Source of the DNA: Candidatus Omnitrophota bacterium
GTDB lineage: Bacteria; Omnitrophota; Gorgyraeia; Gygaellales; JAQTUX01
Assembly (NCBI GenBank): GCA_028707125.1
Contig: JAQTUX010000001.1
Span: forward strand, 1,130,438 to 1,194,437
DNA length: 64,000 nt
Reading direction: 5' to 3'
Notes under the pieces: model-generated
Database searches by the model: none
What the model saw: only the letters and a program-made list of their open reading frames with translations
What the model was told of the DNA's origin: nothing
Program-made: the position numbers and the translations under genes
Shown: positions 1 through 64,000 of the stretch, piece after piece
Layout: the number at the start of each line of letters is the position of its first letter
Position numbering within the stretch: position 1 is the stretch's first letter

Positions 1-836
1 GGGATCTTTAAAGCCGCGCATCCCAGTATGATGCCGGCGATCCCCCCTATTTCAAATCCCCCTACCTTGGAAAGCACGTCCAGGCCGTCTTCAGGATCTG
101 GCTTATTTAATGCTATCGCCTGCTTTATGACTTCTATCTTGCGCCTGTGTATCGTATCATTGACGCCGGTGCCCCTGCCTGTCACGGATTCAACAGAAGA
201 CCGCGTGATCACAGAGACGATCGCGCTGCTTGAGGTAGTATTACCTATACCCATATCGCCCACTGCCACGATATCAACGCCGCCGCGCGACTCCGACTCA
301 ACCAGTTCAACCCCATAATCCAGGCATTTCTTTACCTCATCTATACCCATTGCCGGCCCCTTTGCCATATTCTTTGTGCCGTAATTTATCTTTTTATCTA
401 CAAAGTTTTGCGCTTTGCGCTTTGCGCTTTTCATGGTTCGACATTGCTCACCATTCACCCTGAGCGCAGTCGAAGGGTTCACTTTCTCTGCCACTCCCAT
501 ATCCACAACCACCACCTCAGCGCCCACGTGCCTGGCCAGGACATTGATGCCCGCGCCGCCGTTAAGGAAATTATAAACCATTTGCGCGGTTACCTCTTTG
601 GGGAAGGCGCTTACCCCTTCTTCCGTCACGCCGTGGTCTGCCGCTAAAACAAAGACGGACTTTTTCTTAATATCAGGCAGCTCCCGGCCCTTTATACCGC
701 AGATCTGCCTGGCAAGTTCCTCAAGCCGGCCTAAACTGCCTTGCGGCTTGGTCAAATTATCCAGCCGCCTCTGCGCCATCTTGATGAATTCCGCGTCAAT
801 ATCCTGTATCTTATTTACTGCCTCCTGAAAATTCAT
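1..836 (-). CDS. cobT: Nicotinate-nucleotide--dimethylbenzimidazole phosphoribosyltransferase (CobT), N-terminal part. The ORF runs off the left window edge with no stop.
   Basis: My translation of the minus strand from the ATG at 836 gives MNFQEAVNKIQDIDAEFIKMAQRRLDNLTKPQGSLGRLEEL...VGDMGIGNTTSSSAIVS. These are CobT family motifs. The ORF overlaps the cobU stop by 4 nt. It is absent from the ORF track because it has no stop within the window. Confidence 0.75.
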   Translation of the reverse strand, partial: MNFQEAVNKIQDIDAEFIKMAQRRLDNLTKPQGSLGRLEELARQICGIKGRELPDIKKKSVFVLAADHGVTEEGVSAFPKEVTAQMVYNFLNGGAGINVLARHVGAEVVVVDMGVAEKVNPSTALRVNGEQCRTMKSAKRKAQNFVDKKINYGTKNMAKGPAMGIDEVKKCLDYGVELVESESRGGVDIVAVGDMGIGNTTSSSAIVSVITRSSVESVTGRGTGVNDTIHRRKIEVIKQAIALNKPDPEDGLDVLSKVGGFEIGGIAGIILGCAALKI

Positions 837-1360
837 TCCTCTCCTTTCAATAATATAGGTATGCCGGACACAACAAAATACGCCTTATCACAACTCCTGG
901 CAAATGCCTGGTTCACCTCACCCGCGATATCCCTGAACCTGCGCGCGATCTCGTTATCGGGAACAATGCCTGAACCAACTTCGTTGGAAATAACTATGGC
1001 ATCTACCTTTGATTTTTTCACGGATTGGATCGCCTCCAAAGAGTATCGGCGTATATCTTTGTCGGCAGCTCCGGAAAAAACAAGGTTAGAGATCCAAAGA
1101 GTAAGGCAGTCAATTATTACGCGGCTTGATACCTTTGACGCCGTTTTTACCGCCCTGGCTAAATCCAGCGGCTCCTCTATGGTCTTCCATGACTTTGGCC
1201 GGGACAATTTATGCCTTCTTACCCTTTCCCGCATCTCCCCGTCTTGCGGCCGGCAGGTGGCTATAAAGCACACCCTGCCCTTCGTTTCTTTGGCAAGCCG
1301 CACCGCGAGATTACTCTTGCCGCTCCTTGCCCCGCCGGTTATGAAAATCAGTTTTGACAT
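833..1360 (-). CDS. cobU: Bifunctional adenosylcobinamide kinase / adenosylcobinamide-phosphate guanylyltransferase
   Basis: Track ORF with P-loop MSKLIFITGGARSGKS and CobU/CobP-like length and sequence. It sits in an operon with cobC and cobT. Confidence 0.8.
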   Translation of the reverse strand: MSKLIFITGGARSGKSNLAVRLAKETKGRVCFIATCRPQDGEMRERVRRHKLSRPKSWKTIEEPLDLARAVKTASKVSSRVIIDCLTLWISNLVFSGAADKDIRRYSLEAIQSVKKSKVDAIVISNEVGSGIVPDNEIARRFRDIAGEVNQAFARSCDKAYFVVSGIPILLKGEE

Positions 1361-1899
1361 ACGCAGATAACGCTGGCTGAATCAATGCTGATATTCCAGA
1401 AATCATCCTCATTCAATCTCAGCGTCTCATATATTATCGCCTTGATCGGGCCGTGATGCGTGACAATGGCGATCGTCTTGTCTGCCGCCCCTGATGCAAC
1501 TTTGTTAAAAAATACCATAACCCGCTTCTTTAAAGCAGAGTAGCTTTCTCCTCCGGGTATCCCTGTATGCAGCGGCCGGTTTAGCCAAAGCGATATTTCA
1601 CGGGGAAACATTTTCTTTATCTGCTCAAATCTTAAACCCTCCCATAGCCCAAAGTCAATCTCCCTTAGATCGGGTTCAATGATTATCTTTTTCCTGCCGG
1701 CTATGAAGCGCGCGGTATCTCTGGCTCGCCTTAAAGGGCTGCTGAATATCGCGTCAAATCTCTCATCCCTGAGAACGCCGGATAAAGACCTTGCCTGCCG
1801 CCTCCCTGTCCTGTTAAGCGGAACATCGCTCTTACCGGCATAGCGCCTGAATTTGTTATAATCCGTCTCCGCGTGCCTTATTAAATATATCCTGCCCAT
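1348..1899 (-). CDS. cobC: Alpha-ribazole phosphatase / histidine phosphatase family (CobC-like)
   Basis: Shows the RHAETD...RHG-type histidine phosphatase signature (LIRHAETDYN...VTHHGPIKA). The likely start is the ATG at 1899 (MGRIY...) rather than the TTG at 1908. It sits in an operon with cobU and cobT. Confidence 0.7.
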   Translation of the reverse strand: MGRIYLIRHAETDYNKFRRYAGKSDVPLNRTGRRQARSLSGVLRDERFDAIFSSPLRRARDTARFIAGRKKIIIEPDLREIDFGLWEGLRFEQIKKMFPREISLWLNRPLHTGIPGGESYSALKKRVMVFFNKVASGAADKTIAIVTHHGPIKAIIYETLRLNEDDFWNISIDSASVICVCQN

Positions 1900-2150
1900 A
1901 CAAAACAAAAACCCCTGACCTGTTCAGTCAAGGGTTGACACCTCTTTTCTTCACCCAAAACCCAATGCCTTACCACGAGGCATTTATACAGGCAGGTCTT
2001 CTGACTTAAAGAGGCATTAACCTACTTGCCGCGCCTTCCCGCTTTCCAAGCAGTGGCTCTTGCGGCGTTCGTTCCTCTTAAACAGCGGCGGGACCGTGTC
2101 GTCTCTTATCGACTTCCCTTTTTATCCGCGCAACGCGGAACCTGTATAGC
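1900..2150 (-). promoter_or_regulatory. Cobalamin (B12) riboswitch with an intrinsic-terminator expression platform upstream of cobC-cobU-cobT
   Basis: Minus-strand RNA reads ...GGTTCCGCGTTGCGCGGATAAAAAGGGAAGTCGATAAGAGACGACACGGTCCCGCCGCTGTTTAAG...AGAGCCACTGCTTGGAAAGCGGGAAGGCG... CGGTCCCGCCGCTGT matches the B12-box consensus CGGTCCCGCCACTGT at 14 of 15 positions. GCCACTG and GGGAAGGC elements are present. The hairpin CCTTGACtgaacagGTCAGGGG followed by TTTTTGTTTTGT lies immediately before the cobC ATG. Confidence 0.7.
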
Positions 2151-2213
2151 TATAAACCAAATTGTAAATATAATATATTACGCGGCTGCGGAGTTGTCAA
2201 TATAAAATTACCC

Positions 2214-3197
2214 TTACATATGCATAAAGCCGTTCTTCCTGCATATCCCGCAAACCGTGGTTATCTCTCCGCTTTTCCCTATGATCTCTTTTCTCGCGCG
2301 GATATACCCGGTATTATTCCATACCTGACGGATGCCGGCGTTGTTGATATTGCCTATATTGTATTGATCGCCATAGACGGCGCAGCAGGGAAAAACATCG
2401 CCGTTCCAATTAATGCTTATCTCCTGCCATGGCTTCCTGCAGGCAGTGATCACCTTTTTCGTCGTGCAGGTATCCTTATTGTAAGCGCTGTATTGAGGGT
2501 TATCCGGTATCCACGCCAGGTCTTTCCTGATCGCCTCATCCTTAGGCCTGAGTATCTCATCCTTCATTGTGACGCGCATCTTGCCGACCCTGAAATTCAC
2601 TCCTATTTCTTCCGCCATCTTTCGCGCCTTCTGGACCTCATGTTCATTATGCTTGAAGACAATGAAATTCCATACCAGATCGACCCTTCCCCCGGACTTC
2701 CTGTTCTCATCCGCTATAAACTTCATGTTCCTCATAACCAGGTCAAAGTCGCCGTCAACCCTGTATTTCCCATATGCCTGGGGCGTGGCCCCATCGCAGG
2801 AGATGATCACTTCATCAATGCCGGACCTGACCAAGTCCGCCAACAATCGGTCATCATTGATATTAAGGTTGGTGCTGGTAATTATCCTCATCCGCTTATT
2901 TCGCAAACGCGCGTATTCCACCATTTTCACAAAATCTTTATTTAAAAGCGGCTCGCCCCAGCTGTAAAAATTCAATACCTCAAGATGCGGCGCCAATTCA
3001 TCAAGAATCTTCTTAAAGGCGGCAAGGCCCATAAATCCCTTTTTCATTGACTTGTCGCCGGATCCGGTGGGGCAAAGCGGGCATTTAAGATTGCAGACGT
3101 TACCCGGCTCAATATTCAATATATGAGGCATATAGGGCAGGCGGCAGATCCTGGTCGCCTTAAAGAACTTCGCCCTTCTTTTATATATCTTGAACAT
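2214..3197 (-). CDS. Radical SAM protein with C-terminal SPASM/twitch-like Cys cluster
   Basis: CNLKCPLC (CxxxCxxC) is near the N-terminus. C-terminal cysteines CCAVYG...CGIC are present. The function is unknown. Confidence 0.7.
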   Translation of the reverse strand: MFKIYKRRAKFFKATRICRLPYMPHILNIEPGNVCNLKCPLCPTGSGDKSMKKGFMGLAAFKKILDELAPHLEVLNFYSWGEPLLNKDFVKMVEYARLRNKRMRIITSTNLNINDDRLLADLVRSGIDEVIISCDGATPQAYGKYRVDGDFDLVMRNMKFIADENRKSGGRVDLVWNFIVFKHNEHEVQKARKMAEEIGVNFRVGKMRVTMKDEILRPKDEAIRKDLAWIPDNPQYSAYNKDTCTTKKVITACRKPWQEISINWNGDVFPCCAVYGDQYNIGNINNAGIRQVWNNTGYIRARKEIIGKSGEITTVCGICRKNGFMHM

Positions 3198-3230
3198 GGA
3201 TATATCCCGGTAATTGAATCATCCTGTATA

Positions 3231-3270
3231 GAATAAAAAATCGGCCCGGCCATTGTTAAGCCGGAGCCAT
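3231..3270 (-). terminator. Rho-independent terminator downstream of the 3537..4298 gene
   Basis: Minus-strand GGCTCCGGcttaacaatgGCCGGGCC hairpin followed by GATTTTTTATTC. Confidence 0.45.
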
Positions 3271-3536
3271 AATCACACATCGCTAATTTCCAATCCGAGC
3301 CTGCGTCCTCCCTGAAATAAACGTTTATGATTAAGACCGTAGTGCCAAGATTATGGTGAACAGTATAATTGGTATTGACTGAGAAACTTTGAGGGCCTGA
3401 ATCATAAAACTTTAATGCCGAGCCCTGCCAGACAGGGATCTCGCCTGATATCTGTAATACCCGTCCGTTATCGCCCTTTCTTAAATTCTGCTATCCATTA
3501 TTATAATAACGACCTCATTAAGAAACAACCTCCTTA

Positions 3537-4298
3537 CTAAATCTTTGCCAAGGCCTTAATCCCTCTCTCTGTTTTGACTCTAAGTTTTGAAGCGCGGGAA
3601 TCGCTGGGCTCTACTAAGACAATTGCGTAAGTAGTACCATCTTTGTGGACTCTTAAAGGAGAGGTCAAAACCCCAGCTGGTTCGCAGGCAATTTTTACTG
3701 CTTCTGTGCCGTCATAAAGACGTAGCCCGATATCAACACTACCCCAAGCTTGAAGTTCATAAATACGAGCGCTGCTCCATCTAGTCTCATTACCGTGCCC
3801 ACCGGTATTGGTAGATATCCAAATTCTTACTCCTGAGCAGTTGAGATTAAGGTCTATGTTCTGCCGTCCGGAATCTTGATGCGTTTGGACATCGCCATCA
3901 TCATCATTTCTGCAATCGCTAAAGGAAGTGTATGGACCGGTAAAATCCTTCCATTCAGAACCGTCAAGATACTGAACCTTTGCATAAGTATCTATTCCCG
4001 GGCTGTTGTCGGCGTATGAATAAGCGTCTAAACCCCATCTAAAAGATAAGCGGGATATCCTGTAATCCTTATTGAAGATATGAGTGGAGCTGGTTTCGTA
4101 ATATCCTCCCCCGCCATAGTTTCCTGCCTGAGGAGTGTCAAAATCACCATCTATCGAGATAGGTCCTGCGCCTACATTTGTCCCTACATATGTATGTGTT
4201 GTGGCGGGTAATGTGACTATATCGGTATCGGCCTGTACATATCCCGCTAATACTATTGATCCGAACAAAACAAATAGAAAAGAGATAATCTTCTTCAT
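3537..4298 (-). CDS. Secreted hypothetical protein, possibly with a discoidin/F5-8 type C-like domain
   Basis: Signal peptide MKKIISFLFVLFGSIVLAGYVQA. The start is taken at the internal Met to avoid overlap with the upstream gene. The C-terminal region has RISRLSFRW...ARIYELQAWG, reminiscent of galactose-binding-like domains. Weak. Confidence 0.5.
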   Translation of the reverse strand: MKKIISFLFVLFGSIVLAGYVQADTDIVTLPATTHTYVGTNVGAGPISIDGDFDTPQAGNYGGGGYYETSSTHIFNKDYRISRLSFRWGLDAYSYADNSPGIDTYAKVQYLDGSEWKDFTGPYTSFSDCRNDDDGDVQTHQDSGRQNIDLNLNCSGVRIWISTNTGGHGNETRWSSARIYELQAWGSVDIGLRLYDGTEAVKIACEPAGVLTSPLRVHKDGTTYAIVLVEPSDSRASKLRVKTERGIKALAKI

Positions 4299-4792
4299 TG
4301 ATCTGTCCTTAGCCAAACCTGGCCTGTCTCAGGTGATGCAGGGTCAGATGTCCTCGTCTCAATAATAAGGCCGCCCGTTGCTTTTATTTTACCTTCGGCC
4401 TCATCAGCTTTTCCCGCCCTCACGGCATAACCGGCAGCGGTGAGCTTCTGTCTGGGTGTCATCTCCGCGTCCGGGGGTATCTGAATGCCAAGCCAATAGG
4501 GCTGGTCGAATTTGACGCTCTCATCCGGGAATGAGCCTAAGATAGTTGAGAAGATGCCGCCGCTTGATACAGGGACGCTCTTTGTGTCGCTCCAGATGGC
4601 GCTGCCCCCTGACTCCTGTGTGTAGAGCCGAAAGGTGATGCTCACTGTTCCTTCCGACAAGGGTTTGCCATCTTTGTCAGTCAGCCGGCCCTGATAGGAG
4701 ATCTCACGAGGGATACCGGCAAAAGAGCTAAAAACGAAAAGTGAGAAATGTAAAATGCAGAGAAAAATGATTGTTTTGAATAGTGGTTTCAT
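4295..4792 (-). CDS. Secreted protein with tail-fibre-like N-terminal domain (paralog A)
   Basis: Signal peptide, then ISYQGRLTDKDGKPLSEGTVSITFRLYTQESGGSAIWSDT. This motif is typical of the N-terminal repeats of 'tail fiber domain-containing' proteins. The first ~125 aa are near-identical to ORF 5647..6438. Confidence 0.6.
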   Translation of the reverse strand: MKPLFKTIIFLCILHFSLFVFSSFAGIPREISYQGRLTDKDGKPLSEGTVSITFRLYTQESGGSAIWSDTKSVPVSSGGIFSTILGSFPDESVKFDQPYWLGIQIPPDAEMTPRQKLTAAGYAVRAGKADEAEGKIKATGGLIIETRTSDPASPETGQVWLRTDQ

Positions 4793-4849
4793 GGTAGGAT
4801 TACCCCCCTCAATAATTATTATGTCAATATTTATTCTACAAGATGTTAT

Positions 4850-4870
4850 GCAGAAACGACGCTGATTTAC
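4850..4870 (-). promoter_or_regulatory. Conserved upstream motif, copy 1 (GCAGAAACGACGCTGATTTAC)
   Basis: 58 nt upstream of the 4295..4792 start. Also shares the AATAATTATTAT block with copy 2. Confidence 0.35.
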
Positions 4871-4878
4871 GTACGGAT

Positions 4879-5634
4879 TTACGCTCTGTGCGCGCTGGAT
4901 TTACGCTGGATCTCGGACGTCTTAGCAGCTTTAACTATCAAATGTTCGCCAAACAACAGCTCCTTTGACAATAAAATCCGGTTAATCCTTGCAAAATTCA
5001 CACCACCCTTTTTATTTGCGCGCATTTCCTTGACCTTAAGTTGAAATTTAATAAGAGGAACAAGAAATGCCAATCCCCGACCTTCATACTTGCTGGTATG
5101 GATGCTCTCTATTCTTAAATCATTGTAACGAAGCAAATATTCCAACTCATGGTATCGCCACGGTATTAAATGTAAATTCCAAATAATTTCTTTTGGATTC
5201 TGCGAATGCTCAAGCGGTATCTCTCTAAAATATTCCCAACAGCCCTCTATAAGAAACCGCATCCTGGATTTCAAGTTCAAGATGTTAGGCGTAGATAAAA
5301 CCAGCTTCCCTCCGGGCTTTAAAATCCGATTCAGCTCTTTAACTACGTCATAAGGATTTTTTAAATGCTCGATTACTTCGGCAAGGACAATAAAATCGAA
5401 ACTATTATCATCGAAAGGCAGCCTTTCGGCAACATTGCATTTCTGAAATTTTATTTGGTCCGCATATTTAAACCGGGCAACATCCATATCAGCGGCTAAA
5501 ACACTAAAACCCATTTTCTGCAAATTATATGCATAGTCCCCATCGCCGCATCCAATATCAAGAACCTTGCCGCGCTTTTCTTTTCCAAAAACAGACAGAA
5601 AGCTTTCCAGTAAACCGTTTATTTTTTTCCCCAT
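4879..5634 (-). CDS. Class I SAM-dependent methyltransferase
   Basis: Motif I VLDIGCGDGDY and post-I LKPGGKLVLSTPN. Confidence 0.75.
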   Translation of the reverse strand: MGKKINGLLESFLSVFGKEKRGKVLDIGCGDGDYAYNLQKMGFSVLAADMDVARFKYADQIKFQKCNVAERLPFDDNSFDFIVLAEVIEHLKNPYDVVKELNRILKPGGKLVLSTPNILNLKSRMRFLIEGCWEYFREIPLEHSQNPKEIIWNLHLIPWRYHELEYLLRYNDLRIESIHTSKYEGRGLAFLVPLIKFQLKVKEMRANKKGGVNFARINRILLSKELLFGEHLIVKAAKTSEIQRKSSAHRA

Positions 5635-5646
5635 TTTTTGCCGATT

Positions 5647-6438
5647 TTAGTTTCCTATTGGTATCCAATAAACAACATCTGCCTCTATCACCTTCCAGTA
5701 ATCATTTTTCCTTACTGGAAACATGATGCTCGCTTCGAATTTATGGTCTCCCTCCGGCGACGTAGTATTACCGACTATCATCCGCTGCGTTGTGGGGGGA
5801 TTGCCGCTGTCGGTATAACCTCTTAATTCATTTCTGTTGTCCTGATTTGTCCTTTGGGCTAATACAAAACCATCGGTTAAGGCCTGATAAACTGTGTCGG
5901 AACTTTTAGATGCCCAACTTCCGAAAAGTTGTTTTACCCGTAAATTCCCGCTACCGACTTCTATTGTATTATTGTCAACCTTATCAGATAGGTATAAGGC
6001 CCCTGCTGTATCATTGCTATCACTTCTAATTATAGCCCGCTCTGCCATATTAGCGCTCTCCGCCCTCACCGCGTACCCTGCCGCGGTGAGCTTCTGTCTG
6101 GGTGTCATCTCCGCGTCAGGAGGTATCTGGATACCGAGCCAGTAGGGTTGGTCAAACTTTACGCTCTCCTCCGGAAACGGGCCCAAGGTGGTTGAGAAGA
6201 TGCCGCCGTTTGATACAGGGACGCTCTTTGTGTCACTCCAGATGGCGCTGCCTCCTCCCTCTGTGGTGTAGAGCCGGAAGGTTATGGTGACTATACCTTC
6301 TGCCAGCGGCTTACCGTCCTTGTCTGTGAGCCGGCCCTGATAGGAGATCTCACGGGGGATACCGGCAAAGGAACTAAAGGTAAAAAGCGAAAGGTGAAAA
6401 ATGCAGATAAAAAATAATATCCTGGTTGATGATTTCAT
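5647..6438 (-). CDS. Secreted protein with tail-fibre-like N-terminal domain (paralog B, longer C-terminus)
   Basis: Signal peptide plus ISYQGRLTDKDGKPLAEGIVTITFRLYTTEGGGSAIWSDT. Paralog of 4295..4792 with a divergent C-terminal 140 aa. Confidence 0.6.
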   Translation of the reverse strand: MKSSTRILFFICIFHLSLFTFSSFAGIPREISYQGRLTDKDGKPLAEGIVTITFRLYTTEGGGSAIWSDTKSVPVSNGGIFSTTLGPFPEESVKFDQPYWLGIQIPPDAEMTPRQKLTAAGYAVRAESANMAERAIIRSDSNDTAGALYLSDKVDNNTIEVGSGNLRVKQLFGSWASKSSDTVYQALTDGFVLAQRTNQDNRNELRGYTDSGNPPTTQRMIVGNTTSPEGDHKFEASIMFPVRKNDYWKVIEADVVYWIPIGN

Positions 6439-6599
6439 TTGGCCCCCCCCTATTTATAATTACGTCTGACGTTGTTGTCAAGGATAATTTCATCGTATCT
6501 CTATGTTTATCAAGGAGTAAGCGAGTTATGATACTAATTTATTTAACAGATAAGGTTATCAATAATTATTATATAAATTTTTATTTTTCAATGAGTTAA

Positions 6600-6620
6600 G
6601 CAGAAACGACACTATTTTCG
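6600..6620 (-). promoter_or_regulatory. Conserved upstream motif, copy 2 (GCAGAAACGACACTATTTTCG)
   Basis: ~160 nt upstream of the 5647..6438 start. 20/21 identical to copy 3. Confidence 0.35.
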
Positions 6621-6623
6621 TTT

Positions 6624-7028
6624 TTACTTTGTGTACCAACTACCACAAAAGATATCTTCAACTATACCATCTTTAAAAGTAACCGTACAATTTGGAGCTA
6701 AAGTTTGCAATAAAGCCCCCTTGTAATACCAAAAATCGTAGTCTTTCCTGTTCCCATCTTCTCTAATCTGATCTTTGGAATAATAGTATATGTCGTTAGG
6801 AGCACCCCAAGATGCTCTCACATCAACTTTTGTCATACCCCTTATAACTCTTCCTTCAATAATGGCCTTTTTCGTTTCGGGAGATAATGCTGGCTGACTC
6901 TGTATATACTCTTTCTTTAAAGCTATGCTGGGTTTCCCCATAGGTCCCGCCGCAGAACAACCTTCAATTACTATCATGGCTAATGATATAACGGCAATAA
7001 AGACGGTACTGGTTTTATCCTCTGCCAT
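6624..7028 (-). CDS. Small lipoprotein, putative immunity protein for the upstream RHS toxin
   Basis: Signal peptide with lipobox-like ...IEGCSA. It lies immediately 3' of the RHS gene (6-nt gap), which is the canonical immunity position. Confidence 0.45.
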   Translation of the reverse strand: MAEDKTSTVFIAVISLAMIVIEGCSAAGPMGKPSIALKKEYIQSQPALSPETKKAIIEGRVIRGMTKVDVRASWGAPNDIYYYSKDQIREDGNRKDYDFWYYKGALLQTLAPNCTVTFKDGIVEDIFCGSWYTK

Positions 7029-7034
7029 AAGATT

Positions 7035-10000
7035 CTATTGAAAATAACGTACTTGACTATTAGGCCCTATGCCATACCAATCAGGATAACCGGATTTATC
7101 TAAAACTGCACTATTAAATGTAGAACAAACATACTGACCAGGCAACATGCCATAAGTAATCTTTTCTTTAGCTAAAGACTTGGCGGCATCAATAACATAC
7201 TGATTGCGACGGAAGCGATTAGAAACATATGCCTGGCGTTTTGAATAGCCTTTTTCAATATTAACTATACCGGTTCCAGTTTCCCAAGTTGAATGCGCCA
7301 TTTCTGTTTTATTTAACATAATCCCTGTATGAGAAAAAATCCCCCCTTCAAATAAAGCTATGCCCCATCCAATAGCGCTATCTGGTTTAAAAAATACGAC
7401 ATCTCCTCCTTCAAGATTTTGTTCTCCTAAGCTTTGCGTAGGTGTAGCAAGTATCCCTCCCACAGTCTGCCCCAAAGAATGTAAACCGCCTTCCCGTGCT
7501 CCCTCGCCAAAATCTCCACCCAGAATCTCAGCAGACACTCCACCGGCAACGATTTCCGCTCCCAGTGGCCAAACACTACCTCCAATATAACCAATTGTCC
7601 CGCCAGCAAATCCTGCTAAAGCGCCTAGGCCAACATCACCTCCCAGCATTGCTGAAGCAGCTGCTCCGGCGCCAGCGCCGCCTAAAGCAGAAGCTGCTAA
7701 TCCAGACCAAAACCCACCTCCCCAGACCGCGCCAACTCCCGCACCTATCCCAAAACCTACTAAACTACTGGCAAACCCTATGCCAAAATTCTGAGCAAAA
7801 TTGCCACGTTGGCTACTGGCAGCAATTAGGCTATATGTTGCCATCCCTAAAAAAGGATTACCAGTAGCGATACCAACAACAGTACCTACAATAGCAGCGA
7901 CAAATCCACTGATCTTTTGCCAAAACTTCTTGAACCATCCGTATCCGCTGGGATCCACATAGTTAATGGGATTATTACGGCAATAAGCGTAACGATTCAG
8001 ATCCTGCGGATCATACGGATGCTGTATTGTCGGATCAGGCGTAATAAATCTGCCAATATACGGGTCGTAATACCTCGCCCCATAATAATACAGACCGAAT
8101 GAATCAAGTTCTTTGCCGGTGAAGTGGTAGTTGGTGGCGGACTCAACGCTCGTTTGTTTGGCGAACGATCCGTATGGCGTATATTCGTTACGCTCTATTG
8201 TCTCTCCGGACTGGTTGGTAATCACATTGCTTGAACCGAGGTGGTCTGAATGGTAATAAATCCTCTGTCCATTTGTGATGGTGCAAATCCTGTTTGAGCC
8301 GAGGAAGACGTGGAATTTAACTGCTCTCTCGCCTCCTGTTGTCTCTTCAATCTCATAGGCAGAGCTAAAATAAGTCGTGGTTGAGCCCGCGCTGATCTTC
8401 TTTATGCGCTCGGTAGATACGCCATATACGAAGTTAGTGCGGCTGCCTTGCGCATCTGTAATTTCTGTAAGCCGGTTATCGTAATCATATTCCATATTAC
8501 GGCCTGCGCCGGAGGTCATATTGCCGTTCAAATCGTAAATATAAGAGTATTGCCCTGCTGATGTTACCGCGTGCGGAAGGTTACCGTCGTAGCGCAGCGC
8601 GCCGACATCGGACTTGTAGGTCATATTACCGATTGAATCATACCTGTATTCCAAGCTTCGGAATGTCCCCGGGAACTGCGGGTCAGGTATATTCTCCGCT
8701 GCCACCAGCCGGTCTAAATCATCGTAGCGGTAGGCGCGGGTTTTATGGTCCGGCAGCATTTCATCGCTAATAGAGGCAACGTTTCCGTTATTATCAAAAT
8801 CATAAGTGAGTTTTTGGATAAGACGGTCAGGGCTGTAGGTATTGATCTCCTTGAGGCGCAGGTCATCTCCGTAAGCATATCTGGTATGGACTCTGTTCCC
8901 AAAATCCACATCATGCATTTTACCCTGGGCATCATAGGTAATGTCGTAGGCGTAAGCGCGCTCCCTGCCCCTTACCATCTCCAGCAGGCCGGAATTACTA
9001 TCGTAAGTATAACTAAGGGTTTCAGTATCGTCAGGATACTGAACCTCAGTAACCCTGCCCAGGATATCGTAAGCGGTCTTGGTTACATAAGTATGCCCGT
9101 CGATAATCTTTCTCGCTTCCTCCGTCCTGCCTTCATTATCATAAAAATATATTGTCTGGTATTCGTTGACATCGGTTACCTTGGTGATCCGGCCGATGCA
9201 ATTTGAATCGTCTATTTGCGGGTCATCATAGGTATCGTAAAGGTATTCTGCCGCGACTTCGCCGTTGTAAATCTTTTGTCTGAGGCGGTTAAGCTCATCA
9301 TAGCGCAATTCAATGGCCTGTCCCTTATTATCGGTCTGGAAGCGCAGGTTGCCCATTTTGTCATATTCATAAGAGGTCAACCCTGTATCCGGGTCGTTCA
9401 GCGAACTCTTCCTTCCCAAGGAATCATACTTTATGTCTGTCGTATTCCCCTTATTGTCAATCACCCGCACAAGGTTATTCTGCGAGTCAAATTGATATTG
9501 GGTGCGGTAATAGCCCCTTCCTGAATCAAAATAAAGCGGCGCCTCCATATTATCGGTGTTTCTGACAAATTCCCTGATCTCCGTAGTGTTGCCGAAGACA
9601 TCCTTGACCGCGCCCTTTCTGTTGCCTCTGGCATCCTCTGTTTCGACATAAGAAACGGTTTTATAGAACGTCCTTGCTGTGGCGTCCTTGCTTGAACCCG
9701 GGAAGTCGGCAGTTACAGAGACCGCCCTTGAGCGCAAGTCATATTCGTATCTGGTATAGGAGATATTGGCCGGCTGCTCATCAAAGTAATGCGGCAGTGA
9801 CTCTGCCTGCACAAACCCGCGCCGGTTATAATAGGTCTCTGTGGCAATATCCCGCCTGTTGTCGCCGTCCTCTCCGTTTGAAACGGCTTTATATTTACGG
9901 CCCAGGCCGTCAAAGTGTTCGGTCGTGACCAGATTAAGCTGGCGGGTGATCTTTGTCTTAAAATCAGGATACTCGTAGGCAGCTACCACTTCCGCGTCTG

Positions 10001-13000
10001 TATTCAATTCTTCAACAAGCCGCCCCAGAGAATCATAATTTGTGGTAGTCGTATGGCCGTTGGCATCTGTAAGTTGATGCACAGCGCCGAATTCAGGATA
10101 ATAGGAATAAGATACTGTATGTCCGAGTTCGTTACTTATGCTCTGCGGGAAGGTGTAAAATTCGGTTTCATACGCGGTATCTACCGCCTTGAGGTTGGCG
10201 TTTATTGCGCGGATAACGTTACCGTAATCATCGTATTGATATTCTGTGGACGGGCTGTCTTGAGGGTCGGTATTCAACCAGGCGATTTCTTTCTTTAACA
10301 GGCCGTCATCATAATACTCAAAGTCCTTACGCGATACTTGGATGCCTTGCTCGTCTTTCAATACTGCATAGTGAACGTTATTAAAACCGACTTCATACGG
10401 AGCATTATATACGGTTATGCCTTCTCTTTCATCGCCCGTGGTCTGGCCTTCTATCTCACTGCCTGCCTGTCCTACCTCGCCGTAACTTATCTCCCGCGCT
10501 ACATTACCCAGTCCATCGTACTCAAATCCGCTCTTTAATGTAATAGACGTGGCCGTATCCTCATATTTTTCATAGGCAGTGGTAAGGACTTCTTTCAGGT
10601 GCGGGAAGGCAATGCCGTCTTGCGGCCCTGCCTTTGCCACTTCCCAGGTATTTATAACCTTGCTTACCAGTTTAGGCGTGATAGACCTGCCGTAGTCCTC
10701 ATAGGCGTAGATCTCCTTGATTTGGCCCTTTAAGGGAACTGTTTCTTCTATCTCACCAAGGTAGAAATACGTCTGTGTATAGTTAAGCGTAACAGGGTCT
10801 ATTGAAGTTACCTTGCCAAAACCGCGGAATTCGCGCTCAACAGCATCATAGTAACCCTGCTCAAACTTAAATTCCTGTGTATATGAATTTGACCTGTCCA
10901 CATCAAAACCAACATCCGATCTGTTAGGATAATAATCGCGCTCTATCGTATCGGTGGTAGTCACCTGACGCGTTATATATAAAGGAAACGGCAAGGCCAA
11001 TTTCTCATCCTGCCTGGTATAGTCATATTCAACGGAGACCAGGCCGCCTTTGCCGTTGTTGACCTCTACCAGAAGATCCGCGGGTCTGCCCGTGCTGGTC
11101 CTCACCGACCATCGCTGCAGGCCGGGCCTCTTTTTATCATACAGCGCGGCGTCGGCAATGCCATCACCATTAATATCAAGGGTGGTGGGCGACTGATCCT
11201 TTGAGCTGGAATAATTGATCCATACGCCGCTGTCGCCATTGAACGCGCTGCCGGTATTTATCGCCTGATGCCAATCCGAGCCGCCTTCAGGCAGATAACC
11301 CACGTCTGTTAAACCATCATTATTAAAATCGGCAACGAAGGCATCTTCCTTAACGGAAAATCCGGAAAGCCAGGTGCCCCTGTCTAAAAACTGCCTGTTA
11401 TTGGAAAGGGCCACCCTGAATTCACCGCTGGTTTTCTTAAATATACAGATGTCTGCCAGGGAATCGCCGTTAAAATCGCCTACCAAGGGTGTCCATTCCT
11501 TGCTTGAGCCAAACCCGCTGATCCACTGCGTAAATCCGGAAAACCCTGAGCCGTTGCCTAACGCAACCCTGGCCTCCCCTGATTCCCAGTTATAAACCCC
11601 AAAATCAGTAAAGGCATCTCCGTTAAAATTGCCGGTTAGAGGCGCCCAGTCATTGCCTGCTTCGCTGAATGCAGCCCATTCGCTTGCGCCTGTAAAAGAC
11701 GACTTGGTAGATGTAGCAATCTTTAATTTGCCGTCCTTATAATTATATACACCTGCATCCCCTACGCCGTCTCCGTTAAAGTCGCCGCCTATGGCAATCC
11801 AGTCCTCGCCGCCAAAGCCGGTCAGCCAGTCACTTACATACCTAACCTCGCCTGCCTCTGAAAGCCCGATTTCCCACTTTCCGTCTTCGGGATTATACAG
11901 CCCTAAATCGCTAAGCCCGTCGCCGTTAAAGTCGCCGCCTATCGGCCGAATTTTATTATCGGGCTCCACAACGTTAAAATGTATGATATCAGACAAAACA
12001 GAACGGCCGTCATCGGTCTCTATCTTAACCTGGATTGTCTCGTTATTACTTACTGCGCTGCCTGCGTTGGTAGTTACGGAGAACTCTGCACCCACAGCAG
12101 TTCCTGAAGCAATCTCTGTCCCGTTCTTCAGGATGGTATAAGTCATACTACGGCCCTCGGGGTCGTAGGCATTAATCATAATATCAAAACTCTCATTCAC
12201 CAGGAATACATAGGGGTCCCTGTTTAAACTCACGCTAACCTCAGGCAGTAGCGAGACATTCAATACCGTAATCTGCACATCCTGGGAAACATCGGCAAAG
12301 CCGTCAGAGGCAACAATCGTTACGATATAAACTCCGGCGTCATTATAGGTGGTCTGCCACCTTCCGTCTGATTCAATGGCCGCGCTCTTGCCTTGCTCAT
12401 TCTGACGAGGAACAAAAGAGTAAACAATGGTATCGCCGGTATCCAAGTCCTCAACTACAGGGCTTATAGTAAACAGCTCGCCCTCATTGGCAGTTAACTC
12501 AACGTCCTGTCCGCTGACATTGATACCGTTAATGCTTACGAAGCGCGGAATCCGGTTAACCCTCTCAACGATAATGCGGAAATACTGCTCGTGATAGACC
12601 TCTGCGGTAACGCTGTCTACCAACTGCACGCTGACCCGTTCATAAATATAATTCCCGTGCCCGGGAGGCACCCTCCAGGTATTCTCACCTATCATCTCCC
12701 AGTCAGTTAAGGGATAACTAAAATTGAACGCATAGTGGTCGCCTTCCCTGGGATTTAAAATCTGCGGGCTAATAGTTATCTCTGTGCCTGCCGAGACCCT
12801 AATTTCATCAATAGGGGCAATCAGCGGCGTAGGACTAACCTGTAAAGTTACGTCGTTGCTGTATACAATATTGCCGGCACTATCTTCCGCGATAAACCTG
12901 ACTGTTTCGCTTCCTAAAAAGTCAGCCGGCTGGCTGAAGCTCACCAGGTTTTCCTGGTTAATCGTAATAACTATCCGATTGTTCCCGCTGAAGGAATACT

Positions 13001-13403
13001 GCAGGGCATCGCCTTCCGGGTCCTGAAAGTAATCATCCAGATCAAAGGCGTTGGGATAATCTGTACCGATGTCCCATGATATAGGGGCTATCTGACGGAT
13101 AAGCACAGGCGGGCTGTTATAGATCAAAGTAGGAATAAAACCTGCGCTAAGGCGGTAGTTTAAGCTTGAAGCAGCGCCTATAAACGGCTCGCCTGCGGAA
13201 TCTAATTGTATTTTATTGTTGAGAGAGCCCTTGCCTGAACCGCCCTCATTGATCGATGAGGACTGGAGCCGGTAATTTAAGCTGGCGGCAACGTCGGCAA
13301 GCGCGTCATTAATAGGGCCGAATGCGGCTATATGCAGAAAGATGAGCGCGATCGCTATCGCGCGCCTTGTTAAACTAAATTGTTTTGACCAGAAAAACTC
13401 CAT
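7035..13403 (-). CDS. RHS-repeat polymorphic toxin (TcC-like), 2122 aa: signal peptide, Ig-like region, FG-GAP/VCBS repeats, YD/RHS repeats, RHS core, glycine-zipper segment, C-terminal toxin domain
   Basis: Repeated GDFNGDG...D.G.YN FG-GAP units and many YD repeats (YEYDGLGN, YDSLGRL, YDELNRL). The RHS core ends in GARYYDPYIGRFITPDP...NYVDPSGYGWFKK. A Gly-rich zipper region follows. The C-terminus carries GDVVFFKP...FSHTGIM...YVCSTF, which suggests a permuted papain-fold (YiiX/LRAT-like) hydrolase. Confidence 0.85.
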   Translation of the reverse strand: MEFFWSKQFSLTRRAIAIALIFLHIAAFGPINDALADVAASLNYRLQSSSINEGGSGKGSLNNKIQLDSAGEPFIGAASSLNYRLSAGFIPTLIYNSPPVLIRQIAPISWDIGTDYPNAFDLDDYFQDPEGDALQYSFSGNNRIVITINQENLVSFSQPADFLGSETVRFIAEDSAGNIVYSNDVTLQVSPTPLIAPIDEIRVSAGTEITISPQILNPREGDHYAFNFSYPLTDWEMIGENTWRVPPGHGNYIYERVSVQLVDSVTAEVYHEQYFRIIVERVNRIPRFVSINGINVSGQDVELTANEGELFTISPVVEDLDTGDTIVYSFVPRQNEQGKSAAIESDGRWQTTYNDAGVYIVTIVASDGFADVSQDVQITVLNVSLLPEVSVSLNRDPYVFLVNESFDIMINAYDPEGRSMTYTILKNGTEIASGTAVGAEFSVTTNAGSAVSNNETIQVKIETDDGRSVLSDIIHFNVVEPDNKIRPIGGDFNGDGLSDLGLYNPEDGKWEIGLSEAGEVRYVSDWLTGFGGEDWIAIGGDFNGDGVGDAGVYNYKDGKLKIATSTKSSFTGASEWAAFSEAGNDWAPLTGNFNGDAFTDFGVYNWESGEARVALGNGSGFSGFTQWISGFGSSKEWTPLVGDFNGDSLADICIFKKTSGEFRVALSNNRQFLDRGTWLSGFSVKEDAFVADFNNDGLTDVGYLPEGGSDWHQAINTGSAFNGDSGVWINYSSSKDQSPTTLDINGDGIADAALYDKKRPGLQRWSVRTSTGRPADLLVEVNNGKGGLVSVEYDYTRQDEKLALPFPLYITRQVTTTDTIERDYYPNRSDVGFDVDRSNSYTQEFKFEQGYYDAVEREFRGFGKVTSIDPVTLNYTQTYFYLGEIEETVPLKGQIKEIYAYEDYGRSITPKLVSKVINTWEVAKAGPQDGIAFPHLKEVLTTAYEKYEDTATSITLKSGFEYDGLGNVAREISYGEVGQAGSEIEGQTTGDEREGITVYNAPYEVGFNNVHYAVLKDEQGIQVSRKDFEYYDDGLLKKEIAWLNTDPQDSPSTEYQYDDYGNVIRAINANLKAVDTAYETEFYTFPQSISNELGHTVSYSYYPEFGAVHQLTDANGHTTTTNYDSLGRLVEELNTDAEVVAAYEYPDFKTKITRQLNLVTTEHFDGLGRKYKAVSNGEDGDNRRDIATETYYNRRGFVQAESLPHYFDEQPANISYTRYEYDLRSRAVSVTADFPGSSKDATARTFYKTVSYVETEDARGNRKGAVKDVFGNTTEIREFVRNTDNMEAPLYFDSGRGYYRTQYQFDSQNNLVRVIDNKGNTTDIKYDSLGRKSSLNDPDTGLTSYEYDKMGNLRFQTDNKGQAIELRYDELNRLRQKIYNGEVAAEYLYDTYDDPQIDDSNCIGRITKVTDVNEYQTIYFYDNEGRTEEARKIIDGHTYVTKTAYDILGRVTEVQYPDDTETLSYTYDSNSGLLEMVRGRERAYAYDITYDAQGKMHDVDFGNRVHTRYAYGDDLRLKEINTYSPDRLIQKLTYDFDNNGNVASISDEMLPDHKTRAYRYDDLDRLVAAENIPDPQFPGTFRSLEYRYDSIGNMTYKSDVGALRYDGNLPHAVTSAGQYSYIYDLNGNMTSGAGRNMEYDYDNRLTEITDAQGSRTNFVYGVSTERIKKISAGSTTTYFSSAYEIEETTGGERAVKFHVFLGSNRICTITNGQRIYYHSDHLGSSNVITNQSGETIERNEYTPYGSFAKQTSVESATNYHFTGKELDSFGLYYYGARYYDPYIGRFITPDPTIQHPYDPQDLNRYAYCRNNPINYVDPSGYGWFKKFWQKISGFVAAIVGTVVGIATGNPFLGMATYSLIAASSQRGNFAQNFGIGFASSLVGFGIGAGVGAVWGGGFWSGLAASALGGAGAGAAASAMLGGDVGLGALAGFAGGTIGYIGGSVWPLGAEIVAGGVSAEILGGDFGEGAREGGLHSLGQTVGGILATPTQSLGEQNLEGGDVVFFKPDSAIGWGIALFEGGIFSHTGIMLNKTEMAHSTWETGTGIVNIEKGYSKRQAYVSNRFRRNQYVIDAAKSLAKEKITYGMLPGQYVCSTFNSAVLDKSGYPDWYGIGPNSQVRYFQ

Positions 13404-13405
13404 AT

Positions 13406-16400
13406 TTAATTCTCTGTTGCCCTCTGGTAATTAAATGTAAGCGCCGGAAAACTCTTGCCGTCGCTGCCGTATTGAGTAACGCTCTTAAGCAATGAGCGGG
13501 ATGTGTCGTCGCTTAAGACATATTCCAACTCATACCTCCAGATTAACCTTGCGTCCAGCAGGACGCGGATGCGCTTAAGCCGCTTATTTATACTGATCTC
13601 CTCCCCGCTGATAAAGCTGGAGGTTACATCAGGCCTGTCTTCGGTCTCAAACTCCACCCTGTGCTTGGGCGCAAAGCCGGCCACGTCGTTACCGGTATAT
13701 TCAACGCTATTGAGATACGCCTTACCTTTATCCTTTATATAATTAAATCTCACATAATTTGCCTTGGTATCCTTGACCTTGGTTACATACCAGGTAAACG
13801 TCCCTCCCGAGCCGTTCTCTTTTGATTCAGGAGTCGCGCCGAATTCCATAACCGTGCCGTTCTTCTCTACGCTGCGCCAGGTATCCGCCTCCTTGTAGAA
13901 CCTGGTAAAGGTTGACTCTATCTTTGCCTGCCAGACGTTATCGGTCAGATGCACCAGCTGCGTTGAGGAGCTCTGGGTGCGGAATACAAAGGTGTCGCTG
14001 TCGTCGTAACGAGCAGGGCCTTTTCGTGTATCCCTGACAATGTATCCCGGCTCAAGCGACCAACCCATGCCTGCCCAGGAATTGGAGCCGGTTGTGCGGT
14101 ATTGCAGAGTTAAATTCGGCTGCATTCCTTTTCTTCCCGGAGGCACGGTTATAGGTACGGAATGACTGAAAGAGCCGGTAAGCATATCAGGCAGAGGGAT
14201 CATTGTGCTTGCGCCGACAGGCGTGCTGGGAGGAGTAAGATTTCCTATGATCGCGTAAGTTGAGAAATGGCCTAACTGGAAAGACGCCTTACCGTAAGAG
14301 TCAACAACCAGGTTTTGCACGGTCTCCATTACCCTGCTTGACTCATTGTAATAGCGAAGTTCTAACGGTGTGCCCGGCACTTCGTGCTGAACAACTGTTA
14401 CCGTCAGCGGTTGACTAAACTGCAGCCCATCAGGCAGGAATTTTATAGCTGTCTTTACGGCATATCCGGGCACCTTATCTTCAAATGCCGCCTTATCCAG
14501 CAACTGCACCCTCATCTGAGCCCTTTGCTCAGCGCCTAATCGCTCATATGTATCCTGCGGAATATCTATAACTACCTTGCCGTCAAAAAGCTCTACCCTT
14601 CTTCCCTCCACCGTCTCCACAGGCTCATCAGGAGGGGGCGACCTGAACAGCTTTATGCCCGAAATCGTATGGTGGGCTTCGGCATTGCCCGCCTTATCCA
14701 CTGACCAATATTCCAAAATATTATTATCTGATTCGCGGGTGATCTGCGGCTGTCCGTTGGCTGCCACACTAAGAGGGGTGCCTGGATCCACGTTATTTAT
14801 GATATAGTAGGTATCCCTGACACCGGAGGTGGCGTCTTGCGTGCTAAGAGGTATAGCAAGGGAAACCCCGTAGTAGGCGCGGGAAGCATCAAAATCTGTG
14901 CTTGTAACCGGGGCGGCGGTATCCAGGATTATATTCTTAGATACAGCATCAGACCAGGCATCTGACTGTCCGGCCCTATTATCGCTTACCCTCACATATA
15001 CCGTCTTCACGCCATCGCCGGAAGCCAAGGCCCAGTTCTTTGTCCGCGCAAATGATTCAGGAACAGACCATGAGTCACCATCATTAGAAAATTGTATCTG
15101 ATCAAGCCCTGTTTGATCATCCCTTGCCTCTATGTTAAGCGTGACTTGTATGCTATTGGTATATTGGGCATCGCTGTTGATACTGAAACCTGTAATTACA
15201 GGGACTATTCTGTCAAGAATAGCAAAATACCACTGTATTTTAGATATATTACCGGCGAAGTCGCTGATGGCCAGATCTATACTGTAAAATATAGAAAATC
15301 TCAATGGCTCCGCGGGGGCGTAAGAGATGATGTCGCCTTCCACTGCGGGCACAACTACTTCTGTTGACGGTTCGACCCTGTCTAACGGCCCAACAACGCT
15401 GAGCGTCATCTCTATGCCGCCGTAATTTACCCCTGAAAGGCCGTCGCCGCACCTCGCGCTAACCGTGGGGGTCTCTTCCAGGAAAGTAACAAGCCAATCC
15501 AGAAGGTTTGTTATCTGAGGCGCTGTCTTATCCAGCTTTATGCCCTCTATTATATGATGGGCTTCTTCATTACCCGCGTTATCCACCGACCAGTACTCCA
15601 ACCTGTTATTAGCGCCTTCTGCGGTAATTACCGGCTGTCCGTCTACCCCTACGGATCTCTGAGGCCCATTGTTGACTTTATAATAAGTATCTGACACTCC
15701 TGATGTTGGGTCTGCCGCGGTCAAATCTACGGCTATATCTGCATTATGCCATGGCTGGCTGTCAAAACTTGTGTTTGTTATCGGAGGGGTCGTATCAAAT
15801 ATGATCGTCTGGGTCAGCATCTCTGACCAGTTACCCGCCTTGTCGCTTACCTTAATAGATACGTTCTTCTGGCCGTCTCCGGGATGCAGGCCCCATCGCC
15901 AACTCTCTTTAAAGTCGTAATCCGGGCTCCAAGACCTGCCCATATGATTTGAAATCCGCATTTGAGCCAGGGCGCCGCTATCATCATTCGCCGCGATGCT
16001 AAGGGTCACCAATCTGTCATTGGTATACTCAGCGCCGTTGTTTATGAGCAGCGACGTAACTACGGGGGGCGCAGTATCAGGTGGCTCATTGGTGCGGAAT
16101 GTAAGGTCGCCTGACTCCTCGGTATTACCGGCCAGATCAGTTACTACTATCTTAAAATGATAAAGGGTGCCTGGCGTTAAGCCCTCCAGGAGCGCTGAAT
16201 TGCTGCGGGTGAACGGCCGTCCGTTTGCGGTCTTTCCGTAATCCTGAGTCAATCCGTAATGGACAACTCCACCGGCCGCCTCGGAAGTCGCCCAGTTGAT
16301 CTCTATATGCGTCTCTCCCTGGTTTGCGAAATAAATCTGCCGTATGTCCGGAGCGGTCTTATCGATCACTACGCCGTCTGAAGGAAGCGACCACCGCGAG

Positions 16401-16792
16401 CTATAGCTCAATGCCATGATGCTTGATACTATTCTTACGCGGTATCGGTATGAGGACTTTGCTGTCTTGGGCGAGGCGGAATTATAAAATGTATCGTGCG
16501 TGTAAGTAAGCGTGCGCCAGACGGCGCCATCTATTGATTCCTGTAATTGATAAAGCGGGTTGCGTGCGGGTATTTCTGTTTCAGGCCTCATCCAGTAAAC
16601 AACATATGTACCTGAACTGGAATCTATATCAAAGCCGCCTTGCTGCCGCGCCTCCTGAGGCGCGGCAGGGACATAATCTCCGATCGCGTCTTCAATGTCG
16701 TCAGCGAAAGCGCTTACACAAGAAGTAAAAAATAAAAGGAAAACAGCTAATAATGCTGTCTTCCTTTGAGTGTCTCTAACCTTAAAAGGCAT
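13406..16792 (-). CDS. TcB-like protein, 1128 aa: signal peptide, fibronectin-III-like domains, C-terminal SpvB (Salmonella virulence plasmid 65 kDa B protein) domain
   Basis: N-terminal signal MPFKVRDTQRKTALLAVFLLFFTSCVSAFA. Repeated FN3-like blocks (TAPDI...HYGLTQDYG...LTPGTLYHFKIV; ILDTAAP...YWSVDKAGNAEAHH). The C-terminal region IPLPDMLTGSFSHSVPITVPPGRKGMQPNLTLQY...GMGWSL...VEYTGN matches the SpvB/TcB N-domain. Its stop lies 2 nt before the RHS gene start. Confidence 0.75.
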   Translation of the reverse strand: MPFKVRDTQRKTALLAVFLLFFTSCVSAFADDIEDAIGDYVPAAPQEARQQGGFDIDSSSGTYVVYWMRPETEIPARNPLYQLQESIDGAVWRTLTYTHDTFYNSASPKTAKSSYRYRVRIVSSIMALSYSSRWSLPSDGVVIDKTAPDIRQIYFANQGETHIEINWATSEAAGGVVHYGLTQDYGKTANGRPFTRSNSALLEGLTPGTLYHFKIVVTDLAGNTEESGDLTFRTNEPPDTAPPVVTSLLINNGAEYTNDRLVTLSIAANDDSGALAQMRISNHMGRSWSPDYDFKESWRWGLHPGDGQKNVSIKVSDKAGNWSEMLTQTIIFDTTPPITNTSFDSQPWHNADIAVDLTAADPTSGVSDTYYKVNNGPQRSVGVDGQPVITAEGANNRLEYWSVDNAGNEEAHHIIEGIKLDKTAPQITNLLDWLVTFLEETPTVSARCGDGLSGVNYGGIEMTLSVVGPLDRVEPSTEVVVPAVEGDIISYAPAEPLRFSIFYSIDLAISDFAGNISKIQWYFAILDRIVPVITGFSINSDAQYTNSIQVTLNIEARDDQTGLDQIQFSNDGDSWSVPESFARTKNWALASGDGVKTVYVRVSDNRAGQSDAWSDAVSKNIILDTAAPVTSTDFDASRAYYGVSLAIPLSTQDATSGVRDTYYIINNVDPGTPLSVAANGQPQITRESDNNILEYWSVDKAGNAEAHHTISGIKLFRSPPPDEPVETVEGRRVELFDGKVVIDIPQDTYERLGAEQRAQMRVQLLDKAAFEDKVPGYAVKTAIKFLPDGLQFSQPLTVTVVQHEVPGTPLELRYYNESSRVMETVQNLVVDSYGKASFQLGHFSTYAIIGNLTPPSTPVGASTMIPLPDMLTGSFSHSVPITVPPGRKGMQPNLTLQYRTTGSNSWAGMGWSLEPGYIVRDTRKGPARYDDSDTFVFRTQSSSTQLVHLTDNVWQAKIESTFTRFYKEADTWRSVEKNGTVMEFGATPESKENGSGGTFTWYVTKVKDTKANYVRFNYIKDKGKAYLNSVEYTGNDVAGFAPKHRVEFETEDRPDVTSSFISGEEISINKRLKRIRVLLDARLIWRYELEYVLSDDTSRSLLKSVTQYGSDGKSFPALTFNYQRATEN

Positions 16793-16849
16793 AGGGTACC
16801 TTTCGTTCTCTGACCCTTAACGCTAGTATACCTTAAGAATCGTGTTTTG

Positions 16850-17343
16850 TCAATGGTTGAACGTATTCCAGGTCATTATTCCCACCGAGCAAAGGGCTGA
16901 AACGATCACCGAAGCCAGCAGCACGCCGCCGATAATGGCGGGGAATGCGTATCTGAAGCGGATTTTGAATAATGAAGCGGCGATCGCGCCTGTCCAGGCG
17001 CCGGTCATAGGCAAAGGTATGCCGACAAAGATCATAAGGCCAAGCGCCTCATAACGCTGAATAATATCGCCCTTTCTCTTTGCCCTTTCAAAAAGCCAGT
17101 CAAAAAACCGGTTGAAACCCGGCAGGTGCCTGAGCCGCTCTGACACCGGCTTAAGGAACACCAGCAGCGGCACAACCGGGATCAAGTTGCCTATGATGGA
17201 AAGGAAAATTACCCTGCCTAATGGCAGGCCTAAATAAAGGCCCCAGGGAATTGAACCCCTCAGTTCTAATATCGGTAAAGACGCGGCGGCTATAACAGAG
17301 GATTCCTTCGGCAGCCCCTGAAGCCAATGTATCAGGCTATTCA
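16850..17343 (-). CDS. Small multidrug export protein family (COG2426-like) membrane protein
   Basis: LPILELRGSIPWGL...GNLIPVVPLLVFLKP...GAWTGAIAASL pattern. The start is placed at the GTG near 17343 to avoid an 86-nt overlap with pcm. Start uncertain. Confidence 0.5.
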
Positions 17344-17978
17344 CAACTATAACTCCCTTGAAGCGGCACGAATACGCATCCGCAGATTTTCTCTTCCCTG
17401 GCCCCCTCTTTCTCTTTATCAACAGCTGTCAACACCTGGCTATACCGCTCTCCTATAGGTATGAGCAGCCGTCCGCCGGCCTTCAACTGTTCAATAAGCG
17501 GCTTCGGCACCTCGGTTGCCGCGGCAGTTACTATTATCTTGTCGTAAGGAGCAAACTCCCGCCAGCCATCGGTGCCGTCTCCCACCCTGACCTTGATATT
17601 TTTATAGCCCAGTCCATCAAAGATCTCTTTCGCCCGCCCGGACAGAGAATCATATTTCTCAACGGTGTAGACATCTTTTGCCAGTTCCGCGAGGAACACC
17701 GTCTGATAACCGGAGCCGGTGCCAATCTCCAACACCTTATCCGTCTCCCGCAAACGCAAACTCTCTGTCATAAGAGCGACTATATAGGGTTGAGAAATGG
17801 TCTGGCCCTCGCCTATTGCCAGGGGGAAATCCCCGTAGGCGCTTGAACGCAGGCCTTCAGGCACAAACTTGTGGCGCTCCACCCTGCCGAAAAGCTCAAG
17901 CACCTTTCTGTCGCTTATGCCCCTCCGCATAAGCTGCTCCTCAACCATCCGCTTACGCGAAAGCGCGTAATCCATCAC
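17337..17978 (-). CDS. pcm: Protein-L-isoaspartate O-methyltransferase
   Basis: GQTISQPYIVALMTE...VLEIGTGSGYQTVFLAEL motifs. Confidence 0.85.
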   Translation of the reverse strand: MMDYALSRKRMVEEQLMRRGISDRKVLELFGRVERHKFVPEGLRSSAYGDFPLAIGEGQTISQPYIVALMTESLRLRETDKVLEIGTGSGYQTVFLAELAKDVYTVEKYDSLSGRAKEIFDGLGYKNIKVRVGDGTDGWREFAPYDKIIVTAAATEVPKPLIEQLKAGGRLLIPIGERYSQVLTAVDKEKEGAREEKICGCVFVPLQGSYSCE

Positions 17979-18640
17979 CGGAATAGTTCGCTGAATAAAA
18001 ACCTGAAGAACCGAAGGGTATCCACAAAGGGGTTTATCTGGCTTTTTCTGTTGAAATAAAGCGTCTTGATGGGGATCGACCGGATCCTGTAACCCATTCT
18101 TGACGCCCGGATCAGGATCTCGGATTCTGTCTCATATTTTGAAGTGCCCAGCTTGACATTCTTCAGGACACCGGGGATAAACAGGCGGAACCCGCATTGG
18201 CTATCGGGTATTCTCTGCCCTGTCAAGCCTGAGATGCCCCAGGACATCAATTTATTGGTCATATAGCGAAGCGGCGGCATAGCCGACGCGTCGCTCATCC
18301 TGTTGCCGATTATGATCTCCGCCCCGTTCTTTTCCGCCTCGTCAATAAACTTATCAATGTCATTCGCGCAGTGCTGTCCGTCTCCGTCCATGGTGATCAC
18401 CGCGTCAAAACCCCCTGACAAGGCGTTATCAAACCCTATTTTCAAGGAAGCGCCCTTGCCCAGGTTGCGCGCGTTACGGACAACCTTCGCGCCGGCATTC
18501 TCCGCGGCTTCCGATGTCTTATCCTCTGAGCCGTCGTCGATCACCAATACATCCAATTCCTTCGCGCGAAGCTCAGAAACCAGGCCGCCTATATTCTCCT
18601 CTTCGTTAAGGGTCGGTATTATTACGCAGGCCTTCATCTT
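17975..18640 (-). CDS. Family 2 glycosyltransferase (polyprenyl-phosphate sugar transferase-like)
   Basis: CVIIPTLNEEENI...LVIDDGSEDKT...MDGDGQH. The start is chosen at MKACVIIPT. Confidence 0.7.
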   Translation of the reverse strand, partial: KMKACVIIPTLNEEENIGGLVSELRAKELDVLVIDDGSEDKTSEAAENAGAKVVRNARNLGKGASLKIGFDNALSGGFDAVITMDGDGQHCANDIDKFIDEAEKNGAEIIIGNRMSDASAMPPLRYMTNKLMSWGISGLTGQRIPDSQCGFRLFIPGVLKNVKLGTSKYETESEILIRASRMGYRIRSIPIKTLYFNRKSQINPFVDTLRFFRFLFSELFR

Positions 18641-19493
18641 AGATCCAGAATTGACGGAACATAAACCACTGCTCGGGATAACGCCTGATATAACCCTCAA
18701 TAATACGCAGGCACCTCTTTGCTAATTCTACCACGTCTTTTTCTTCATTGCCTGTGGCAACCGGCAGGATCGGCTCCTCAAACCTCAGATTGAATTTGCC
18801 GTCCTTCTGGACGGTGATAAATCCCGGGATTATGGGCGTGTTGGCCTTAAAGGCGAGCATCGCCGGCCCTCTAGGTATGATAGCAGTCCTGCCGAAGAAA
18901 TCAAGCCGGAATCCTCCCCGCGTAAAATCCCTGTCGCCTACCAGCGCCACCACCTTGCGCTCTTTAAGCGCCTTGAGGCATTTCTTTACGGCGCCGCCCA
19001 AAGGCACTATTTCAACCCCTGTATGCCCGCGCTGCTTATTGAAAAATTCATCTATCCGCTTATTCTTATGGACCATTGCCACGGCTACCACGGGATAGCC
19101 GCGAAGCGCGGTAACTGCCGCGGCAAGCTCCCAATTGCCGATATGAGCGGTAGTCGCTATTACCCCGCCGTATTTCTTAAGAGATTCGGATATATACTCC
19201 ATATTCTCCATCACCACGTGCTTCTTAATAAATTTATCGTCAATTAACGCGAACTTAAAGAATACCGCCAGGTACCTGCCGAAATTCCTGAACATCTTCC
19301 AGGAAATAAGCAGTATCTCTCCGCGGCTTTTCTCCGGGAATATGGCCCGAAAGTTAGCTATCACAGCCCTTCTGTCTTTTCCGGCAATAATGAATTGGAT
19401 AGTACAGACCAGATCGGCAAGGGTGTAGGAAAGCCGCAGCGGCAGGCATACCGCGATAAAATGTCCTAATCTGTAAATGAGGTAATTGACCAC
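18639..19493 (-). CDS. Lysophospholipid acyltransferase (LPLAT / HtrB-LpxL-like) family protein
   Basis: ~284 aa with an N-terminal TM segment and a GNWE-containing acyltransferase region (TTAHIGNWELAA). Confidence 0.6.
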   Translation of the reverse strand: MVNYLIYRLGHFIAVCLPLRLSYTLADLVCTIQFIIAGKDRRAVIANFRAIFPEKSRGEILLISWKMFRNFGRYLAVFFKFALIDDKFIKKHVVMENMEYISESLKKYGGVIATTAHIGNWELAAAVTALRGYPVVAVAMVHKNKRIDEFFNKQRGHTGVEIVPLGGAVKKCLKALKERKVVALVGDRDFTRGGFRLDFFGRTAIIPRGPAMLAFKANTPIIPGFITVQKDGKFNLRFEEPILPVATGNEEKDVVELAKRCLRIIEGYIRRYPEQWFMFRQFWI

Positions 19494-19494
19494 G

Positions 19495-20622
19495 TCAGGT
19501 ATTCTTACAAAGCCCTAAGAGAAGCCTGGCAATATCTTCTGAAGAGTTCGGCTTGCCGATAGAACGGGCGCTGGCAGACATAGCGCTTAATCTTGAGGGG
19601 CCGGCCAACAATCCACTGATACATCCGGCAAGCTCGTCTATATCGTCGATCTTTATCGCCACGCCGTTATCAAGCAAATACTGCGTATTGCTTTCTTCCT
19701 GCCCGGGTATGGGTTTGACAATAACCATCGGCAGGCCCTTGGCGAGCGCCTCCGCGGTAGTTATGCCTCCGGGCTTAGTAATTACCAGTTCTGAAATATC
19801 CATCAACTGTTCTATGTTGTCGGCAAAACCCAGGATCACTACCTTATTCTTGAACTTATCACTTTTTCCGCTTAATTTCTCATAAAGTTTCTTATTCGAG
19901 CCGCATATTACAACCATTTGCACAGGCCGCTCTAATTTATCCAGGACCTTTATGATCCCGCCTATGGGGCCCAACCCCTGCCCGCCGCCCATGATCAGCA
20001 CAATGGGGATCTCCGGCTCAAGCCCCAGCCGGCCTTTTATCTCTTCTTTATTATTCTGCGGCCGGCTGAATTTCGGCTCGATCGGTATGCCCAACACCTT
20101 TATTTTCTCTTCTTTAACGCCTTTTTTTATAAGCTGCCGGCTGATATTTCCGGAAGGCACGACATAATAATCAACATTTTCATAGACCCAGTATGAGTGC
20201 GCGGTATAATCGGTTACGATCCCTACCAGCGGAAGTTCGGTATTATACGCCTGCTTAAAATAAGCCGCCATTCCGCAGGGGAATGCCTGGGAGCAGGCGA
20301 CTGCCTGCGGCTGGAACTTATCAAACAGGGCCTTAAGCTTGGGCGCGTTGAAACGGTGTATCATTTCCTTGATATTGCGGGTCTTCTCCACAACGGCCGG
20401 GTTATCGTAAAGATACTCCCAGATCTTCGGCGTGCGCTTTATCACGCCCAGATATAATTTATTTATGATCTTCTCTGAGATCGGGTTGGTGTAATTGAAG
20501 GCGTTTATATTGAGGACCTCTGCCCGCGGGTCAATATTCTTTATTGACTTCTCCACCGCTACAGTCGCCTGCTTGTGGCCGGAGACCTCGGAAATATACA
20601 TCAGCAGAATTCTCTTAGACAT
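19495..20622 (-). CDS. GT28-family diacylglycerol glycosyltransferase (MGDG synthase / UgtP-like)
   Basis: N-terminal MGDG-synthase-like region (ILLMYISEVSGHKQA...) and C-terminal GT-B nucleotide-sugar region (ITKPGGITTAEALAKGLPMV). Confidence 0.65.
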   Translation of the reverse strand: MSKRILLMYISEVSGHKQATVAVEKSIKNIDPRAEVLNINAFNYTNPISEKIINKLYLGVIKRTPKIWEYLYDNPAVVEKTRNIKEMIHRFNAPKLKALFDKFQPQAVACSQAFPCGMAAYFKQAYNTELPLVGIVTDYTAHSYWVYENVDYYVVPSGNISRQLIKKGVKEEKIKVLGIPIEPKFSRPQNNKEEIKGRLGLEPEIPIVLIMGGGQGLGPIGGIIKVLDKLERPVQMVVICGSNKKLYEKLSGKSDKFKNKVVILGFADNIEQLMDISELVITKPGGITTAEALAKGLPMVIVKPIPGQEESNTQYLLDNGVAIKIDDIDELAGCISGLLAGPSRLSAMSASARSIGKPNSSEDIARLLLGLCKNT

Positions 20623-20628
20623 CGCTGG

Positions 20629-21792
20629 TTAGACCTTGCCCTTTTGATATGCCTGGAAGAATGCCTCTACTACCCGCGGGTTGAACTGCCTGCCGCTTTG
20701 GCTGCGTAACTCCTCAAACGCCGTCTCCCTGGACAGCGCCTTCCTGTACGGCCTGTCGGTAGTCATGGCGTCAAAGGAGTCCGCGACGGAGATTATGGCG
20801 GCGATAAGAGGTATCCCCTCGCCCTTAAGGCCTTCCGGATAGCCGGAACCGTCGTATCTCTCATGATGGTATTTCACGCCTGCCAGCGCCTCTTCAAGCT
20901 CCTTTATCGGCTGCAGTATGTTGACGCCGATCAAGGTGTGCTCCTCTATCCTCTTTCGCTCAACGGCATCTAACGGGCCTTCTTTATTCAGGATCGATTC
21001 GGGGACGCCTATTTTGCCGATATCGTGCAGTAAGCTGGCAATATGCAGGTTTTCCAGAAACTTGTTGTTGATCTTATTCTTTTTCAGGAAGGACATCTCT
21101 TCCGCGATGGCGATGCTTAATCCTGTTACGCGCGAGGTATGTCCGTGGGTGTAGTGGTCTTTGGCGTCAATGGCGGCGGCAAGGGCGACCGTAGTATGTA
21201 TGAACAATTTGTGCTTCTTATCAAGTTCGTGCTGAAGCTCATCAAACAACTGGGCATTCCTGATAGCCATTGCCACATTAGACGCGAGGGCGACTATAAA
21301 TGCCAGTTCGTCTTTCGCGAAATCGCCTCCCGACTTTTTTCTCCCCAGAAGCAGTATCCCCAGCAGATCGTTCTGGTAGTAACTGGGTATCGCCGCTATC
21401 GTGTCAAATATGTCCAGCTGGTATTTTGCCTTTTCCAGCAAAGCGAGGGTGTTCTTGTTGACCTTATTTTCACGGAGCTTTTTATCTATATCCCGCAGAG
21501 TTACTACCTCGCGCCCGAATATATCTTTATTTTTGCGGTCGCTGAATATCTTGATAAGCGCGCTGTCCTTATCTATCCTGGCAAAGCCGGCAGGGATCTT
21601 AAAACCCTTTTCGCCCCGGGAGACGGTAAGCACATAGGTATCCTTGTCTTTCCTATGCAGCAGTATTCCCGCGTGCACTACCCCTACCTTGCCGACCATT
21701 GTCCTGACGATAAGCTTCGTCAGCGTATCCGGATTATGCACCAGGATCATCGTCTTCGCTGAATTCTCTAACTCTTTCTTATAATCGATCAT
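20629..21792 (-). CDS. GAF + HD-GYP domain protein (putative c-di-GMP phosphodiesterase)
   Basis: HD motif LLHDIGKIGVP and GYP motif YHHERYDGSGYP. Confidence 0.8.
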   Translation of the reverse strand: MIDYKKELENSAKTMILVHNPDTLTKLIVRTMVGKVGVVHAGILLHRKDKDTYVLTVSRGEKGFKIPAGFARIDKDSALIKIFSDRKNKDIFGREVVTLRDIDKKLRENKVNKNTLALLEKAKYQLDIFDTIAAIPSYYQNDLLGILLLGRKKSGGDFAKDELAFIVALASNVAMAIRNAQLFDELQHELDKKHKLFIHTTVALAAAIDAKDHYTHGHTSRVTGLSIAIAEEMSFLKKNKINNKFLENLHIASLLHDIGKIGVPESILNKEGPLDAVERKRIEEHTLIGVNILQPIKELEEALAGVKYHHERYDGSGYPEGLKGEGIPLIAAIISVADSFDAMTTDRPYRKALSRETAFEELRSQSGRQFNPRVVEAFFQAYQKGKV

Positions 21793-21843
21793 AGCACTTC
21801 ATTTTACTATAATATTCGCCGCCACGCAATTATAAATATCTGC

Positions 21844-22746
21844 TCACCACCTGCGCCCTATGCCGGCGGTTATAGCCGCTTCCTTTTCTGATTTGAGCAA
21901 CTTAAGGAATGCCTGGCCGTCGGCTCCCCATATATCGTTTGAAAGCGTCAGGTCCATCTCCGGGCCTTTGCCAAGCCCGTGCTTAAGCCCGAATGTGATC
22001 GCGCCTGTTTCACGCTTGACAGTCCATTTACCGTATAAAACTACCGTCCGCTTAACCGGCTTAAACCCCACACCCACCTCATACTTTATTGAATCCCTGT
22101 TCAATCTGCCCATATCCGCGCGGAGTTCAAAACCGGAATCATCGCTCAAAGAATACGATAAAGCATACGGCCCCTTGATATCCCAACGGCCCCTGAAGGT
22201 CAAAGTCGACTTTCCCTTACCCCGCCTCTTTTTATAACAGTATATCAGGTTATGTTTCTTATCCAGTTCCCAGACGCCTTCAAGGGTCAAGGTGTCATAT
22301 TTGGCCGCTTCCTTCTTCACTCTGAACGTAAGCTGATTGTGTTTATTCGCCTGCCAACTGCCATCCAGCTTAAGAATATTTGTGGATACGCTGTCCTTGC
22401 TTCTGGTGGTTACGGCGAACAGAAGAGTATGCGCCTCAACGTGGGCTATCTCACCTTGCAGGGTAAGTTCATCGCCCAAGGTCTGCCTGTGCCAGTTATC
22501 AAGGGTAAGTTTTAAGTTGTGCTCTTTGGTCAACGACCAATCACCCCTTAACTTCACTTGATGAGGCGCGTCAGGGCCTTGCCTGTCCGGAGCCTTTACG
22601 TGGTATATCAGGGAATTTTTGGGGCCGATCTTGAATTTGCCATCCAGGACCTTGCGGAAGCGCTGCACGCGGGATTTCCTGCCGGTCTCCCCTATAATCA
22701 GCCGGTTATAGGGGTCAACTTCATAGCGAACCTTGTGCAAAGTCAT
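21844..22746 (-). CDS. Hypothetical protein with internal beta-rich repeats
   Basis: 300-aa ORF with a repeated ~40-aa pattern (LTLDNWH...LTLQGEI; LTFRVKK...LTLEGVWELDKKHNL; LTFRGRWDIKG). No recognisable family. Confidence 0.4.
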   Translation of the reverse strand: MTLHKVRYEVDPYNRLIIGETGRKSRVQRFRKVLDGKFKIGPKNSLIYHVKAPDRQGPDAPHQVKLRGDWSLTKEHNLKLTLDNWHRQTLGDELTLQGEIAHVEAHTLLFAVTTRSKDSVSTNILKLDGSWQANKHNQLTFRVKKEAAKYDTLTLEGVWELDKKHNLIYCYKKRRGKGKSTLTFRGRWDIKGPYALSYSLSDDSGFELRADMGRLNRDSIKYEVGVGFKPVKRTVVLYGKWTVKRETGAITFGLKHGLGKGPEMDLTLSNDIWGADGQAFLKLLKSEKEAAITAGIGRRW

Positions 22747-23249
22747 CCTAAATTAATTCGCTTAATCTTTATAATCTTACATAGGCGCATTAAGGTATAT
22801 AAAGTAATATTTTTCCTGCCCTCTTCAATACGCGAAATATCCGGCTGCTTCATGCCTGCTATCTGCGCCAATTGCCTCTGGCTCAAGCCCATTTCAAGGC
22901 GCGCCTCTTTAAGCATCATTCCGACTTTCCGGTATAAGTCAGGCATCCTGCCCGGTGATTTCTTTTGTGTATGGCGGTATTTTTCAATAAGTTGTTCATA
23001 TATTGTCTCCCACCAGTCGCGAAAATCCGACTGCCGGCTCATTTTAACCCAATGAGAACGGATCTTAGGCCAGGCGCGGATAAATTCTTTCTGCGCCACA
23101 ACAGAAAACAGCTCCCTGGGACTGTCGCAGCGGGAAAGCAGGGCAACCATCCGCCTGGCATAATCAGGGTGATTCGGATCTCTTAAAACCTTTTTGACCC
23201 CCCTCAAGGATTTGCGGTTTAAATCCCAGAAATATTTTGAAATATTCAT
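22743..23249 (-). CDS. XRE-family HTH protein (C-terminal HTH_3)
   Basis: LKEARLEMGLSQRQLAQIAGMKQPDISRIEEGRKNITLYTLMRL. It overlaps the upstream AbiEii-like gene by 4 nt. Confidence 0.65.
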   Translation of the reverse strand: MNISKYFWDLNRKSLRGVKKVLRDPNHPDYARRMVALLSRCDSPRELFSVVAQKEFIRAWPKIRSHWVKMSRQSDFRDWWETIYEQLIEKYRHTQKKSPGRMPDLYRKVGMMLKEARLEMGLSQRQLAQIAGMKQPDISRIEEGRKNITLYTLMRLCKIIKIKRINLG

Positions 23250-23977
23250 TCCATTACCTCGCGTATGAACTTCTTTATTTCATCTTCAAGATAAAAAATC
23301 ATCGCTTTTGAATTAAATTTCTTGTCATAAATATCCATATCAAGAAGCGCCAGCTGAAGCTCCTGCCGGGAAAACGTCCGATACCAATGCACCATCCCCC
23401 TCTGCCACAGAGAAGGAACGCCTTTTAAGAATCTGTGCAAAGGCAGGATCTTTTGCGAAAGCATATATAAGTCAAATACATCGCGCGCCGCTTTACGGCC
23501 CTCCATTATCTCCCTGCCAACTTCATCCGCTTCCGGGCGCATGCCTGCGATAGCGCCGATCTTCTGTAGATATATGCTCTTTGCGCTGTATACCCGCACG
23601 CCTTCAAACCTCTCAATATCCGGCTTGTCAAAAAGCACATCCTCAACAAAATCTATCTTCAAATATCTCCTGGAGCCCTTGATCGGAACCGCGTAAAAGC
23701 GCACCCTGGCCTTATTTGGAGAAACGAATTCCGATTCCTGCTTTATGCGCCGGCCGATATTTTTCTGAAGCGCGGCGATAATACTGCCTATTTCTCCTTT
23801 AGCGAATTTCGGCGAAAAAAAGTCCAAATCAGCGGAAAAGCGATGGTGCAGATAATACAGCTCAAGCGCGGTCCCCCCTGCCAGGGCAAAATCCTTCGCC
23901 TTACCGGCAAATACCTTTAGAACGTCTTTCTGCGCCTTCCTTATCGCCCTGTCCATACTGCCCCTCCAATATGCCAA
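23246..23977 (-). CDS. Nucleotidyltransferase, AbiEii/AbiGii toxin family
   Basis: Hallmark FALAGGTALELYYLHHRFSADLDFFS motif. ~240 aa. Confidence 0.65.
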   Translation of the reverse strand: MAYWRGSMDRAIRKAQKDVLKVFAGKAKDFALAGGTALELYYLHHRFSADLDFFSPKFAKGEIGSIIAALQKNIGRRIKQESEFVSPNKARVRFYAVPIKGSRRYLKIDFVEDVLFDKPDIERFEGVRVYSAKSIYLQKIGAIAGMRPEADEVGREIMEGRKAARDVFDLYMLSQKILPLHRFLKGVPSLWQRGMVHWYRTFSRQELQLALLDMDIYDKKFNSKAMIFYLEDEIKKFIREVME

Positions 23978-24084
23978 TAGGTTATAATCTATCTACATAT
24001 AGAATATAACCTATATTATCCTATTTGTCAAGTATTTTTGAGTGGAGTTGCGGCCTTGCGGCCGGGGACGAGATGCGGAGAAGC

Positions 24085-24279
24085 TTACCACTCTATTCCA
24101 AGATACCTACGCATTAGCAAAAAAACAATTATAAAGATAATTATGGAGATTATGCTAACTGCCAGGGATGTCTTACTTTTCATGAGTTCAAACCTTCTCT
24201 TATAATAAAATGCCAACCCAAAGAAAAAGAAGGGGAAGGCTAAAATAGACAGCCAAATTGCATACGGATAATCCACCAA
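24085..24279 (-). CDS. Small hydrophobic ORF, possibly a pseudogene fragment
   Basis: 64-aa two-TM ORF in a degraded-looking AT-rich interval (24085..24612). No RBS support. Confidence 0.2.
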   Translation of the reverse strand: MVDYPYAIWLSILAFPFFFFGLAFYYKRRFELMKSKTSLAVSIISIIIFIIVFLLMRRYLGIEW

Positions 24280-24612
24280 TATAGCAAAAGGAATGTGTAA
24301 GAAACCACTAACGAATGTATACTCTGCACCTATCTTAAATACATAGCTGATGTCTCCTTAAAAGCCAGCCACAGCAATATAAAAACAATGATTTGACCCC
24401 ACCAGCAATATCCTATAACGTCATAGAATTCTTCGCCCGTTCGATTCATATCTTTCTCCTTTTAGTTCAATAACCGCATATTTGTACTCTTTTAATATCC
24501 TCCATTACAAAGAATGGGATTACTTCTGCAGGGATCATAGAAGGAATTATCGGGGAGCGGACTATACAACCAATCATTAGGGGACGGGGACGGTTCTCCT
24601 TGCTGTTATTTA

Positions 24613-25089
24613 TTATACCGCAATAAGTTCTGAGTGCTCAATTATTCTTCTTGCCTTTAGGGTCTTTTCTGTCATCTCTTCTATTATTATGTCTCTGTAA
24701 ATAAGCTGTCTTCTCTCCTGGCTGCTTGCTAAATTGTGGTATAAGGGATCGCCTTGAATTAAAATATCCTTTGCTCCATAGGCATAATGGAGATAGCTGG
24801 AAAACCGATATTCTTCAGGCCCCTTGACTATACCTGCCCTGACAGGATTGAGTTCTATGTACTTGCCGCATTGAATAAGGTATTCCTCATTGTCTATAGT
24901 CTTTGCCTTGAACCTGTCCTGCCAGAGATGGCCGCAGTAGGCATACTTTCTTCTGTAATAGTAGACGTACCTCAGGTTTACCCGCTTCATGAACCTGGAA
25001 AGGTTGCTTGCTTCGTTTACTTCCAGTATCAGGTGTATATGATTGCTCATCAGGCAATCTGATATGAATTTTTTGATATGTGATGGCAA
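24613..25089 (-). pseudogene. IS200-like/Y1 (REP-associated-type) transposase, N-terminally truncated
   Basis: Carries the HxH motif SNHIHLIL and the conserved YCGHLWQDRF...NPVRAGIV block of Transposase_17-like proteins. The ORF begins directly at the HxH region and lacks the usual N-terminal ~50-60 aa. Confidence 0.55.
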
Positions 25090-25145
25090 ACTTTGCGATG
25101 GATGAAAAGTACCTGTTAGACCCGATCCCCCGCTAGGTTCAATAC

Positions 25146-25532
25146 TTACTTTCCTCTATATATCGTAATTATATCTCCATTGTTTGCATTAACAAAAATA
25201 CAAAGATCCCCACCCTTATATGACTCTTCGGCTTGCTTAGGTTTATAGTAATAATACACAGCCCAGTACTCTTTATTCATAAGCTTATTCTGTCTCTCGA
25301 TACAGTAATCGGAATTACAATCTTTTGGTAAATAATCATTCCAAGGTGTATTATATTTAGTAACCTTGATATCCATAATCTTAGTATCATATCCGAGCAT
25401 TATTGCTTCTTTGTTAGCAATCTCAATGATTTGTTCTTTTGTAATATTCATATTATTTCCATATATTTTTAGAAAATATGCTGCTAAAAAAATTATTGTC
25501 AATAAAGTAATCCCTATGTAGATTTTTCTCAC
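25146..25532 (-). CDS. Putative immunity protein (membrane-anchored) for the orphan RHS tip
   Basis: Immediately 3' of the orphan RHS C-terminal ORF. Homologous to ORF 26463..26852 (NITKEQIIEIANKEA.. vs MITLEEAIGIGNKEL..; YWAVYYYYKP...GGDLCIFVNANNGDIITIY vs YWVVSYIPKKP...GGIAIIFIDRTNGKILDFY). Confidence 0.5.
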   Translation of the reverse strand: MRKIYIGITLLTIIFLAAYFLKIYGNNMNITKEQIIEIANKEAIMLGYDTKIMDIKVTKYNTPWNDYLPKDCNSDYCIERQNKLMNKEYWAVYYYYKPKQAEESYKGGDLCIFVNANNGDIITIYRGK

Positions 25533-25555
25533 ATTTCTCTCCTATAAATTTAAAA

Positions 25556-26270
25556 CTACTTCTTTTTATCTTTACGTTTTTCTCCTGAAGGTTGAATATC
25601 TGTCTGTTGATTACTTGATGGTTCATATTTCTTAACTGCGCCACTGGGAGTTCCTAAATATCCTGTCGTTCCTGACCGTCTATTATCCGCTATATCTTGT
25701 AACGAGAAGTTCTCATTATTATAACCAGGATCGTTTGCACCATGAGTATGATAATCTCCTACCACCCTACCGCCCGATGGTCTTGGCCCTAAAGAGGTAC
25801 CCGCTTTACTACCAGGATACGGTTTAGTATAAGAGTATGTTCCGTTAGGATTCTCATATACCCATCCACCATATTCCCGTCCTTCTGAAATTGATTTTGG
25901 ATTTATATCGTTTACTGCATCTTTTCCAGCTGCATCTTCTGTTGGATAGGGATCACCGGGCTTTAACCCCCAAGGATCTATCCAGATTAACGGATTATTA
26001 TAACAATACAAATATAAATTTGTAGCTAAAAATAAGTGCCCCCACGGATCCCTCTGCAAGAACCTCCCCAGCATTGGCGAGTAGTGGCGAGCCCTGTAGT
26101 AATACAGCCCTGTCTCAAGGTCATACTCCCTGCCGGTGAACATGTAGGGATTGCCGATGGATGAGGCAGTGGATGGCTTGCCGTAGGCGTCGTAGGTGTA
26201 GGATTCAACGGTTGAGCCGGATGAGTCGGTGAGAGCGGTCACGCTGCCGAAGCCGTCAAATAGGCAGATA
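25556..26270 (-). CDS. Orphan RHS C-terminal fragment with alternative DUF4329-like toxin domain (displaced toxin tip)
   Basis: Begins within the RHS core (FDGFGSVTALTDSSGSTVESYTYDAYGKPS...GRFLQRDP). Its DNA is identical to the 3' core of RHS 26849..30673, then diverges (..NPLIWIDPWGL + GGWVYENPNGTYSYT...DYHTHGANDPGYNNENFS). An upstream in-frame stop lies at about 26273. Confidence 0.6.
26046..26259. repeat. Direct repeat copy A (~214 bp), identical to 27359..27573
   Basis: An identical nucleotide run is visible in both places. The ORF-track spurious ORFs 26026..26208 and 27304..27522 are identical over 55 aa. Confidence 0.85.
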
Positions 26271-26462
26271 ACTTACGGAGCCTAGCGAACGTAAGTTATA
26301 GGCCGAAGACCACCTGCGAATTTATCCCGAGCTTACGCAGTCCCGACGTATCGTCGGAACAAGTGTTAAGCGAGGGACAAAGCTGTCAAAGAGCAAAAAT
26401 ATTTGTTTTGCAAGCTAGTAAATTACAGCGCTTTATGTAGAGCGTCTGAAGATCCTTTTTAT

Positions 26463-26852
26463 CTATTCCCCTCCATAAAAATCAAGTATTTTTCCATTGG
26501 TTCGATCAATAAAGATTATTGCAATCCCTCCTAGCATCGGCTTTTTTGGTATATATGAAACTACCCAATACTTTCTTCCATCATTATGCAGCTTCCTGAT
26601 TTTTTCTTGTAAAATAATGGGAAAAAATGAATCGACCTCCTCCCAGGCCATCTCTTCATTATCGGCTGTTATCTTCAAATCGTTTTCGGATAAAGAATCG
26701 CCTCTTCTTTCTAACTCTTTATTTCCTATCCCTATTGCTTCTTCTAAAGTTATCATTAACCCCTCTTCCTGTAATGCATTTGAAATTTTGCCCGAGCAAC
26801 CAGAGATAGATAGGACTAACATAACAGCTAAAGATAATTTTAATAGTTTCAT
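26463..26852 (-). CDS. Lipoprotein, putative immunity protein for the RHS DUF4329-like toxin
   Basis: Signal peptide plus lipobox LSISGCSG. It overlaps the RHS stop by 4 nt. Homologous to 25146..25532. Confidence 0.55.
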   Translation of the reverse strand: MKLLKLSLAVMLVLSISGCSGKISNALQEEGLMITLEEAIGIGNKELERRGDSLSENDLKITADNEEMAWEEVDSFFPIILQEKIRKLHNDGRKYWVVSYIPKKPMLGGIAIIFIDRTNGKILDFYGGE

Positions 26853-29800
26853 TTTTTATTAGATGTCCCTTCTTTCAATCCTATCGGTTCTGTGATCTCT
26901 TCTTTTGAATGATCATATTCCTTCTTATTACCACTTGGTGTAATGAGATACCCATCTACACCATTACTATCAGCATAAGGTACATCGCCTTGCCATGTGG
27001 CCGTTCTGCGGTCATAATAGTTTGAAAAGTTCTCATCATCATAATCTGGGCCGCTTTCCGCACCATGAGAATGATAATATGCAGTCCCATTAGGTGGTTT
27101 ATGACCGGGATCCGAACTGTGAGCTGAACCTTCTCGAGGAGGAGTATATGAATACGTTCCATCGCTATTACGATATATCCAACCGGCGTTTTCTCTGTCC
27201 TTCCTTACTGATGGCTCGTGGATATCGTTGAGAGCATCATTTGCAGCATCATCTTGCGTAGGATACCTATCTCCTGGCCTATATCCCCAAGGGTCTAATA
27301 AATTTACAGGGTTGTTGCGAACATACTTATAAAGATTAGAGCCGTCCATGTAATCAAAGGGATCCCTCTGCAAGAACCTCCCCAGCATTGGCGAGTAGTG
27401 GCGAGCCCTGTAGTAATACAGCCCTGTCTCAAGGTCATACTCCCTGCCGGTGAACATGTAGGGATTGCCGATGGATGAGGCAGTGGATGGCTTGCCGTAG
27501 GCGTCGTAGGTGTAGGATTCAACGGTTGAGCCGGATGAGTCGGTGAGAGCGGTCACGCTGCCGAAGCCGTCAAAGTGGTAATAGCAGCGGAGGTTTAAAC
27601 CTCCGCTACCGATCATACAGATCGGTTCATCAATACCTGGGCCGTAGATGTATTTCTTGGTTGGGTTGCCTTGGTCGTCATACTCGGCGATGATTTGGTC
27701 GCCGTCGTAGAGGAAGTTGGTGGTTTTGCCATCGACGGTCTTTGAGGTGCGCCTGCCAAAGGGGTCGTATGTGTAGATTGCTTCCCCGCCAAGATTCGTG
27801 GCGGGTCGCAATGACGATGCGCTGATTAGACGGTTCTCGTAGTCATAGGCGTAGGCGAAGCTGCCGTCATTAGCCAGGTTGCCGTTTGCGTCATAGGCGT
27901 AGTTAGTTGTGCCGACTTTTGTGTATTGGTTGAGGTTATTGGTGGTGTAGTTTGTCGTGCGGTTGCCTGTCTCATCATAGTCGTAGGCAGTGTCAAAGAA
28001 GGCAAAGCCGTCAGGGTAGTTGACGGCTGTTAGCTGGTAGGTCTTATCATATTCATAAGAGTGGTCGCCCTGTTCTGTCTGCATTGTCAAGCGGTTACCC
28101 GCGTTGTCGTAGGTGTAGGAATAGGGGTTAGGTATAGAGTTAGAGACATTGGTAAGGGTTGTCAGGCGGCTGGCTGGGTCATAGTCGTAGAGAGAATAGG
28201 TGTTGTTGGGATAGTCAAGCCGCGTCCTGCGGGAGAGGGGGTCGTAGGTGTAGGAGGCGACGGCCCCGCTTTGCCCCATAAATGGAGCAACTACATTAGT
28301 GAGACGGTTGAGTTCATCATATATATAGGTAATGTAGGTATTGTCCGGATATGTTAGTTTAGTACGATTGGAATTGGCGTCATATTCATAAAAGACGGAT
28401 TTATTGCCGGGAGAAGTTACCTTGCTGACGCGGTTGGCTGTATCATAGTCGTAATGTAGTGTTCCGGTTTGATCAATAATATCAAGCAGCCGGGAGCCGA
28501 TGTCATACACGTAGTCAACGCTTGATTTATCAGGATAGGTCTTTAAGTCCAGCCGGTTAAGCGGGTCATAGCCGTAGCTGATGATCTGGCCTTTGGGGTC
28601 TTTCTTGGCTGTGAGGTTGGAACTGAAGTCATAGGCGTATTCCTCTTTTGAGCCGTCAGCATAGGTGGTAGAGATGGGCCGGTCAAAGCTGTCATAGGCG
28701 TAGGTTGTGGTATTTCCTTTGGAGTCGGTAATTTCTTTGAGGTTGCTGTTTGCGTCGTAGGAGTATTCGGTAGTGTTGTCTGCGGCGTCGGTTACCTTCC
28801 ATAAGAGGTTACGTTCATCATATTCGTAGCAGGTAGAGTTGCCTTCTGCGTCCTCTACCTGGCTGCGGTTGCCGTTGGCATCGTAACTAAAGGTGGTGAT
28901 ATTGCCTAATTCGTCTTTTACGGTCTCTATACGGTCTAAAAGATCATAGGTGTAGTAGGTTGTCTGCCAGGGGTTATCCGTCTCACCTGTCTGCCTGCGG
29001 AGTTCAATCAAGTTATCATTCTCGTCATATTTATAGATGGTTTCGTAGTTAAAAGGCGGGCTGGATATAGCTTTAATCAGGTTATTGTGGCTGTCGTATT
29101 CAAAGGTGGTGGTGTTGCCTCTGGGGTCTGTCGTTGTCTTGAGGTTGCCTGCAGTATCATAGGTAAACTGGGTAGCGATGTTAAGAGCACCCTGTGCAGC
29201 GGTTGTCTTGATTAAGTAGCCGGTATCAGGGTTGTATTCGTAGGTAGTTACATTGTTATTGGAGTCGGTTACGCTTGTGAGCTGGCCAAAGGTATTGTAG
29301 GTGAAGGTTACCTCTGGCGTCCTGCCTGAGACAGCCGGATAGGTTATGTTTGTGAGGTTGCCTTTTGAGTCGTATTCATAGGTGGTGGTGCTGCCTTTGG
29401 GGTCGGTTGCGGTCTTAATCTGGTTAAAGCTCGACTCATAGGTAAAGGCAGTTACTATGTCATTTGCAGGGTCATTACTGTCAGGGGTGTTGGCTTTCTT
29501 ACGCCTGATTTCTAAGATGTTCCCCTTGTTATCATAGGTGTATTTGACCCAGTTGCCTCTGGGAGAGGTTATCCTGGTGCGCTCGCGGCCCTGGTTGTAT
29601 TCGTATTTGGTCTGATAATAAGAAGTGCCGGTATAATACTGCCTCTGGCTTTTTACTGTGCCGTTGGAATTGAGTTCGTATTCTGTCTTAAAACCCCTGG
29701 GGTCAATAAGGGTAGTGAGGTTGGTCTTGTAGGTAAATTGGTATTTGCCGCCTGCGTAGACAAGTTCCTTGACGCGGCTGTCCTCATCATACTCCAAAGA

Positions 29801-30673
29801 TAGGTATTGGCTGCCTCGGGCATCGGCGATAGAGGTTAGCCGGTGTTTATCGTCATAGGTATATACGGTGGTTGTGCCTGCGGGATAATCCTCTGTGGGA
29901 GGAGTAGTTACATAGATTGGGTTGCCGTCTGAATCGTATTCATATGAAGTCAGGCGGCCGCTGAAGTCCCTTAGCCGGCTTACCTTATGTTCAGGATTAT
30001 AGGTAAACTCAATAAAGCGGCCTGAACTGTCGCTAACCTTACTCAATACGGCTGTTTGCGGGTCATACTCCAGAGAGATGACATTATTGTTTCGGTCGGT
30101 AATTGAATTCAGGCGGCCTTCTAAGCCAAAACGATAGATTAAACCGTGCTTATCATGGATAACATAGCCGCCTGCCTCTTTGGTCAAAGTATCGTAACAG
30201 CCGGCAGGAGCTGTGTAAGAGCCGTCGGAATTCTGCAGGAACTTGTCCTTTGAGCCGTTGGCATTGCGCCTTAGAACGTAATCCTCCCTACCGTCTGAAA
30301 ACTCCAACAGGAAGATGTTGTAACTGTGGCTTGTGCCTATGCCAAATGGGCCCTCGTAGGCATCTAAACTACTGTAGAAACGCCTTATCTCTAAGGGGAG
30401 GCCTCGTGAGGGGACAAATAAGTCCTTATTTTGGTAGAAGAAATTACCGTTTGAGATGTCAACAGGGTCTGCTGCCTCTGTCCTGTTCTTCTGGTTTATA
30501 TCAGGGGGCTGGGCCGCTGCAGCGTCTGAGGCGTCTACTCCGCCCTCCCCGGAAGCAAGCGAGGCGTCATTCCAACAAGGAAGCTCGGCAAATGCTACTG
30601 GAGATAGAAAAATATTAAAGGCAAAGAAGAAAAGCGTAAATACCGAGATAACCTTTAAGAGGCGGCTATTCAT
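26849..30673 (-). CDS. RHS-repeat protein (1274 aa) with C-terminal DUF4329-like toxin domain
   Basis: Signal peptide and dozens of YD repeats. The RHS core ends ...YYYRARHYSPMLGRFLQRDP...NLLDPWGY. The tail GWIYRNSDGTYSYT...AYYHSHGAESGPDYDDENFS...DGYLITPSGNKKEY resembles DUF4329, as I recall it. Confidence 0.8.
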   Translation of the reverse strand: MNSRLLKVISVFTLFFFAFNIFLSPVAFAELPCWNDASLASGEGGVDASDAAAAQPPDINQKNRTEAADPVDISNGNFFYQNKDLFVPSRGLPLEIRRFYSSLDAYEGPFGIGTSHSYNIFLLEFSDGREDYVLRRNANGSKDKFLQNSDGSYTAPAGCYDTLTKEAGGYVIHDKHGLIYRFGLEGRLNSITDRNNNVISLEYDPQTAVLSKVSDSSGRFIEFTYNPEHKVSRLRDFSGRLTSYEYDSDGNPIYVTTPPTEDYPAGTTTVYTYDDKHRLTSIADARGSQYLSLEYDEDSRVKELVYAGGKYQFTYKTNLTTLIDPRGFKTEYELNSNGTVKSQRQYYTGTSYYQTKYEYNQGRERTRITSPRGNWVKYTYDNKGNILEIRRKKANTPDSNDPANDIVTAFTYESSFNQIKTATDPKGSTTTYEYDSKGNLTNITYPAVSGRTPEVTFTYNTFGQLTSVTDSNNNVTTYEYNPDTGYLIKTTAAQGALNIATQFTYDTAGNLKTTTDPRGNTTTFEYDSHNNLIKAISSPPFNYETIYKYDENDNLIELRRQTGETDNPWQTTYYTYDLLDRIETVKDELGNITTFSYDANGNRSQVEDAEGNSTCYEYDERNLLWKVTDAADNTTEYSYDANSNLKEITDSKGNTTTYAYDSFDRPISTTYADGSKEEYAYDFSSNLTAKKDPKGQIISYGYDPLNRLDLKTYPDKSSVDYVYDIGSRLLDIIDQTGTLHYDYDTANRVSKVTSPGNKSVFYEYDANSNRTKLTYPDNTYITYIYDELNRLTNVVAPFMGQSGAVASYTYDPLSRRTRLDYPNNTYSLYDYDPASRLTTLTNVSNSIPNPYSYTYDNAGNRLTMQTEQGDHSYEYDKTYQLTAVNYPDGFAFFDTAYDYDETGNRTTNYTTNNLNQYTKVGTTNYAYDANGNLANDGSFAYAYDYENRLISASSLRPATNLGGEAIYTYDPFGRRTSKTVDGKTTNFLYDGDQIIAEYDDQGNPTKKYIYGPGIDEPICMIGSGGLNLRCYYHFDGFGSVTALTDSSGSTVESYTYDAYGKPSTASSIGNPYMFTGREYDLETGLYYYRARHYSPMLGRFLQRDPFDYMDGSNLYKYVRNNPVNLLDPWGYRPGDRYPTQDDAANDALNDIHEPSVRKDRENAGWIYRNSDGTYSYTPPREGSAHSSDPGHKPPNGTAYYHSHGAESGPDYDDENFSNYYDRRTATWQGDVPYADSNGVDGYLITPSGNKKEYDHSKEEITEPIGLKEGTSNKK
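27359..27573. repeat. Direct repeat copy B (inside the RHS core coding region)
   Basis: Identical to 26046..26259. Confidence 0.85.
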
Positions 30674-31103
30674 CTGCTTCCTTGTTGTTGATTACAACCT
30701 CTTTTATTCCAATGGCCGAGGGGCCGGATTTATCCCAGAAATTAACAATTATTTTATGCGTGCCATTTTCGTATTGGGCGGTATCTAAAACACAACCGAA
30801 GGAGAACCGCGCATCGCTGCCTTCTTCAATGCCTGTAGTCTGGTGAATCAATTGTTCATCTAAAAAATACTCTACCAGATACCTATCCCGTTCTATTTTA
30901 TCAGGAACGAGGCTGATGTTAACAAAAATTTTCCCGTAAACCTCCAGCGGCTCTAATTTAGGCGCGGGCGCTGTCATCTTAGAGGTGCTTTCTTTGGGAA
31001 AGATTAGTTCCAAAAGCAATTGTTTGTCGGGCGCCTCTTTTGCTAATGCGCTAAAGTAAAACAAAGTGATAAAAACCATAAGCCAAAAAAACTTCTTCAT
31101 CAT
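30666..31103 (-). CDS. Secreted hypothetical protein
   Basis: Signal peptide MMKKFFWLMVFITLFYFSALA. It overlaps the RHS start by 8 nt. Confidence 0.45.
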   Translation of the reverse strand: MMKKFFWLMVFITLFYFSALAKEAPDKQLLLELIFPKESTSKMTAPAPKLEPLEVYGKIFVNISLVPDKIERDRYLVEYFLDEQLIHQTTGIEEGSDARFSFGCVLDTAQYENGTHKIIVNFWDKSGPSAIGIKEVVINNKEADE

Positions 31104-31119
31104 CTTACCCGCCTTTATG

Positions 31120-34100
31120 CTAATAGAAAATTTCTGTATGTAAGGTATAACCTTCCGAGTAATTTCCGTCTTTTTCCGCCTGGATTACTGCTCTATAGAA
31201 ACCTTCGGCTAACAACTTTCCCTGGTTATTTCTGCCGTCCCAGATAAAAGAATTACTACCCTGCGCGCAGGGATGGTTATTCAGCAAATTACGCACCGGA
31301 TTGCCTTCAGAATCATAAATATTTATCGTAACATTGGCGTCTCTGGGAAGAATAAAAGAAATTATGCTTTCTGAAACAGATGTACTGTAAGGATTGTCAT
31401 AAGGGCTAAAACGCATCGGCCCGACAGCCGGCCTGCTGATTACAGGCCTGCCTCCCACCACCATAATAGAATTCTCATCCAATGTATAGCCCCAGATAGC
31501 AAAGGTAAAATCAGCGGGGTTAACAAAATTTCCCGCCTCATCCCTGCCGTCCCAGAGTATCTGATGCATGCCTGAAGAAACCGGCTCCTGATATTTTAAC
31601 ACCCTGACAGCCGGGCCAGAATATCTCTCGTAGCGGACCTTGAGGTTTATTTTGGCTGCCTGGGGTAAAGTATAATTTATGACGCAGAATTGATTTAAAA
31701 GCGGCTTAAAGTCGCCGGCAGAGAGAGTAATGCTTTTAGAGATATCCCTTCCGCCTGTGCCGCGCGGGTCATAGACAACCATGGGCCTGCCGCCTGCGCT
31801 ATCCTCAATGATAAAATAGTATGCACCATCAGGCACAATCCTGCCGGTGTTATCTTTTCCGTCCCAGGACTCTGAGTAAGCGCCTGCCTGCCGATCTTGA
31901 TTTAGAATAATATTTTTTACTAATTCGTCCCTGCTATTATAAACCTTAATGCTTAAAATGCCTTCGTGTGACATTCTATAAGATATGGTTACTGCCCCTC
32001 CTGTGTAAGGATTGATTTTGTCCGTAGAAATACGGATGTTAGAAATAAACAATATGGAGACATTCAGATAAACAGAAGATACCTCTTCTCCGTTCTCTGC
32101 TCTGGCGCCTATTTTTATGGTATATCTTCCTTCAGGAAGGTATGCGCCCTGCTCGTCTTTACCGTCCCAGATTGTGCTATGGTTACCATAAGAAAGGAAT
32201 TGATTGTCTGTTAACTTTCTCACCAAGGCGCTTTGCTGGTTATAAATCTCTACGCTGACATAAGAATTCTCGGATAGACTATAAGAAATGGCGGTTGTTT
32301 CGTCTACGCCGTCACCGTCCGGAGAGAAGGGATTGGGCGTAATTCTGGCAGTAGTGATAAATACATTTTTGCTCACGTTAATTGTCGCTGCCTTCTGTCT
32401 GTTAACGCTTCCCGCATTTACAATAAGCGTATATGTGCCATTGGGAACCGGGTTGCCGTTCTGGTCGCGGCCATTCCATTGCAGATTTATCAAGTTGCTC
32501 TGGGGCTCCGGAGTCAATACTCCATAAACAAACTGCCTGACTATTTGACCGTTACTGTCAAGAACCTTAATATCAAAAAAGCCCTGTTTAGTGGTTGTAA
32601 AGGAAATGTTGGCGATATCATCCAGGATGCGGTTAGGGCCGGGGTCGTTGAATATTTCTCCTGTATCTATGTCTACCCAGGTGCCGCTTTCGTCCGGAGA
32701 AAAGGGATTTGGCATAACCGAAATATCGCCTATATCAGGAATTTCATTTGATAAAGAAATACTATAACTACCCCTAGCATCAATATTGTGGTCAGAGACA
32801 AAAATGTAATAAATCCCTGCTGCAGGCAAAGAATGAATGATGCTGCCGGAAGTAGAGTCGGCGATCATCTTCCCTGCGTTATCATAGAGCCACACATAAG
32901 GAGAAAAATAATTATTACCGCTGACTTTAGAAAAACATATATCCGCGTATAAATTATCTCCTTCATTTATGGTAAATCTGTATACATCCATATCTATAGG
33001 CGAGGAGATCTCAGAGGTTACTGTCTCGCCGAAGGCGATATTTGTTGCATTTGCCGGATTATTTAAATTCTGCACGCTCATCTTATACCCGCCTGTCTTG
33101 TAGTTATTATAATCCATTGCGTAGATGTAGTAGGTGCCTGCCCGGGCAAGTGAGACACTTAAGGATGTTGAGGTAGAGGTATAAATCCTGTTAAGCTGAT
33201 TGCCATTGTCGTCATAGACGGCTATGTAAGGCGTAAATACCCCTGTTGTCTTGATGAGATTTATAATCAGAGTATCTGCCGCGCTTACTGTAAAGGAGTA
33301 GGCATCTATTTCAGCGGGAGCCGAGATAGCGGCGTCTATGGTCTGACCCGCAGTTAAGGCAACTGCTCCTGCCGGGTTGTTGAGCCGCTGCAGGCTAAAG
33401 GAATAATTTCCTGAACTTACATATGTAGTGTCAATAATATTTACATATTCATAGTCCGTAAGAATGAGCGCGTATCTGCCTGTCTTGGGAAGCTTCTCCA
33501 TGAAATGGTTATCTATTGTATCTGTTGCGGTTGATGTTGAATTCAAATGATTGCCTGTATCGTCATAAAGTGCGGCAGAGACATTAAAATTGCTACTGCC
33601 TCCTGTCTTGGCTAAGGCGACGTAGATATAGTCGTCTTTATTGGCATTAAAGGTATAGGACTTAAGGGGAATAAGGGGCGATAACAGGCCTGACTTGCTT
33701 TGGCCAAGAGAGATCTCCTCTGCCTGGGCTGGATCATTCATCCGCTGAGCCGTTAAAGCATATGTGCCTGTATGTATGCCAGAGTGGTCGGTTACAGTAA
33801 GCATGAATGTACCTGCGGTAGCAGGCCGGACAAATAAACAGCTGGCTGTCCGGGTATCGCCAGAGGCAATATCTCCACCTTGGGAGTCAAACAGGCGAAG
33901 GTATGGCCGGAATTTATCTCCTCCTCCTATCTTGGCAAAAAGTATGTAGATATTATCGTCTTTAGAGACACTAAGAGAGTATGTGGCAGTAGGGCTGTCG
34001 GATGAGATTGCGCCTGTGACTGTAGTGCCGAAGGAGAGCTGGGTAATATCAGGATTGTTGACGCTCTGCACGCTCATCTTATACACGCCTGTCTTGTAGT

Positions 34101-37100
34101 TATCTTTGTCCCTTACGTAGATGTAGTAGGTACCTGCTCGGGCAAGTGGCACGTTTAAAGATGTTGAAGTATAGGTATAATCGCTTTCAAGCGGATTACC
34201 CTTATCGTCAAAGACCACTATGTAAGGTATAAACGTCCCTATTGCCCAGGTGAGGTTTATAATCAAAGCATCTGCTGCGCTTACTGTAAAGGAGTAGGCG
34301 TCTATTTCAGTTGGCTTTGAAATAGTGGTATCTATGGTCTGACCCGCAGTTAAGGCAACTGCTCCTGCCGGGTTGTTGAGCCGCTGCAGAGTCAAGGCAT
34401 AATTACCTGTATTCTGGCCTGTCAGATCTGAAATAGACAGAATAAACCTGCCTGAATAAGGTAAATGTTGCAATAAGTGATTAACTCCTTCTTGCGGCCA
34501 GGAGTATTTGGTATCCGCCGACTCGATAAGATTACCAGTTGAATTATATAGTTTTAAACGAGGACTAAGATTACCGCTTGTTTTAGCAAAAGGCACGTAG
34601 ATCAGGTCGTCCTTGTTGGCATTGAAGGTATAGGTAGTTACGGGCCTGCCTGCTGAGACTATGCCGGTGACCGTAGAGCCAAACTCAAGATTGGCCTGGG
34701 GGTTATTTACGCTCTGCAGGGTTATAGTATAACTGCCTGTCCCATAATCAGAGTCATTCCCTACATGGATATAATAAGTGCCTGCCTGAGGCAGAGCCAC
34801 CCGTAAAGTGAAAGCGACAGTTGACTCCGGGTAGATATACGCGCTTGTTGTGCCCAGTCGCTTGCCTTCGCTGTTATATATATCTATATAAGGTCGGAAT
34901 TGACCGGAGGATTTGATAAGGTCTATAAACAGAAAATCGGCCGAGGTAGATGTGAAGCGATAGAAGTCAATTTCAGCAGGTGTTAATATGGAGGCGGATA
35001 TGGTTTGGCCGGCTGAAAGTTCTACTGCGCCGCCTGGGTTATTCAGCCGCTGCAGGGTCAGAGAATAATTGCCTGTGTTTGTACCGGTAGAATCCGATAC
35101 AACTAACGCATATCTGTCTGTTGCCGGGAGTACCTTACTAAGGGTAGCGGATCCTGTGGTAGATACATAATCAATGCGAGCACCGCTTGAGTTAAACAGC
35201 TGAAGATGTGGCTTGAAGTTACTGCCTGCTGTCTTAGCAAAAGGTATATAGAGCTGGTCGTCCTTGTTAGCGTTAAAGGTGTAGGTAGTTGCGGGGCTGG
35301 CGGCTGAGATTGTGCCGGTAACTGTGGAGCCGAACTCAAGATTGGGAACCTCTTGGCTATTTACGCCCTGCAGGGTTATGGTATAACTGCCTGCAGCATC
35401 TACATTATCGTCGGAAATTAAAATGTGGTATGTCCCTGTAACTGATAATAAATGAACTATTCTGTCAGAGGCGTACTCAGCAACCATCCCCCCTTTATTG
35501 TCATAGAGCCGCACATAGGGAGAGAAAGAACTATTACCGCTGACTTGAGAGAAACGTATATCCGCGTATAAATTATCTCCTTCATTTACGGTAAACCTGT
35601 ATACATCCATATCTATAGGCGAGGAGATCTCAGAGGTTACTGTCTCGTTGGGAGTAATATCCACCGCGCCGCCTGGGTTGTTGAACCGCTGAGCGGTCAG
35701 AGTGTAATCACCTGTGTTGGTGCCGGTGTAATCTGAAACAATGCAAGTGAAAGTACCTGAAGAGTCCGCCTTTTCAATCCGATAAAAGGTTGTATCGGTA
35801 CTTGCTGATTCAATATATGTGGTAGCTGAACCAAACAGCTGCAACCGCGGTCGAAGAGTACCTCCTGTATTGGCAGCAGCAATATAAATATAGTCATCCT
35901 TGTCAGCATTAAAGGTGTAAGTGTCAGAGGGACTGTCGGCTGAGATTGTTCCAGTGACAGTAGAGCCGAATTCGAGGTTGGGAATATCGGGATTGTTTGT
36001 GCTCTGCAGGGTTATCGAGTAGGTACCTGTTGAATAGTCGCCTGTATAGTAGCTGGTGCCGTCTATTACGTATACGTAATATGTACCTGCTCGGGGAAGC
36101 GATACATTGAAATTCAAGGAAGCAGTCGAGTCCCAGACGAGGTCTCCTGCTCCCAACCAATCACCTCGACTGTCATATATCTCCACGCTAGGCCTAAATT
36201 CTCCTCCCGTCTTGATCAAATTGATAATTAAGGAACCGGCCGAGGCGGCGGTGAATCTGTAGGCGTCAATCTCGGTAGGAGACGATATAGAGGCAGACAA
36301 TGTCTGTCCGTCCGAAAGCTCTACCGTCCCACCCGGGTTGTTCATTCGTTGCACGGTCAGAGTGTAATCACCTGTGTTGGTGCCGGAAACATCTGAGACG
36401 GCGAGAGTAAAGGTGCCTGAGGAATTGAGTTTGCCGTATAAGCAGCCGGGTATCAGCATCAAGGGGAATTCCTCGTATGGCTCGGATAAATAGAGACCTG
36501 AAGCATCAAACAGCTGTGGCTGCGGCTGCAGGCTGCCGCCGGTATTGGCAAAAGGTATGTAAATATAGTCGTCCTTCTCGGCGCTAAAGGTGTAATAAAT
36601 AACGGGGCTGCTCTCTGAGATTGTGCCGGTGACCGTGGAGCCGAACTCAAGCTCGGTAATCTCGGGATTGCTTACGTCGCGCAGGGATATTGAGTAGCTG
36701 CCTGTGTTATATAACAAAGAATCCATTACATATATATAATATGGCCCTCCTTCGGGAAGTAAGATACCTAAAGTACCTGAATCATATATGGTTTTATAAC
36801 CCAAGATATTACCCTTTGTATCATGCGCTTCTACGTAAAGTTCGGATGAGCCGGAGGATTTGGTAAGATCTATCAGTAAAGAACCATCTGAGGTAGATGT
36901 GAAACTATAGGCATCTATCTCGGTAGGGGCCGATATATCGGCAGACAAGGTTTGGCCGGCTGAAAGTTCTACTGCACCGTCTGGGTTATTCAATCGCTGC
37001 GCGGTTAACACATAATTACCGGCGCGCATACCGGTGTAGTCTGAAACGGTGAGATTAAAGGTGCCCGAAGAAGTAATCTTACCGGATAAGTATGCGGTTG

Positions 37101-38793
37101 TCTGATAATCAATATAATAAATACCTAATAAACCGCGCGCCTCCAACATAGGTTGCGGCTGCAGCCATGGTTGAAGATCTCCTTCTGTCATGGCAACAGC
37201 GATATAAATGTAGTCATCTTTGTTTACATTGAAGGCGTAAGTATCAGAAGAGTTGCCTGTTGAGATTGTGCTGGTGACCGTGGAGCCGAACTCAAGCTCG
37301 GTAATCTCGGGATTGCTTACGTCGCGCAGGGATATTGAGTAGCTGCCTGTCTTGTAATCATCGCCAGCCATTACATATATATAATAAGTACCTACTTGTG
37401 GCAGAGATATACTTAAGGAGGCCGAGTCCTCTATTCTTCTATAATCAAGAACGTTGCCCTCTGTATCATATACCTCTATGTAGGGCCGGAACTCACCAGA
37501 AGATTTGATAATGTCTATAAGTAAACAATTGGCTGATGTGGCTGTAAAACTATAGGCGTCAATCTCGGTAGGTGCTGATATGGAAGCAGATCGGGTTTGG
37601 CCGGATGAGAGAGCTGTTACTACCCCACCTGGGTTGTTGAACCGTTGAAGGGTAAAGGCATAATCGCCTGTGTTTGTGCCGGTATAATCAGAGACAATCA
37701 GTGTAAAGGTGCCTGAAGAAGCGAGTTTGCCTGATAGGTAGTTTCGTACCTCGAACATTACTGGTCCTAGTAAGACAGGGGCGCCTGATGAGTCCAAAAG
37801 TGCCAGATAAGGCAAAAGAGCGCCCCGGGTCTCAACCGCTAGAATAGAAATATAATCATCTTTGTTGGCGCTGAAAGTATAGGTTCTAATAGGGTTTTGT
37901 TTAGAAATAGTATCTATTATGGTCTGTCCAAAAGAGATCTGTCCAGCAGAGATAATGCGGCTTTTAGTCCCTCTAATCTTAATCCCGCTTGTCTCCTTCC
38001 AGCCAGATTCAAAATTATTTATGTCTTTGGCATATAAAGAGACGACCTCTCTTATATTGCGGCTGGTATTGTTTACGAATAGGATGGGCCATTTGACCTC
38101 TAACGTATTTCTTGAGCCGCTTATCTTGACTTCAGAGCAGTCCAACGTTGCCTGCCACTCAGTCAGGTCTACCTGTATGGTCCGCTCTGCGCCCGGGGCA
38201 TAGCCGCCGCTCCACTCTGAAAGATTACCCGAAGCATATAACCTATTCTCCTGTAGGTTATACCTAAAGTAAGCCCCTCCGATAGACATATATACATCCT
38301 GTAGGTCCTGCCAGCCGGCATTGTCAAAATAAGTGGCGCTAAGTTCCAATTGCTCATTGGAACGGACTATCTCATCCTCGGGACTAACTGAGCCCGTGTA
38401 GGGTGTGGAGTTGTGTATAATGGTGTATACGGCTGTCTTTTGGTCGGTCTCTACCCCGTCTGTTACCCAGAAGGTGATAGGGTGTGTTCCTACATCGGTT
38501 TCTTCTGGCATCCAGTAGAACCTGCCTGTCTGGGCGTCTAAAGTGGCGTTTCCCCGTAATCCTTCTGCGCCAAAGACCAGTTGATTTGTGCGGTTGTATT
38601 GAACTCGCAGCGTGAATGAAATCGGCCGGCTGCCGGCCATGATAGTGCGGCCTCTAATACCGTTTAACGTCAGGCCAACATTGGCTGAGGCAGATATATC
38701 TGCGAATGCAAATGGCAGGATAAACAAAAACAGGGATATACAGAATATCCCTGTTTTAATGGCGCGGATTATGGGCCTTTTGGTTTTAAGCAC
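31120..38793 (-). CDS. Giant secreted repeat protein (2557 aa): ~8 alternating PPC/pre-peptidase-C-terminal-like repeat pairs plus five C-terminal FlgD-Ig-like domains
   Basis: GTG start with AAGGA RBS, and a signal peptide. Recurring blocks ..NNPGGAVELSAGQT.SA.IS.PTEIDAY.FT...AGTYYIYV..D...TG.Y..SLQ and ..NPEI..LEFGSTVTGTIS...DTYTFNANKDDYIYI.. Ends with repeated PNPFSPDGDG...V.IYN..G..V..L...WDGKD..G..VP.G.Y units. Confidence 0.8.
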   Translation of the reverse strand: MLKTKRPIIRAIKTGIFCISLFLFILPFAFADISASANVGLTLNGIRGRTIMAGSRPISFTLRVQYNRTNQLVFGAEGLRGNATLDAQTGRFYWMPEETDVGTHPITFWVTDGVETDQKTAVYTIIHNSTPYTGSVSPEDEIVRSNEQLELSATYFDNAGWQDLQDVYMSIGGAYFRYNLQENRLYASGNLSEWSGGYAPGAERTIQVDLTEWQATLDCSEVKISGSRNTLEVKWPILFVNNTSRNIREVVSLYAKDINNFESGWKETSGIKIRGTKSRIISAGQISFGQTIIDTISKQNPIRTYTFSANKDDYISILAVETRGALLPYLALLDSSGAPVLLGPVMFEVRNYLSGKLASSGTFTLIVSDYTGTNTGDYAFTLQRFNNPGGVVTALSSGQTRSASISAPTEIDAYSFTATSANCLLIDIIKSSGEFRPYIEVYDTEGNVLDYRRIEDSASLSISLPQVGTYYIYVMAGDDYKTGSYSISLRDVSNPEITELEFGSTVTSTISTGNSSDTYAFNVNKDDYIYIAVAMTEGDLQPWLQPQPMLEARGLLGIYYIDYQTTAYLSGKITSSGTFNLTVSDYTGMRAGNYVLTAQRLNNPDGAVELSAGQTLSADISAPTEIDAYSFTSTSDGSLLIDLTKSSGSSELYVEAHDTKGNILGYKTIYDSGTLGILLPEGGPYYIYVMDSLLYNTGSYSISLRDVSNPEITELEFGSTVTGTISESSPVIYYTFSAEKDDYIYIPFANTGGSLQPQPQLFDASGLYLSEPYEEFPLMLIPGCLYGKLNSSGTFTLAVSDVSGTNTGDYTLTVQRMNNPGGTVELSDGQTLSASISSPTEIDAYRFTAASAGSLIINLIKTGGEFRPSVEIYDSRGDWLGAGDLVWDSTASLNFNVSLPRAGTYYVYVIDGTSYYTGDYSTGTYSITLQSTNNPDIPNLEFGSTVTGTISADSPSDTYTFNADKDDYIYIAAANTGGTLRPRLQLFGSATTYIESASTDTTFYRIEKADSSGTFTCIVSDYTGTNTGDYTLTAQRFNNPGGAVDITPNETVTSEISSPIDMDVYRFTVNEGDNLYADIRFSQVSGNSSFSPYVRLYDNKGGMVAEYASDRIVHLLSVTGTYHILISDDNVDAAGSYTITLQGVNSQEVPNLEFGSTVTGTISAASPATTYTFNANKDDQLYIPFAKTAGSNFKPHLQLFNSSGARIDYVSTTGSATLSKVLPATDRYALVVSDSTGTNTGNYSLTLQRLNNPGGAVELSAGQTISASILTPAEIDFYRFTSTSADFLFIDLIKSSGQFRPYIDIYNSEGKRLGTTSAYIYPESTVAFTLRVALPQAGTYYIHVGNDSDYGTGSYTITLQSVNNPQANLEFGSTVTGIVSAGRPVTTYTFNANKDDLIYVPFAKTSGNLSPRLKLYNSTGNLIESADTKYSWPQEGVNHLLQHLPYSGRFILSISDLTGQNTGNYALTLQRLNNPAGAVALTAGQTIDTTISKPTEIDAYSFTVSAADALIINLTWAIGTFIPYIVVFDDKGNPLESDYTYTSTSLNVPLARAGTYYIYVRDKDNYKTGVYKMSVQSVNNPDITQLSFGTTVTGAISSDSPTATYSLSVSKDDNIYILFAKIGGGDKFRPYLRLFDSQGGDIASGDTRTASCLFVRPATAGTFMLTVTDHSGIHTGTYALTAQRMNDPAQAEEISLGQSKSGLLSPLIPLKSYTFNANKDDYIYVALAKTGGSSNFNVSAALYDDTGNHLNSTSTATDTIDNHFMEKLPKTGRYALILTDYEYVNIIDTTYVSSGNYSFSLQRLNNPAGAVALTAGQTIDAAISAPAEIDAYSFTVSAADTLIINLIKTTGVFTPYIAVYDDNGNQLNRIYTSTSTSLSVSLARAGTYYIYAMDYNNYKTGGYKMSVQNLNNPANATNIAFGETVTSEISSPIDMDVYRFTINEGDNLYADICFSKVSGNNYFSPYVWLYDNAGKMIADSTSGSIIHSLPAAGIYYIFVSDHNIDARGSYSISLSNEIPDIGDISVMPNPFSPDESGTWVDIDTGEIFNDPGPNRILDDIANISFTTTKQGFFDIKVLDSNGQIVRQFVYGVLTPEPQSNLINLQWNGRDQNGNPVPNGTYTLIVNAGSVNRQKAATINVSKNVFITTARITPNPFSPDGDGVDETTAISYSLSENSYVSVEIYNQQSALVRKLTDNQFLSYGNHSTIWDGKDEQGAYLPEGRYTIKIGARAENGEEVSSVYLNVSILFISNIRISTDKINPYTGGAVTISYRMSHEGILSIKVYNSRDELVKNIILNQDRQAGAYSESWDGKDNTGRIVPDGAYYFIIEDSAGGRPMVVYDPRGTGGRDISKSITLSAGDFKPLLNQFCVINYTLPQAAKINLKVRYERYSGPAVRVLKYQEPVSSGMHQILWDGRDEAGNFVNPADFTFAIWGYTLDENSIMVVGGRPVISRPAVGPMRFSPYDNPYSTSVSESIISFILPRDANVTINIYDSEGNPVRNLLNNHPCAQGSNSFIWDGRNNQGKLLAEGFYRAVIQAEKDGNYSEGYTLHTEIFY
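32950..37900. repeat. Intragenic tandem DNA repeats (~360-750 nt period) within the giant gene
   Basis: Recurrent near-identical stretches, e.g. gggttgttgagccgctgcag, gtagatat(a/c)gtcgtccttgttggc, and gaccgtggagccgaactcaagctcggtaatctcgggattgcttacgtcgcgcagggatattgagtagctgcctgt, which occurs twice exactly. Confidence 0.6.
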
Positions 38794-38834
38794 TGTGTTC
38801 TTTCCTTATGTTTCGGGCTGACCCGTGCCCTGAC

Positions 38835-38860
38835 GTAGGGGACATTTAAATGTCCCCTAC
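38835..38860. promoter_or_regulatory. Perfect 26-bp palindrome GTAGGGGACATTTAAATGTCCCCTAC between the RR gene stop and the giant gene start
   Basis: 11-bp arms around a TTAA centre. It lies 42-67 nt upstream of the GTG start at 38793 and has no U-tract. An AGGGGAC half-site recurs at 38911-38918. Confidence 0.35.
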
Positions 38861-38930
38861 AAATCATAATAAATATACCCTATAATAAACCGCTTGTCAA
38901 GCACCTTATATGAAAGGTTGAGGGGACTTA

Positions 38931-39317
38931 TTATTTCTTCTTACTTGCGGATTTGACGAGCTTCATTACGACTTTTTCTAATTCATCCAGCTGCAGCGGC
39001 TTGTGGATATAGCTGACAGCGCCAAGTTCTTCCGCCTGACGGCCGGAGCCGTCTTTTTCCGGCTCCCTGCCGGTAACCATCACTACCTTGACATCTTTAT
39101 CGGTTTCCCTTATGCGCCGTAAGGTTTCTATGCCGTCTATGCCTCCCGGCATAAGTATATCCAGCAGGATTATCCGCGGCTTCTCTTTTGCTACCTTGCG
39201 CAGCGCCTCCTCGCCGTTAGCGGCAATGCACACGTCAACATCGCGCTTACTGAAAAATCTGGCGGCAAATTCTCGAACATCGGCTTCATCATCCACAATC
39301 ATCAGTTTAACCTTCAT
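38931..39317 (-). CDS. Single-domain response regulator (CheY-like receiver)
   Basis: IVDDEADVRE...LLDILMPGGIDGIE...K motif set. Confidence 0.8.
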   Translation of the reverse strand: MKVKLMIVDDEADVREFAARFFSKRDVDVCIAANGEEALRKVAKEKPRIILLDILMPGGIDGIETLRRIRETDKDVKVVMVTGREPEKDGSGRQAEELGAVSYIHKPLQLDELEKVVMKLVKSASKKK

Positions 39318-39327
39318 GTTGCACCTC

Positions 39328-42231
39328 CTACGCTAGCGGTAAATGGATAATAAACTTGGTGCCTTTGCCATGTTCTGACTCAACCTCAACCGAACCTTTA
39401 TGCATTTCGGAGATTATGCGCCTGATAACGTAAAGCCCCAGGCCTGTCCCCTTGTTCGCGGTGGCCTTGGTAGTGAAAAACGGCGTGAACATCTTCTTCA
39501 AATTCCCCTCTTTTACGCCCATGCCGTTATCCTCCACGACGATCTCCAGGGACTTGCCCTCCGGCCGCGCGGAAATCCTTATCCTGCCCTTGTATCCCTC
39601 TTCCTTTAACGTTTCCTTGCGTTCCTTGATCGCGTCGTAGCCGTTATCAATCAAATTGAAGAACACTTCCTGCAGCTGGACTAAATTACCGTAGATTTTA
39701 TGGTCTTTTTCGGGATAATCCTTGACCAGTTCAAAATCCGCCAGCTTGACCTTGTATTGCACCATTTCCAGCGTATTCTCAATGATCTCGCTCAGGGATA
39801 CAGCCTTAAATCCTTCTTCGCCTTTCTTACTGTATTTCAACAGGCCCTTGACTATTTCGCCTCCCTGAAGAACATTTGCCTGGACCCTGCCAAAGGCATA
39901 TTCTAATTCATCAAATAATTCCCGCATCTCCTTGCCTTGAACGCCTTTTTCTTTCTCAAAGATCTTTAATGTATCCAGCGTGTTTCCGGAAATCAGGGCC
40001 AGAGCGTGGAAACGGTTGTTTATCTGATGGGAAAGCCCGTCTGCCATAGTGCCGATGGTAGCCATTTTCTCTGCCTGCGCTATCTGTTCCTGCATCTCCT
40101 GCGCCTCCTGGTAGAATTCGGCGTTCTCAATTGCCAGGGCCGCCTGGCTGGCGAGCACAGAAAACACATTGATATCTTCAGGCGTATAGGGCTTGCCGGA
40201 AAATTTATCGCCAAGCGCGAGAAACCCCAAAAACTTATCCTCCAGAAAAGTCGGCACTATCATATTCGCCTCAAGCATAGCCATTTGTTCAAGCGCGCCG
40301 GAAACATTCGTATCAAATTCATCCTGGACCTGCTGTTTTAACTCATCGTATACAAACGGTTCTTTCATGTCGGACATCAGCGTGGTCAATGGACTTGACG
40401 CGTTGATTTCCCGCGGATAGGCAGCGCTGTCCTTGCCTCTCTGCGATTTTAAGACAAAGCAGCCATTTTTTTCGTCTAAAAGATAGATCGCCACGCGTTT
40501 AATCTTTACTATCTTGGTAAGAACATGAGTAATGAGATTCAGCAGCCGCTGAAGGTTGCGCACGCGCGTCATTCCTCTGGATGCCTGTTTCAGGGTATTG
40601 TGATACCTATTTTGTTCCCACAACAGACGCTCCTCTGCTCTATGTTGAATATATAGGTAAATATACGGACCTGAGGTTGCTAAGGCAGCCATTAACCCTA
40701 AAGGCGCTATCCACCATCTGCCGCCAAATAAGGTAATGAGTGTGCTACTGCCCCAGGTGGCAAGGGCAAAAGGAAGGCCTAAAACCAGCGTATACACAAA
40801 AACGAATATGCCGGCGCGGGTAAGGGCGATATTGATATTAAGAAGCCGGAATTTTAAGATCGCGTAGGTAACAACACAGGCATACAGAACAATACCAAAA
40901 TTGCCAAAAGGATAAAAAATGTCTATGCCGAATTCCGGCAGGAATGTTGAAGTGCCTCCGATAAACCCGCATAAAAATCCAAATATTATATAAAGAGCTT
41001 GGGTTCGCTGAGTGCCCCTGGATTTTCCAAGGAATCTGGTAAGTTCAAAATAACTCAAAACAATTAAAGACACATAGCAAATAATTCCTAACAAAAGTAA
41101 CGGCGTAACTTCGTTATAATAAATCCCAAAGGCAACTCTAGTCTTATTTATAAGATAAGGGGTACATAAATTTAATATATTGAATAAAATGGCTTGCGTA
41201 TACGCGAATTGTAATACCCGCCTTCGTGATACCTTGCATAATACGCACACCAGATGATAGAAGAACGTCCCTATAAAAAATCCGCCGAAATGAGCGATCT
41301 TCCAACCTAATATTCCAATCGATTCTCTAGTAGCTACACCCGCTATAAATGAGCCGACACCCCAGAAAGTCACAGCAATATTAAACAGCATTAATAATCT
41401 ATGTAATTTAGTTTTGCCGACAACCAAAGTAATAAAAGACAAAATAAAGCAGAAAACTCCCACCGTTAAACCAGCCAATGCAAACAAATTCATTAACAAG
41501 AATCCTATGGGCATACCTACAACTAAAGCAAGGATCATAGCGTAGACGGCTATTCGCGAGAAGGCGATCCGGATATCCATAAACCTATATTTTAAAATTG
41601 CGTAAGTAATAATTGAACAATATATTAATATACTAAAATTGCCTACTGGATAAACATCAAGCCCGAATTCCGGTAAGAATGTTGAAATTCCACCTAAAAA
41701 GCCAATAAGGAATCCCGAAATCATATAAATAGTCTGCCGGCGCTTTTCTGCTTTGGTACTCGGTAAATATTTTAATAATTCATAGAAACTTGAACATACA
41801 AGTGATAACCATATTATTACAGTCGCAAAATAAAATAACGTCCCTTCATTAATATATATTGAATTAAAAGCGAATCTTACTCTATTTATAACTAGGTCTG
41901 TCATAAAAATAAGAGAAAGCATGATTAACCCAGTTACATAAATTGTAAGAACCGTCTTTTTTCTTTTAAGGCCGCAAAACACACATACCATATGATAAAA
42001 AAGTATACCTATGGGAATACCTCCGAGATGCGCAATCTTCCAACCCAAGATTGCTTTCGATGGGGTAGATGATATTCCCGCAATGAATAAACCCAATCCC
42101 CATAGAAGTACAGCGCCGTTAAAAAAGGCTAATATTCTATGTAGTTTGGTTTTACCATATATTAACGATACGAACATCAACACTAAGCCAAAAATAGATA
42201 CCAATAATCCTGACAGCGCAAATAGATTCAT
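39328..42231 (-). CDS. Sensor histidine kinase: tandem duplicated 7TM N-domain, GAF, HisKA, HATPase_c
   Basis: Two ~240-aa membrane repeats both start MNLFAL(S/A)GL... GAF region present. HisKA LSHQINNRFHAL. ATPase motifs DNGMGV...GTGLGL. Confidence 0.8.
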   Translation of the reverse strand: MNLFALSGLLVSIFGLVLMFVSLIYGKTKLHRILAFFNGAVLLWGLGLFIAGISSTPSKAILGWKIAHLGGIPIGILFYHMVCVFCGLKRKKTVLTIYVTGLIMLSLIFMTDLVINRVRFAFNSIYINEGTLFYFATVIIWLSLVCSSFYELLKYLPSTKAEKRRQTIYMISGFLIGFLGGISTFLPEFGLDVYPVGNFSILIYCSIITYAILKYRFMDIRIAFSRIAVYAMILALVVGMPIGFLLMNLFALAGLTVGVFCFILSFITLVVGKTKLHRLLMLFNIAVTFWGVGSFIAGVATRESIGILGWKIAHFGGFFIGTFFYHLVCVLCKVSRRRVLQFAYTQAILFNILNLCTPYLINKTRVAFGIYYNEVTPLLLLGIICYVSLIVLSYFELTRFLGKSRGTQRTQALYIIFGFLCGFIGGTSTFLPEFGIDIFYPFGNFGIVLYACVVTYAILKFRLLNINIALTRAGIFVFVYTLVLGLPFALATWGSSTLITLFGGRWWIAPLGLMAALATSGPYIYLYIQHRAEERLLWEQNRYHNTLKQASRGMTRVRNLQRLLNLITHVLTKIVKIKRVAIYLLDEKNGCFVLKSQRGKDSAAYPREINASSPLTTLMSDMKEPFVYDELKQQVQDEFDTNVSGALEQMAMLEANMIVPTFLEDKFLGFLALGDKFSGKPYTPEDINVFSVLASQAALAIENAEFYQEAQEMQEQIAQAEKMATIGTMADGLSHQINNRFHALALISGNTLDTLKIFEKEKGVQGKEMRELFDELEYAFGRVQANVLQGGEIVKGLLKYSKKGEEGFKAVSLSEIIENTLEMVQYKVKLADFELVKDYPEKDHKIYGNLVQLQEVFFNLIDNGYDAIKERKETLKEEGYKGRIRISARPEGKSLEIVVEDNGMGVKEGNLKKMFTPFFTTKATANKGTGLGLYVIRRIISEMHKGSVEVESEHGKGTKFIIHLPLA

Positions 42232-43760
42232 GTCTTACCCTTACTTTTTTTTATCTTGTTTTTATTTAAAATTGCCTCTGCCGCCTGTTCTCCTGCGTAT
42301 AAAACCATGGATACGCCACCGCCCATACGCGTCCAGGCGCTTGCCAAATATAGGTTCCTTATGGGGGTTCTGTTGTCTAGCCGGTTCATACCGCTCTGAG
42401 ATACAACCTGGCTCCACCCGTAAACTGCTCCTTTATAATTTCCGGTATACCTTTCCATCGTTACGGGCGTGGCTACCTCAACTTTCTCAATATAAGAAGA
42501 TAGATTCGGTATGATCTTTTCGCTGGCCTTGATCAATTCCCGCGAAACCCTTATTTTCTCCTGCAAGTACTGCTCTTTTGTTAATTTAGCCCAAGAGTCA
42601 TAATAAGAAAAGAAAGTAATCCCCATGCTGAATTTTCCTTGCGGGGCCGCGTCGGGATCGATATTAGAATATAACGTCAAACAGAACAATGCATCTTTTA
42701 TGTCAAACTCTCCGGAACATGCAGCGAATTGCTTATTAATATCATAATGCGGATTATAAAAAATCTCATAATCTGAAAATCCCAATTCTCTCAAATCTCT
42801 GTTTAATCCTAAATATACCTGAGCGATAGAGATTGACGGCTCCATCTGCCGAATCTTACTAATAAATTTTACCGGCAGATATTGTTCGCCAATCAATTCA
42901 AGAAAAGTCATACGCGCGTCAACATTTGAGATAAAAAAACTGGCGGAAAATTCTTCGCCTTTATCGGTTATAACCTTTTTTGCGTTCTTATTTTCTAGAA
43001 CTATCTTAGTAATTTTAGAATTTAGTAATACCACCCCTCCATATTCCTTGGTGCTATGTAAAAGGGCATCTGTAATGCTCTGTACGCCTCCCTTTAAATA
43101 ATAACCGCCATTGCGAAAGAAATCATAGGAAGGAAAGACAAAATAAACAGAGGACAATTTATCAAATGGCAGGCCATAATATGGCCAAAACTGCCCAATT
43201 ATAACTTTTAACCTCTCATCTTTTATAAACCTGTCTAATAAATTCTTGTATGGTTTATTGTGATATTTAAATAATGTACGATATTTAAATGGGAGAAAGG
43301 AAGACTCTATGTTCAAGGGTAGATCAGAATACACAAACTTTCTTATATCGGAATATAATTTAGCCATTTCCTTAAATAATTTCTCAATACCTTTCCGTTC
43401 TGAAGGAAAATAGTTTGCTAAAGCACCTATCTGTCCGGAAGAATCAAATTGAGGTAATCGGAAATCAAGATCAGGATATATGGAACGGTATAAATATTGC
43501 GACCTTAGAAAATTAACTCTATTTAGTGCCCCGCATTTTTTAAGGACATTATAAGAAAGCCCTCCTTCACTACAACCATTCATCAAATGCAGCGAGGCGT
43601 CAAAATTAAAATCTCCCCGCCGGAAATTCACGGCATAGCCGCCGGCGACATGGTTTTTCTCCAGGACCAGCACCTTTTTACCGTTTTTTGCCAAGATGGC
43701 GGCTGCGGTTAAGCCGCCTATCCCTGCGCCGATTATGATGACATCGTATTTATTGCTCAT
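42228..43760 (-). CDS. FAD-dependent oxidoreductase, phytoene desaturase (CrtI)-like family
   Basis: N-terminal Rossmann YDVIIIGAGIGGLTAAAILAKNGKKVLVLEKNHVAGG. ~510 aa. C-terminal CrtI-like region. Confidence 0.65.
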   Translation of the reverse strand: MSNKYDVIIIGAGIGGLTAAAILAKNGKKVLVLEKNHVAGGYAVNFRRGDFNFDASLHLMNGCSEGGLSYNVLKKCGALNRVNFLRSQYLYRSIYPDLDFRLPQFDSSGQIGALANYFPSERKGIEKLFKEMAKLYSDIRKFVYSDLPLNIESSFLPFKYRTLFKYHNKPYKNLLDRFIKDERLKVIIGQFWPYYGLPFDKLSSVYFVFPSYDFFRNGGYYLKGGVQSITDALLHSTKEYGGVVLLNSKITKIVLENKNAKKVITDKGEEFSASFFISNVDARMTFLELIGEQYLPVKFISKIRQMEPSISIAQVYLGLNRDLRELGFSDYEIFYNPHYDINKQFAACSGEFDIKDALFCLTLYSNIDPDAAPQGKFSMGITFFSYYDSWAKLTKEQYLQEKIRVSRELIKASEKIIPNLSSYIEKVEVATPVTMERYTGNYKGAVYGWSQVVSQSGMNRLDNRTPIRNLYLASAWTRMGGGVSMVLYAGEQAAEAILNKNKIKKSKGKT

Positions 43761-43788
43761 TTAAGTCGCCATTCAAATTAAATATAAA

Positions 43789-43865
43789 TCATCAACTTCA
43801 AAACCCTAAACACTAAACTCTAAACACTAAACAAACCCAAAACATAAAACACAAAACTCAAAACA
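43789..43865. repeat. G-free AC-rich tract (CTAAAC/AAAC low-complexity) flanking the four-helix-bundle gene
   Basis: ~77 nt with no G on the plus strand. Complementary in composition, and partly in sequence, to the GT-only tract at 44196..44270. Confidence 0.7.
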
Positions 43866-44225
43866 TTACTTGGATTTCTCAACTATGGAGCCGAAAATCT
43901 TTGTTAACTCAGTTGCCTCCTGGATCAAGGCATCCCTTTCCTGAATTTGACCGTCCTTTGGCTCGGTTAACTCAAGCCAATACCTGCTTTCTTTTGCTTC
44001 TTTCCTTGATATTTTTATTCTCATTATGAAATCTTTCTTGCTAAGGGATTCTTCGGCTTCAATATAATTGGCTCCAACAGAACCTGAGGCCCTAATAAGC
44101 TGAACTCCATCTTCAATATCGGCGATACTTCTCGGTAAATCTTTTATATAATTCCTGACTCTTATTGCAAATTTCTTTGTCCTCTCTCCTAAGTCATATG
44201 GTTTTGGGTTTTGAGTTTGGGTCAT
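43866..44225 (-). CDS. Four-helix-bundle protein (TIGR02436, '23S rRNA-intervening sequence protein' family)
   Basis: 119 aa with ...ASGSVGANYIEAEESLSKKDFIMRIKISRKEAKESRYWLEL... typical of this family. Confidence 0.7.
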   Translation of the reverse strand: MTQTQNPKPYDLGERTKKFAIRVRNYIKDLPRSIADIEDGVQLIRASGSVGANYIEAEESLSKKDFIMRIKISRKEAKESRYWLELTEPKDGQIQERDALIQEATELTKIFGSIVEKSK

Positions 44226-44270
44226 TTGGGTTTATTTAGAGTTTAGGGTTTCGGGTTTAGTGTTTGTTTT
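44196..44270. repeat. C-free GT-rich tract, inverted partner of 43789..43865
   Basis: ~75 nt with no C on the plus strand (ggttttgggttttgagtttggg...gtttagggtttcgggtttagtgtttgtttt). It overlaps the first 10 codons of the gene. Confidence 0.7.
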
Positions 44271-44275
44271 ATTGT

Positions 44276-45547
44276 TCATATTTTCCTGAATACCACCGCC
44301 GCGTTGAAGCCGGCGAAGCCGCAGGCGGTTTTTACAACAGTCCTGAGATTGATTCTTGTGAATTCCCTTACGGGAGTAATATTCAGCTTAGGATCCGGTA
44401 TGCCGCAATTTAATACCGGAGGCACCAGGTTATTTTCTAAAGATAAAAGCAAGATCGCGGTTTCCAACAAAGCGGTGCTGCCTAAATTGTGGCCCACATA
44501 GGGTTTGAATGCCGTGATAAGCGGCCTTTTGGGGTTTTTGCCGAACACGGCGGTGATCGCCTTTGCCTCGTATGCGTCGGTAACAGGCGTGGCAACTCCG
44601 TGAGGCACTATTAAATCCACCTTCTTTTTATTGACGCGCGCGTTTTTTATGGCGCCTTCAATGACGCCTTTATATGAATCGCTGGTCATATCCGGCACGG
44701 AAATCTTCCAGCCCTCCATATGGAAGGCGCCGCCGGCATACTCCGCGTATATACGCGCTCCCCTCTTTTTAGCGCTCTTTAAATCCTCCAATACGATGCC
44801 TGCTCCGCCGTCGCCTAAGACAAACCCGTCCCTGTTTTTGGCGAACGGCTTTATCAATCCGTCCCGCGCGTACATACCCAGGCGCCTGAACCAGGATTGC
44901 TTAAAAATGCTCGGCCTGTCAGCCGCCGCCACGATCACGGAGTCGCATTTACCGCTCTTTATGATGCCTGCCCCTGCCTCAAGCGCGTACAGGCCTGAAG
45001 CGCAGGCATTGTTTACAAATAAAGAGTAGCCGTGAATACCCAGCGCCTTTGCCGCGTAATATAAGAATACAAATGTCTGTAGATCGTGCCCTCTTTTGGC
45101 GAACCCTTCGTTGATACCTTTGAAAAACCCAAGCTTATTCTCCTGCTTTAATTTATAAAACTCATCTACTACATCAGTATAGAATTCATCCAGGCCGGGA
45201 TTCTCATGCGCGAGGACCAAGCCGATCCTGTTTCCGTCAATCTCTGTATGGCTGTCATCCAGGGCAAGCTTCGCCGCTGCTATAAGGTAAAACAAATCCT
45301 GCGGCTCTCTCCCGTCTTTCCACTGCCGGATATCCGCTAAGACCTGCTTATCAATATTGAAATTGCCGATATTAAAATCCTTGATCTTATGCGCAAAATA
45401 TTTATCGATCAATGTGCCGTCCAGAGAGAACTCTTCCTGCGTAAGGCCTGTGTCCCTGTTCAACACAGAATGCCAGACATTATCCCTGCCCGCGCCTATC
45501 GCCGATAACGGCCCTAAACCAGTTATGACAACTCGTTTATCCTTCAT
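44276..45547 (-). CDS. Beta-ketoacyl-ACP synthase (KAS I/II family; catalytic Cys present)
   Basis: NACASGL active-site Cys. VPHGVATP and VGHNLGSTA His positions are retained. Confidence 0.75.
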   Translation of the reverse strand: MKDKRVVITGLGPLSAIGAGRDNVWHSVLNRDTGLTQEEFSLDGTLIDKYFAHKIKDFNIGNFNIDKQVLADIRQWKDGREPQDLFYLIAAAKLALDDSHTEIDGNRIGLVLAHENPGLDEFYTDVVDEFYKLKQENKLGFFKGINEGFAKRGHDLQTFVFLYYAAKALGIHGYSLFVNNACASGLYALEAGAGIIKSGKCDSVIVAAADRPSIFKQSWFRRLGMYARDGLIKPFAKNRDGFVLGDGGAGIVLEDLKSAKKRGARIYAEYAGGAFHMEGWKISVPDMTSDSYKGVIEGAIKNARVNKKKVDLIVPHGVATPVTDAYEAKAITAVFGKNPKRPLITAFKPYVGHNLGSTALLETAILLLSLENNLVPPVLNCGIPDPKLNITPVREFTRINLRTVVKTACGFAGFNAAVVFRKI

Positions 45548-46754
45548 ATTTTTTAAACACTACTGTCGCGTTGTTGCCGCCGAAGGCAAAGCCGTTGTTC
45601 AATGCCACCCTCACAGCGGCTTTCCTCGCCTTATTGGGAACACAGTCAATATCACATTCCGGATCAGGGGTCTCAAAATTTATGGTCGGAGGCACAATAC
45701 CTTCTTTTATGGCAAGGCAGCAGGCAGCTGATTCAATGGCAGACGCCGCGCCCATAGGATGGCCCAGCATTGATTTTATGGAACTGACCATTACCTCTTT
45801 ATATCGCTCTTTTAATACCTGTTTGATCGCCTGGCATTCCACCTTATCGTTCAAAGGCGTGCCTGTGCCGTGCGCGCTGATGTAATCCACGTCCTTATAA
45901 CCGATACCGGATTCTTTGAGCGCCTTCTCCATCGCCCTGGCGATGCTTTGCGGCTCAGGGGCGGTAGCGTGATAGGCGTCGCAGGAAAGGCCGTATCCCA
46001 GGACCTCCGCGTAGATATCGGCGCCTCTTTTAAGGGCGGAATCAAGGTTTTCAAGAAGGACTATACCGGAGCCCTCTCCCAGTATCATACCCTTTCTGTT
46101 CTTGTCAAACGGCTGGCATTTCTCAGGCGCCATCGCGTAAATGCGCTGGAAGCCGGCAAATGCCACGTGAGAGAAAGCGTCAGAGCCGCCTGCCAGGGCG
46201 TAATCAAGCGCCCCGCTCCTGATCAAATCAGAGCCGTAGCCGACGGCGTAGTTGCCCGCGGCGCAGGCAGTGGGAAAGAGGAAATTCTCTCCCTGCGCCT
46301 TGAACTGCAGAGCAACGTTGGCGGAAATGTTGTTCACCGACGCCTGCATTATCTTCTGCCGGTCAAGTTCCTTCAAGCCGCCTTTAGCCCATACCTCTAT
46401 CAATTCCTCCAATGGCTTCTCCCCGGTGGTAGTGCCTACCAATACGCCTGTTTTCTTCTTAGGCATATCAGCAGCGGCCAATCTCGCGTCCTCCAAAGCC
46501 AGCGTAGACGCGGCGATCGCCAATTGCGACGCCTTCCCCAGGAATTTGACCTTTCTTTTGGGGATGAAAGATTTCGGATTAAAATTTTTTACCTCTCCCC
46601 CATTATGGCACTTGAGGATGCTGGTATCAAGGGAGGTGACTTCGCTTATGCCGGATTTACCGCTGATGACAGACCTCCAGAACTCCTCTCTTCCTATGCC
46701 CACAGAAGAAACTATGCCTATGCCGGTTACAACTATGCGCCTATTGCTTTTCAT
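45537..46754 (-). CDS. fabF: Beta-ketoacyl-ACP synthase II-like (FabF family)
   Basis: PTACAAGNYA Cys. SAHGTGTPLND and IKSMLGHPMGAAS His motifs. Confidence 0.75.
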   Translation of the reverse strand: MKSNRRIVVTGIGIVSSVGIGREEFWRSVISGKSGISEVTSLDTSILKCHNGGEVKNFNPKSFIPKRKVKFLGKASQLAIAASTLALEDARLAAADMPKKKTGVLVGTTTGEKPLEELIEVWAKGGLKELDRQKIMQASVNNISANVALQFKAQGENFLFPTACAAGNYAVGYGSDLIRSGALDYALAGGSDAFSHVAFAGFQRIYAMAPEKCQPFDKNRKGMILGEGSGIVLLENLDSALKRGADIYAEVLGYGLSCDAYHATAPEPQSIARAMEKALKESGIGYKDVDYISAHGTGTPLNDKVECQAIKQVLKERYKEVMVSSIKSMLGHPMGAASAIESAACCLAIKEGIVPPTINFETPDPECDIDCVPNKARKAAVRVALNNGFAFGGNNATVVFKKYEG

Positions 46755-47190
46755 TGTTCTTTATTTTAACGGCAAACGATGTGGTGCTCTTAGCCACTAC
46801 CCTATCCCCCACCCTTGCCGTTGTTTCTATTACCCCGCCTTTGTCTATGATCTTTACATTAACCGCTTCCAATATTAACGTATCGCCGGGATATACGGGA
46901 GACAAAAATTCCGCTTTTACCTTCGCCAGATAATAATCCGGATTCGTTTGGGCGATCTCCGGCTTCTTTGTGTAATAAAGCACTATTGACGCCTGCGCCA
47001 TCGCCTCAATGATCAGCACGCCCGGCATTATCGGTTTACCCGGAAAATGCCCTCTGAAGAAATCCTCTTTTGGGTCAAGGAATCTCCTGGCTACGATGCG
47101 CCTGCCTTCTTCCACCTCAATGACCTCGTCAATGAAGAGGAACGGCTCTCGCTGCGGCAATATGCTTTTGACCTTTTCCTTGTCCCACAT
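46741..47190 (-). CDS. fabZ: 3-hydroxyacyl-ACP dehydratase (FabZ-like hot-dog)
   Basis: HFPGKPIMPGVLIIEAMAQ motif. 149 aa. Confidence 0.8.
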   Translation of the reverse strand: MWDKEKVKSILPQREPFLFIDEVIEVEEGRRIVARRFLDPKEDFFRGHFPGKPIMPGVLIIEAMAQASIVLYYTKKPEIAQTNPDYYLAKVKAEFLSPVYPGDTLILEAVNVKIIDKGGVIETTARVGDRVVAKSTTSFAVKIKNNEKQ

Positions 47191-47198
47191 ATTTATTA

Positions 47199-47432
47199 TT
47201 ACCCCTTTAACTGCCTTGCCATCTCAATTATTTTATTCAGCGTCCTTGCCTTTGGTATCTGGTCTTCAGGCACGACTATCTTGAGCTTCCTTTCGATTGC
47301 CGCCACAATCTCAAGCGACTTCATTGAATCAACTTCCATATCGGCAAAGTCCTTATCGGGCTCAATCTCATTTGCCGGGATCTCAATGATCTCCGATACT
47401 AATTGTGTTATCTGGTTTACCAATTCGTCCAT
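47199..47432 (-). CDS. Acyl carrier protein
   Basis: 77 aa with phosphopantetheine site DMEVDSMKSLEIV. Confidence 0.7.
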   Translation of the reverse strand: MDELVNQITQLVSEIIEIPANEIEPDKDFADMEVDSMKSLEIVAAIERKLKIVVPEDQIPKARTLNKIIEMARQLKG

Positions 47433-47443
47433 ACAAATCCTCC

Positions 47444-48667
47444 TTAGTATTTACCGATCAAACACGACGCGTTATTCCCGCCGGGGGCGAAGTTATTTAT
47501 AAGCACGGCGCCTACTTTCCGCTCTCTGCATTTATTAGGCACATAATCCAGATCGCACTCGGGGTCCCTTTCTTCGTAATTGATCGTGGGCGGCAGAAAA
47601 CCCTCTGATATCGCTCCCACCGAAGCCGCGACCTGCAGGATGCCGGAGGCGCTTACCGGCTCGCCTATCATTGACTTGATGGAGCTCACTGCCACATCCC
47701 CGGCACTGTCTCCGAAGATCTCCTTGATAGCCTCGGTCTCCAGGCGGTCGTGCTGGAGCACGGAATTTGCCGACGCGCAGATATAGCCGATGTCCCGCGG
47801 CCGCAGGCCCGCGTCCTTGATAACGCCTGTCATAGTCCTTTTCAGGCCTTCAGCGCGAGGATGATACTTTCCGCTGCGGTAGGCGTCAAAGAGCGTCGCG
47901 GCGGCAAGCGCCCGCGCGTAGATACGGGCGTTCCTCGCCCTGGCATGTTCCTCATCCTCAACTATCACTACGCCTGCCCCCTCTCCCAGGATTATGCCGT
48001 TCCTCCTTTTGTCAAACGGACACGAGGCCTCAATGCCTTTAATGCCTGCCAGAAAGCCGATCTTGTAAAATCCCACAAAACTCTGAAATGACAAGCCATC
48101 AACCCCACAGACCAATACAGCCTTGGCGCGGCCAAGGCGTATGAAATCAAGCGCGTATTTCAACGCGTCCAGCCCTGCCGTGTAACCGGTGGAGACGGTA
48201 GTGTTGAACCCCTTGATATTGTAACGGATGGATACCTGGCTGGAAGGGGCGTTGATCGTCGTGCCCGGGAACATAGCGGGATTTACGAACTGGGCGCCCT
48301 CCTGCGCGATCTCCTTGCCGAATTCGGCAACATTCCATATTGAAGATAACGTGGTTGCCGTTACCACACCCATGTCATGGGTATTCTCTTCGTTGATCAC
48401 AAGCCCCGAATCATCCAGCGCCATCTTTACCGCCGCGCAAAGAAACCTGGTGCTCCTGTCCATATTCCTGATACCCTTCGCGCCCAGGAACTTCTCCGCC
48501 TCAAAACCGCTGATCTCGCCGGCGAGCTTGGTCTTAAAGAACCCCGTTTCAAAAGAGGTTATCGGCTTGACGCCTGAACGGCCGGCTCTTAATGCCTGCC
48601 AGAATTCATCTTTGCCGATCGCGTTCGGCGCGACAACCCCGATCCCCGTGATCACTATCTTCTTCAT
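47444..48667 (-). CDS. Ketosynthase-like protein lacking the catalytic Cys and second His (chain-length-factor-like)
   Basis: KAS fold throughout, but the active-site position reads VSTGYTAGL (no Cys) and the KSMIGEPVSASG position has Glu for His. Confidence 0.65.
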   Translation of the reverse strand: MKKIVITGIGVVAPNAIGKDEFWQALRAGRSGVKPITSFETGFFKTKLAGEISGFEAEKFLGAKGIRNMDRSTRFLCAAVKMALDDSGLVINEENTHDMGVVTATTLSSIWNVAEFGKEIAQEGAQFVNPAMFPGTTINAPSSQVSIRYNIKGFNTTVSTGYTAGLDALKYALDFIRLGRAKAVLVCGVDGLSFQSFVGFYKIGFLAGIKGIEASCPFDKRRNGIILGEGAGVVIVEDEEHARARNARIYARALAAATLFDAYRSGKYHPRAEGLKRTMTGVIKDAGLRPRDIGYICASANSVLQHDRLETEAIKEIFGDSAGDVAVSSIKSMIGEPVSASGILQVAASVGAISEGFLPPTINYEERDPECDLDYVPNKCRERKVGAVLINNFAPGGNNASCLIGKY

Positions 48668-49407
48668 CGCATTATCATTCCGCCGTCAATGATTATGACC
48701 TGTCCTGTAATGAATCCCGCCTTATCGCTAAGCAGAAAACTCACCAGTTTTGCCACTTCCTCCGGCCTGCCAAACCTGCCCAGAGGGATCTTCTTCAGCA
48801 TCTCTTCTCTGTATTTCTCCTTCAACTCCTTCGTCATATCAGTTTCAATGAACCCGGGCGCGACCGCGTTTACCCTTATGTTGTAGGCAGCAACTTCCCG
48901 CGCCAGCGCCCTGGTAAATCCGATCATCCCTGCCTTCGCGGCTGCATAATTGGTCTGGCGAGGCATGCCGGATATGCCTGTCACCGAAGCAACATTGACA
49001 ATATCGCCGCTTTTCTGTTTTACCAACGTAATTATCGCGGCATTCGTAAGGTTAAACACCCCGTTTAAATTGGTGTCTATCACCTTGTGCCAGTCATCCT
49101 TAGCCATAAGCGCCAGCGCCTTGTCGTTGGTGATGCCGGCGTTGTTAATGACGATATCCAGCGCGCCGAAATATTCCTTTGTATCCTTGACCCACTGCTT
49201 CACCGCTTCAAGATCCCTGATGTCCACCCGGTATGCCTTTGCCTTTACGCCCAAAGACGCGATCTCTTTTTCAAGCTCAACGGCGGTATCCACGCTTTGC
49301 AGGTAATTGAACGATACATTGGCGCCGCCTTTGGCCAACTCCAGAGCGATAGCCCTGCCTATGCCGCGCGTGCCTCCGCTTATAATGGCTGTCCTGCCTT
49401 TAATCAT
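48664..49407 (-). CDS. fabG: 3-oxoacyl-ACP reductase (SDR, FabG-like)
   Basis: TAIISGGTRGIGRAIA, NNAG, YAAAKAG SDR motifs. Confidence 0.8.
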   Translation of the reverse strand: MIKGRTAIISGGTRGIGRAIALELAKGGANVSFNYLQSVDTAVELEKEIASLGVKAKAYRVDIRDLEAVKQWVKDTKEYFGALDIVINNAGITNDKALALMAKDDWHKVIDTNLNGVFNLTNAAIITLVKQKSGDIVNVASVTGISGMPRQTNYAAAKAGMIGFTRALAREVAAYNIRVNAVAPGFIETDMTKELKEKYREEMLKKIPLGRFGRPEEVAKLVSFLLSDKAGFITGQVIIIDGGMIMR

Positions 49408-49780
49408 TGCCCAGGTTCCTTTTGACCTTATCGATCAGCTCGGTTATATCAAAGGGCTTAAATATATAATCCGCGACCTTCAAATCCAGCGCCTCTTTAT
49501 ATTTGCTCTCATCGGCGTAACCGGTGATCAGTATTTCGGGCACGGGTTTCTTGCCTGCCTCCTTCAAATAATCCCGGATCCGCCTGATCGTCTCTATCCC
49601 GTCTATATCGGGCATCCTGATATCGGAAATGATAAGATGGAAGTCCACTTTTTTGACCTCCTCTATCGCCTCTTTTCCGCTCTTTACCACTGTCGCGTTG
49701 TGGCCCTGGCTGCTGAGTAATTTACGCAAACTTTTAACTATCAGCTCATCATCATCAATGACTAAGATGTTCTTGCTCAT
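49400..49780 (-). CDS. Single-domain response regulator (CheY-like)
   Basis: ILVIDDDEL...IISDIRMPDIDGIE. Paralog of 38931..39317. Confidence 0.8.
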   Translation of the reverse strand: MSKNILVIDDDELIVKSLRKLLSSQGHNATVVKSGKEAIEEVKKVDFHLIISDIRMPDIDGIETIRRIRDYLKEAGKKPVPEILITGYADESKYKEALDLKVADYIFKPFDITELIDKVKRNLGND

Positions 49781-49783
49781 CGG

Positions 49784-51964
49784 CTACCTCCCCTTGCCGG
49801 CGTCCGCCGCGTTTGCTGCCGGTAATCTGACAGTAACAACCGTCCCCTTATTCAACTCGGAATCAATGCTGATCGTGCCTTTGTGCTTTTCAACAATGGA
49901 CTGGCATATGGAAAGGCCCAGCCCCAGCCCCTTTCCCACGTCCTTGGTAGTGAAAAAAGGGTCAAAGATCTTCCGTTGTATATCCCTGGATATGCCTGTG
50001 CCTTCATCCTCCACGGCTATCGCGACCCATTTGCCGTTCCTGGATAATGTTACGCGGATGTCCCCGCTTTTCTTTATCTTCCTTATGGCGTCCCTGCCGT
50101 TTAAGATTATATTGGTCAATACCTGTTCCAGTTCGTTGGGATTGCCCTTGACAACATAGCCGTCCTTCTTAAGGTCGGCGACGATCCTGACGTTCTCCTG
50201 TTCCAGCTGATAGCCGATAAAACTCATCACGCTCTTGAACACATCCGACAGATCCACTTCGGAAAAATCTACCGCTTCAAGCGGCTTCCTGCCGTAGGCC
50301 ATCAGCTTCTGCACGATCGTGCGGCACCTCCTGGTCGCCTCTTCTATGATCTCAAGGGACTCCCTGTCCATCCCTGTATCTACGGCTAAAAGCATCTGGA
50401 CGTTGGTCAGTATCGCCGCCAGAGGATTGTTGATCTCATGCGCCACGCCGCCTGCCAGAGTACCTACCGTCGCCAGTTTCTCCGCCTGGACCAGCTGTTT
50501 CTGCACCTCAACCAGCTCCCTGGTCCTCTGCCTGACCTGATCTTCTATGTTCTCATACAAGAGGGCGTTCTCAATGGCTAAAGCGGCCTGGCTTGCCAGA
50601 ACAGAAAAGGCATTCAGATCTTCCTGCGTATAGGTCTTCTCAGAAAGCTTGTCCCCCAATATAAGAAAACCCAGCAGCTTATCTTCCGAAAAGCTGGGCA
50701 CGACTACGGCGGCGTCCAAAAGTTCCAACTGTTTTTCCAAACTCTCAAGCCCGGAATCAACATCTTCTTCTGTTTCCCGCTTTATTTCTTCGTGCACTAT
50801 CGGCTCGCGCCCGTCTTCAAGGCATTTGATCAACCGGGTTTCTCTGCCTATGGACGCGGGCTGACCCTGTTTCAAATTCCCCCCCGCCTTCAAAACAAAC
50901 TTTCCGCCTTCTTTATCATATAAATATATCGCCGAATGAGAAATATGGACGTTCTGAATGACAATATTCACGAAAAAATGCAATAACTCCTGCAGGCTGT
51001 GGATCCGGGTCATCCCCATCCCCGCCTGCTTTAAGATCTCCTGATAACGCCTCTGCTCCTTAAGCAGGCCTTCTTCGGCTTTACGCTGCAGGTAAATATA
51101 AACCAGGGTGGCAACCGTAGCCAGGACCGCTATTGAACCCGACGGCAGTATCCACCAATTTACCCCGAAATTAGCGACGAAGAGGTCCTTAAGCCGCAAA
51201 GCCAGGGCAAAAGGTATACCCAAAAGCAAGGTATAAACCGCTATAAAGATCCCTGTGCGGGTAATGGCGACCTTTATATCCATAAGACGGTAGCGGAGTA
51301 TGGCGTAAGTGACCATAAAGAAGTATAAGGGGACGGTAAAGTTCAAAATGGGATAAAGGTTCAGGCCGAAACAGGGCAGGAAAGACGTCCCCCCGCCCGC
51401 GAAGCCCAAAGCGGCGGCAGAGAGAAAATACTTGATCTGATCGCGCTTCAGGCCGCTCATCTTTTTATAATTTATTACCAGTTCAATATGGCCGTACAGC
51501 ACCAGTCCGGCAAAGTAAAAGATGACGAACAGATAAAGCAGCGGCCCGCCGGGATAAACAAAATATACCGGCTTGACCCACTTCAAGTCCGTAAAATATA
51601 AGGTACAGCTATTGATAAAAAGGCCCTTAAAGAAAATGTCGGATACCAGGAATATAACAGCCCATAACCCTAAGAATCTGATAAAAAGAGGATGTTTAAT
51701 GTGCAGGAATTCATAAATAAGGTATACAAATGAGAACGGTATTAAAATGATCCCCACATAAGCGAACTGCCACCAGAAAAATGCCTCTGACGCGCTTTCG
51801 GCGTGGCTGACCATAAATGCCCCGAACCCGTAAAAAGAGGTAGCGAAAGCAAAAATAGACCACTTCCTGGCCAGTTTAGTCCTGTAGCCTTTGACATAGA
51901 CAAAGACCGCCATGGATAGACTGGTGATCGCCGTTAATATACTGGATATGCCGTAAAGGTTCAT
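49784..51964 (-). CDS. Sensor histidine kinase (7TM N-domain, GAF, HisKA, HATPase_c)
   Basis: N-terminal 7TM. HisKA VAHEINNPLAAI. ATPase DEGTGI...GLGLGL. Paralog of 39328..42231 with a single 7TM unit. Confidence 0.8.
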   Translation of the reverse strand: MNLYGISSILTAITSLSMAVFVYVKGYRTKLARKWSIFAFATSFYGFGAFMVSHAESASEAFFWWQFAYVGIILIPFSFVYLIYEFLHIKHPLFIRFLGLWAVIFLVSDIFFKGLFINSCTLYFTDLKWVKPVYFVYPGGPLLYLFVIFYFAGLVLYGHIELVINYKKMSGLKRDQIKYFLSAAALGFAGGGTSFLPCFGLNLYPILNFTVPLYFFMVTYAILRYRLMDIKVAITRTGIFIAVYTLLLGIPFALALRLKDLFVANFGVNWWILPSGSIAVLATVATLVYIYLQRKAEEGLLKEQRRYQEILKQAGMGMTRIHSLQELLHFFVNIVIQNVHISHSAIYLYDKEGGKFVLKAGGNLKQGQPASIGRETRLIKCLEDGREPIVHEEIKRETEEDVDSGLESLEKQLELLDAAVVVPSFSEDKLLGFLILGDKLSEKTYTQEDLNAFSVLASQAALAIENALLYENIEDQVRQRTRELVEVQKQLVQAEKLATVGTLAGGVAHEINNPLAAILTNVQMLLAVDTGMDRESLEIIEEATRRCRTIVQKLMAYGRKPLEAVDFSEVDLSDVFKSVMSFIGYQLEQENVRIVADLKKDGYVVKGNPNELEQVLTNIILNGRDAIRKIKKSGDIRVTLSRNGKWVAIAVEDEGTGISRDIQRKIFDPFFTTKDVGKGLGLGLSICQSIVEKHKGTISIDSELNKGTVVTVRLPAANAADAGKGR

Positions 51965-53235
51965 TTCAGCCGTTTAGCGAATCTTTTAGCAAGCGCGATT
52001 ATAGTCAAGATGGGCGGCACTCCGGGGCTTTTCGGCAATACGCTCGCGTCGCAGACAAAAAGCCTTTTTATCCGCGTTTCCAGTTCCCTGTCAACCACCT
52101 CGTCTATGGCCGCCGTGCCGCCGGGATGCGCCCCGCGTACCTTTGTCACGGCTATCGTGCGCGGCAGGCATCCTGCCTCAAGCAATATCCTGCCTGAGAT
52201 CTCGGCGCCCTTATTCAATTTGGACAAATCAGCAGGGGTCAACGTTTTCTCCACTACCCCGTCTTTACGCACGCCGCCTTGCGGATCATCGTCTATCTTT
52301 GTCATAATCCCGAGCATCCTGTCTCTATGCCTGAATTTCAGAATGTGCCTGAAAGGCGAAACGGATACGTAGGCAAGCGCGCAGTCAATAAAGGGTGACA
52401 AAAGAAAACCGTCCTGTATATTCACCGCCGCCATCGTTACTTCTTTATCCATTCCTGTGTCTTTAGTCAGCCCGATAGTGACGTTAAAAAGGTCTAAAAA
52501 CAATTTCCTGCCTGCCTCTATCCCTGAATTCTGCAAGATCACCGGCGTGCCGATGCCTCCCGCCGCCAGGATCACTGTGTTGGCGCGTATCTCTATCTTT
52601 CTTCCCGCCCTGCCGCGGCCTTCTACTCCCGCGGCCCTGCCTTCGGAAACAAGGACTTTAGTAATATCAGCGCCCGCGAGCAAAGAAGCGCCGTTGTCCC
52701 GCGCCTCTTTCAAATAAGTAAGCGCACTCCATCTTGCCGTAGTGCGGCAGCCCAGCACACAGTTGCCGCAAGAAACGCATTTCCTGAAATCAATGATCTT
52801 CGGCATAGGCATCATCTTAAAACCGAGTTTATCCGCCGCATCCATGATCCTTTTCGTGCCTCTGCCTATAAACCTGTCCGGCACCGGCGTGACAGCGAGT
52901 TCCTTTTCGGCCTCAAGGAACTCCTGCGTCAGATCCATGCCCAGGTTCTTGAATTCCGCCTCAAGCCCCCTGACGCCGTTACCGCAGCTGACAAGGGAGG
53001 TGCCGCCTACTGCTATGGAACGATAAAAGAAAACCCCTTGCCTGCTCCTGCTCAACAGGCCTAACCTATCGTACAGGTTGACTGCCGCGTAAAATTGCGA
53101 ACCGAATTTCTTCCGAGCCAGATCAGGGCCCTTCTCCACGACCAGGACCTTCCTGCCGTTCTTCGCCAGCTCTCTGGCTAAAGTTGACCCTGCTACACCG
53201 GAACCAACGATGACAATATCGCTATCCATCCTCAT
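51961..53235 (-). CDS. GMC-family FAD-dependent oxidoreductase
   Basis: DIVIVGSGVAGSTLARELAKNGRKVLVVEKG. C-terminal GMC-type HPGGTAAI...FVCDASVLP motifs. Confidence 0.65.
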   Translation of the reverse strand: MRMDSDIVIVGSGVAGSTLARELAKNGRKVLVVEKGPDLARKKFGSQFYAAVNLYDRLGLLSRSRQGVFFYRSIAVGGTSLVSCGNGVRGLEAEFKNLGMDLTQEFLEAEKELAVTPVPDRFIGRGTKRIMDAADKLGFKMMPMPKIIDFRKCVSCGNCVLGCRTTARWSALTYLKEARDNGASLLAGADITKVLVSEGRAAGVEGRGRAGRKIEIRANTVILAAGGIGTPVILQNSGIEAGRKLFLDLFNVTIGLTKDTGMDKEVTMAAVNIQDGFLLSPFIDCALAYVSVSPFRHILKFRHRDRMLGIMTKIDDDPQGGVRKDGVVEKTLTPADLSKLNKGAEISGRILLEAGCLPRTIAVTKVRGAHPGGTAAIDEVVDRELETRIKRLFVCDASVLPKSPGVPPILTIIALAKRFAKRLK

Positions 53236-53264
53236 CAGCCACCCCTCTTAAGATATCCCGCGCT

Positions 53265-54833
53265 TCAGACCTTTATCGTTTCTTTTACCCTGCCTACCAT
53301 TGAGGCGTCCACTAATTTATCTCCCCAATAAAAATCAGACACCTCAAAGCCGTGTTTGGCGCCCAACAACCGTATCTCTTCCATTTTTTCGGACGTGATG
53401 TTTCCTCTGCCGAAACTGAAATTCTCGTAGCGTTTCTCAAGCGCCAAAATGATCGCCTCGGAAAAACAGCCGTAGAGGACGTTTCCCGGCGGAAGCCCTA
53501 TATCAATAGGTATATGAATGGGCGTGGGCGCCTTTGCCATGCCGCCTGAAAATATCAGCACATCCTGCCTGGATACCGGCGCGTAAGAGATATTCTTGGG
53601 GTATCCCACGTCGCAGATTATGGCGCCGGGCTTAAACCACTCTATCTTCAGAATGGAGGCGCTGGCTGCTGCCGCGGCGATAACAATATCGGCGTCCCTC
53701 ACGGCTGCCTCGTTATCGGTCGTGGCCGCTATCCTTGCCTTTCTCTTCTTTGACAGCTCCTTTTTCATCTTCGCGAGGTTTGATTTTGTGCGCCCGGTTA
53801 TGGTCACCTGCGCCGCCTTTTCCGACAACACCCTGGCGCAGGCGCTTCCGATGTCGCCGGTGCCTCCTATAACGGTGGCCTTCGCGGCTGAGATGTCCAG
53901 ATCCAGCATACGGGAGGCCTTGAGCACGCCTTCAACAGCCATTGCCGCGGTAAAGGTATTTCCCGTCGTCACTGCCACGTCCACCTCGTTGGCGATCTCC
54001 TGCCCTATCCTCTCCGCCACAATAGAGGTAAAGCCGCCGAGAGTGACTATGCCCACGCCGTATTTCTCGGCGATCCTGCAGGCCCTGACCACCTTGGCGA
54101 ATATGGACCACATATCCTTCTCTATCATATCGGGGATAAATGTGGCGATGATAAAACAGCCGTTTGTGACCGCGCCGGCATTTGACTTGACGTTCATAAT
54201 ATCGTATAGCTTGAAAGAAGGCGCTACGTTGAAAAGCTGGCCGAGGAATTCCCGCGAAGGCATCTTGATATCGGGCTTGAGCGCCTGGAGGTATTTCTGC
54301 CAGTGGTTATAATTATAGGGATGGCCGATGATCCCGAAACCCGCCACCTTGTCTTTGTCGCCGTGCTTGAAACTGGCGTAACGCAGAGATATCAGGCGGC
54401 GCTCCATCGCGTCCAGGATCGCCTCAAAATTACTCGTGACCAGCTTCTTTATAAAATCGTCGGCGAAGTCGGCGATCACGGGTATGCCCACCCTTATCTG
54501 GACATTCACAATCACCTCGGTGCCTTCGGGGTGCTTCTTGAAGATCCACTCGCCCTTGAACTCTTCCAGGTCGCCCTCTACGGCATTAAAACGGACGGTG
54601 TTATTCCTCAGATCAAGAGTGTCTTCCTCTACCCAGCTTATGGGGACATTGTTGACCTCAACCCTCCATTTCGTCTTCATCTTGTTGCGGCTTTTCTCTA
54701 CGACCGACGCCTCTTTTACATGCACCATATAACTGGGGAAATCCTCAACCTTTGTTATGAGGCGGATCACCTTCCATTCCGGGGCAGGCACCACCTTTGA
54801 TAAACGTATCTTCATTACCTCCTCTTTAGCCAT
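53265..54833 (-). CDS. Fusion protein: N-terminal SRPBCC (START/polyketide-cyclase-like) domain + long-chain acyl-ACP reductase (cyanobacterial AAR)-like domain
   Basis: C-terminal ~340 aa has GFGIIGH, LGGFTSI, TTGNTFTAA, VIGGTGDIGSACARVL, DVGYPKN, FSFGRGNITSEKMEEI...HGF. These match the conserved blocks of acyl-ACP reductase (Pfam Shikimate_DH-like). The N-terminal ~150 aa resembles an SRPBCC ligand-binding fold. Confidence 0.6.
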   Translation of the reverse strand: MAKEEVMKIRLSKVVPAPEWKVIRLITKVEDFPSYMVHVKEASVVEKSRNKMKTKWRVEVNNVPISWVEEDTLDLRNNTVRFNAVEGDLEEFKGEWIFKKHPEGTEVIVNVQIRVGIPVIADFADDFIKKLVTSNFEAILDAMERRLISLRYASFKHGDKDKVAGFGIIGHPYNYNHWQKYLQALKPDIKMPSREFLGQLFNVAPSFKLYDIMNVKSNAGAVTNGCFIIATFIPDMIEKDMWSIFAKVVRACRIAEKYGVGIVTLGGFTSIVAERIGQEIANEVDVAVTTGNTFTAAMAVEGVLKASRMLDLDISAAKATVIGGTGDIGSACARVLSEKAAQVTITGRTKSNLAKMKKELSKKRKARIAATTDNEAAVRDADIVIAAAAASASILKIEWFKPGAIICDVGYPKNISYAPVSRQDVLIFSGGMAKAPTPIHIPIDIGLPPGNVLYGCFSEAIILALEKRYENFSFGRGNITSEKMEEIRLLGAKHGFEVSDFYWGDKLVDASMVGRVKETIKV

Positions 54834-55416
54834 GCGTCATCTCCTCTATTGTATTTTTTAATTTATGGATACATTCCTGCATATAAATATCATCTATTAT
54901 CTCGTGGTGCATCTTCATAAGGTATTGCGGCTTGCCTATCATGATCCTGATAGGGCGCAGCCTGGGGAACTTCGCGCTTCTGGGGAACGCCTCGAAGGCG
55001 CCCATGATGGCGCAGGGCAGTATGGGCCTGCCGGTCTTAAGCGCCAGAAGCGCCACGCCCCTTCTGAACGGCCTCATCTTGCCGTCGCGCGTGCGCGTGC
55101 CTTCGGGAAAGAGCCCGACATTCCTGTCGTGGAACAACAGGTCTACCGCGTGCTTTGAAGAGCTCCCGCTCGCCAGCGTTTTGAGCCTGCGCATAAACCA
55201 ACGCAAGCCCAGCATAAAATGGAACTGCCTTAAGGCGATCCAGTAGATCTTTTTCGGTATTGCCGCGCCCACAATAAACGGGTCAAGGAAACTTACGTGG
55301 TTTGCCACTACGATAAAATTCCCCTTCCTCGGTATATTATCCCTGCCCTCTATCTTAAGCCGGAAAAACACCTTGAGTATAATAAACCCTAAATCCCTGA
55401 ATATCCAATACCACAT
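54826..55416 (-). CDS. 1-acyl-sn-glycerol-3-phosphate acyltransferase (PlsC-like)
   Basis: HX4D motif VANHVSFLD and FPEGTRTRDG. The start is placed at the internal Met so that it abuts the upstream HTH gene. Confidence 0.7.
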   Translation of the reverse strand: MWYWIFRDLGFIILKVFFRLKIEGRDNIPRKGNFIVVANHVSFLDPFIVGAAIPKKIYWIALRQFHFMLGLRWFMRRLKTLASGSSSKHAVDLLFHDRNVGLFPEGTRTRDGKMRPFRRGVALLALKTGRPILPCAIMGAFEAFPRSAKFPRLRPIRIMIGKPQYLMKMHHEIIDDIYMQECIHKLKNTIEEMTHG

Positions 55417-55417
55417 A

Positions 55418-55654
55418 CTAAAGTTGTTGTTCTGCCTTCCGCCGCTCTTTGCCGGTGGTATGATACTCAATCTTTTCCTGCATCCATCGTTCCAACGACT
55501 TGCGTTGGAACCGCCAATCCGCCCCGATCTTAAACGCCGGGATCCTGCCCTGCCTTGCCATACGCTGTACAGTCAATGGGTGAATGTTAAGGAATTCCGC
55601 CACGTCCTTAGTTGTCATTATCTGTTTTGATATTTTATTATTTGACATATCCAC
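55418..55654 (-). CDS. Small HTH DNA-binding protein (excisionase/MerR-like HTH_17)
   Basis: MTTKDVAEFLNIHPLTVQRMARQGRIPAFKIGADWRF. First gene after the consensus promoter. Confidence 0.6.
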   Translation of the reverse strand: MDMSNNKISKQIMTTKDVAEFLNIHPLTVQRMARQGRIPAFKIGADWRFQRKSLERWMQEKIEYHTTGKERRKAEQQL

Positions 55655-55694
55655 CCCAACCTAAACATACCTAAACATATTATATGAGATAATA

Positions 55695-55723
55695 ATTATA
55701 GAGGACGGGCGCTATTATGTCAA
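55695..55723 (-). promoter_or_regulatory. Sigma70 consensus-type promoter TTGACA-N17-TATAAT for the HTH-led operon
   Basis: Minus strand reads TTGACAtaatagcgcccgtcctcTATAAT, ~35 nt upstream of the HTH start at 55654. Confidence 0.5.
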
Positions 55724-55768
55724 GAGGTAAAATTATTGGATTAGATTTCTTGCTGTTTGCTGCGGAAT

Positions 55769-56983
55769 TTAAAACACTATGGCGGAATTAAAACTGATCT
55801 CGTCGCGGTTTAAGAATTCGGGTATCCGCGGGTAAGGCGCGGCGTTGATCACGGCCTCCCTGGCAAAATCCTGCAGTTCGGGGTCATCCGCATAAGCGTA
55901 GGCCTCTTTTACGCTGCCGTCTGAAGCAATGGTGAAATCTATGTCTACCTTGCCTCTCGCGGATACATATCCCCTCGAGGCATACTCAGCCAGCTGCTCC
56001 TTGACGGCGTTGTAATAATCGGAGGCATTGCTGTATCCGGCTGTTCTCCTGTATGCGTCCTGGCGTGATTCTGCGACATAAGCGTCATATTGGCGTGAAT
56101 ATTCGTAGTCAGTTCTCTCATGGGAGCTTTTTTGCCTTTCTTCGATCCTGCTATCAGGCCAAGCGTAGACCAGTTTAAATCCTAAGCCGTATTCTGTGGA
56201 ATTGTTCTCCGGTTCAATCCACCCATCCCCATCAGGATCAATAGTAACTTCCGAATCTTTAATATCCCAATATCGTATAAAGGGCTCTATTATAAAATCC
56301 ACTATCTTGCCTTCCCTTTTAAGCTTTAGAGATCCTCTTAAGCCATAACCTTTCTCCTGATCATTCTCAATGTCATAGTACCCGGGCAGAATACCCATAT
56401 GGCTCTTTTGTTTACCCCACCAAAAATAATCATACTCAAATAAACCGCCTATAGACCATCCATCCTCCAATTTAGCGGCGATCTCTATACCTATGGGGCT
56501 ATATAAATAATTTGATTCCCTTTCATAAAAAGCGCCGCCAGTTGTGCTGATCTTTCCGGCGCCATCATCGTTCAGATATCTATATCCTATACCTGTATAA
56601 GGCGTAATAACACTGGTTGTATACGATGAAGAAAAGTCATACCCTGCTAATCCCCTGGCTTCCCACAAATAATCATCAATATCATCTATGCTGCCCGAGC
56701 TTGAAGAAGTATAATCCACCTCACCAGCGGCAAACCTGCCTTCCACTTTTAACATATAACTACTGACATTTGAGACAGGCAAAGACAATGCATCACGATA
56801 TGTATAAGAACCTGCCACTCCGTAGAATACGCCCTTCTCCTCCATGACACCGGGTTCTTCATAGGTAATGTGAGATATTTCTGTGCCCAACTCCATCTTA
56901 TGTCGTATCGGCTCTGCAGCAAAAACAGTAAGCGTGCCTGTCATCCCAAAATAAAGGAATACAGCTATCAATATTCTCTTCAT
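55769..56983 (-). CDS. Secreted protein: beta-rich (possible OM beta-barrel) N-domain fused to TonB C-terminal-like domain
   Basis: Signal peptide. Tyr/Gly-rich alternating region. C-terminal GKVDIDFTIASDGSVKEA...AREAVINAAPYPRIPEF resembles TonB_C. Confidence 0.5.
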   Translation of the reverse strand: MKRILIAVFLYFGMTGTLTVFAAEPIRHKMELGTEISHITYEEPGVMEEKGVFYGVAGSYTYRDALSLPVSNVSSYMLKVEGRFAAGEVDYTSSSSGSIDDIDDYLWEARGLAGYDFSSSYTTSVITPYTGIGYRYLNDDGAGKISTTGGAFYERESNYLYSPIGIEIAAKLEDGWSIGGLFEYDYFWWGKQKSHMGILPGYYDIENDQEKGYGLRGSLKLKREGKIVDFIIEPFIRYWDIKDSEVTIDPDGDGWIEPENNSTEYGLGFKLVYAWPDSRIEERQKSSHERTDYEYSRQYDAYVAESRQDAYRRTAGYSNASDYYNAVKEQLAEYASRGYVSARGKVDIDFTIASDGSVKEAYAYADDPELQDFAREAVINAAPYPRIPEFLNRDEISFNSAIVF

Positions 56984-56998
56984 TATCTGAGTTCCTCC

Positions 56999-58006
56999 TT
57001 ATTTAAACTCTATGCTTATCGTGAATCTCTTGCTTGCTTCGGTTATATCAGCGGGAAACGCCGGAAACGGCGCTGACTTCTCAATCGCCGTTACAACCGC
57101 GCCTCGTAAAGCAACGTCATCGGTTGAGCCGTTTAATATCTCCACATCTACCAAATCTCCATCAGAAGATAAAGTAAATGCCGCGTTCACCACGCCGCTG
57201 CCTGAGTCAAGGGGCTTAACCAACGCTTTACCTATCATATCATGTAATATTTTATAATAGTCCATATACGTAACTATGGTTGGCGTAAGTGTAGACCCTA
57301 CGGTACTGATGGGTTCTACTGTCTGCATCTTCTCATATCCGCTGCGGCCTAACGGTATCCTTAACTCCTGGACAAATTTATTATTCGCTTCCTTCAATGC
57401 GCGTACTGCATACGCAGCCGGACCATCATAAAAGACATCCTTATCTTCAAAGCTATGCCTGACATTACCCTCCCATAGAATCCTTCTGCCAGCGACATCA
57501 ATAACTCTGATATTGCCATATTCGACATCAGCCCCAACTGTCTTGGGATTAGCCATTGCTTCAGCAAGCACACCTACCATACCAAATAATACGGATGCGC
57601 CTGCCGCTCCTTTTTGGAACCCATAGAAATGCCTGATATCGCCATCTATAACTAACTCTACGCCATCCTTATTTAACATCGCCGCATCTTCCAGATTTAT
57701 ATCCCTAAACTCTACTGAGGTAAATACCCTGGCCTTTCTCAGATGCTCTGCAAGCATCTTAGAAATCTGCACATCAACGTTATCCCTAAACATCTTATCA
57801 TTTGTATATATAAAGCCCTTTCTGTTGCCAGTCCCGGACCGCTCTCCTGCGGGCCTCGCGTCTTCAAATACGTCAACCAGAACCTTATATTCCATCGGCT
57901 GATCTTTCTTGTAAAGGCCCTTATCAAAAGCATACTTAATAGATGTAGCACACCCACTAAGAAATAGAGCTAAAAGCATCGTAGTGATTATCTTATATGG
58001 ACGCAT
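56999..58006 (-). CDS. Lipoprotein with C-terminal TonB-C-like domain
   Basis: Lipobox LFLSGCAT. C-terminal GSGVVNAAFTLSSDGDLVDVEILNGSTDDVALRGAVVTAIEKSAPFPAFP. Confidence 0.5.
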   Translation of the reverse strand: MRPYKIITTMLLALFLSGCATSIKYAFDKGLYKKDQPMEYKVLVDVFEDARPAGERSGTGNRKGFIYTNDKMFRDNVDVQISKMLAEHLRKARVFTSVEFRDINLEDAAMLNKDGVELVIDGDIRHFYGFQKGAAGASVLFGMVGVLAEAMANPKTVGADVEYGNIRVIDVAGRRILWEGNVRHSFEDKDVFYDGPAAYAVRALKEANNKFVQELRIPLGRSGYEKMQTVEPISTVGSTLTPTIVTYMDYYKILHDMIGKALVKPLDSGSGVVNAAFTLSSDGDLVDVEILNGSTDDVALRGAVVTAIEKSAPFPAFPADITEASKRFTISIEFK

Positions 58007-58048
58007 ATATCCTTTCTTTTGCCATCTCTGTTTAGTCCCTATTTACTC

Positions 58049-58801
58049 TTACTCAACAGAATAAATCACAGTGCAATTAGCGGTAATTTTCAGGTATCCC
58101 GATTCAATCTGCGGAGCTATTTCTGCTTTGGCAATCGCTCTCTTAGCAAAGGAATCAGCCAGTTGTTCTTCCCTGAGAAAATCATAGCCGTCGCTTACGC
58201 CGCTTTGTATTTTTAAAACTTTGCCTAAGGTGGCGCCGCTACCTTCAGCTAATTGCAACGCCTTCTGCCTGGCATTATCCGCTGCCTTCTTTAGGGCATC
58301 TATCCTTAACTGCTCAACGTTGGTAGCGGTATATGTAAGGCCGCTAACAGTGGTCTCGGCTATGTCGGCAAGACGCGCCAATATCTTTCCTAAATCATCA
58401 AGTTTATATAAAGTTATCTTGAGATTATGAATGACCTCGTAGCTGGTTGGCCTGGCTATGGTGCTAAAAATCCTTTTGCCTTCGTATAAAGGATAATAGA
58501 CATATCCCAGATTTCTTATGTCTTCTTTTTTCACCCCGAAAGATGTCAGCGTTTCCTGTATGGAATTGATTCTTTCCGTACTTACTTCAAAGGCGCGCTC
58601 TAATTTCTTCTCCTCAGCCCTCATCCTTATATTAAAATAGGCCTTGTCTGCGATTACTTCAATTTCTCCCTGGCCCTCAACTATCAACTTGGGATACTCC
58701 TCGTCACAGCACCTTGTATTGCATTCAGAAGCAGCGTAAGCTGTATATGACAACGCGGCGATAAATAAAGTCAATACGCCGACCATCATGTATTTCTTCA
58801 T
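58049..58801 (-). CDS. SIMPL-domain (DUF541 / YggE-like) periplasmic protein
   Basis: Signal peptide. Layout and conserved segments are typical of the SIMPL family (...GYDFLREEQLADSFAKRAIAKAE...). Confidence 0.6.
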   Translation of the reverse strand: MKKYMMVGVLTLFIAALSYTAYAASECNTRCCDEEYPKLIVEGQGEIEVIADKAYFNIRMRAEEKKLERAFEVSTERINSIQETLTSFGVKKEDIRNLGYVYYPLYEGKRIFSTIARPTSYEVIHNLKITLYKLDDLGKILARLADIAETTVSGLTYTATNVEQLRIDALKKAADNARQKALQLAEGSGATLGKVLKIQSGVSDGYDFLREEQLADSFAKRAIAKAEIAPQIESGYLKITANCTVIYSVE

Positions 58802-58909
58802 CTTTTTACCCCCTCTCTCTATTCCTCACTATCTACCTACACAACTCCAACTCAAAACACACCAAAGAACGAGAATTTATCTGTAACTTAAATCATGATA
58901 ATCGACTAC

Positions 58910-58930
58910 GCAGAAACGACACTATTTTTC
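58910..58930 (-). promoter_or_regulatory. Conserved upstream motif, copy 3 (GCAGAAACGACACTATTTTTC)
   Basis: ~110 nt upstream of the SIMPL gene start (58801). Confidence 0.35.
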
Positions 58931-59031
58931 TATTTTCTGGCAAAATTCATGTCAATATTTGTGCCTAACTCTCATAGCTGTGGATAGTTATGTAAAACGT
59001 CTGGGGTGCTATTTTATTAGGATTGCCTCCC

Positions 59032-59517
59032 TCATTTTTTCCAATTATTTCTTATTTGTCTGCCATTAAAGACAAAATAATAAATATCATGCCAGCCTTT
59101 TTTGAGAATTTTTTTGAAATAACGAGGGGTGACACTATCAGAATTACTATCGATTTCATCAACTACTTTATCCCATTCTAATTCTTTGTTACAAACTGGG
59201 CATCGTGGGATTGCATCTATTGTAAATTTTCCACCACAGGAACATGGCTGTAAACCCTTGGAGATCGCTATCTTCATTTTCTTGATATTTTCTTCAAATA
59301 TAGCTAAGTCTTGTTTTCTATGTGTATTATACTTTCTCCCTAAAATATATTTTTCATAGAATCTACCCTTGGACATTTCTTCGCTATATGTATCTACGGT
59401 AGCCACTATCCCACATTGGTCACAATAAAAGAATATCTCGTCGCCAAAACCAGCGTGAGCAAATTCAAAATTAAAAGACGAATTACAGTGATAACAATGC
59501 AATATTTTCTCTGGCAT
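59032..59517 (-). CDS. Putative immunity protein with zinc-ribbon-like Cys pairs
   Basis: Starts 2 nt after the RHS stop. CxxC...CxxC (CYHC..CDQC) and CSC..CPVC pairs. Confidence 0.5.
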   Translation of the reverse strand: MPEKILHCYHCNSSFNFEFAHAGFGDEIFFYCDQCGIVATVDTYSEEMSKGRFYEKYILGRKYNTHRKQDLAIFEENIKKMKIAISKGLQPCSCGGKFTIDAIPRCPVCNKELEWDKVVDEIDSNSDSVTPRYFKKILKKGWHDIYYFVFNGRQIRNNWKK

Positions 59518-59519
59518 TT

Positions 59520-62500
59520 TTAGTTTGGATTAGGATAGGCATCTATAACTCTATTTTCTCCATGTATTTGGAATTGAGGGGCGCCTCCTCCTGTATTAGG
59601 CAATCTAAATACAGCATTATTCGGTGCTAACACATCAACAAACCACTCTCCAACACCGGCGCGTGGTTGACTTACAAACCTCCTAAACTCGGCTGGATTC
59701 AGTCTCATCGCCATTTTTCCTGTAGCTGGATCGATAGCATTGTGGAGCGTAACATAAGAATCAGGGTTCAATCCCCAAGGAGATTTTCTAATAAGCGCCG
59801 CTGATACCTTATCGGTCCCATGCAAATATCTCCCCCAACCATACCTCTTTGTGCTGCGCGCTGTTGAAGCAGTTGCCTCTGCTGCTAAGCCAGCTTGGGG
59901 GATAGCTCCTGCGCCAGCGCCAACAGGTGGGGATACAATTGGCGGTAAGACACCTTGACTTACAAAATGATCTACGGATAATCCGTGCGCAAAAGTCTGA
60001 TAGCCGCCTAAATAGGAACCCTCAATTAAACCGCCGGTTATCGCACCTATGCCAAAGCCGATACCACCGGCTTTCATTGCATCACCAAAGCTTCCACCTG
60101 AACCCAATGTCTCACCGAAGGCACCGCCAAAACCCGCGGTTCCCATCTCAGCGGCGCCGATGAGGAAACCACCGCCAAAGGTATAAGTTGATTCGCCAAG
60201 GCCTTTCGCTATGCCGGTGGCCCAACCAACACCCGCCATCCCGCCTAAGATACCGCCTGCTAACCCACCTGCAAAACCACCCCAGTTCCCGGTGTTGACC
60301 GCATTACCGAAGGAATTAAACAAATTAAACAGCTGGAAGCCAAACATCATGTTGCCGGTAAGGAGAGTACCAAGGATTCCAGCTATGATACCGAAAAACT
60401 TACCGAAGTGCTTCTTAAACCACCCATGACCTGTCGGATCAACCAGGTTGATCGGATTGTTATTGCAATAGGAGTAGCGGTTGAGGGTTTGCGGATTGTA
60501 GGAATCCTGGACTATGGTATCCGCTTGGGTGAAGCGGCCGATGGTTGGGTCGTAGTAGCGGGCGCCGTAGTAATACAACCCGCTCTGGTCGAGCTCTTTG
60601 CCGTTGTAGTAGCGGTTAGCGGCGACTGATCTGTCGTCAGGGGTTGGCGAGCCGGAAACAAACTCTCCATACGGTGCGTAGTGGGCCTCCTGGACAATCG
60701 CACCGCTGTTATTGGTGATGACGCTGGAGGAGCCGAGGTGATCGCTATGGAAATATGAAATTACTTCGTTGGTACCTTCAATATTATCTTGCAGTGGTGA
60801 GCTAGTTATTGTGCAGATACGGTTGCTTCCCAAAAAGATATGTTTAGTACGTTTCGTCAATAAAGCCGCTGAAATAGCCCTAACAATGGAATTATCACCA
60901 TTGCCTGAACCTGTGGTAATCTCATATAGAGAACCAACATATTTGGTAGCTATGTCCCCTGCTGTCTTCTTCACCCTTCCGCCGTCGCCGTCGTAGGCGT
61001 AAGAAGCGAGGGTCTCCAGCGTAGAAACCGGCTGGCTGGTAACAGTAAGGGCGGCGCCGTTTGAAGAGGTAACGTAGACATAATAGTTTCTGTTAACTTC
61101 CAGTGCCTCAAAGTCATTGAATTTCGCGATACCCACGTAGTGCTCGTAGCTTTGCGTGCTGGTATTGTAGCGGGAGATCTGGTCAAATTCTCCTTTTATC
61201 GGCGCGAAGATCTGGTCTATACGGCTGTCTTCCGGCAGACGCGGGAAGAAAATGAGGTTCCAGCCCTGATGCAGCTCATAGGTGTCTATCCCGTCGTCAA
61301 ACGCTCCTCTCTCTATACAGGTGAGCCGGTTCTCTATGTCATAGATGAAGTTCTGGCCTGCCTTGACCGTCATGTTGCCGTTGGCGTCGTATTCAAACTC
61401 CGTGCCGTCGGAAAGCGCCCTTACCGCGTGGGGCTTGTTGCGGCTGTCGTAGGTGAATGTCAGGCCGTCTTTTTCAATGATGTTGCCTATGGAATCGTAA
61501 TCATAGGACTTTACGCCGTAGGCGCCTTGCGCCTGCGTGAGCCGGCCCAGGTCATCATAGGTAAAGGACTGATCAAAAGAGCGGTTCTTGTTGTCGGTTA
61601 TGTTGCTTATATTGCCGTCGTTGTAGAAATCATAATGCAAACTTTGGAGCGTGCCGGCGCTGGACTCTGTTGATATATCTGAAAGCCGCAGCATATTGTC
61701 GTAGGCGTAATCGGTAACCGCGCCGTTACCATAGGTAATGCTCTTGATCTGGCCTGTAGAGTGATAAATGACATTCTGGACAATGGTTCCCTGGGGGATG
61801 TTAGAAACTGACGTTGTATCTTCCGCAATGCGCTCCTGGCCGGGCGGGGTAAAGTTTGAGTTCCAGCGGGCAATGCCTTTTGAGACGCGGAATTCATCAA
61901 GCCGGCCGTCAAGGTGATGCTTGCCTTCCATATCCACGCTGATCTTTAGCGGCGCGTTGGAATCGGGCATTGTCCCAAAAGGACTATACGCCGTCACATT
62001 AAGCGCGGCTCCGTTCAGGAACATACGGCAGGCGCTCCCGTCCCTTACCACCGCGAAATGATACCAGGTATCAGTGGTGACGTTAAAACCGGAACCTACA
62101 AAGTCGCCCGCGTAAACCCCTTCGGACAGCGCGCTAAAGCCCGCGTTCCCTGCCGGCGGATTGAGAGTAATATACCAAAGGTTTTTGTAATCACTGTCGG
62201 TTTGCTGGGCGATCGTAACGGAGGACGCCATAGTATTAAACTTGACCCAGAAATCTATGGTGAAGTCACCGCTGCCAAAATTCCAGCCCTCGTTGTCGGT
62301 TATTGAAAGATAGCTTCCTTCCTTCCCGTCTAATAGAAGCGAGCCGCTGCCGAATCTCTGCTCCTGGGTATCTATATAGGCGTTGCCAGAGAAGGCCACC
62401 GGATTACCCAGGTCGTCAAAGGTAAATGTGTCGCCCTGGCTGCCGTCAAATCCCAGCTGCAGCCGCGTATAGCTGTCGGGATTGGCGTATGTATCAGGCA

Positions 62501-64000
62501 GAGACGCGACATCGGGCGGCTGTCCGGGATTTATATTACGGTTACCGGCTTCGGAGCCGTTCCCGGTAACGTGCACGGCTCCCTGCGGGCCGTAGGCATA
62601 CCATACGCGCGATGAATCGGGATAGATCACTGAAGTAAGCCGGTCAAGCGGGTCGTAGGCGCGTTCAACCGTATACGAAACGCCGTCTATTGACTTGAGC
62701 GACTTGACTTCCCTGCCCAGGTTGTCATAGAAGAAATCAGTTGAGCCGGATGGATAGGTCACGCGGGAAAGCCGGCCGATGCAATTTTGTTTGGAAGAAT
62801 CATCGTAGGCGTACGCCGCTAATATTGTTGAGTCGGTATATTTTCTGGTCAGGCGGTTCAGGGCATCGTAGTCAAATCTTAACACCTGGCCTTTCGCGTC
62901 GGTCTGATTCATAAGGTTGCCGGCCGCGTCATATTCATAACGCCACTCCCCCATATCCGGGTCGTTCATATAGAGTTTTCTGCCGAGGGAGTCGTAGGTT
63001 ATTCGCGTGGTATTGCCTTGATCATCAACAATCCCGGTTAAGTTACCCAGTGGATCATAAACATACCTGGTGGTGTATTGCGCGCCTTCATTAAATTCCC
63101 GCGCCTGGGCCACCCTGCCGAAGCTGTCGGATACAGTGGTCTTATAACGGCCTGCCTCATCGGTCACGGTCACCTCTAAGCCGTTATACGCGGTTGATAC
63201 GTACGTCCCATCGGGATTGGTAACCCGGCTTATTCTGCCCGCGGGGTCATAGTCATAGACGACCTTGGTGATATCGGAGATGACGTCTCTGTTAAGCTGG
63301 GCGCTGGAGCGGACATAGTAGGGCCGGTATTTCTCTTTGGCTCTGCCTGCCGCGTCGTAAACCACCCTGCCTGAAACCACCTGTTTGCCTGATTCGTTCG
63401 CCGGCGACTTCTCCTGCATCAGGCGGCCCAGGCCGTCAAAAAATGAGTAAGAGTGATAATAGCCGGCCGGTTGAGAAGAATATTTTACCTTCTTTATGAC
63501 CTTGACCGGGCTGGTGTCCAGCCGGTATTCATAAGAAACTGCGGGATACTCCTCGGTATCATTTGGGCCGACTACCTTCCAGAGCCGGCCGAGCTTATCG
63601 TAGATGTTCCTGGTCGTCTGGCCGTTGGGGTCGGTGGTGGACTTTACCTGGCCGAACAGGCCAAAGCCGAAACCGTTACTTTCATTTACGCCGTAGTATT
63701 CGGTCTTAACTGTGTGGCCCAGGGCATTACGCACCTCAACCGGAAAGGCGCGGTAGGTGTTATCATAAATAGTAGTGGTGACATTCCCCTTAGGGTCGGT
63801 CGTCTTTACAAGGTTGCCGTAATCGGCATAGAGCGGATCTGATGAAGACAGGCCATTATCATACGTATAGCCCGAAGTGTATAATGTATCGCTGTTTGTC
63901 AGGGGGTTGTGGCAGGTGACCGCCTCGGATGACGGCTGGCCGTTAGAATTGTACGCGACGGATTTCCTGTTCCAGGTAGTGTCATCTGAAATTACATTTA
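59520..64000 (-). CDS. RHS-repeat polymorphic toxin with LamG/ConA-like insert, glycine-zipper segment and C-terminal toxin domain. The reading frame stays open to the right window edge, so the gene is 5'-partial.
   Basis: YD repeats continue in frame from 64000 with no stop (the track start at 63734 is just the first GTG). LamG-like block ...LDGRLDEFRVS... RHS core ends GARYYDPTIGRFTQADT...NLVDPTGHGWFKK. It is followed by a Gly-rich zipper and a unique ~150-aa tail. Confidence 0.8.
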   Translation of the reverse strand, partial: NVISDDTTWNRKSVAYNSNGQPSSEAVTCHNPLTNSDTLYTSGYTYDNGLSSSDPLYADYGNLVKTTDPKGNVTTTIYDNTYRAFPVEVRNALGHTVKTEYYGVNESNGFGFGLFGQVKSTTDPNGQTTRNIYDKLGRLWKVVGPNDTEEYPAVSYEYRLDTSPVKVIKKVKYSSQPAGYYHSYSFFDGLGRLMQEKSPANESGKQVVSGRVVYDAAGRAKEKYRPYYVRSSAQLNRDVISDITKVVYDYDPAGRISRVTNPDGTYVSTAYNGLEVTVTDEAGRYKTTVSDSFGRVAQAREFNEGAQYTTRYVYDPLGNLTGIVDDQGNTTRITYDSLGRKLYMNDPDMGEWRYEYDAAGNLMNQTDAKGQVLRFDYDALNRLTRKYTDSTILAAYAYDDSSKQNCIGRLSRVTYPSGSTDFFYDNLGREVKSLKSIDGVSYTVERAYDPLDRLTSVIYPDSSRVWYAYGPQGAVHVTGNGSEAGNRNINPGQPPDVASLPDTYANPDSYTRLQLGFDGSQGDTFTFDDLGNPVAFSGNAYIDTQEQRFGSGSLLLDGKEGSYLSITDNEGWNFGSGDFTIDFWVKFNTMASSVTIAQQTDSDYKNLWYITLNPPAGNAGFSALSEGVYAGDFVGSGFNVTTDTWYHFAVVRDGSACRMFLNGAALNVTAYSPFGTMPDSNAPLKISVDMEGKHHLDGRLDEFRVSKGIARWNSNFTPPGQERIAEDTTSVSNIPQGTIVQNVIYHSTGQIKSITYGNGAVTDYAYDNMLRLSDISTESSAGTLQSLHYDFYNDGNISNITDNKNRSFDQSFTYDDLGRLTQAQGAYGVKSYDYDSIGNIIEKDGLTFTYDSRNKPHAVRALSDGTEFEYDANGNMTVKAGQNFIYDIENRLTCIERGAFDDGIDTYELHQGWNLIFFPRLPEDSRIDQIFAPIKGEFDQISRYNTSTQSYEHYVGIAKFNDFEALEVNRNYYVYVTSSNGAALTVTSQPVSTLETLASYAYDGDGGRVKKTAGDIATKYVGSLYEITTGSGNGDNSIVRAISAALLTKRTKHIFLGSNRICTITSSPLQDNIEGTNEVISYFHSDHLGSSSVITNNSGAIVQEAHYAPYGEFVSGSPTPDDRSVAANRYYNGKELDQSGLYYYGARYYDPTIGRFTQADTIVQDSYNPQTLNRYSYCNNNPINLVDPTGHGWFKKHFGKFFGIIAGILGTLLTGNMMFGFQLFNLFNSFGNAVNTGNWGGFAGGLAGGILGGMAGVGWATGIAKGLGESTYTFGGGFLIGAAEMGTAGFGGAFGETLGSGGSFGDAMKAGGIGFGIGAITGGLIEGSYLGGYQTFAHGLSVDHFVSQGVLPPIVSPPVGAGAGAIPQAGLAAEATASTARSTKRYGWGRYLHGTDKVSAALIRKSPWGLNPDSYVTLHNAIDPATGKMAMRLNPAEFRRFVSQPRAGVGEWFVDVLAPNNAVFRLPNTGGGAPQFQIHGENRVIDAYPNPN

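Follow-up and report, generated by a model that had tools for sequence, protein, structure and literature searches.

A putative lipid-synthesis operon paired with two 7TM sensor kinases in an Omnitrophota genome

Gene content of the operon

The window, by which we mean the whole stretch of 64,000 nucleotides analyzed from an uncultured Candidatus Omnitrophota bacterium, contains on its minus strand (38931–55654) sixteen ORFs, and the single-strand operon of sixteen genes proposed in a preliminary description held in every ORF and domain call (Pfam/NCBIfam). Seven of the junctions are overlaps of 4–14 nt and six are gaps of 1–29 nt; only the two junctions around the IVP gene described below are longer (50 and 105 nt). 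A sigma-70-type promoter, TTGACA-17-TATAAT, lies on the same strand (55695–55723), about 41 nt 5' of the first start codon, and is the sole 12/12 consensus match within 38.5–56.2 kb, promoter-like matches in the region being in total as numerous as expected from shuffling. In at least nine related loci, TTGACA-17-TATAxx is found 37–62 nt upstream of the orthologous first gene. The promoter and the junction spacing thus bear out the earlier view of a promoter-led, tightly packed single operon.

The first gene (55418–55654) encodes a small DNA-binding protein of the HTH_17 type (excisionase/MerR-like; PF12728, E = 1e-17), which in many orthologous loci precedes a PlsC/AGPAT-family acyltransferase gene, here at 54826–55416 (PF01553, E = 1e-24). 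A longer PlsC ORF (54826–55470) begins at an in-frame TTG at 55470, but the ATG at 55416, giving 196 residues, is the more likely start because the orthologues consist of 196–199 residues. PlsC has the motifs HX4D (NHVSFLD) and FPEGTR, and its stop codon overlaps by 8 nt the start of the next gene (53265–54833), which encodes a SRPBCC (START-like lipid-binding) domain (Polyketide_cyc match, residues 15–137) fused to an AAR-like NAD(P)H thioester reductase. The fusion protein scored 174 bits against TIGR04058 over residues 166–497, below the equivalog cut-off of 450, and 174 bits against the N-terminus of PigE. Its AAR domain matched an AAR structure (PDB 6jzq, E = 1e-36), with the catalytic Cys aligned in YGCFSEA, and retains the GxTGDIGS motif; this Cys456 is nearly invariant among SRPBCC-AAR fusions. 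A Shikimate_DH match is confined to the NAD-binding region, and identification as a shikimate dehydrogenase was rejected on these scores and motifs, leaving the AAR-like reductase recognized earlier as a genuine one. Homologues of the fusion number more than 120 at 64–72% identity, and all those with an organism name come from Omnitrophota. For the PigE N-terminal domain, an AAR homologue, thioester reductase activity has been proposed from lysate assays and bioinformatics, the substrate being a branched C8-type (3-acetyloctanoyl) thioester (PMC8341465). No aldehyde-deformylating oxygenase is present, so that a hydrocarbon-type product, also suggested earlier, is unsupported.

The AAR gene is followed by that of a short GMC-family FAD oxidoreductase (51961–53235; 424 residues; GMC_oxred_N, E = 2e-25, and GMC_oxred_C) with a CxxCxxCxxxC motif. 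It appears to be an accessory tailoring enzyme encoded between AAR and the kinase; a GMC gene occupies this position in about nine related loci, and elsewhere the gap contains SDR/NAD_binding_4, an aminotransferase (Aminotran_3) with GNAT, B12-rSAM or LuxD-like genes instead. The first kinase, HK1 (49784–51964; 726 residues), has the Pfam domains HisKA_7TM-GAF-HisKA-HATPase_c, and RR1 (49400–49780; 126 residues; PF00072, E = 1e-27) is a single-domain CheY-type receiver with the residues DD...D53...T...K, whose gene shares its last 8 nt with the start of FabG. The second kinase, HK2 (39328–42231; 967 residues), has two 7TM stretches (Pfam), followed by GAF, an H-box (LSHQINNRF) and HATPase_c. 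Its residues 1–245 and 246–490 are 47.5% identical, a tandem HisKA_7TM duplication that is visible as a 735-nt DNA repeat and is common to a relative from another sample (L107). The receiver RR2 (38931–39317; 128 residues; PF00072, E = 2e-26) is likewise a single-domain CheY-type protein. With 37% identity between HK1 and HK2 and 31% between RR1 and RR2, the two pairs are paralogous, as had been proposed. Neither receiver contains a DNA-binding domain (Pfam/NCBIfam). The 7TM sensor domain of the kinases models as a GPCR-like fold at 6–13% identity, a match that is uninformative on the ligand.

Between the two kinase pairs lie the FAS genes. FabG-type 3-oxoacyl-ACP reductase (48664–49407) scored 316 bits against TIGR01830, above the cut-off of 298. 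KS1 (47444–48667) is a chain-length-factor-like KS homologue in which, by alignment, the C/H/H triad is changed to Y/S/E; its best PDB match, 9s5h_C (357 bits versus ≤265 for canonical FabF), we infer to be the inactive partner amxFabFmut. The dedicated ACP (47199–47432; PF00550; DSM motif) falls below all NCBIfam ACP cut-offs and best matches 7qv0_D and 9s5i_E, the ACPs co-crystallized with anammox FabZ and FabF proteins. FabZ-type 3-hydroxyacyl-ACP dehydratase (46741–47190; NF000582, 123 bits, above the cut-off of 113) best matches 7qv0/8ay* (120–123 bits versus ≤92 for canonical FabZ), entries whose assignment to anammox FabZ follows the literature (PMC10139942) and not the PDB molecule names. 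KS2 (45537–46754), the active-type partner of KS1 with Cys-His-His intact, matches 9s5h_B (amxFabF2) with 474 bits and about 62% identity, followed by Iga11 (6kxd, 357 bits) and canonical FabF (330 bits). Weak ApeI/ApeP-like matches were also seen among the operon proteins. The KS/CLF/ACP/DH/KR set recognized earlier is therefore present, and the operon has no enoyl reductase gene (Pfam/NCBIfam).

Among solved structures, with the entries assigned to anammox proteins, all four core proteins (KS1, KS2, FabZ and ACP) thus appear nearest to the specialized anammox set rather than to canonical FAS. Judging from these similarities, the FAS part is homologous to anammox "Cluster I" (KustE3603–3608), a "ladderane-like" FAS, and antiSMASH-predicted 'ladderane' gene clusters have been reported, and found expressed, in Omnitrophota MAGs (PMC9902471). 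Thus, this part is not an unrecognized pathway, contrary to the preliminary description, but a known though unsolved kind of cluster. It differs from the anammox type in having no B12 radical-SAM gene; related operons carry such genes, 34–35% identical to Kuste3608/2803. The anammox KS heterodimer has been reported to form, to decarboxylate malonyl-ACP and to prefer C6/C8 probes over C16 (preprint 10.64898/2026.05.19.726425), and the anammox FabZ homologue likewise prefers C6–C8. Canonical FabF exists separately in anammox genomes, and anammox lipids include ether-linked ladderane alcohols.

KS3 (44276–45547) is a divergent ketosynthase with weak Pfam/NCBIfam scores and, by alignment, an intact triad. 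The CrtI/amine-oxidase-family flavoenzyme (42228–43760; phytoene-dehydrogenase-like; PF01593; PDB 4rep and 4dgk) is 28–31% identical to Kuste3607/3336 (about 400 residues) versus 23% to Pantoea CrtI. The two genes are separated by an element (43801–44265) around a 23S_rRNA_IVP four-helix-bundle gene (43866–44225; PF05635, E = 4e-13), edged by 41-nt inverted repeats (43801–43841 and 44225–44265; 85% complementary); in the RNA fold, a long-range stem encloses the ORF (z = −3.5). In L107, the gene order is identical except that the element is absent and KS3 and CrtI overlap, which confirms its earlier designation as an insert.

Beyond RR2, an island of about 17 kb (21793–38930; Pfam) carries a 2557-residue FlgD_ig/T9SS-tail protein, an RHS toxin, DUF4329, an IS200-like transposase and an AbiEii/HTH_3 pair. 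In L010, L021 and L030, a GAF-HD-GYP gene directly follows RR2. Its counterpart here, a GAF-like and HD-GYP (HD_5) protein (20629–21792; PF13487), lies past the island on the minus strand and is 60% and 54% identical to those of L010 and L021, respectively. It is followed on the same strand by an MGDG-synthase-like glycosyltransferase (19495–20622; PF06925), which shares 57% and 48% identity with the gene that succeeds HD-GYP in the same two loci, and by a Lip_A_acyltrans (LpxL/PatA-like) acyltransferase (18639–19493; PF03279, E = 3e-47), which shares 44% identity with the gene that comes next in L010. The ancestral operon evidently ran on into these three genes, which are displaced here by the island.

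Two modules and their coupling to kinases

By comparison with its relatives, the operon appears to have arisen when two ancestral modules fused, both of which had a 7TM kinase of their own. Module A comprises HTH, PlsC, SRPBCC-AAR, optionally GMC, the 7TM-GAF kinase and CheY; module B comprises the FAS genes and KS3, the CrtI-like enzyme, the 7TM kinase and CheY, and has a counterpart in a Nitrospirae MAG. In each, the kinase start codon overlaps by 4 nt the stop codon of the preceding lipid oxidoreductase gene (GMC before HK1, CrtI-like before HK2), and the CheY-type receiver follows. KS3 seems to belong to the CrtI-like/HK2 part, for its orthologues (55–78% identity) adjoin CrtI-like and 7TM-HK genes in L107, L109 (the Nitrospirae MAG) and L110.

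The coupling extends well beyond this genome. Among the related loci with enough sequence, the fused SRPBCC-AAR gene is followed by a 7TM-GAF kinase within four genes in 56 of 56, as the very next gene in 33, whereas none of seven unfused AARs is so followed. A CrtI-like or KS3 gene precedes a 7TM-HK in L107, L108, L109 and L110, of which L108, elsewhere in the same genome, has a 54% identical CrtI-like paralogue. Stop/start overlaps are common in such loci. Receivers are fused in relatives to KS (L023), aldehyde dehydrogenase (L022) or alpha/beta-hydrolase (L072), and stand alone immediately 5' of KS or FabG in at least ten loci. PlsC precedes AAR in 25 loci and is missing from the distant AAR–kinase loci (L022–L025 and L048–L076); FAS genes lie beside the AAR core in a minority of relatives (about eight loci). 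Hence, the idea of two duplicated sensors serving one pathway stands as to their paralogy but not as to a single pathway, since the AAR-linked and KS3/CrtI-linked modules are each coupled to kinases beyond this genome.

Possible product and role of the kinases

Our tentative reading, to which we give a probability of about 40%, is that two fused modules of enzymes and receptor kinase make and tailor a dedicated cell-envelope lipid tail under direct phosphorelay feedback. The KS/CLF system would build a special acyl chain on the dedicated ACP; the product may be short- to medium-chain, or unsaturated, because the operon has no enoyl reductase and the anammox homologues prefer C6–C8. KS3 and the CrtI-like enzyme would extend or (de)saturate the chain, and AAR would load the acyl group on Cys456 and use NAD(P)H to reduce this group to an aldehyde, which the SRPBCC domain may hold and the GMC enzyme may interconvert between the aldehyde and alcohol levels. 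PlsC, ancestrally together with the MGDG-synthase-like and LpxL-like enzymes, would put the chains into glycerolipids or glycolipids. The 7TM domains may respond to the product in the membrane or to the state of the membrane that it brings about, with phosphorylated CheY proteins targeting enzymes and c-di-GMP turnover (HD-GYP) rather than DNA. The Cluster I homology, the conserved Cys and NADPH motif of AAR, the PlsC/MGDG-synthase-like/LpxL-like context, the place of the operon beside housekeeping genes in many Omnitrophota, the high identity of the AAR fusions, the invariable kinase coupling, the receiver–enzyme fusions and the stand-alone receivers just 5' of KS or FabG argue for this reading. 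Against it stand the loss of PlsC from distant loci, the variable tailoring genes between AAR and kinase, a pattern that characterizes diversifying small molecules more than membrane lipids made in bulk, and the cyclase and HD-GYP outputs of receivers, which point to general signalling. As the FAS module is found with the AAR core in so few loci, modules A and B need not share a substrate. To our knowledge, no lipid is known from any Omnitrophota.

A signal synthase with its cognate receptor, analogous to CqsA/CqsS or RpfF/RpfC, is possible but unlikely. The SRPBCC-AAR protein and variable tailoring enzymes, sometimes with a dedicated KS and ACP, would make a small hydrophobic signal derived from an aldehyde (aldehyde, alcohol, amine or acid), delivered or diffusing to the adjacent GPCR-like 7TM kinase and relayed to CheY, c-di-GMP or cyclic-nucleotide outputs in an autocrine or quorum-sensing-like circuit. 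Consistent with this are the invariant AAR–kinase adjacency with intervening genes that vary by lineage, the predicted GPCR-like fold and the diverse receiver outputs in relatives, namely, adenylate/guanylate cyclase (L024), HD-GYP (L034, L088 and L109) and GAF (L025), with PilZ near the L108 locus. In distant loci, KS is followed by GDSL and methyltransferase genes and by a gene of the ECH family, to which DSF synthase belongs, and L022 has an RND-type exporter upstream; the C6–C8 preference of the anammox KS/CLF and FabZ homologues and the branched C8-type thioester of PigE-type AAR would also fit. However, the flanking PlsC, MGDG-synthase-like and LpxL-like enzymes in Omnitrophota suggest a membrane constituent, receivers fused to KS, aldehyde dehydrogenase or hydrolase suggest feedback on the pathway rather than outward signalling, and ultra-small, possibly host-dependent cells would be unobvious quorum sensers.

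Improbable, in our estimation, is the ordinary specialized-metabolite cluster of the preliminary description, in which a highly reducing type II PKS-like system makes a lipid or pigment of the polyene or 'ladderane' type and the kinase/CheY pairs are co-located pathway-specific regulators. The KS/CLF, KR and DH genes without an ER, polyene-forming Iga11 as second-best structural relative of KS2, the weak ApeI/ApeP-like matches, the B12-rSAM genes of related operons and the expressed 'ladderane' clusters predicted in Omnitrophota MAGs (PMC9902471) favor it. Yet the operon adjoins housekeeping genes in many Omnitrophota and its core is highly identical phylum-wide, which is unusual for an accessory cluster; the kinase coupling, with its stop/start overlaps, is tighter and wider than that of a cluster-situated regulator; the receivers have no DNA-binding domain; and the window contains no B12-rSAM, starter-unit, exporter or thioesterase genes (Pfam).

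Ether-lipid synthesis, analogous to eukaryotic FAR with GNAT/AGPS and to myxobacterial ElbD, is quite improbable: AAR would supply fatty aldehyde or alcohol for 1-O-alkyl/alkenyl glycerolipids, PlsC would acylate the glycerol backbone, and the GMC and CrtI-like enzymes would form or desaturate the ether bond. Acyltransferase, acyl reductase and flavoprotein genes do adjoin, PlsC and AAR form a conserved, translationally coupled pair, 93 Omnitrophota MAGs out of 267 have been reported to contain ElbD-homologue matches (PMC11868695), and anammox organisms, which have the homologous cluster, contain ether-linked ladderane alcohols; but the operon has no AGPS, PlsA/R or Ger homologue (Pfam/NCBIfam), GMC occurs in a minority of loci, PlsC is lost from distant ones, and the kinase coupling is left unexplained. 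It is very improbable that the operon represents the housekeeping type II fatty-acid/phospholipid synthesis of a small genome, governed by a homeoviscous two-component system like DesK, for although FabG, FabZ and KS2 score above some NCBIfam FAS cut-offs, PlsC is present and the neighborhood is housekeeping in many relatives, the operon has no FabD, FabH, FabI/K/L/V, PlsX/Y or ACC (Pfam/NCBIfam), KS1 is predicted to be catalytically dead, the ACP is below all ACP cut-offs, the four core proteins are closer to the anammox set, most orthologous operons have no FAS genes, and anammox genomes keep canonical FabF separately.

Gene adjacency is silent on the direction of control: the kinase may sense the product, or it may only regulate the pathway. 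Nevertheless, because the pairing of enzyme and kinase recurs across many lineages, it looks like a previously undescribed mode of sensing or controlling lipid synthesis.

Operon organization and the fusion of two enzyme-plus-kinase modules

The operon (38931–55654, minus strand) consists of the sixteen ORFs listed in the preliminary description, with no others in the region, and each of the domain calls made there was borne out by Pfam and NCBIfam. In order, it comprises HTH_17, a PlsC-type acyltransferase, SRPBCC-AAR (a lipid-binding domain and an acyl-ACP reductase-like domain in one gene), a short GMC oxidoreductase, a HisKA_7TM-GAF kinase (HK1), CheY (RR1), FabG, a ketosynthase (KS1), ACP, FabZ, two more ketosynthases (KS2 and KS3), a 23S_rRNA_IVP four-helix-bundle protein (IVP), a CrtI/amine-oxidase-like flavoenzyme, a second HisKA_7TM-GAF kinase (HK2), and a second CheY (RR2). 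The genes are packed as tightly as had been claimed, with junctions of 4–14-nt overlaps or 1–29-nt gaps except at both IVP flanks (50 and 105 nt), and the proposed TTGACA-17-TATAAT promoter (55723–55695) proved to be the sole 12/12 match in the region. Moreover, at least nine related loci have TTGACA-17-TATAxx 37–62 nt 5′ of their orthologous HTH gene. A further near-consensus promoter (11/12) lies at 38900–38872, after the last operon gene and before the next gene, which encodes a 2557-aa protein. The PlsC start is most likely the ATG at 55416, 1 nt past the HTH stop, because the resulting length of 196 aa matches the orthologues; the protein retains intact HX4D (NHVSFLD) and FPEGTR motifs and scores 87 bits against PF01553 (cut-off, 23), and its score is under the TIGR00530 cut-off.

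The same gene order was found in L107, a locus of a close relative from a different sample (AAR-GMC-HK-RR-RR-FabG-CLF-ACP-FabZ-KS-KS3-CrtI-CrtI'-HK2), and the arrangement is therefore real and inherited. L107 has no IVP gene, its KS3 and CrtI genes overlapping, in agreement with the earlier view of the four-helix gene as an insert. In the window, imperfect inverted repeats of 41 nt, made up of AAACNCT-like units, flank the gene (element, 43801–44265), and the RNA has a long-range stem around the ORF (z = −3.5). By analogy, the element looks like an rRNA intervening sequence inserted into an mRNA operon, and RNase III might process the RNA there. The GC content is 0.39–0.41 over the CrtI-like/HK2 part (40001–44000) and 0.48–0.54 in the remaining operon, which could reflect TM-rich coding sequence or a separate origin of the tail of the second module.

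Comparison with related loci revealed that two modules, each pairing enzymes with a kinase, are fused in the operon. The core of the first, HTH-PlsC-SRPBCC/AAR-(GMC)-7TM-GAF kinase-CheY with one to three CheY copies, is conserved in 20 genome loci, mostly labelled Omnitrophota, and is often adjoined by housekeeping genes; FabG-CLF-KS-ACP-FabZ follows CheY in the window and in seven other loci only (L107, L014, L021, L041, L042, L082, and L084). The second, (ACP)-KS3-CrtI-like-7TM kinase-CheY, recurs in L110, L109, L107, and L108. In L108, another contig of the same genome (same sample, SRR22315508), it comprises ACP, an ACP-FabZ fusion (76% and 71% identical to the window ACP and FabZ), a CrtI-like protein (54% identical), a HisKA_7TM kinase, and CheY, with PilZ nearby; this mini-module adjoins a type I restriction gene. 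The two kinase pairs, previously taken for duplicated sensor systems of one pathway, are both present, but each belongs to its own conserved module.

In L010, L021, and L030, the genes directly following RR2 encode a GAF-HD-GYP protein, a glycosyltransferase resembling MGDG synthase, and an acyltransferase resembling LpxL. The window orthologues of these three genes (18639–21792; 44–60% identity) are split from RR2 by a ~17-kb island (21793–38930) of toxin, adhesin, transposase, and AbiE genes. The island encodes the 2557-aa protein (FlgD_ig/T9SS-tail) and an RHS toxin whose tip is DUF4329; a spare gene for DUF4329 is also present, and the island further carries an IS200-like transposase and an AbiEii + HTH_3 pair. 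An AbiEii-type toxin with a small partner gene recurs in or beside the operon (window, 22743–23977; L018, 16370–17583; L014, 19229–20645), the L014 pair lying between KS2 and ACP. Polymorphic-toxin loci are abundant in the window, with same-strand Tc-toxin/RHS-type genes (SpvB, TcdB_mid, RHS repeats, FG-GAP) at 7035–16792 and 59520–63734. A larger NRPS/PKS cluster in the flanks was rejected, the big neighbouring ORFs being RHS/Tc-toxin and T9SS-type surface proteins. The window also carries, close to a methyltransferase gene (4879–5634) and several unannotated small ORFs, a radical SAM/SPASM maturase-type gene (2214–3197), unrelated to the B12 radical SAM of Cluster I, the anammox (Kuenenia) gene set discussed below.

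The SRPBCC-AAR reductase and its linkage to the kinase

The AAR-like domain scored 173.7 bits against TIGR04058, below the equivalog cut-off of 449.7 bits, and equally (174 bits) against the model of the PigE N-terminus. It aligned with cyanobacterial AAR structures (6jzq) at E = 1e-36 with the catalytic-cysteine segment YGCFSEA in register, the 6jzq cysteine in this segment presumably being Cys294 of cyanobacterial AAR, and also contains the nucleotide-binding motif GGTGDIGS; the reductase active site is intact. The catalytic Cys is nearly invariant across 13 diverse fusions (26–68% identity), the one exception also lacking the glycine motif. The AAR and PigE models span residues 166–508, including this Cys, and thereby uphold the earlier assignment as a reductase; a true shikimate dehydrogenase was rejected because the Shikimate_DH match covers only the NAD-binding region (residues 307–417).

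The window protein belongs to the same fold family as cyanobacterial AAR of the AAR/ADO (aldehyde-deformylating oxygenase) alkane pathway over ~330 residues and keeps its Cys and NADPH motif, but differs in its score (174 vs 450 bits), in its N-terminal SRPBCC domain, and in having no ADO partner and being coupled to a 7TM kinase instead. Indeed, no ADO/ferritin-like family was found among the operon genes or scanned neighbours, and with neither ADO nor Ole genes there, an alkane/hydrocarbon pathway was rejected and the hydrocarbon-type product suggested earlier is unsupported. On the basis of lysate assays and bioinformatics, the equally similar N-terminal domain of PigE (prodigiosin MAP branch; 4ppm) has been put forward as a thioester reductase that would reduce a medium-chain thioester and hand the resulting aldehyde straight to the next enzyme (PMC8341465). 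As a further likeness to PigE, a class-III aminotransferase adjoins AAR in the relatives L051 and L073, whereas the window has neither a fused aminotransferase nor pig genes nearby, its fusion partner being the lipid-binding SRPBCC. The window SRPBCC-AAR is identical to a protein of a Candidatus Omnitrophica/Omnitrophota MAG, and more than 120 homologues were found at 64–72% identity, those with an organism name all being from Omnitrophota. No description of the fusion, or of its pairing with HisKA_7TM, was found in the searched literature, although this is weak evidence as the search was incomplete.

The linkage between the fused enzyme and the kinase is both wide and tight. A scripted count covered all retrieved loci in which a fused SRPBCC-AAR gene has 2.5 kb or more of sequence downstream. 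Of these 56 loci, the kinase was the very next gene in 33, lay within three genes in 53, and was the fourth gene in the other three, a few loci being one contig in two collections (e.g., L010, L033) so that independent loci are somewhat fewer than 56. Overlaps of the enzyme stop with the kinase start are frequent. Distant fusions (27–50% identity) lack PlsC, yet have the same kinase type downstream. In contrast, none of seven unfused AAR genes was followed by the kinase, and split SRPBCC and AAR genes (L026, L091–L098) were not kinase-linked; the coupling is thus a property of the fused form only. Genes occasionally intervening between AAR and the kinase encode GMC oxidoreductase, SDR/NAD_binding_4 reductases, class-III aminotransferase with GNAT, B12 radical SAM, or a LuxD-like acyltransferase fused to a methyltransferase, every one of them plausibly an aldehyde- or thioester-tailoring enzyme.

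In the GMC protein of the window (51961–53235), residues 153–163 read CVSCGNCVLGC (CxxCxxCxxxC), resembling an Fe-S ligand set, and Pro occupies what we take to be the position of the second catalytic Asn of cholesterol-oxidase-type enzymes. In one distant AAR-kinase clade (L022, L048, L049, L053, L060, L066, and L068), ORFs of ~1030–1100 aa lie just upstream, often with a ~200-aa gene; those of L022 (1–4255), the locus scanned, are RND (ACR_tran/MMPL) transporter genes, and these upstream genes may encode product exporters.

Relation of the fatty-acid synthase genes to anammox Cluster I

The whole Cys-His-His triad is replaced (Y/S/E) in KS1 and kept in KS2 and KS3. Among solved structures, KS2 best matched 9s5h_B (474 bits, ~62% identity), ahead of the polyene KS Iga11 (357) and canonical FabF (330), and KS1 best matched 9s5h_C (357 bits), all others scoring 270 bits or less; the top PDB matches of FabZ (7qv0_A and 8ay-prefixed entries) and ACP (7qv0_D and 9s5i_E) likewise came ahead of canonical homologues. 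In the PDB these molecules bear generic names, and a literature search for the entry codes returned nothing relevant; we infer that 9s5h/9s5i are the heterodimer of a 2026 preprint (10.64898/2026.05.19.726425) and that 7qv0 and the 8ay-prefixed entries are the anammox FabZ entries of PMC10139942. According to the preprint, amxFabF2 and amxFabFmut form a KS/CLF-like heterodimer that decarboxylates malonyl-ACP and prefers C6 and C8 over C16 cross-linking probes (10.64898/2026.05.19.726425). Cluster I (KustE3603-3608), which encodes both together with amxACP, amxFabZ, a phytoene-dehydrogenase homologue, and a B12 radical SAM, is the proposed ladderane cluster.

Judged by sequence, the fatty-acid synthase (FAS) part of the operon is a relative of Cluster I. 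Its ACP, FabZ, active KS, and triad-less KS best match the assigned anammox structures; as in Cluster I, an active FabF2-type KS (KS2) stands alongside a triad-less FabF homologue (KS1), the two forming a putative pair; and the ACP-FabZ-KS order is that of kuste3603-3605. The phytoene-dehydrogenase-like flavoenzyme is a possible counterpart of the Cluster I homologue. This CrtI-like protein is 28–31% identical to Kuste3607/3336 and 23% to Pantoea CrtI, the comparison spanning only ~400 residues as the Kuste sequences, taken from the paper supplement, end at ~400 aa; no anammox-named protein was among its best 120 matches. The window differs from Cluster I by adding FabG, a third active KS, PlsC, SRPBCC-AAR, GMC, and two 7TM kinase/CheY pairs, and its gene set occurs in Omnitrophota, with a related one in a Nitrospirae MAG (L109), rather than in an anammox planctomycete. 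In L109, FabG-CLF-ACP-FabZ-KS-CrtI-KS3 is directly followed by a HisKA_7TM kinase and RR-HD-GYP, the proteins being 46–67% identical to those of the window. Assignment of all three KS to housekeeping FabF/FabB, the outcome that the preliminary description had named as counting against it, was rejected for KS1 and KS2, which are closest to the anammox pair; the best match of KS3 reached only 154 bits.

The B12 radical SAM is the one Cluster I component without even a candidate counterpart in the window, no radical SAM gene being found among the 16 operon genes with Pfam/NCBIfam, and ladderane production by the host is therefore not expected. B12-binding radical SAM genes, 34–35% identical to Kuste3608/Kuste2803, were found in Omnitrophota relatives (AAR identity, 68–71%) right after SRPBCC-AAR and before the kinase (L027, 9450–10934; L028, 5808–7286; L017, 2614–3493). 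Anammox Cluster I has been called unique to ladderane producers (10.64898/2026.05.19.726425); antiSMASH has a 'ladderane' class, and 'ladderane' BGCs predicted with it were reported in Omnitrophota and other non-anammox MAGs (PMC9902471), and syntenic clusters in Desulfotalea were noted by Rattray et al. (PMC2649909). The earlier statement that the pathway was not a described one holds only in part: the FAS module is a member of a known, functionally unsolved kind of cluster, whereas the SRPBCC-AAR/kinase pairing is undescribed in the searched literature.

The aryl-polyene (APE) ApeO/ApeC/ApeR and ishigamide Iga11/Iga12 systems, which are polyene systems of the highly reducing type II PKS-like kind, have in common with the window a KS/CLF heterodimer (putative in the window), a further KS, an ACP of their own, KR, and DH, and no ER; among solved structures, Iga11 ranks second for KS2. 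APE clusters contain a PlsC-like acyltransferase, ApeD, as the window has a PlsC-type gene. However, the operon lacks aryl-starter, thioesterase, LolA/MMPL export, and methyltransferase genes of these systems; among APE-specific families, ApeI and ApeP stayed below cut-off in the operon (ApeI-like, 25.8 bits; cut-off, 28.5) and no others were found, and the window proteins resemble the anammox set more than they do the APE/Iga systems.

Sensor kinases, receivers, and a proposed lipid circuit

Both kinases exceeded the gathering score (28.6 bits) of HisKA_7TM (PF16927), HK1 with 48.9 and HK2 with 69.1 bits, and both have HATPase_c, the H-boxes being VAHEINNPL and LSHQINNRF. An AlphaFold2 prediction of HK1 residues 1–300 from a 32-sequence alignment gave a mean pLDDT of 91, in which the HisKA_7TM sensor models as a GPCR-like fold. 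At the N-terminus of HK2 (40732–42231), HisKA_7TM occurs twice in tandem (735-nt duplication; 47.5% protein identity between the copies), giving a sensor of ~14 or more TM helices, and the duplication is common to the L107 orthologue. In the searched literature, HisKA_7TM appeared in two domain censuses only.

RR1 and RR2 each consist of one receiver domain, in which the phospho-acceptor residues are intact. Within AAR-7TM-kinase loci, receivers are fused to a ketosynthase (L023, 16622–18328), an aldehyde dehydrogenase (ALDH; L022, 15464–17428), and an alpha/beta-hydrolase (L072, 10756–12084); others are fused to a nucleotide cyclase (L024) or HD-GYP (L034, L088, and L109), and a stand-alone receiver lies directly 5′ of KS in L051, L064, L071, and L074. 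KS, ALDH, and hydrolase are unusual response-regulator output domains, and a description of the receiver-ketosynthase fusion was not found in the searched literature, the incompleteness of which makes this weak evidence. These fusions suggest direct phospho-control of lipid enzymes, which to our knowledge has not been described before.

A lipid enzyme gene beside a polytopic kinase and a response regulator is also found in CqsA/CqsS, RpfF/RpfC (a lipid-signal synthase with a membrane kinase), and DesK/DesR (membrane fluidity), and the Rpf system has an HD-GYP output, as do relatives of the operon. The present loci differ from these systems in their unrelated enzyme families (AAR, CrtI-like, and KS), in an unrelated sensor (HisKA_7TM, of predicted GPCR-like fold, with GAF), and in their receivers, which are mostly stand-alone or enzyme-fused.

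In the mechanism that we propose, KS2/KS1, ACP, FabG, and FabZ, with KS3 and the CrtI-like enzyme, would build a dedicated acyl-ACP; AAR would reduce it to an aldehyde, SRPBCC would hold the aldehyde, and the GMC enzyme would tailor it. PlsC and the glycolipid enzymes would put such chains into envelope lipids, while the 7TM kinases would sense either the product or the state of the membrane, with the CheY proteins acting on the enzymes and on c-di-GMP. A further, more novel reading, to which we assign a probability of roughly 0.3, is that the HisKA_7TM-GAF kinases are bacterial GPCR-like lipid receptors hard-wired to the ligand-making SRPBCC-AAR or KS3/CrtI-like enzymes, that SRPBCC hands a fatty-aldehyde-derived molecule to the 7TM bundle, and that the phosphorelay directly turns lipid enzymes on or off through receivers bound or fused to ketosynthases, aldehyde dehydrogenases, and hydrolases.

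The main rival is a signal-synthase/receptor circuit. Tailoring genes that vary by lineage and outputs into general signalling favour this rival; the glycerolipid setting of the operon in Omnitrophota and the fusion of receivers to enzymes favour feedback on a pathway to membrane lipids. The Omnitrophota overview paper contains nothing on lipids. A plain secondary-metabolite cluster and ether-lipid synthesis are less well supported. Housekeeping FAS is also less well supported, since none of the operon genes encodes MCAT, KAS III, or enoyl reductase, the ACP falls below every NCBIfam ACP family cut-off, and one KS is predicted to be inactive.

If true, the reading of lipid receptors hard-wired to ligand-making enzymes would establish ligand-synthase/receptor-kinase circuits of a new class, and would be the first case in which fatty-acid condensing enzymes come under post-translational control by a two-component system. 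As a corollary, the KS/CLF/ACP/FabZ/PDH set of Cluster I would be a widespread non-ladderane pathway co-opted by anammox bacteria. For the ladderane field, this set is probably not unique to ladderane producers, contrary to the 2026 preprint: orthologues at 60–67% identity occur in Omnitrophota and a Nitrospirae MAG, some accompanied by the B12 radical SAM and others not, and are natural comparators for telling which genes are ladderane-specific. HisKA_7TM, an orphan sensor family, gains a testable context, the kinase being almost invariably encoded right after a lipid-tail enzyme. For the envelope biology of Omnitrophota, the finding provides a module kept at high identity in many MAGs of the phylum.

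Follow-up and report, generated by a model that had tools for sequence, protein, structure and literature searches.

The window, by which we mean the whole 64-kb stretch of DNA analysed, carries a lipid/polyketide operon; the genes of this neighbourhood are those for a β-ketoacyl synthase (KS), ACP, FabA, KR, a CrtI-like oxidoreductase and a histidine kinase. Between the KS gene and the CrtI-like gene, exactly where a preliminary description of this DNA had placed it, lies a small gene flanked by compositionally skewed tracts, and both tracts were located on the minus strand at the positions given there. The features of this region, in the order in which the minus strand is read, are:

44276–45547, minus strand: upstream host gene, KS, encoding a β-ketoacyl synthase (CLF-like); in relatives it overlaps the CrtI-like gene at its 3′ end.
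44268–44279, minus strand: left target copy, ATGAACAATAAA, a direct repeat; in the empty sites L083 and L085 a single sequence, ATGgAaAATAAA, aligns with it.
44234–44265, minus strand: outer block of the 5′ arm, four heptamers plus AAAT (AAACACT AAACCCG AAACCCT AAACTCT AAAT).
44196–44233, minus strand: inner block of the 5′ arm, AAACCCAAATG plus codons 1–10, with the start codon at 44223–44225.
43866–44225, minus strand: cassette ORF, encoding a 119-aa four-helix-bundle protein of PF05635/TIGR02436 (S23p/IVS-protein family).
43834–43865, minus strand: inner block of the 3′ arm, TGTTTTGAGTTTTGTGTTTTATGTTTTGGGTT, C-free and complementary to codons 1–10.
43801–43833, minus strand: outer block of the 3′ arm (TGTTTAG TGTTTAG AGTTTAG TGTTTAG GGTTT), which complements the outer 5′ block.
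43761–43800, minus strand: 40-nt tail from the last heptamer to the CrtI-like start, with a small local hairpin in the predicted fold.
43749–43760, minus strand: right target copy, ATGAGCAATAAA, the live CrtI-like start (M-S-N-K-Y-D-V).
42228–43760, minus strand: downstream host gene, encoding an FAD-dependent amine-oxidase/CrtI-like oxidoreductase.

Orthologous operons were obtained through relatives of the CrtI-like protein and not of KS; relatives of KS in metagenomes yielded only two distant loci, neither of them a clean empty site. In L083 (CrtI-like protein 77% identical) and in L085 and L086 (60%), the gene order is conserved, the entire segment with its heptamers is absent, and KS has an 11-nt overlap with the CrtI-like gene. 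All other spacers of the host operon are of 11 nt or less, or the genes overlap. Since KS and the CrtI-like gene overlap in the cassette-free operons, this comparison shows, at the level of aligned orthologs, an insertion of about 519 nt into their junction. Both junctions in the window align to one start region in the empty sites, and a duplicated target of 12 nt (11 of 12 positions identical), supported by the empty sites, surrounds this copy. Its left copy is a relic CrtI-like start (M-N-N-K) that overlaps the KS stop codon (ATGA). In addition, the final bases of the tail (ACTTAAA) are similar to the KS 3′ end of L083, which suggests that the target duplication may reach about 20 nt. Because about 12 nt of the target were duplicated, both host genes were left intact; the insertion nevertheless broke their 11-nt translational overlap, and it may have added an RNA processing site.

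The flanking tracts had been described as an AC-only leader and a GT-only trailer. This wording does not fit the composition, given that the leader contains T and one G and the trailer retains A. The 50 nt from the KS stop (44276) to the cassette ATG (44225) comprise 28 A, 15 C, 6 T and 1 G (86% A+C), and the C-free run of the trailer is still about 11–19% A. No other single-base-free run in the window is as long as this one, which is G-free on the plus strand (43769–43871, 103 nt); the remaining G-free runs, at 58.8, 55.6 and 25.5 kb, are unrelated to the tracts of the cassette. To call the tracts low-complexity two-letter DNA would be wrong. We observed that they are arrays of units of approximately 7 nt, AAAnnCk on one side and its complement on the other, with a periodicity that runs on through codons 1–10 and for about 30 nt past the stop codon, so that the start codon itself falls within the array. 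The outer 5′ block is G-poor and lacks a Shine-Dalgarno sequence. The three cores named in the preliminary description, AAACTCAAAAC, AAACCCAAAAC and CTAAACTCTAAA, were all found as exact complementary pairs; that description had thus noticed something real yet mis-described it, and it is confirmed in part, with its interpretation also partly supported. Neither a second heptamer array nor a second PF05635 gene was found in the 64-kb window, and the list of close homologues contained no further protein from the 1.26-Mb source contig. A search of the arms against Rfam, at the gathering threshold and at E ≤ 1, detected no known RNA family.

The capacity of the flanks to pair into a long stem enclosing the ORF, as first proposed, was borne out by folding. 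The best inverted repeat (43801–43841 with 44225–44265) spans 41 nt with 85% complementarity. Co-folding of both arm intervals gave −54.0 kcal/mol, compared with −34.9 ± 4.7 for shuffles that preserved the skewed composition of each arm separately (z = −4.07; 0 of 300 reached the observed value). In the fold of a 530-nt transcript the arms were paired around the ORF (z = −3.2, 0 of 100 controls), the 5′ inner block pairing with 43834–43865 and the start codon lying inside the predicted stem; single arms had no structure of their own. The duplex is stronger than its shuffled controls and the segment is missing from orthologous operons, and thus the reading of this region as an inserted, IVS-like selfish cassette holds.

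Profile HMMs confirmed that the gene encodes the ‘23S rRNA IVS protein’ of PF05635 (50.1 bits, cut-off 33.8; TIGR02436, 72.9 bits, cut-off 24). This was the sole Pfam or NCBIfam match; no HUH/Y1 (RAYT) transposase domain is present, and PADLOC returned no match for the protein. An AF2 model of the monomer (pLDDT 89.6) has helices at residues 12–28, 34–58, 63–86 and 91–118 and a disordered segment at residues 1–8. Foldseek matched it to 2rld (E 2.9e-5, TM 0.73–0.80, five chains matched) and to 2gsc (TM 0.74–0.79). According to the model, the fold is a four-helix bundle like those of Xcc0516 and BT_0352, and Avd-like. The motif RxxxSxxxNxxE, given as conserved in the S23p family (Lin 2006; Zhang 2013, as quoted in PMC3936711), is present as R45-S49-N53-E56, and across 31 homologues no variation was seen at S49, N53 or E56. 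A pN/pS of about 0.31 shows purifying selection, which indicates that the protein is functional and strongly conserved. The structure 2gsc is a pentamer, as cited in PMC4990558, and by analogy with 2gsc, 2rld and 4dwl the cassette protein may also form one.

Relatives of this protein are numerous, with more than 7,995 close homologues and with 5,931 clusters at 50% identity. We sampled 80 loci, which span Omnitrophota, Patescibacteria, Planctomycetota, Desulfobacterota and one archaeon. The arm architecture, including the homologue of the outer block, is common to nearly all of them, the modal cassette length is 466–476 nt, and the cassettes sit in unrelated operons, often inside CRISPR, RM or DISARM operons. 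They are co-oriented with their neighbours (the upstream gene in 67 of 71 cases, the downstream gene in 63 of 74). Miniatures exist as well: ORF-less hairpin derivatives of 100–150 nt, and gene-less inverted doublets, which at the level of the family were found in L011, L053, L049, L024, a Nostoc plasmid and Xcc, and not in this window. A target-site duplication was undetectable family-wide (the longest word common to both flanks measured 5.79 nt when a cassette's own flanks were compared and 5.59 nt under the null). Saturation of synonymous sites extends to comparisons with the closest relatives, so that any recent mobility would be conjectural. A phage carrier was not found in IMG/VR with the patterns searched, and INPHARED gave one weak partial match. 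No rRNA context was detected by an Rfam scan of the window and of 20 relatives. To our reading, the shared architecture of this cross-phylum family seems undescribed so far.

The explanation toward which we lean slightly is that the segment is a REPIN/RAYT-like cassette of the IVS type, with heptamer arrays that serve as candidate cis-acting sites and are probably bound by its own protein. The cassette is a self-contained, promoter-less unit that inserted at the overlapping KS/CrtI-like junction, and its transcription would come from read-through of the host operon. It has three parts, namely a 5′ array in which about nine heptamers (AAAnnCk) extend over the start codon and as far as codon 10, the 119-aa PF05635 protein, and a 3′ array of complementary heptamers. 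The unit of the arrays is lineage-specific, uniform in both arms and inherited together with the protein. We infer that the protein recognises the arrays; a pentameric ring would be matched by the roughly five units of each block. Given that the arrays are inverted, they would pair in the transcript, burying the start codon in a stem. RNase III would cut this stem as it does in rRNA intervening sequences, which is plausible by analogy, and would thereby sever the operon mRNA at the cassette. Finally, the ORF-less array pairs would represent the non-autonomous form, giving an organisation like that of REPIN/RAYT; the mechanism of mobility is likewise a surmise.

The 23S rRNA intervening sequences are the first system for comparison. 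ORF-containing IVSs are known from Leptospira, Coxiella burnetii, Xanthomonas and Brucella; they encode the S23p protein, and their mobility has long been suspected (PMC4990558). As in those elements, the PF05635 ORF is in sense orientation to the host transcript, the size is about 430–760 nt, terminal inverted repeats enclose the ORF in a stem, there is no strong SD, and short ORF-less versions occur. In the Coxiella IVS, which is cut by RNase III (PMC4990558), tandem heptamers (GACAGAT, three to four copies) also stand directly before the S23p ATG. In contrast, the present cassette lies in the spacer of an mRNA operon, whereas the IVSs occupy helix 25 or 45 of the 23S rRNA, its arms consist of about 65 nt of heptamers instead of a 28-bp stem, and its protein is under purifying selection, whereas that of Coxiella is decaying. 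Moreover, it is known from sequence, whereas RNase III cuts the IVS out.

A somewhat unlikely alternative is that the RNA stem is the selected function, that is, that an rRNA-type IVS has moved into an mRNA, where RNase III excises it and splits the transcript, the periodicity being incidental. The predicted long-range stem that beats its controls, the start codon within it, the terminal inverted repeats of S23p-ORF IVSs that are cut by RNase III (PMC4990558), and the perfect 33-bp complements formed by the arms of cyanobacterial relatives all agree with this idea. However, the arms do not evolve as a helix would. We compared 42 well-anchored relatives, with the arms anchored on the AAA skeleton and elements with the 3′ anchor on the inner block excluded. 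Skeleton positions of opposed heptamers matched at 14.3 of 16, but the variable positions showed no compensatory change, with 5.83 matches of 12 in the true register, 6.14 in permuted order and 5.80 with foreign arms. Nor were G·U mismatches favoured over A·C (289 versus 278 overall; 26 versus 25 inside helices), and this even ratio gives no sign of selection on the arms as sense-strand RNA. In addition, all units of an arm tend to carry the same letter (purity within an arm 0.85), which a helix does not need, same-orientation (direct) arrays flank both sides in L087 and L088, and in L092 and L093 an array was detected on one side only. Own arms do pair better than foreign arms (−42.6 versus −36.3 kcal/mol), a gain that is probably accounted for by their shared unit type. 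Hence, of the resemblance to an IVS put forward in the preliminary description, the ability to form the stem stands, but the stem as a visibly selected feature does not. The arms of this particular element form a more stable pairing than is average for the family (−66 versus −43 kcal/mol), which leaves room for a role of its stem.

Without compensatory changes or a G·U bias, the feature that is visibly maintained is the heptamer unit and not the stem, in agreement with the REPIN/RAYT-like cassette that we favour. The dominant unit type is identical in both arms of 56 of 61 elements, and it tracks the protein phylogeny (53 of 62, against 24.5 expected). On the aligned relatives, these data show that the unit evolves in concert, and the complementarity of the arms exists because both are arrays of one lineage-specific heptamer. 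Plain co-inheritance could also explain why unit type goes with protein lineage. Columns 116, 119 and 109 hold the residues with the strongest association to unit type; these lie in C-terminal codons adjoining the start of the 3′ arm, and the signal is therefore confounded. Host base composition was considered as a driver of unit type (CT versus CG) and discarded, as the type bears no relation to host GC or to CpG/TpA bias. Synonymous conservation is 0.67 in codons 2–10 and about 0.40 elsewhere in the ORF. The occurrence of codons ending in A in the 5′ part of the ORF could also mean selection for an unstructured initiation region.

Like REPIN/RAYT systems, the cassette has a small gene between inverted copies of a short repeat, the repeat is also found as gene-less inverted hairpin doublets in spacers just after stop codons, and it is lineage-specific and co-inherited with the gene. 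Unlike them, it encodes a 119-aa bundle without known catalytic activity and not an HUH/Y1 transposase such as RAYT, its repeats are tandem heptamer arrays instead of single palindromic REPs, and the gene-bearing unit itself has been inserted at many loci and in many phyla. The terminal inverted repeats, the autonomous and miniature forms, and the 12-nt target duplication at this copy are shared with MITEs and small IS elements; in contrast to these, there is no transposase, no family-wide target-site duplication was detected, and a strong bias of orientation and position, between co-directional genes, is evident.

We consider it decidedly unlikely that PF05635 proteins are host-beneficial regulators, acting in trans as RNA-binding proteins on genome-wide arrays that tune mRNA stability or translation, with their own arrays being autoregulatory. 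The strong conservation of the protein, the placement of the arrays precisely in the gap from a stop codon to the following RBS, and the start codon within the array would be in line with such a role, and TAACTGA heptamers located upstream of start codons have been proposed to act post-transcriptionally (PMC4679880). Nevertheless, the window holds one cassette and no further array to regulate, and the closest orthologous operons do without it. The distribution across phyla is patchy at 60–80% identity, decayed copies are known (L098 and the Coxiella S23p gene), and recurrence within defence and accessory operons is typical of hitchhiking DNA.

Omnitrophota and CPR are rich in diversity-generating retroelements (DGRs), and the Foldseek search also recovered the DGR protein Avd (4dwl) together with chains of a DGR ribonucleoprotein (8ub7), which could make the gene an orphan Avd accessory protein. 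Avd forms a pentamer that belongs to the ribonucleoprotein of the DGR reverse transcriptase (4dwl, 8ub7; PMC6182149), and PF05635 is the Avd-like Pfam family (PMC10053308). Yet beyond the shared four-helix-bundle fold this explanation is very improbable: sequence identity with Avd is 15%, whereas BT_0352, an S23p protein from outside the DGRs, reaches 31%, the neighbouring genes are those listed at the outset, a scan of 14 proteins of the window revealed no reverse transcriptase, no template/variable repeat (TR/VR) pair or long direct repeat lies around the cassette, the cassette has heptamer arms of its own, and the 80 loci place it in unrelated operons. That an ordinary small gene stands by chance beside low-complexity intergenic DNA has a negligible probability, for although composition-preserving shuffles alone reach −35 kcal/mol, the idea is refuted by a pairing stronger than all 300 shuffles, by the recurrence of the architecture in nearly all 80 independent loci, and by empty sites showing that arms and ORF arrived together.

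A wider proposal, against which we would lean slightly, is that PF05635 proteins and heptamer arrays form one widespread and unrecognised two-part system, with a 7-nt ‘dialect’ in each lineage, that includes the rRNA IVSs and the four-helix-bundle (4HB) genes. In such a system, a single pentameric ring would recognise about four to five units (28–35 nt), and the gene-less inverted array pairs would be dispersed non-autonomous copies. If this is true, rRNA IVSs, 4HB genes in CRISPR, RM and biosynthetic operons, and a good share of the excess of intergenic heptamers would be one element, covering GGGAATC of Xanthomonas, the heptamer repeats of Nostoc and possibly TAACTGA of Beggiatoaceae. Three literatures have been separate here, on S23p rRNA IVSs (from the 1990s onwards), on 4HB genes in cas and defence loci, where they had been read as functional partners, and on the excess of intergenic heptanucleotides; the inverted arrays around a PF05635 gene and the ORF-less pairs connect them and make them jointly testable. 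The family may help to explain the abundance of 7-base repeats between bacterial genes, and for annotation, PF05635 genes within operons are better read as inserted cassettes than as members of the host pathway.

The cyanobacterial STRR heptamers, for example CCCCAAT, are intergenic heptanucleotide repeats. The intergenic heptamers GGGAATC (Xanthomonas), GGGGAYT (Nostoc) and TAACTGA (Beggiatoaceae) resemble the arms in forming arrays of about four to five units, often as inverted pairs 21–140 nt apart, a few nucleotides past stop codons and within operons (PMC4692102, PMC4679880 and the Nostoc plasmid). Unlike the arms, they were reported without an associated gene, and were read as G-quadruplexes, slippage products or regulatory sites. 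Distant PF05635 genes with heptamer arrays of other units were found on cyanobacterial plasmids, at Xanthomonas XCC0516 and in the Coxiella IVS. In Xcc, the PF05635 gene XCC0516 has its start codon overlapped by repeat #15 (repeats taken from PMC4692102 S2 Table A), a connection that the authors of PMC4692102 did not draw. On the Nostoc plasmid, both 4HB genes are flanked by 33-nt arrays. In the 11 plasmid examples scored, period 7 was the best in 19 of 22 flanks (p about 1e-16), and a twelfth, the decayed copy L098, has heptamer arms too.

The operon runs in the order KR-KS-ACP-FabA-KS-KS-[cassette]-CrtI-like-histidine kinase, and all its junctions other than those of the cassette are overlaps or gaps of at most 11 nt. 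The cassette consists of an ORF and two arms of tandem heptamers, placed between a beta-ketoacyl synthase (KS) gene and the gene of a CrtI-like FAD-dependent oxidoreductase.

Layout of the cassette and its flanks in the window
44279-44268: relic CrtI-like start, ATGAACAATAAA, overlapping the KS stop; aligns to the empty sites
44276, minus strand: end of the KS gene
50 nt, minus strand: spacer from KS to the ORF (28 A, 15 C, 6 T, 1 G)
44225-43866, minus strand: cassette ORF, 119 codons
105 nt, minus strand: spacer from the ORF to the CrtI-like gene, with just 2 C
43760, minus strand: ATG of the CrtI-like gene
43760-43749: live CrtI-like start, ATGAGCAATAAA; aligns to the empty sites

The closest CrtI-like orthologues in the same gene order are P0122 (77% identical, locus L083) and P0125 (60%, loci L085 and L086). 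At these three empty sites the last KS gene overlaps the CrtI-like gene by 11 nt, counted from the true ATG, and the heptamers are absent, which confirms the insertion proposed in the preliminary description. The CrtI-like start region is present twice in the window, as a relic and a live copy, and both align to one ATGgAaAATAAA in the empty sites; judging from this alignment, the insert is about 519 nt long, with the 12-nt target duplication (11/12) counted once. As much as about 20 nt may be duplicated, since the right copy keeps ACTTAAA, like the KS 3' end of L083. No target-site duplication was detectable across the family, and a more distant relative, L081, has neither the CrtI-like gene nor the cassette. 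The compact unit, arms and ORF together, is a derived insertion. Its placement implies reliance on host read-through transcription; the window cassette has no sigma-70-like promoter, terminator or Shine-Dalgarno sequence of its own. In a close relative (L084, 1729-3243; 83% identity) gene calling splits the CrtI-like gene into two ORFs (125 and 373 aa), probably through a frameshift or an assembly error, and its upstream neighbours are AAA_14/DUF4143 genes, not KS.

The flanks had been described as AC-only and GT-only tracts that pair around the ORF. The skewed tracts are real, but the description was inexact, as they are three-letter, G-depleted on one side and C-free on the other, and made of 7-nt units. 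The 5' arm reads AAACACT AAACCCG AAACCCT AAACTCT AAAT..., with the complement on the downstream side, and the C-free trailer matches the longest single-base-free run of the window (103 nt). Each of the three cores said to be shared was found as an exact complementary pair, the best inverted repeat being 41 nt at 85%. Co-folding of the two tracts gave −54.0 kcal/mol, against −34.9 ± 4.7 for shuffles that preserve the composition of each arm (z = −4.07, 0/300), in agreement with the proposed stem. The fold of the whole 530-nt RNA encloses the ORF between the paired arms (z = −3.2). In the co-fold, the arms of this copy form 15 consecutive pairs and shorter helices. Since the cores exist as exact pairs and both folds surpass the shuffles, the flanking tracts are a real, non-random feature.

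In CT-type arms, such as window 44236-44265 and 43801-43830, each 7-nt step shifts the frame, and within 21 nt the CTAAA units thus supply every reading frame with a TAA stop (TAG in the 3' arm), so that ORFs reading into the cassette are terminated; this property may be incidental, and CG-type arms do not have it. The 3' arms (window 43801-43811; related loci such as L001) also contain GTTTAGGGTTT, the plant-type telomere unit TTTAGGG, which we regard as coincidental, given the A/C skeleton of the heptamer.

The assignment of the ORF as a '23S rRNA IVS protein' was borne out by matches to PF05635 (50.1 bits, cut-off 33.8) and to TIGR02436, 'four helix bundle protein' (72.9 bits, cut-off 24), and the RxxxSxxxNxxE motif is present. 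The AlphaFold model is a four-helix bundle of high confidence (pLDDT 89.6), disordered at residues 1-8, and its top structural matches are the S23p-family proteins BT_0352 (2rld, 31% identity) and Xcc0516 (2gsc). No PADLOC match was obtained. A database entry with the identical protein comes from a Candidatus Omnitrophica contig of 1.26 Mb. At a pN/pS of about 0.31 the protein is functional and under purifying selection, and the family is old, saturation at synonymous sites being seen even in comparison with the nearest relatives.

Homologues number more than 7,995 in a 90%-clustered database, the best 120 being 72-82% identical, and 5,931 clusters at 50% identity were matched with E ≤ 1e-3. 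A scan of one genome per species gave at least 554 loci, of which 80 were kept, from Omnitrophota, Patescibacteria/Saccharibacteria, Planctomycetota (including anammox genera), Desulfobacterota, Verrucomicrobiota, Gammaproteobacteria, Bacteroidota, Chloroflexota, Cloacimonadota, WOR-3 and one Methanophagales archaeon. Nearly all share one layout, with a modal arm-to-arm length of 466-476 nt and the termini 5'-AAAYYCK...MGRRTTT-3'; the 5' end borders directly on the stop codon of the preceding gene, and after the 3' end come the RBS and ATG of the following gene. The upstream gene is co-oriented in 67/71 cases and the downstream gene in 63/74. ORF-less miniatures also exist, in which the 5' arm joins the 3' arm almost directly as a 100-150-nt hairpin (L011, L053, L049, L024); the 80 loci hold 37 extra arrays altogether. 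A search for phage-borne copies found none, and copies in rRNA, as looked for from the preliminary description, did not materialize (0 of 20 scanned relative loci). At one Omnitrophota locus (L007), the strand opposite to the cassette carries a c-di-GMP-I riboswitch (2488-2610, minus strand), with about 400 nt between it and the cassette on the upstream side.

That the stem itself is the selected function would agree with the pairing across the family, where own arms reach −42.6 kcal/mol against −26.6 for shuffled arms; they are, however, just moderately better than other elements' arms (−36.3 kcal/mol; p = 7.5e-5). Four tests (mismatch type, variable positions, unit uniformity and phylogeny) were used to separate a selected helix from an array of units. 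The sense strand showed no wobble bias, either over all aligned positions (289 G.U vs 278 A.C) or among isolated mismatches inside helices (26 vs 25). In 42 well-anchored elements, opposed heptamers matched at 14.3/16 skeleton positions, and at the variable positions (three per unit) at 5.83/12, no different from the 6.14 of permuted order and the 5.80 of foreign arms. The last letters of the units (CT, CG or xC) had a purity of 0.85 within an arm and were concordant between arms in 56/61 elements, and the nearest protein neighbour shared the unit type in 53/62 (expected 24.5, shuffle maximum 42). The conserved feature is thus a lineage-specific heptamer, repeated about nine times per end in inverted orientation, and these cis arrays evolve in concert with the protein lineage. 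Arm complementarity, still physically real, follows from this inverted repetition. The mismatch, variable-position and unit-uniformity results, together with relatives that carry direct or one-sided arrays, make selection for the stem itself unlikely, at perhaps one chance in a few. Unit type did not depend on host GC or on CpG/TpA bias. Synonymous codon conservation was 0.67 in codons 2-10 and 0.39-0.42 elsewhere, with no such conservation of synonymous codons at the C-terminus.

Sites of this kind are also occupied by more remote PF05635 genes (31-41% identity), which cyanobacteria, Bacteroidota, Chloroflexota and Bacillota in culture carry on plasmids: csx2 > 4HB > cas1, KAS III > 4HB > M20 hydrolase, helicase > 4HB > N6-methylase, DrmD > 4HB > MmeI and HsdS > decayed 4HB > HsdR, where 4HB is the four-helix-bundle gene. 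Their flanking units are quite unlike those of the cassette (AATTCGT x4.5 / ACGAATT x4, AATTTGG x6, TTTTGAA x4-5, CCCCAAT x3 + TCGTAAA x4, GTCGGAG/A, GTCACTG x13, GAAGGAT), and the best period is 7 in 19/22 flanks (p ~1e-16). Over 50 kb of Nostoc flagelliforme pNFSY06, every strong period-7 array is 33 nt long, or about 4.7 copies; the two 4HB genes are each enclosed by an inverted pair, three more inverted pairs are ORF-less, and 4/8 strong arrays abut 4HB genes (p ~1e-7). In Pseudanabaena galeata pPg_04 (L087; 1400-1497 and ~1960-2010), the csx2/4HB/cas1 flanks are a pyrimidine-only 35-nt unit of five nnnCTTC heptamers, with about 2.5 repeats in direct orientation on both sides. The Monoglobus pectinilyticus plasmid (L098, ~580-930) holds an unannotated PF05635 pseudogene with in-frame stops between hsdS and hsdR; it keeps inverted heptamer arms (AATTAGG/AATGAGG units) and is a decaying cassette. 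The STRR repeats of cyanobacteria, heptamers such as CCCCAAT, may be linked with these arrays.

In the Coxiella IVS, 3-4 GACAGAT heptamers precede the S23p ATG and the stem is cut by RNase III (PMC4990558). The GGGAATC arrays of X. campestris typically have 4 units and lie 3-16 nt past stop codons (PMC4692102 S2 Table A); seventy form inverted pairs, some of which sit in spacers within operons (groES-groEL and atpA-atpG, for example), and array #15 overlaps the start codon of XCC0516, a PF05635 gene (structure 2GSC; PMC4692102). Neither that paper nor the one on TAACTGA (PMC4679880) mentions a PF05635 protein. Eighteen PF05635 genes within cas loci were read as functional partners (Zhang et al. 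2013; PMC3936711), and the domain also occurs in CPR rRNA insertions (PMC11270868). Our incomplete literature search, whose silence is not proof, found no paper in which PF05635 genes are generally bracketed by inverted heptamer arrays or tied to intergenic heptanucleotide repeats. The cassette resembles ORF-containing rRNA IVSs in protein and architecture but differs in location, since it lies outside rRNA; in its working it would resemble REPIN/RAYT, though it lacks the transposase.

We somewhat favor the combined explanation that the arrays would be recognized by the pentameric protein that the cassette itself encodes, one ring accommodating a block of about 4-5 units; Avd, which has the same fold, belongs to an RNA-protein complex (8ub7; PMC6182149). 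Cassette and arrays would behave like a REPIN/RAYT pair with a non-catalytic protein. The inverted arrays would pair in the transcript, burying the start codon, and RNase III would probably cleave them, as it does in rRNA IVSs; cleavage would split the operon mRNA and restrict translation of the cassette protein to a co-transcriptional window. A host-beneficial RNA-binding regulator seems improbable, as empty sites and decayed copies exist and the distribution is patchy. An orphan DGR Avd is very improbable, Avd (4dwl, 8ub7) following the S23p proteins among the structural matches at 15% identity, and chance is negligible.

Elsewhere in the window, a pattern search for period-7 arrays returned only AAGCGCA x3 at 407-429 (minus strand), unrelated in sequence to the cassette arms. 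The second-longest G-free run (58791-58866 in plus-strand coordinates; 76 nt, C/T/A-rich) spans the start of the minus-strand gene 58049-58801 and its upstream spacer, and has neither 7-nt periodicity nor a partner arm. A G-free stretch at 55645-55685, within the 300 nt that separate genes 54826-55470 and 55769-56983, contains CCTAAACATACCTAAACATA, with two CTAAAC motifs 10 nt apart; it may represent either a degenerate solo arm or a chance resemblance. Downstream of the operon lies a 967-aa 7TM-GAF-HATPase sensor kinase (39328-42231, minus strand) with the HisKA_7TM module in two tandem copies and the motif MNLFAL.GL...GKTKLHR twice; a second 7TM-GAF kinase (49784-51964) lies upstream, and such kinases also terminate the orthologous operons. 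A cobalamin riboswitch (RF00174, 108 bits; 1974-2160, minus strand) is located 5' of a minus-strand gene ending near 1908. Finally, clustered giant Rhs/Tc-toxin-like genes at 7035-16792, 26849-30673, 31120-38793 and 59520-63734, all on the minus strand, include proteins of 2122 aa (RHS, TcdB_mid, FG-GAP), 1128 aa (SpvB), 1274 aa (RHS with a DUF4329 C-terminal tip) and 1404 aa (RHS and LamG), along with an unannotated 2557-aa ORF, which suggests polymorphic-toxin loci in this Omnitrophota genome.

Follow-up and report, generated by a model that had tools for sequence, protein, structure and literature searches.

An SRPBCC domain fused to an acyl-ACP reductase-like domain, and its association with a 7TM-GAF sensor kinase and a variable enzyme slot, in Candidatus Omnitrophota

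The gene described here lies on a 64-kb (64,000-nucleotide) stretch of Candidatus Omnitrophota DNA (hereafter the window) and encodes a protein in which an SRPBCC/START domain is joined to a domain with the fold of the cyanobacterial acyl-ACP reductase (AAR; Table 1). ORF calling and translation both gave an ATG start codon and the exact limits of the gene, which stands in a probable operon running from a small HTH_17 gene to a FAS/type II PKS-like gene set, with junctions of -14 to +105 nt across the operon and -14 to +11 nt within the gene set. The PlsC acyltransferase upstream probably starts at the ATG at 55416 (the ORF lister puts a TTG start at 55470), has its HX4D (NHVSFLD) and FPEGTR motifs intact, and its stop overlaps the start of the fusion gene by 8 nt. 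The GMC flavoprotein on the other side carries a C-x2-C-x2-C-x3-C motif (aa 153-163, nt 52747..52779) that is invariant in 10/10 orthologs. In the FAS/PKS-like set KS_B and KS_C are predicted by the active-site check to be active ketosynthases beside the CLF-like KS_A. The CrtI-family flavoprotein at the far end scored 151 bits against TIGR02734 (crtI_fam), under the cutoff of 238, and an MGDG-synthase-like gene and an LpxL-like gene lie within the same window. A tandem 10-bp repeat (TATGTTTAGG twice) between the promoter and the HTH_17 gene was considered as a conserved operator and rejected, being absent from that interval in all other loci, with single copies of TATGTTTAGG carrying one mismatch showing no enrichment in the window.

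Table 1. Features of the fusion gene and its surroundings, in window coordinates.
Feature	Position	Strand	Basis
SRPBCC + AAR-fold thioester reductase fusion gene, 522 aa	53265..54833	-	ORF, Pfam, NCBIfam, PDB search, AF2, Foldseek
SRPBCC/START (helix-grip) domain, aa 8-156	54366..54812	-	PF03364, Foldseek, DSSP of model
AAR-fold NAD(P)H-dependent thioester reductase domain (predicted), aa 166-522	53268..54338	-	TIGR04058, 6JZQ, Foldseek
Codon of C456, predicted acyl-enzyme nucleophile, in LYGCFSEA	53466..53468	-	Alignments, translation check
Dinucleotide-binding loop GGTGDIG, aa 323-329	53847..53867	-	Equivalent to AAR GATGDIG 162-168
Probable operon promoter, TTGACA-17-TATAAT, upstream of HTH_17 gene	55695..55723	-	12/12 match to the sigma-70 consensus alone, which may not be Omnitrophota's preference
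Small HTH_17 (excisionase/MerR-like) DNA-binding protein, first operon gene	55418..55654	-	ORF; tblastn to related loci
PlsC/LPLAT-family acyltransferase	54826..55416	-	PF01553 E 1e-24; Aas-like NF006386 E 2e-26
Slot enzyme: short GMC-family flavoprotein, 424 aa	51961..53235	-	GMC_oxred_N E 2e-25; GMC_oxred_C E 1e-8
HisKA_7TM-GAF-HisKA-HATPase sensor kinase, 726 aa	49784..51964	-	Pfam
Single-domain CheY-like response regulator	49400..49780	-	Translation; Response_reg genes at same position in related loci
FAS/type II PKS-like gene set without enoyl reductase, continuing operon	44276..49407	-	Pfam, NCBIfam
FabG	48664..49407	-	
CLF-like KS_A, without Cys/His/His	47444..48667	-	Active-site check
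ACP	47199..47432	-	ORF
FabZ	46741..47190	-	
KS_B	45537..46754	-	
KS_C	44276..45547	-	
CrtI/phytoene-desaturase-family flavoprotein, near end of co-directional gene string	42228..43760	-	Amino_oxidase E 3e-24

The first-pass annotation of this DNA had proposed an SRPBCC domain fused to a cyanobacterial-type AAR-like domain of 340 aa, flanked by a GMC oxidoreductase and a PlsC acyltransferase. The fusion was borne out by Pfam, TIGR04058, PDB and Foldseek matches and both neighbours are as claimed, while the AAR-like part, its identity upheld, is longer at about 357 aa. Residues 166-497 match the NCBIfam model for long-chain acyl-ACP reductase (TIGR04058, EC 1.2.1.80; model positions 2-335 of 339, E 6e-51), with a score for the fusion protein of 173.7 bits that is below the curated equivalog cutoff of 449.7. 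A PDB sequence search returned the AAR structure 6JZQ (E 1e-36), and the top Foldseek matches of the model were all AAR (6JZY, 6JZZ, 6JZU and 6JZQ; E 3e-26, TM 0.83-0.86 normalised to the target, rmsd ~3 Å), with identity to AAR of about 35% by alignment and 28-30% in the Foldseek comparison. The 150 closest representatives of 50%-identity clusters all have at most 36% identity to Synechococcus AAR and are non-cyanobacterial-like, and in an NJ tree with cyanobacterial AAR as the outgroup the latter falls outside the clade of the fusion. The reductase domain is a member of a large non-cyanobacterial AAR-like clade in which the partner is SRPBCC, on the same polypeptide or encoded next door. Glutamyl-tRNA reductase and shikimate dehydrogenase (AroE), also considered for this domain, were rejected, with the hemA model reaching 35.7 bits against a cutoff of 209.6 over the Rossmann part only and neither GluTR nor AroE appearing in the top 50 fold matches, so that the domain groups with AAR.

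The term 'cyanobacterial-type' thus proved too specific. A genuine cyanobacterial-type AAR, acquired horizontally and making alkanes with an aldehyde-deformylating oxygenase (ADO), would account for the likeness in fold and catalytic residues, and some homologs carry the JGI label 'fatty aldehyde-generating acyl-ACP reductase', but this origin is barely credible given the low TIGR04058 score, the identity of only about 35% and the non-cyanobacterial character of the nearest relatives. In addition, no ADO or ferritin-like gene was found by Pfam and profile scans among the scanned ORFs of the 64-kb window, and the labelled genes around some 100 related loci include none either. ADO requires O2, whereas most Omnitrophota have been described from anoxic habitats.

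All of the AAR motif blocks listed in the first-pass annotation are present in the translation and the residue map, with GIIGH at aa 167-171, LGGFTSI at 265-271, TTGNT at 289-293, DVGYPKN at 408-414, FSFGRGNITSEKMEEI at 472-487 and HGF at 494-496. C456 aligns with the catalytic C294 of AAR and is kept in 120/120 close and 16/17 distant fusions and in 104/105 stand-alone relatives, while D408, Y411-N414 and E459 also align with AAR and the catalytic constellation as a whole is conserved across an alignment of 242 relatives. Two further cysteines, C332 and C407, are invariant in the fusion family. The active-site cysteine had been expected close to DVGYPKN; it is present, but as C456, with C407, which adjoins that motif, rejected as the catalytic residue as it is Ile in cyanobacterial AAR. 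In AAR the 2′-phosphate pocket is formed by R189, R193 and R314 (PMC7089970, the source also of the catalytic roles), and in the residue map R348 and R476 correspond to R189 and R314 with R193 replaced by N352. The loss of one of three phosphate-binding arginines and a score far under the AAR equivalog cutoff both count against reading the protein as an NADPH-dependent acyl-ACP reductase. Kinship with PigE was also examined, the fusion protein scoring 174 bits against NF053554 where at least 850 are required (model positions 2-345 of 837; PDB 4PPM, E 1e-28), and the aminotransferase domain of that model is absent.

It is conceivable, though distinctly improbable, that the AAR-like domain is not a reductase, carrying out instead non-reductive chemistry on a Cys-bound acyl group in the manner of a terminal amidation domain (TAD), or that the protein in its entirety acts as a regulator or ligand sensor, informing neighbouring signalling proteins of the state of acyl-ACP or NADPH. 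In the fold search TAD structures came second (TM ~0.7), and TADs share the Cys and TTG motifs without demonstrated reductase activity (bioRxiv 10.1101/2024.10.28.620694), and a signalling role would be in keeping with the N-terminal PilZ and HTH_17 domains of distant relatives and with a neighbourhood dense in kinases, response regulators (RRs), HD-GYP-like and cyclase domains. However, the protein is free-standing and retains NADPH-type features, having R476 and, after beta-2 at the AAR R189 position, Arg348 rather than the NAD-selecting Asp of TADs; its identity is 28-30% to AAR as opposed to 17-19% to TADs; the full catalytic constellation is invariant in hundreds of sequences, as for an enzyme; and neighbours acting on aldehydes point to an aldehyde product.

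The N-terminal domain matches Pfam PF03364 (Polyketide_cyc/SRPBCC; aa 15-137) at E 5e-16 with 59.5 bits, above the gathering threshold of 23.4, and the closest solved sequence is TTHA0849 (2d4r, E 3e-19), which is also the best fold match (2D4R, TM 0.92) ahead of type II PKS ARO/CYC enzymes at TM 0.75-0.79 and 16-21% identity. In the AlphaFold2 model of the fusion protein (pLDDT 89, pTM 0.87) DSSP assigned this domain a beta-sheet and a long C-terminal helix (aa 118-156) that continues into the reductase domain, and the pTM together with a linker pLDDT of ~90 indicates that the two domains are, as modelled, fixed relative to each other. W56, F82, G87 and G94 are invariant in the family, D88 is the sole near-invariant polar residue, and the conserved aromatics W56, W67, F82 and W96 would be consistent with a putative hydrophobic lipid cavity.

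That the next-best fold matches after TTHA0849 are ZhuI, TcmN and WhiE raises the alternative of a type II PKS-style pathway, in which the SRPBCC domain would work as an enzyme, an aromatase/cyclase or a dehydratase, on a poly-beta-keto or polyene chain from KS/CLF and ACP, with the AAR-like domain releasing the chain reductively. The operon, with its CLF-like KS, two predicted active KS, ACP, KR and DH and lack of enoyl reductase, would suit such a pathway, as would the loci (L096-102) where, judging from sequence, a split SRPBCC and AAR-like pair appears within an acyl-AMP ligase-TPP-ACP-glycosyltransferase cluster. The kinase-RR pair is followed by the same KS/ACP set in L016, L023, L050 and L051, but the set accompanies the fusion in a minority of loci only, the best structural match is a non-PKS START protein with ARO/CYC identity remaining low, and D88 is the lone near-invariant polar residue of the domain, making this alternative unlikely.

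The pairing of the two domains extends beyond the fusion itself. SRPBCC is fused to the AAR-like domain in 82 loci, and the closest 'stand-alone' AAR-like homologs have a separate SRPBCC gene immediately upstream (L032, L033-35 and L096-102). In AAR the interface with ADO is formed by H7-A37 (PMC7089970); H171, the equivalent of H7, lies some 15 residues beyond the SRPBCC helix, and the SRPBCC-reductase join is about 10 residues ahead of the segment equivalent to the AAR aldehyde-exit/ADO-docking surface. The fusion had not been recognised in the first-pass annotation, yet it is not rare, being common in Candidatus Omnitrophota, where full-length homologs at 64-72% identity number hundreds in metagenome-assembled genomes under generic names. 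In the full-text literature nothing relevant to an SRPBCC-AAR-like fusion, to acyl-ACP reductase in Omnitrophota or to HisKA_7TM was found, and a search on Omnitrophota lipids gave just unrelated ether-lipid papers. One distant relative (P0135) has the architecture HTH_17+PilZ+SRPBCC+AAR-like, and the PilZ-bearing relative used as a homolog-search seed returned 9 proteins only. The NJ tree with cyanobacterial AAR as outgroup did not separate one origin of the fusion from two.

Across related loci the most constant partner is the sensor kinase, with a 7TM-GAF histidine kinase downstream of the fusion in 63/63 informative non-redundant loci, at identities as low as 28%. Immediately upstream, PlsC occurs in 35/73 non-redundant loci, with none in the more divergent half of the family, and GMC occupies the slot between reductase and kinase in 6/63, so that the GMC and PlsC context, while real at this locus, does not define the family. 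No slot enzyme is present in 39/63 loci; elsewhere the slot holds a GMC flavoprotein, an HpnA/OleD-like SDR, a TPP enzyme, an Old Yellow Enzyme, a class-III aminotransferase followed by a GNAT, or a LuxD-family acyltransferase fused to a methyltransferase. The slot aminotransferase scores 439 bits to the aminotransferase part of PigE, a characterised relative in which the same reductase fold is coupled to an aminotransferase through an aldehyde (PMC8341465). The slot enzymes belong to classes able to act on aldehydes, and the fatty aldehyde product suggested in the first-pass annotation is to that extent supported by context, by association. Related neighbourhoods are rich in kinases, response regulators, HD-GYP-like and cyclase domains, with RR::aldehyde-dehydrogenase fusions nearby and FadL-type outer-membrane channels in some loci, and acyl-ACP desaturase, KS/ACP/KR/DH genes and RR::KS fusions were also found.

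The kinase itself is a mosaic with a sharp boundary near residue 450 between a sensor half (~aa 1-450) and a conserved kinase core (~aa 495-726). Sensor identity is 44% in pairs of loci with the same slot enzyme and 24% in pairs with different slots, a difference reached in 0/5000 permutations. At matched fusion-protein identity (55-75%) the contrast is 54% against 21%, with the same pairs hardly differing in the fusion protein (63 vs 66%) or the kinase core (70 vs 63%), and the co-variation with the slot enzyme extends to both sensor domains, cytoplasmic GAF and 7TM. The sensor-coding half lies right beside the slot gene, and the two could be exchanged jointly by recombination with no ligand-receptor relation, and since the 39 loci without a slot enzyme nevertheless have several sensor types, the sensor may track something besides tailoring.

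From the fold, catalytic residues, synteny and co-variation described above we infer an NADPH-dependent acyl-ACP reductase whose aldehyde goes to the SRPBCC domain, with a tailored lipid then sensed by the kinase, a reading to which we give about an even chance. The AAR-fold domain would reduce an acyl thioester, most likely acyl-ACP, to a fatty aldehyde by the AAR ping-pong mechanism, in which the acyl group is transferred onto Cys456 and hydride from NADPH then frees the aldehyde. The SRPBCC domain would replace ADO as acceptor or carrier of the insoluble aldehyde, as suggested by its junction just before the segment that forms the exit and docking surface in AAR. The reductase would then be the constant first step of a modular operon in the order promoter, HTH_17, (PlsC), reductase, variable tailoring enzyme, 7TM-GAF kinase and CheY-like regulator, with the GMC flavoprotein and its Cys4 motif as the putative tailoring enzyme in this window and acyl-ACP probably supplied by the dedicated downstream KS/CLF-ACP-KR-DH set. 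Since sensor half and tailoring enzyme change in step, it would be simplest to suppose that the kinase responds to the tailored aldehyde derivative, which would act as feedback or as a cell-cell signal.

The coupling to PlsC in half of the loci suits a membrane-lipid role equally well. Such remodelling, in which the aldehyde or alcohol and the translationally coupled PlsC would yield bulk alkyl/alkenyl-ether, fatty-alcohol-derived or wax-type glycerolipids and the 7TM kinase would sense membrane state (thickness, fluidity) and regulate the pathway, is possible but rather doubtful. PlsC directly upstream with intact motifs and an overlapping stop and start, the desaturase, fatty-acid synthesis genes and RR::KS fusions of the neighbourhoods, the MGDG-synthase-like and LpxL-like genes of the window, the plausibility of a 7TM sensor as a reader of membrane state and parallels with ElbD and FAR/GNPAT all favour it. 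However, the divergent half of the family does without PlsC and never without the kinase; aminotransferase with GNAT, TPP enzyme, Old Yellow Enzyme and LuxD-like::methyltransferase point to the tailoring of small molecules more than to the assembly of bulk lipids; the window yielded no AGPS-like or PlsA/Ger-like enzyme for ether formation; and the co-variation of GAF and 7TM domains with the slot enzyme is left unexplained. The ether or wax lipid proposed in the first-pass annotation is thus possible, yet not the best-supported reading.

Extending the preferred reading of a tailored lipid sensed by the kinase, it may tentatively be proposed that the SRPBCC-reductase forms, with the 7TM-GAF kinase and the interchangeable tailoring enzyme, a so far unnoticed family of signalling cassettes based on lipid aldehydes in Omnitrophota and their uncultured relatives, in which every lineage would have its own small lipid and matched sensor in agr-like 'specificity groups'. 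The lineage products might then include an alcohol or acid, an N-acyl amine, an acyloin and others, uptake could in some loci be via FadL-type channels, and, through RR domains fused directly to KS or to aldehyde dehydrogenase, feedback could act on the enzymes themselves. We know of no organism carrying the fusion clade in pure culture.

AAR is known almost solely as half of the cyanobacterial alkane pathway, where the hand-on of an insoluble aldehyde is a recognised problem. The AAR fold is far more widespread than that pathway, and its repeated pairing with an SRPBCC partner, fused or adjacent, in place of ADO suggests how the aldehyde might be captured and may offer a useful component for engineered production of fatty aldehydes, alcohols and amines. 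That the sensor half and the putative aldehyde-modifying enzyme change together suggests an undescribed lipid-sensing circuit and, through this co-variation, gives a concrete candidate ligand class for HisKA_7TM-GAF kinases, an uncharacterised sensor family. A lipid-based signalling or feedback system may exist in Omnitrophota, an uncultured but widespread phylum with very small cells that may depend on hosts and have scarcely known physiology. If the membrane-lipid alternative were true, the operon would become a candidate source of non-isoprenoid lipids, ether or alcohol-derived, in anoxic sediments, which would be of geochemical interest.

Among known systems the closest is cyanobacterial AAR, with which the fusion protein shares the three-part fold, the catalytic Cys, TTG, GxTGDIG, the D-x-G-Y-P-K-N loop and the Glu of C-x-x-E, and probably the same ping-pong reduction of a thioester to an aldehyde. 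It differs in carrying SRPBCC N-terminally at the place where ADO docks non-covalently on AAR, in lacking an R193 equivalent and having the invariant C332 and C407, and in belonging to an operon that includes a sensor kinase, within an uncultured phylum that is not photosynthetic. PigE and TamH of prodigiosin and tambjamine synthesis (NF053554; 4PPM) also have an AAR-fold domain and hand the aldehyde directly to a partner enzyme, and in some loci of the fusion family the next gene is a PigE-like class-III aminotransferase. PigE, however, carries its aminotransferase C-terminally and has no SRPBCC domain, whereas the partner of the fusion is a separate, interchangeable gene in a product context unrelated to pyrrole pigments, and the domain fused to the reductase is a putative lipid binder. 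The TADs of NRPS/PKS (9E4S-9E56) share this fold distantly, with Cys and TTG both invariant and substrates brought by carrier proteins, but at 17-19% identity they are NAD-specific via an Asp and lie inside megasynthases, while the fusion keeps two of the three NADPH-type arginines. On the N-terminal side the helix-grip fold is shared with TTHA0849 (2D4R), TcmN, ZhuI, WhiE and COQ10/RatA-type lipid binders, none of which is fused to or partnered with an AAR-fold reductase.

In ether-lipid formation myxobacterial ElbD and eukaryotic FAR with GNPAT likewise combine a thioester reductase with a PlsC/AGPAT-family acyltransferase. ElbD is a single multidomain protein with an SDR-type reductase domain, and the fusion departs from the ElbD or FAR-GNPAT logic in that PlsC is missing in half of the family and no AGPS-type enzyme was found in the window. 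CqsA/CqsS, LqsA/LqsS, RpfF/RpfC and PhcB/PhcS are pairs of a fatty-acid-derived signal synthase and a membrane sensor kinase, and agr has a hypervariable specificity cassette that defines specificity groups. As in the synthase/kinase pairs, the gene for a putative lipid-modifying synthase here adjoins that for a multi-pass membrane histidine kinase, although the presence of a cytoplasmic GAF domain in the sensor means that sensing could be intracellular. These systems have no sequence relationship to the fusion cassette and the likeness is one of putative working mode only, in which, as in the agr groups, a contiguous variable block, here the tailoring enzyme and the sensor half, lies between a conserved synthase and a conserved kinase core.

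The C-terminal domain of the fusion protein gives only a generic Shikimate_DH-type Rossmann match in Pfam (aa 307-417), with aa 15-137 forming a Polyketide_cyc/SRPBCC domain (E 5e-16; 59.5 bits, gathering threshold 23.4). In NCBIfam, the TIGR04058 model of long-chain acyl-ACP reductase (339 positions) is matched by aa 166-497 over its positions 2-335 (E 6e-51), and PigE matches equally well with its N-terminal reductase part. A search of PDB sequences returned the cyanobacterial acyl-ACP reductase (AAR; 6JZQ, E 1e-36) and PigE (4PPM, E 1e-28) for the C-terminal part and the START-like protein TTHA0849 (2D4R, E 3e-19) for the N-terminus. An AlphaFold2 model built from an alignment of 50 sequences (mean pLDDT 89, pTM 0.87) retrieved with Foldseek four AAR crystal structures over aa ~166-520 (E 3e-26, target-normalised TM 0.83-0.86, 28-30% identity), followed by NRPS/PKS terminal amidation domains. 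Every motif block listed in the first-pass annotation was found in the protein. Its description of an SRPBCC domain joined to an AAR-like domain was confirmed, far beyond chance. An AroE or glutamyl-tRNA reductase identity for the C-terminal domain was rejected outright, the glutamyl-tRNA reductase model of NCBIfam scoring only 36 bits.

When aligned with AAR of Synechococcus elongatus (288 positions, 34.7% identical), the protein has C456 opposite C294, the acyl-enzyme nucleophile of AAR (PMC7089970), and E459 opposite E297. The AAR loop G162-A-T-G-D-I-G168 corresponds to G323-G-T-G-D-I-G329, and D244 and Y247-N250 to D408 and Y411-N414. In AAR, R189, R193 and R314 form a pocket that accommodates the 2'-phosphate of NADPH or, alternatively, the CoA 3'-phosphate (PMC7089970); their counterparts are R348, N352, with loss of the arginine, and R476. 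The cysteine equivalent to C456 is kept in all 120 close fusions aligned, in 16/17 distant fusions and in 104/105 stand-alone relatives, and conservation is similar for R348, E459, the glycine-rich loop and the TTG motif. The catalytic cysteine of AAR is retained, not near the DVGYPKN sequence, where it had been expected, but at C456; the cysteine immediately before the DxGYPKN loop is C407, which is invariant in the fusion family and Ile243 in AAR. C332 and C407 are (near-)invariant in the AAR-like clade and absent from cyanobacterial AAR, raising the question of redox control or a second nucleophile. The protein is probably an aldehyde-forming thioester reductase.

The protein is identical to one encoded in a metagenome-assembled genome of Candidatus Omnitrophica. 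Full-length homologs of the fusion form more than 120 clusters at 64-72% identity, Omnitrophota wherever named, and carry labels such as 'SRPBCC family protein' or, at JGI, 'fatty aldehyde-generating acyl-ACP reductase'. Twenty loci were confirmed in GTDB species genomes, all of them Omnitrophota MAGs, a few bearing automatic 'Planctomycetales' labels. A profile-free exhaustive search of 1.8 billion cluster representatives gave 3058 relatives (372 below 1e-30), including further fusions at 28-56% identity and many AAR-like proteins of 350-380 aa. Identity to cyanobacterial AAR does not exceed 36% in any of the best 150 of the 3058, and a neighbour-joining tree with that enzyme as outgroup places no sampled relative with it. 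On these sequence comparisons the C-terminal domain is assigned to a large non-cyanobacterial AAR-like clade and not to the alkane-pathway enzyme family, and the earlier label 'cyanobacterial-type' could not be upheld, the TIGR04058 score of 174 bits also lying below the curated cutoff of 450. A true alkane pathway of AAR and its partner aldehyde-deformylating oxygenase (ADO) would share the fold and catalytic residues, yet is most improbable, no ADO-like gene being present anywhere in the 64-kb window. A remoter stand-alone AAR-like subfamily of ~365 aa (L113 and L115, also L105, L109 and L114) was also seen, in which the genes downstream in L113 and L115 resemble greA and lysS, judged from N-terminal sequences only, a housekeeping context without kinase or SRPBCC gene.

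The two closest stand-alone relatives (L032 and L033-35) have a separate upstream Polyketide_cyc gene of 156-160 aa that overlaps the reductase gene or sits 6 nt away. A split SRPBCC and AAR-like pair recurs in L096-102 in another context, resembling, on sequence motifs alone, acyl-AMP ligase, TPP enzyme, SRPBCC, AAR-like, ACP and glycosyltransferase. That the two are fused in some lineages and encoded side by side in others is a classical sign of proteins that cooperate, and the partnership of SRPBCC with AAR-like reductases is, as gene arrangement suggests, general. In AAR the acyl tunnel ends in the N-terminal segment H7-A37, which also provides the docking surface at which ADO receives the aldehyde (PMC7089970). 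The invariant H171 of the fusion corresponds to the histidine of this segment and lies ~15 residues past the long helix with which the SRPBCC domain ends (aa 118-156), with the linker modelled confidently. Because of this placement there is an even chance that the SRPBCC domain occupies the place of ADO and takes the aldehyde. Alternatively the domain could itself be catalytic, as a cyclase or dehydratase of a type II PKS-like pathway in which the chain is released reductively; type II PKS aromatase/cyclases follow in Foldseek for the N-terminus, behind TTHA0849 (TM 0.92), and this reading is improbable.

In the window the fusion gene lies within an unbroken run of minus-strand genes from 55654 down to 39328, whose junctions range from -14 to +105 nt (see table). 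The set from FabG to KS_C contains no enoyl reductase, and together with the CrtI-family gene its product is possibly unsaturated or a polyene. Such a FAS/type II PKS-like set likewise lies behind the kinase-regulator pair in L016, L023, L050 and L051. The second kinase has a tandemly duplicated HisKA_7TM module (two Pfam stretches) ahead of GAF and HATPase, and the operon is otherwise tightly packed around the 23S-rRNA-IVP insertion. The tandem repeat ahead of the first gene could be an operator and was not found at the equivalent place in the 114 other loci.

Features of the window and their coordinates
Feature	Position	Strand	Remarks
Sigma-70 consensus TTGACA-17-TATAAT	55723..55695	-	12/12 perfect; consensus match only
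10-bp direct repeat	55660..55679	-	TATGTTTAGG x2, perfect, tandem; between -10 box and HTH_17 start
HTH_17 protein	55418..55654	-	first gene
PlsC-type acyltransferase	54826..55416	-	ATG start; HX4D and FPEGTR intact; stop overlaps fusion start by 8 nt
Fusion gene	53265..54833	-	ATG start; 522 aa
Codon of C456	53466..53468		
GMC-family flavoprotein	51961..53235	-	424 aa
GMC cysteine motif	52747..52779	-	C-x2-C-x2-C-x3-C
HisKA_7TM-GAF-HisKA-HATPase kinase	49784..51964	-	726 aa
CheY-like regulator	49400..49780	-	single domain
FAS/type II PKS-like set	44276..49407		FabG to KS_C
FabG	48664..49407	-	
KS_A	47444..48667	-	without Cys, His, His, hence CLF-like
ACP	47199..47432	-	PP-binding, E 1e-14
FabZ	46741..47190	-	
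KS_B	45537..46754	-	catalytic triad intact
KS_C	44276..45547	-	catalytic triad intact
23S-rRNA-intervening-sequence-type (IVP) gene	43866..44225	-	four-helix bundle; inserted between KS_C and CrtI-like gene
CrtI/phytoene-desaturase-family flavoprotein	42228..43760	-	
Second 7TM kinase	39328..42231	-	967 aa
FlgD-Ig repeat protein	31120..38793	-	2557 aa
Very large toxin-like genes	7035..16792, 26849..30673, 59520..63734	-	several
Free-standing DUF4329 gene	25556..26242		
AbiEii toxin gene, HTH_3 partner, IS200-like transposase fragment	22743..25089		
Lowest-GC stretch	24001..26000		GC 0.38 vs ~0.48

Elsewhere in the window, the toxin-like genes include an SpvB-domain protein (1128 aa) adjoining a TcdB_midN and RHS protein (2122 aa), a pair that recalls the B/C components of Tc toxins, and two more RHS-repeat proteins, one with a DUF4329 end. 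The AbiEii/HTH_3/IS200-like stretch falls where the GC content of the window is lowest and is probably a small mobile island. The 2557-aa protein combines repeated FlgD-Ig domains with PPC and a CHU_C/Por_Secre_tail for type IX secretion sorting.

Gene order was compared across 115 loci annotated against a panel of Pfam-identified reference genes, 82 of them with the fused gene (73 non-redundant). A HisKA_7TM-type kinase lies on the same strand within five genes in all 63 loci with enough downstream sequence, a linkage persisting down to 28% identity (L026, L028). PlsC is directly upstream of the fusion gene in 35 of the 73 non-redundant loci; its part may be to esterify hydroxylated product, or it may share the acyl-ACP pool. 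Synthesis of a membrane ether- or alcohol-lipid with PlsC under two-component control would be another reading and is rather unlikely.

The slot between reductase and kinase is empty in 39 loci and elsewhere holds an HpnA/OleD-like extended SDR (8 loci; the next gene often encodes an unknown 511-aa protein or one resembling a formyltransferase), a GMC flavoprotein (6, the window among them), a class-III aminotransferase with a GNAT behind it (5; the aminotransferase scores 439 bits with the corresponding part of PigE), or, in single cases, an Old Yellow Enzyme, a LuxD-family acyl-ACP acyltransferase fused to a methyltransferase, or a B12-radical-SAM enzyme; in a split version it holds a TPP-dependent enzyme. 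Nearly all slot enzymes, where identifiable, belong to classes capable of acting on aldehydes, which with the precedent of PigE (PMC8341465) gives the best argument from gene context that the product is an aldehyde. Recurring neighbours are a FadL/Toluene_X outer-membrane channel, an acyl-ACP desaturase and a SAM methyltransferase after the regulator. Receiver domains fused to aldehyde dehydrogenase, ketosynthase or class III nucleotide cyclase (L024, L025, L028, L048, L056, L060, L066, L079, L083) would imply that lipid enzymes are under phosphorylation control. Rare distant relatives carry N-terminal PilZ, or HTH_17 and PilZ, on the reductase itself. A non-reductive or purely sensory role of the fusion protein might draw on such architectures and on the kinase linkage, and is hardly to be expected. 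Selfish elements lie inside or beside some operons (L036/L037, 9613..10446; L084, 9612..9956; L001, 5980..8352), comprising an MNT/HepT toxin-antitoxin pair and a GIY-YIG gene in the slot, with IS200-type Y1 transposases and Fic genes nearby.

The GMC protein of the window is unusually short, and its ferredoxin-like cysteine motif, invariant in 10/10 orthologs, suggests an Fe-S-linked dehydrogenase rather than an oxidase. Pro stands at the position that we take, from the usual GMC consensus, to be normally the second catalytic His/Asn, and the protein may belong to an Fe-S-linked GMC subfamily of anaerobes.

The kinase is a mosaic. Among 16 Omnitrophota loci sampled first, the reductases share 55-75% identity over all pairs and the kinase cores (HisKA and HATPase) 53-76%, the two correlating (Spearman 0.60), whereas the sensor half (7TM and GAF) is 44-66% identical among GMC-type and 61% among SDR-type loci and 19-25% between the types, without correlation to the reductase (rho 0.04). 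Sliding windows of 50 aa place a sharp boundary near residue 450, with identities to L001 (SDR type) of 18, 20, 11, 31, 35, 19, 16, 11 and 28% before it and 60, 84, 64, 60 and 68% after it, and of 42-84% throughout to L004 (GMC type). In an enlarged sample of 57 de-duplicated loci, of which 18 carry a GMC, SDR or aminotransferase gene in the slot, same-type and different-type identities are 44.2% and 24.4% for the sensor (difference reached in 0/5000 permutations), 52.9% and 45.9% for the reductase (16/5000) and 58.8% and 50.8% for the kinase core (3/5000). Restricting the comparison to pairs with reductases 55-75% identical gives 54.3% and 21.3%, 63.1% and 65.9%, and 69.5% and 62.6% respectively. 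From the matched and unmatched comparisons, slot enzyme and sensor half form a contiguous block that varies as a unit between conserved flanks. Such co-variation is expected if the sensor recognises the tailored product, with the caveats that slot gene and sensor region are physically adjacent and could be exchanged jointly without a functional link and that empty-slot loci still show several sensor types; sensing of the tailored product by the 7TM-GAF kinase stands at somewhat less than an even chance.

From the observed fold, catalytic residues, partner conservation, operon structure and co-variation we infer a route of six steps. Acyl-ACP, here probably from the dedicated KS/CLF-ACP-KR-DH set, would dock on the fusion protein, the acyl group would pass to C456, and NADPH bound by GGTGDIG, R348 and R476 would reduce the thioester to the aldehyde. 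This would exit via the N-terminal tunnel into the cavity of the tethered SRPBCC domain and reach a lineage-specific tailoring enzyme, here the GMC-type flavoprotein, with the 7TM-GAF kinase reading the product and the CheY-like regulator feeding back. The composite of aldehyde-forming reductase, SRPBCC hand-over and kinase sensing is about evenly balanced between true and false.

The fold and chemistry of the enzyme are already known, and no mention of an SRPBCC-AAR fusion was found in the literature. The SRPBCC partnership with an AAR-like reductase, fused or adjacent, appears undescribed so far, as do the invariable linkage to a HisKA_7TM-GAF kinase, the interchangeable aldehyde-tailoring slot and the co-variation of sensor and slot. 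A tentative reading, less likely than not, is that an uncultured phylum carries lipid-aldehyde-derived signalling cassettes that form a family and fall into specificity groups; it would be of high interest if true. The agr system has a hypervariable specificity region, which the block of slot and sensor resembles.
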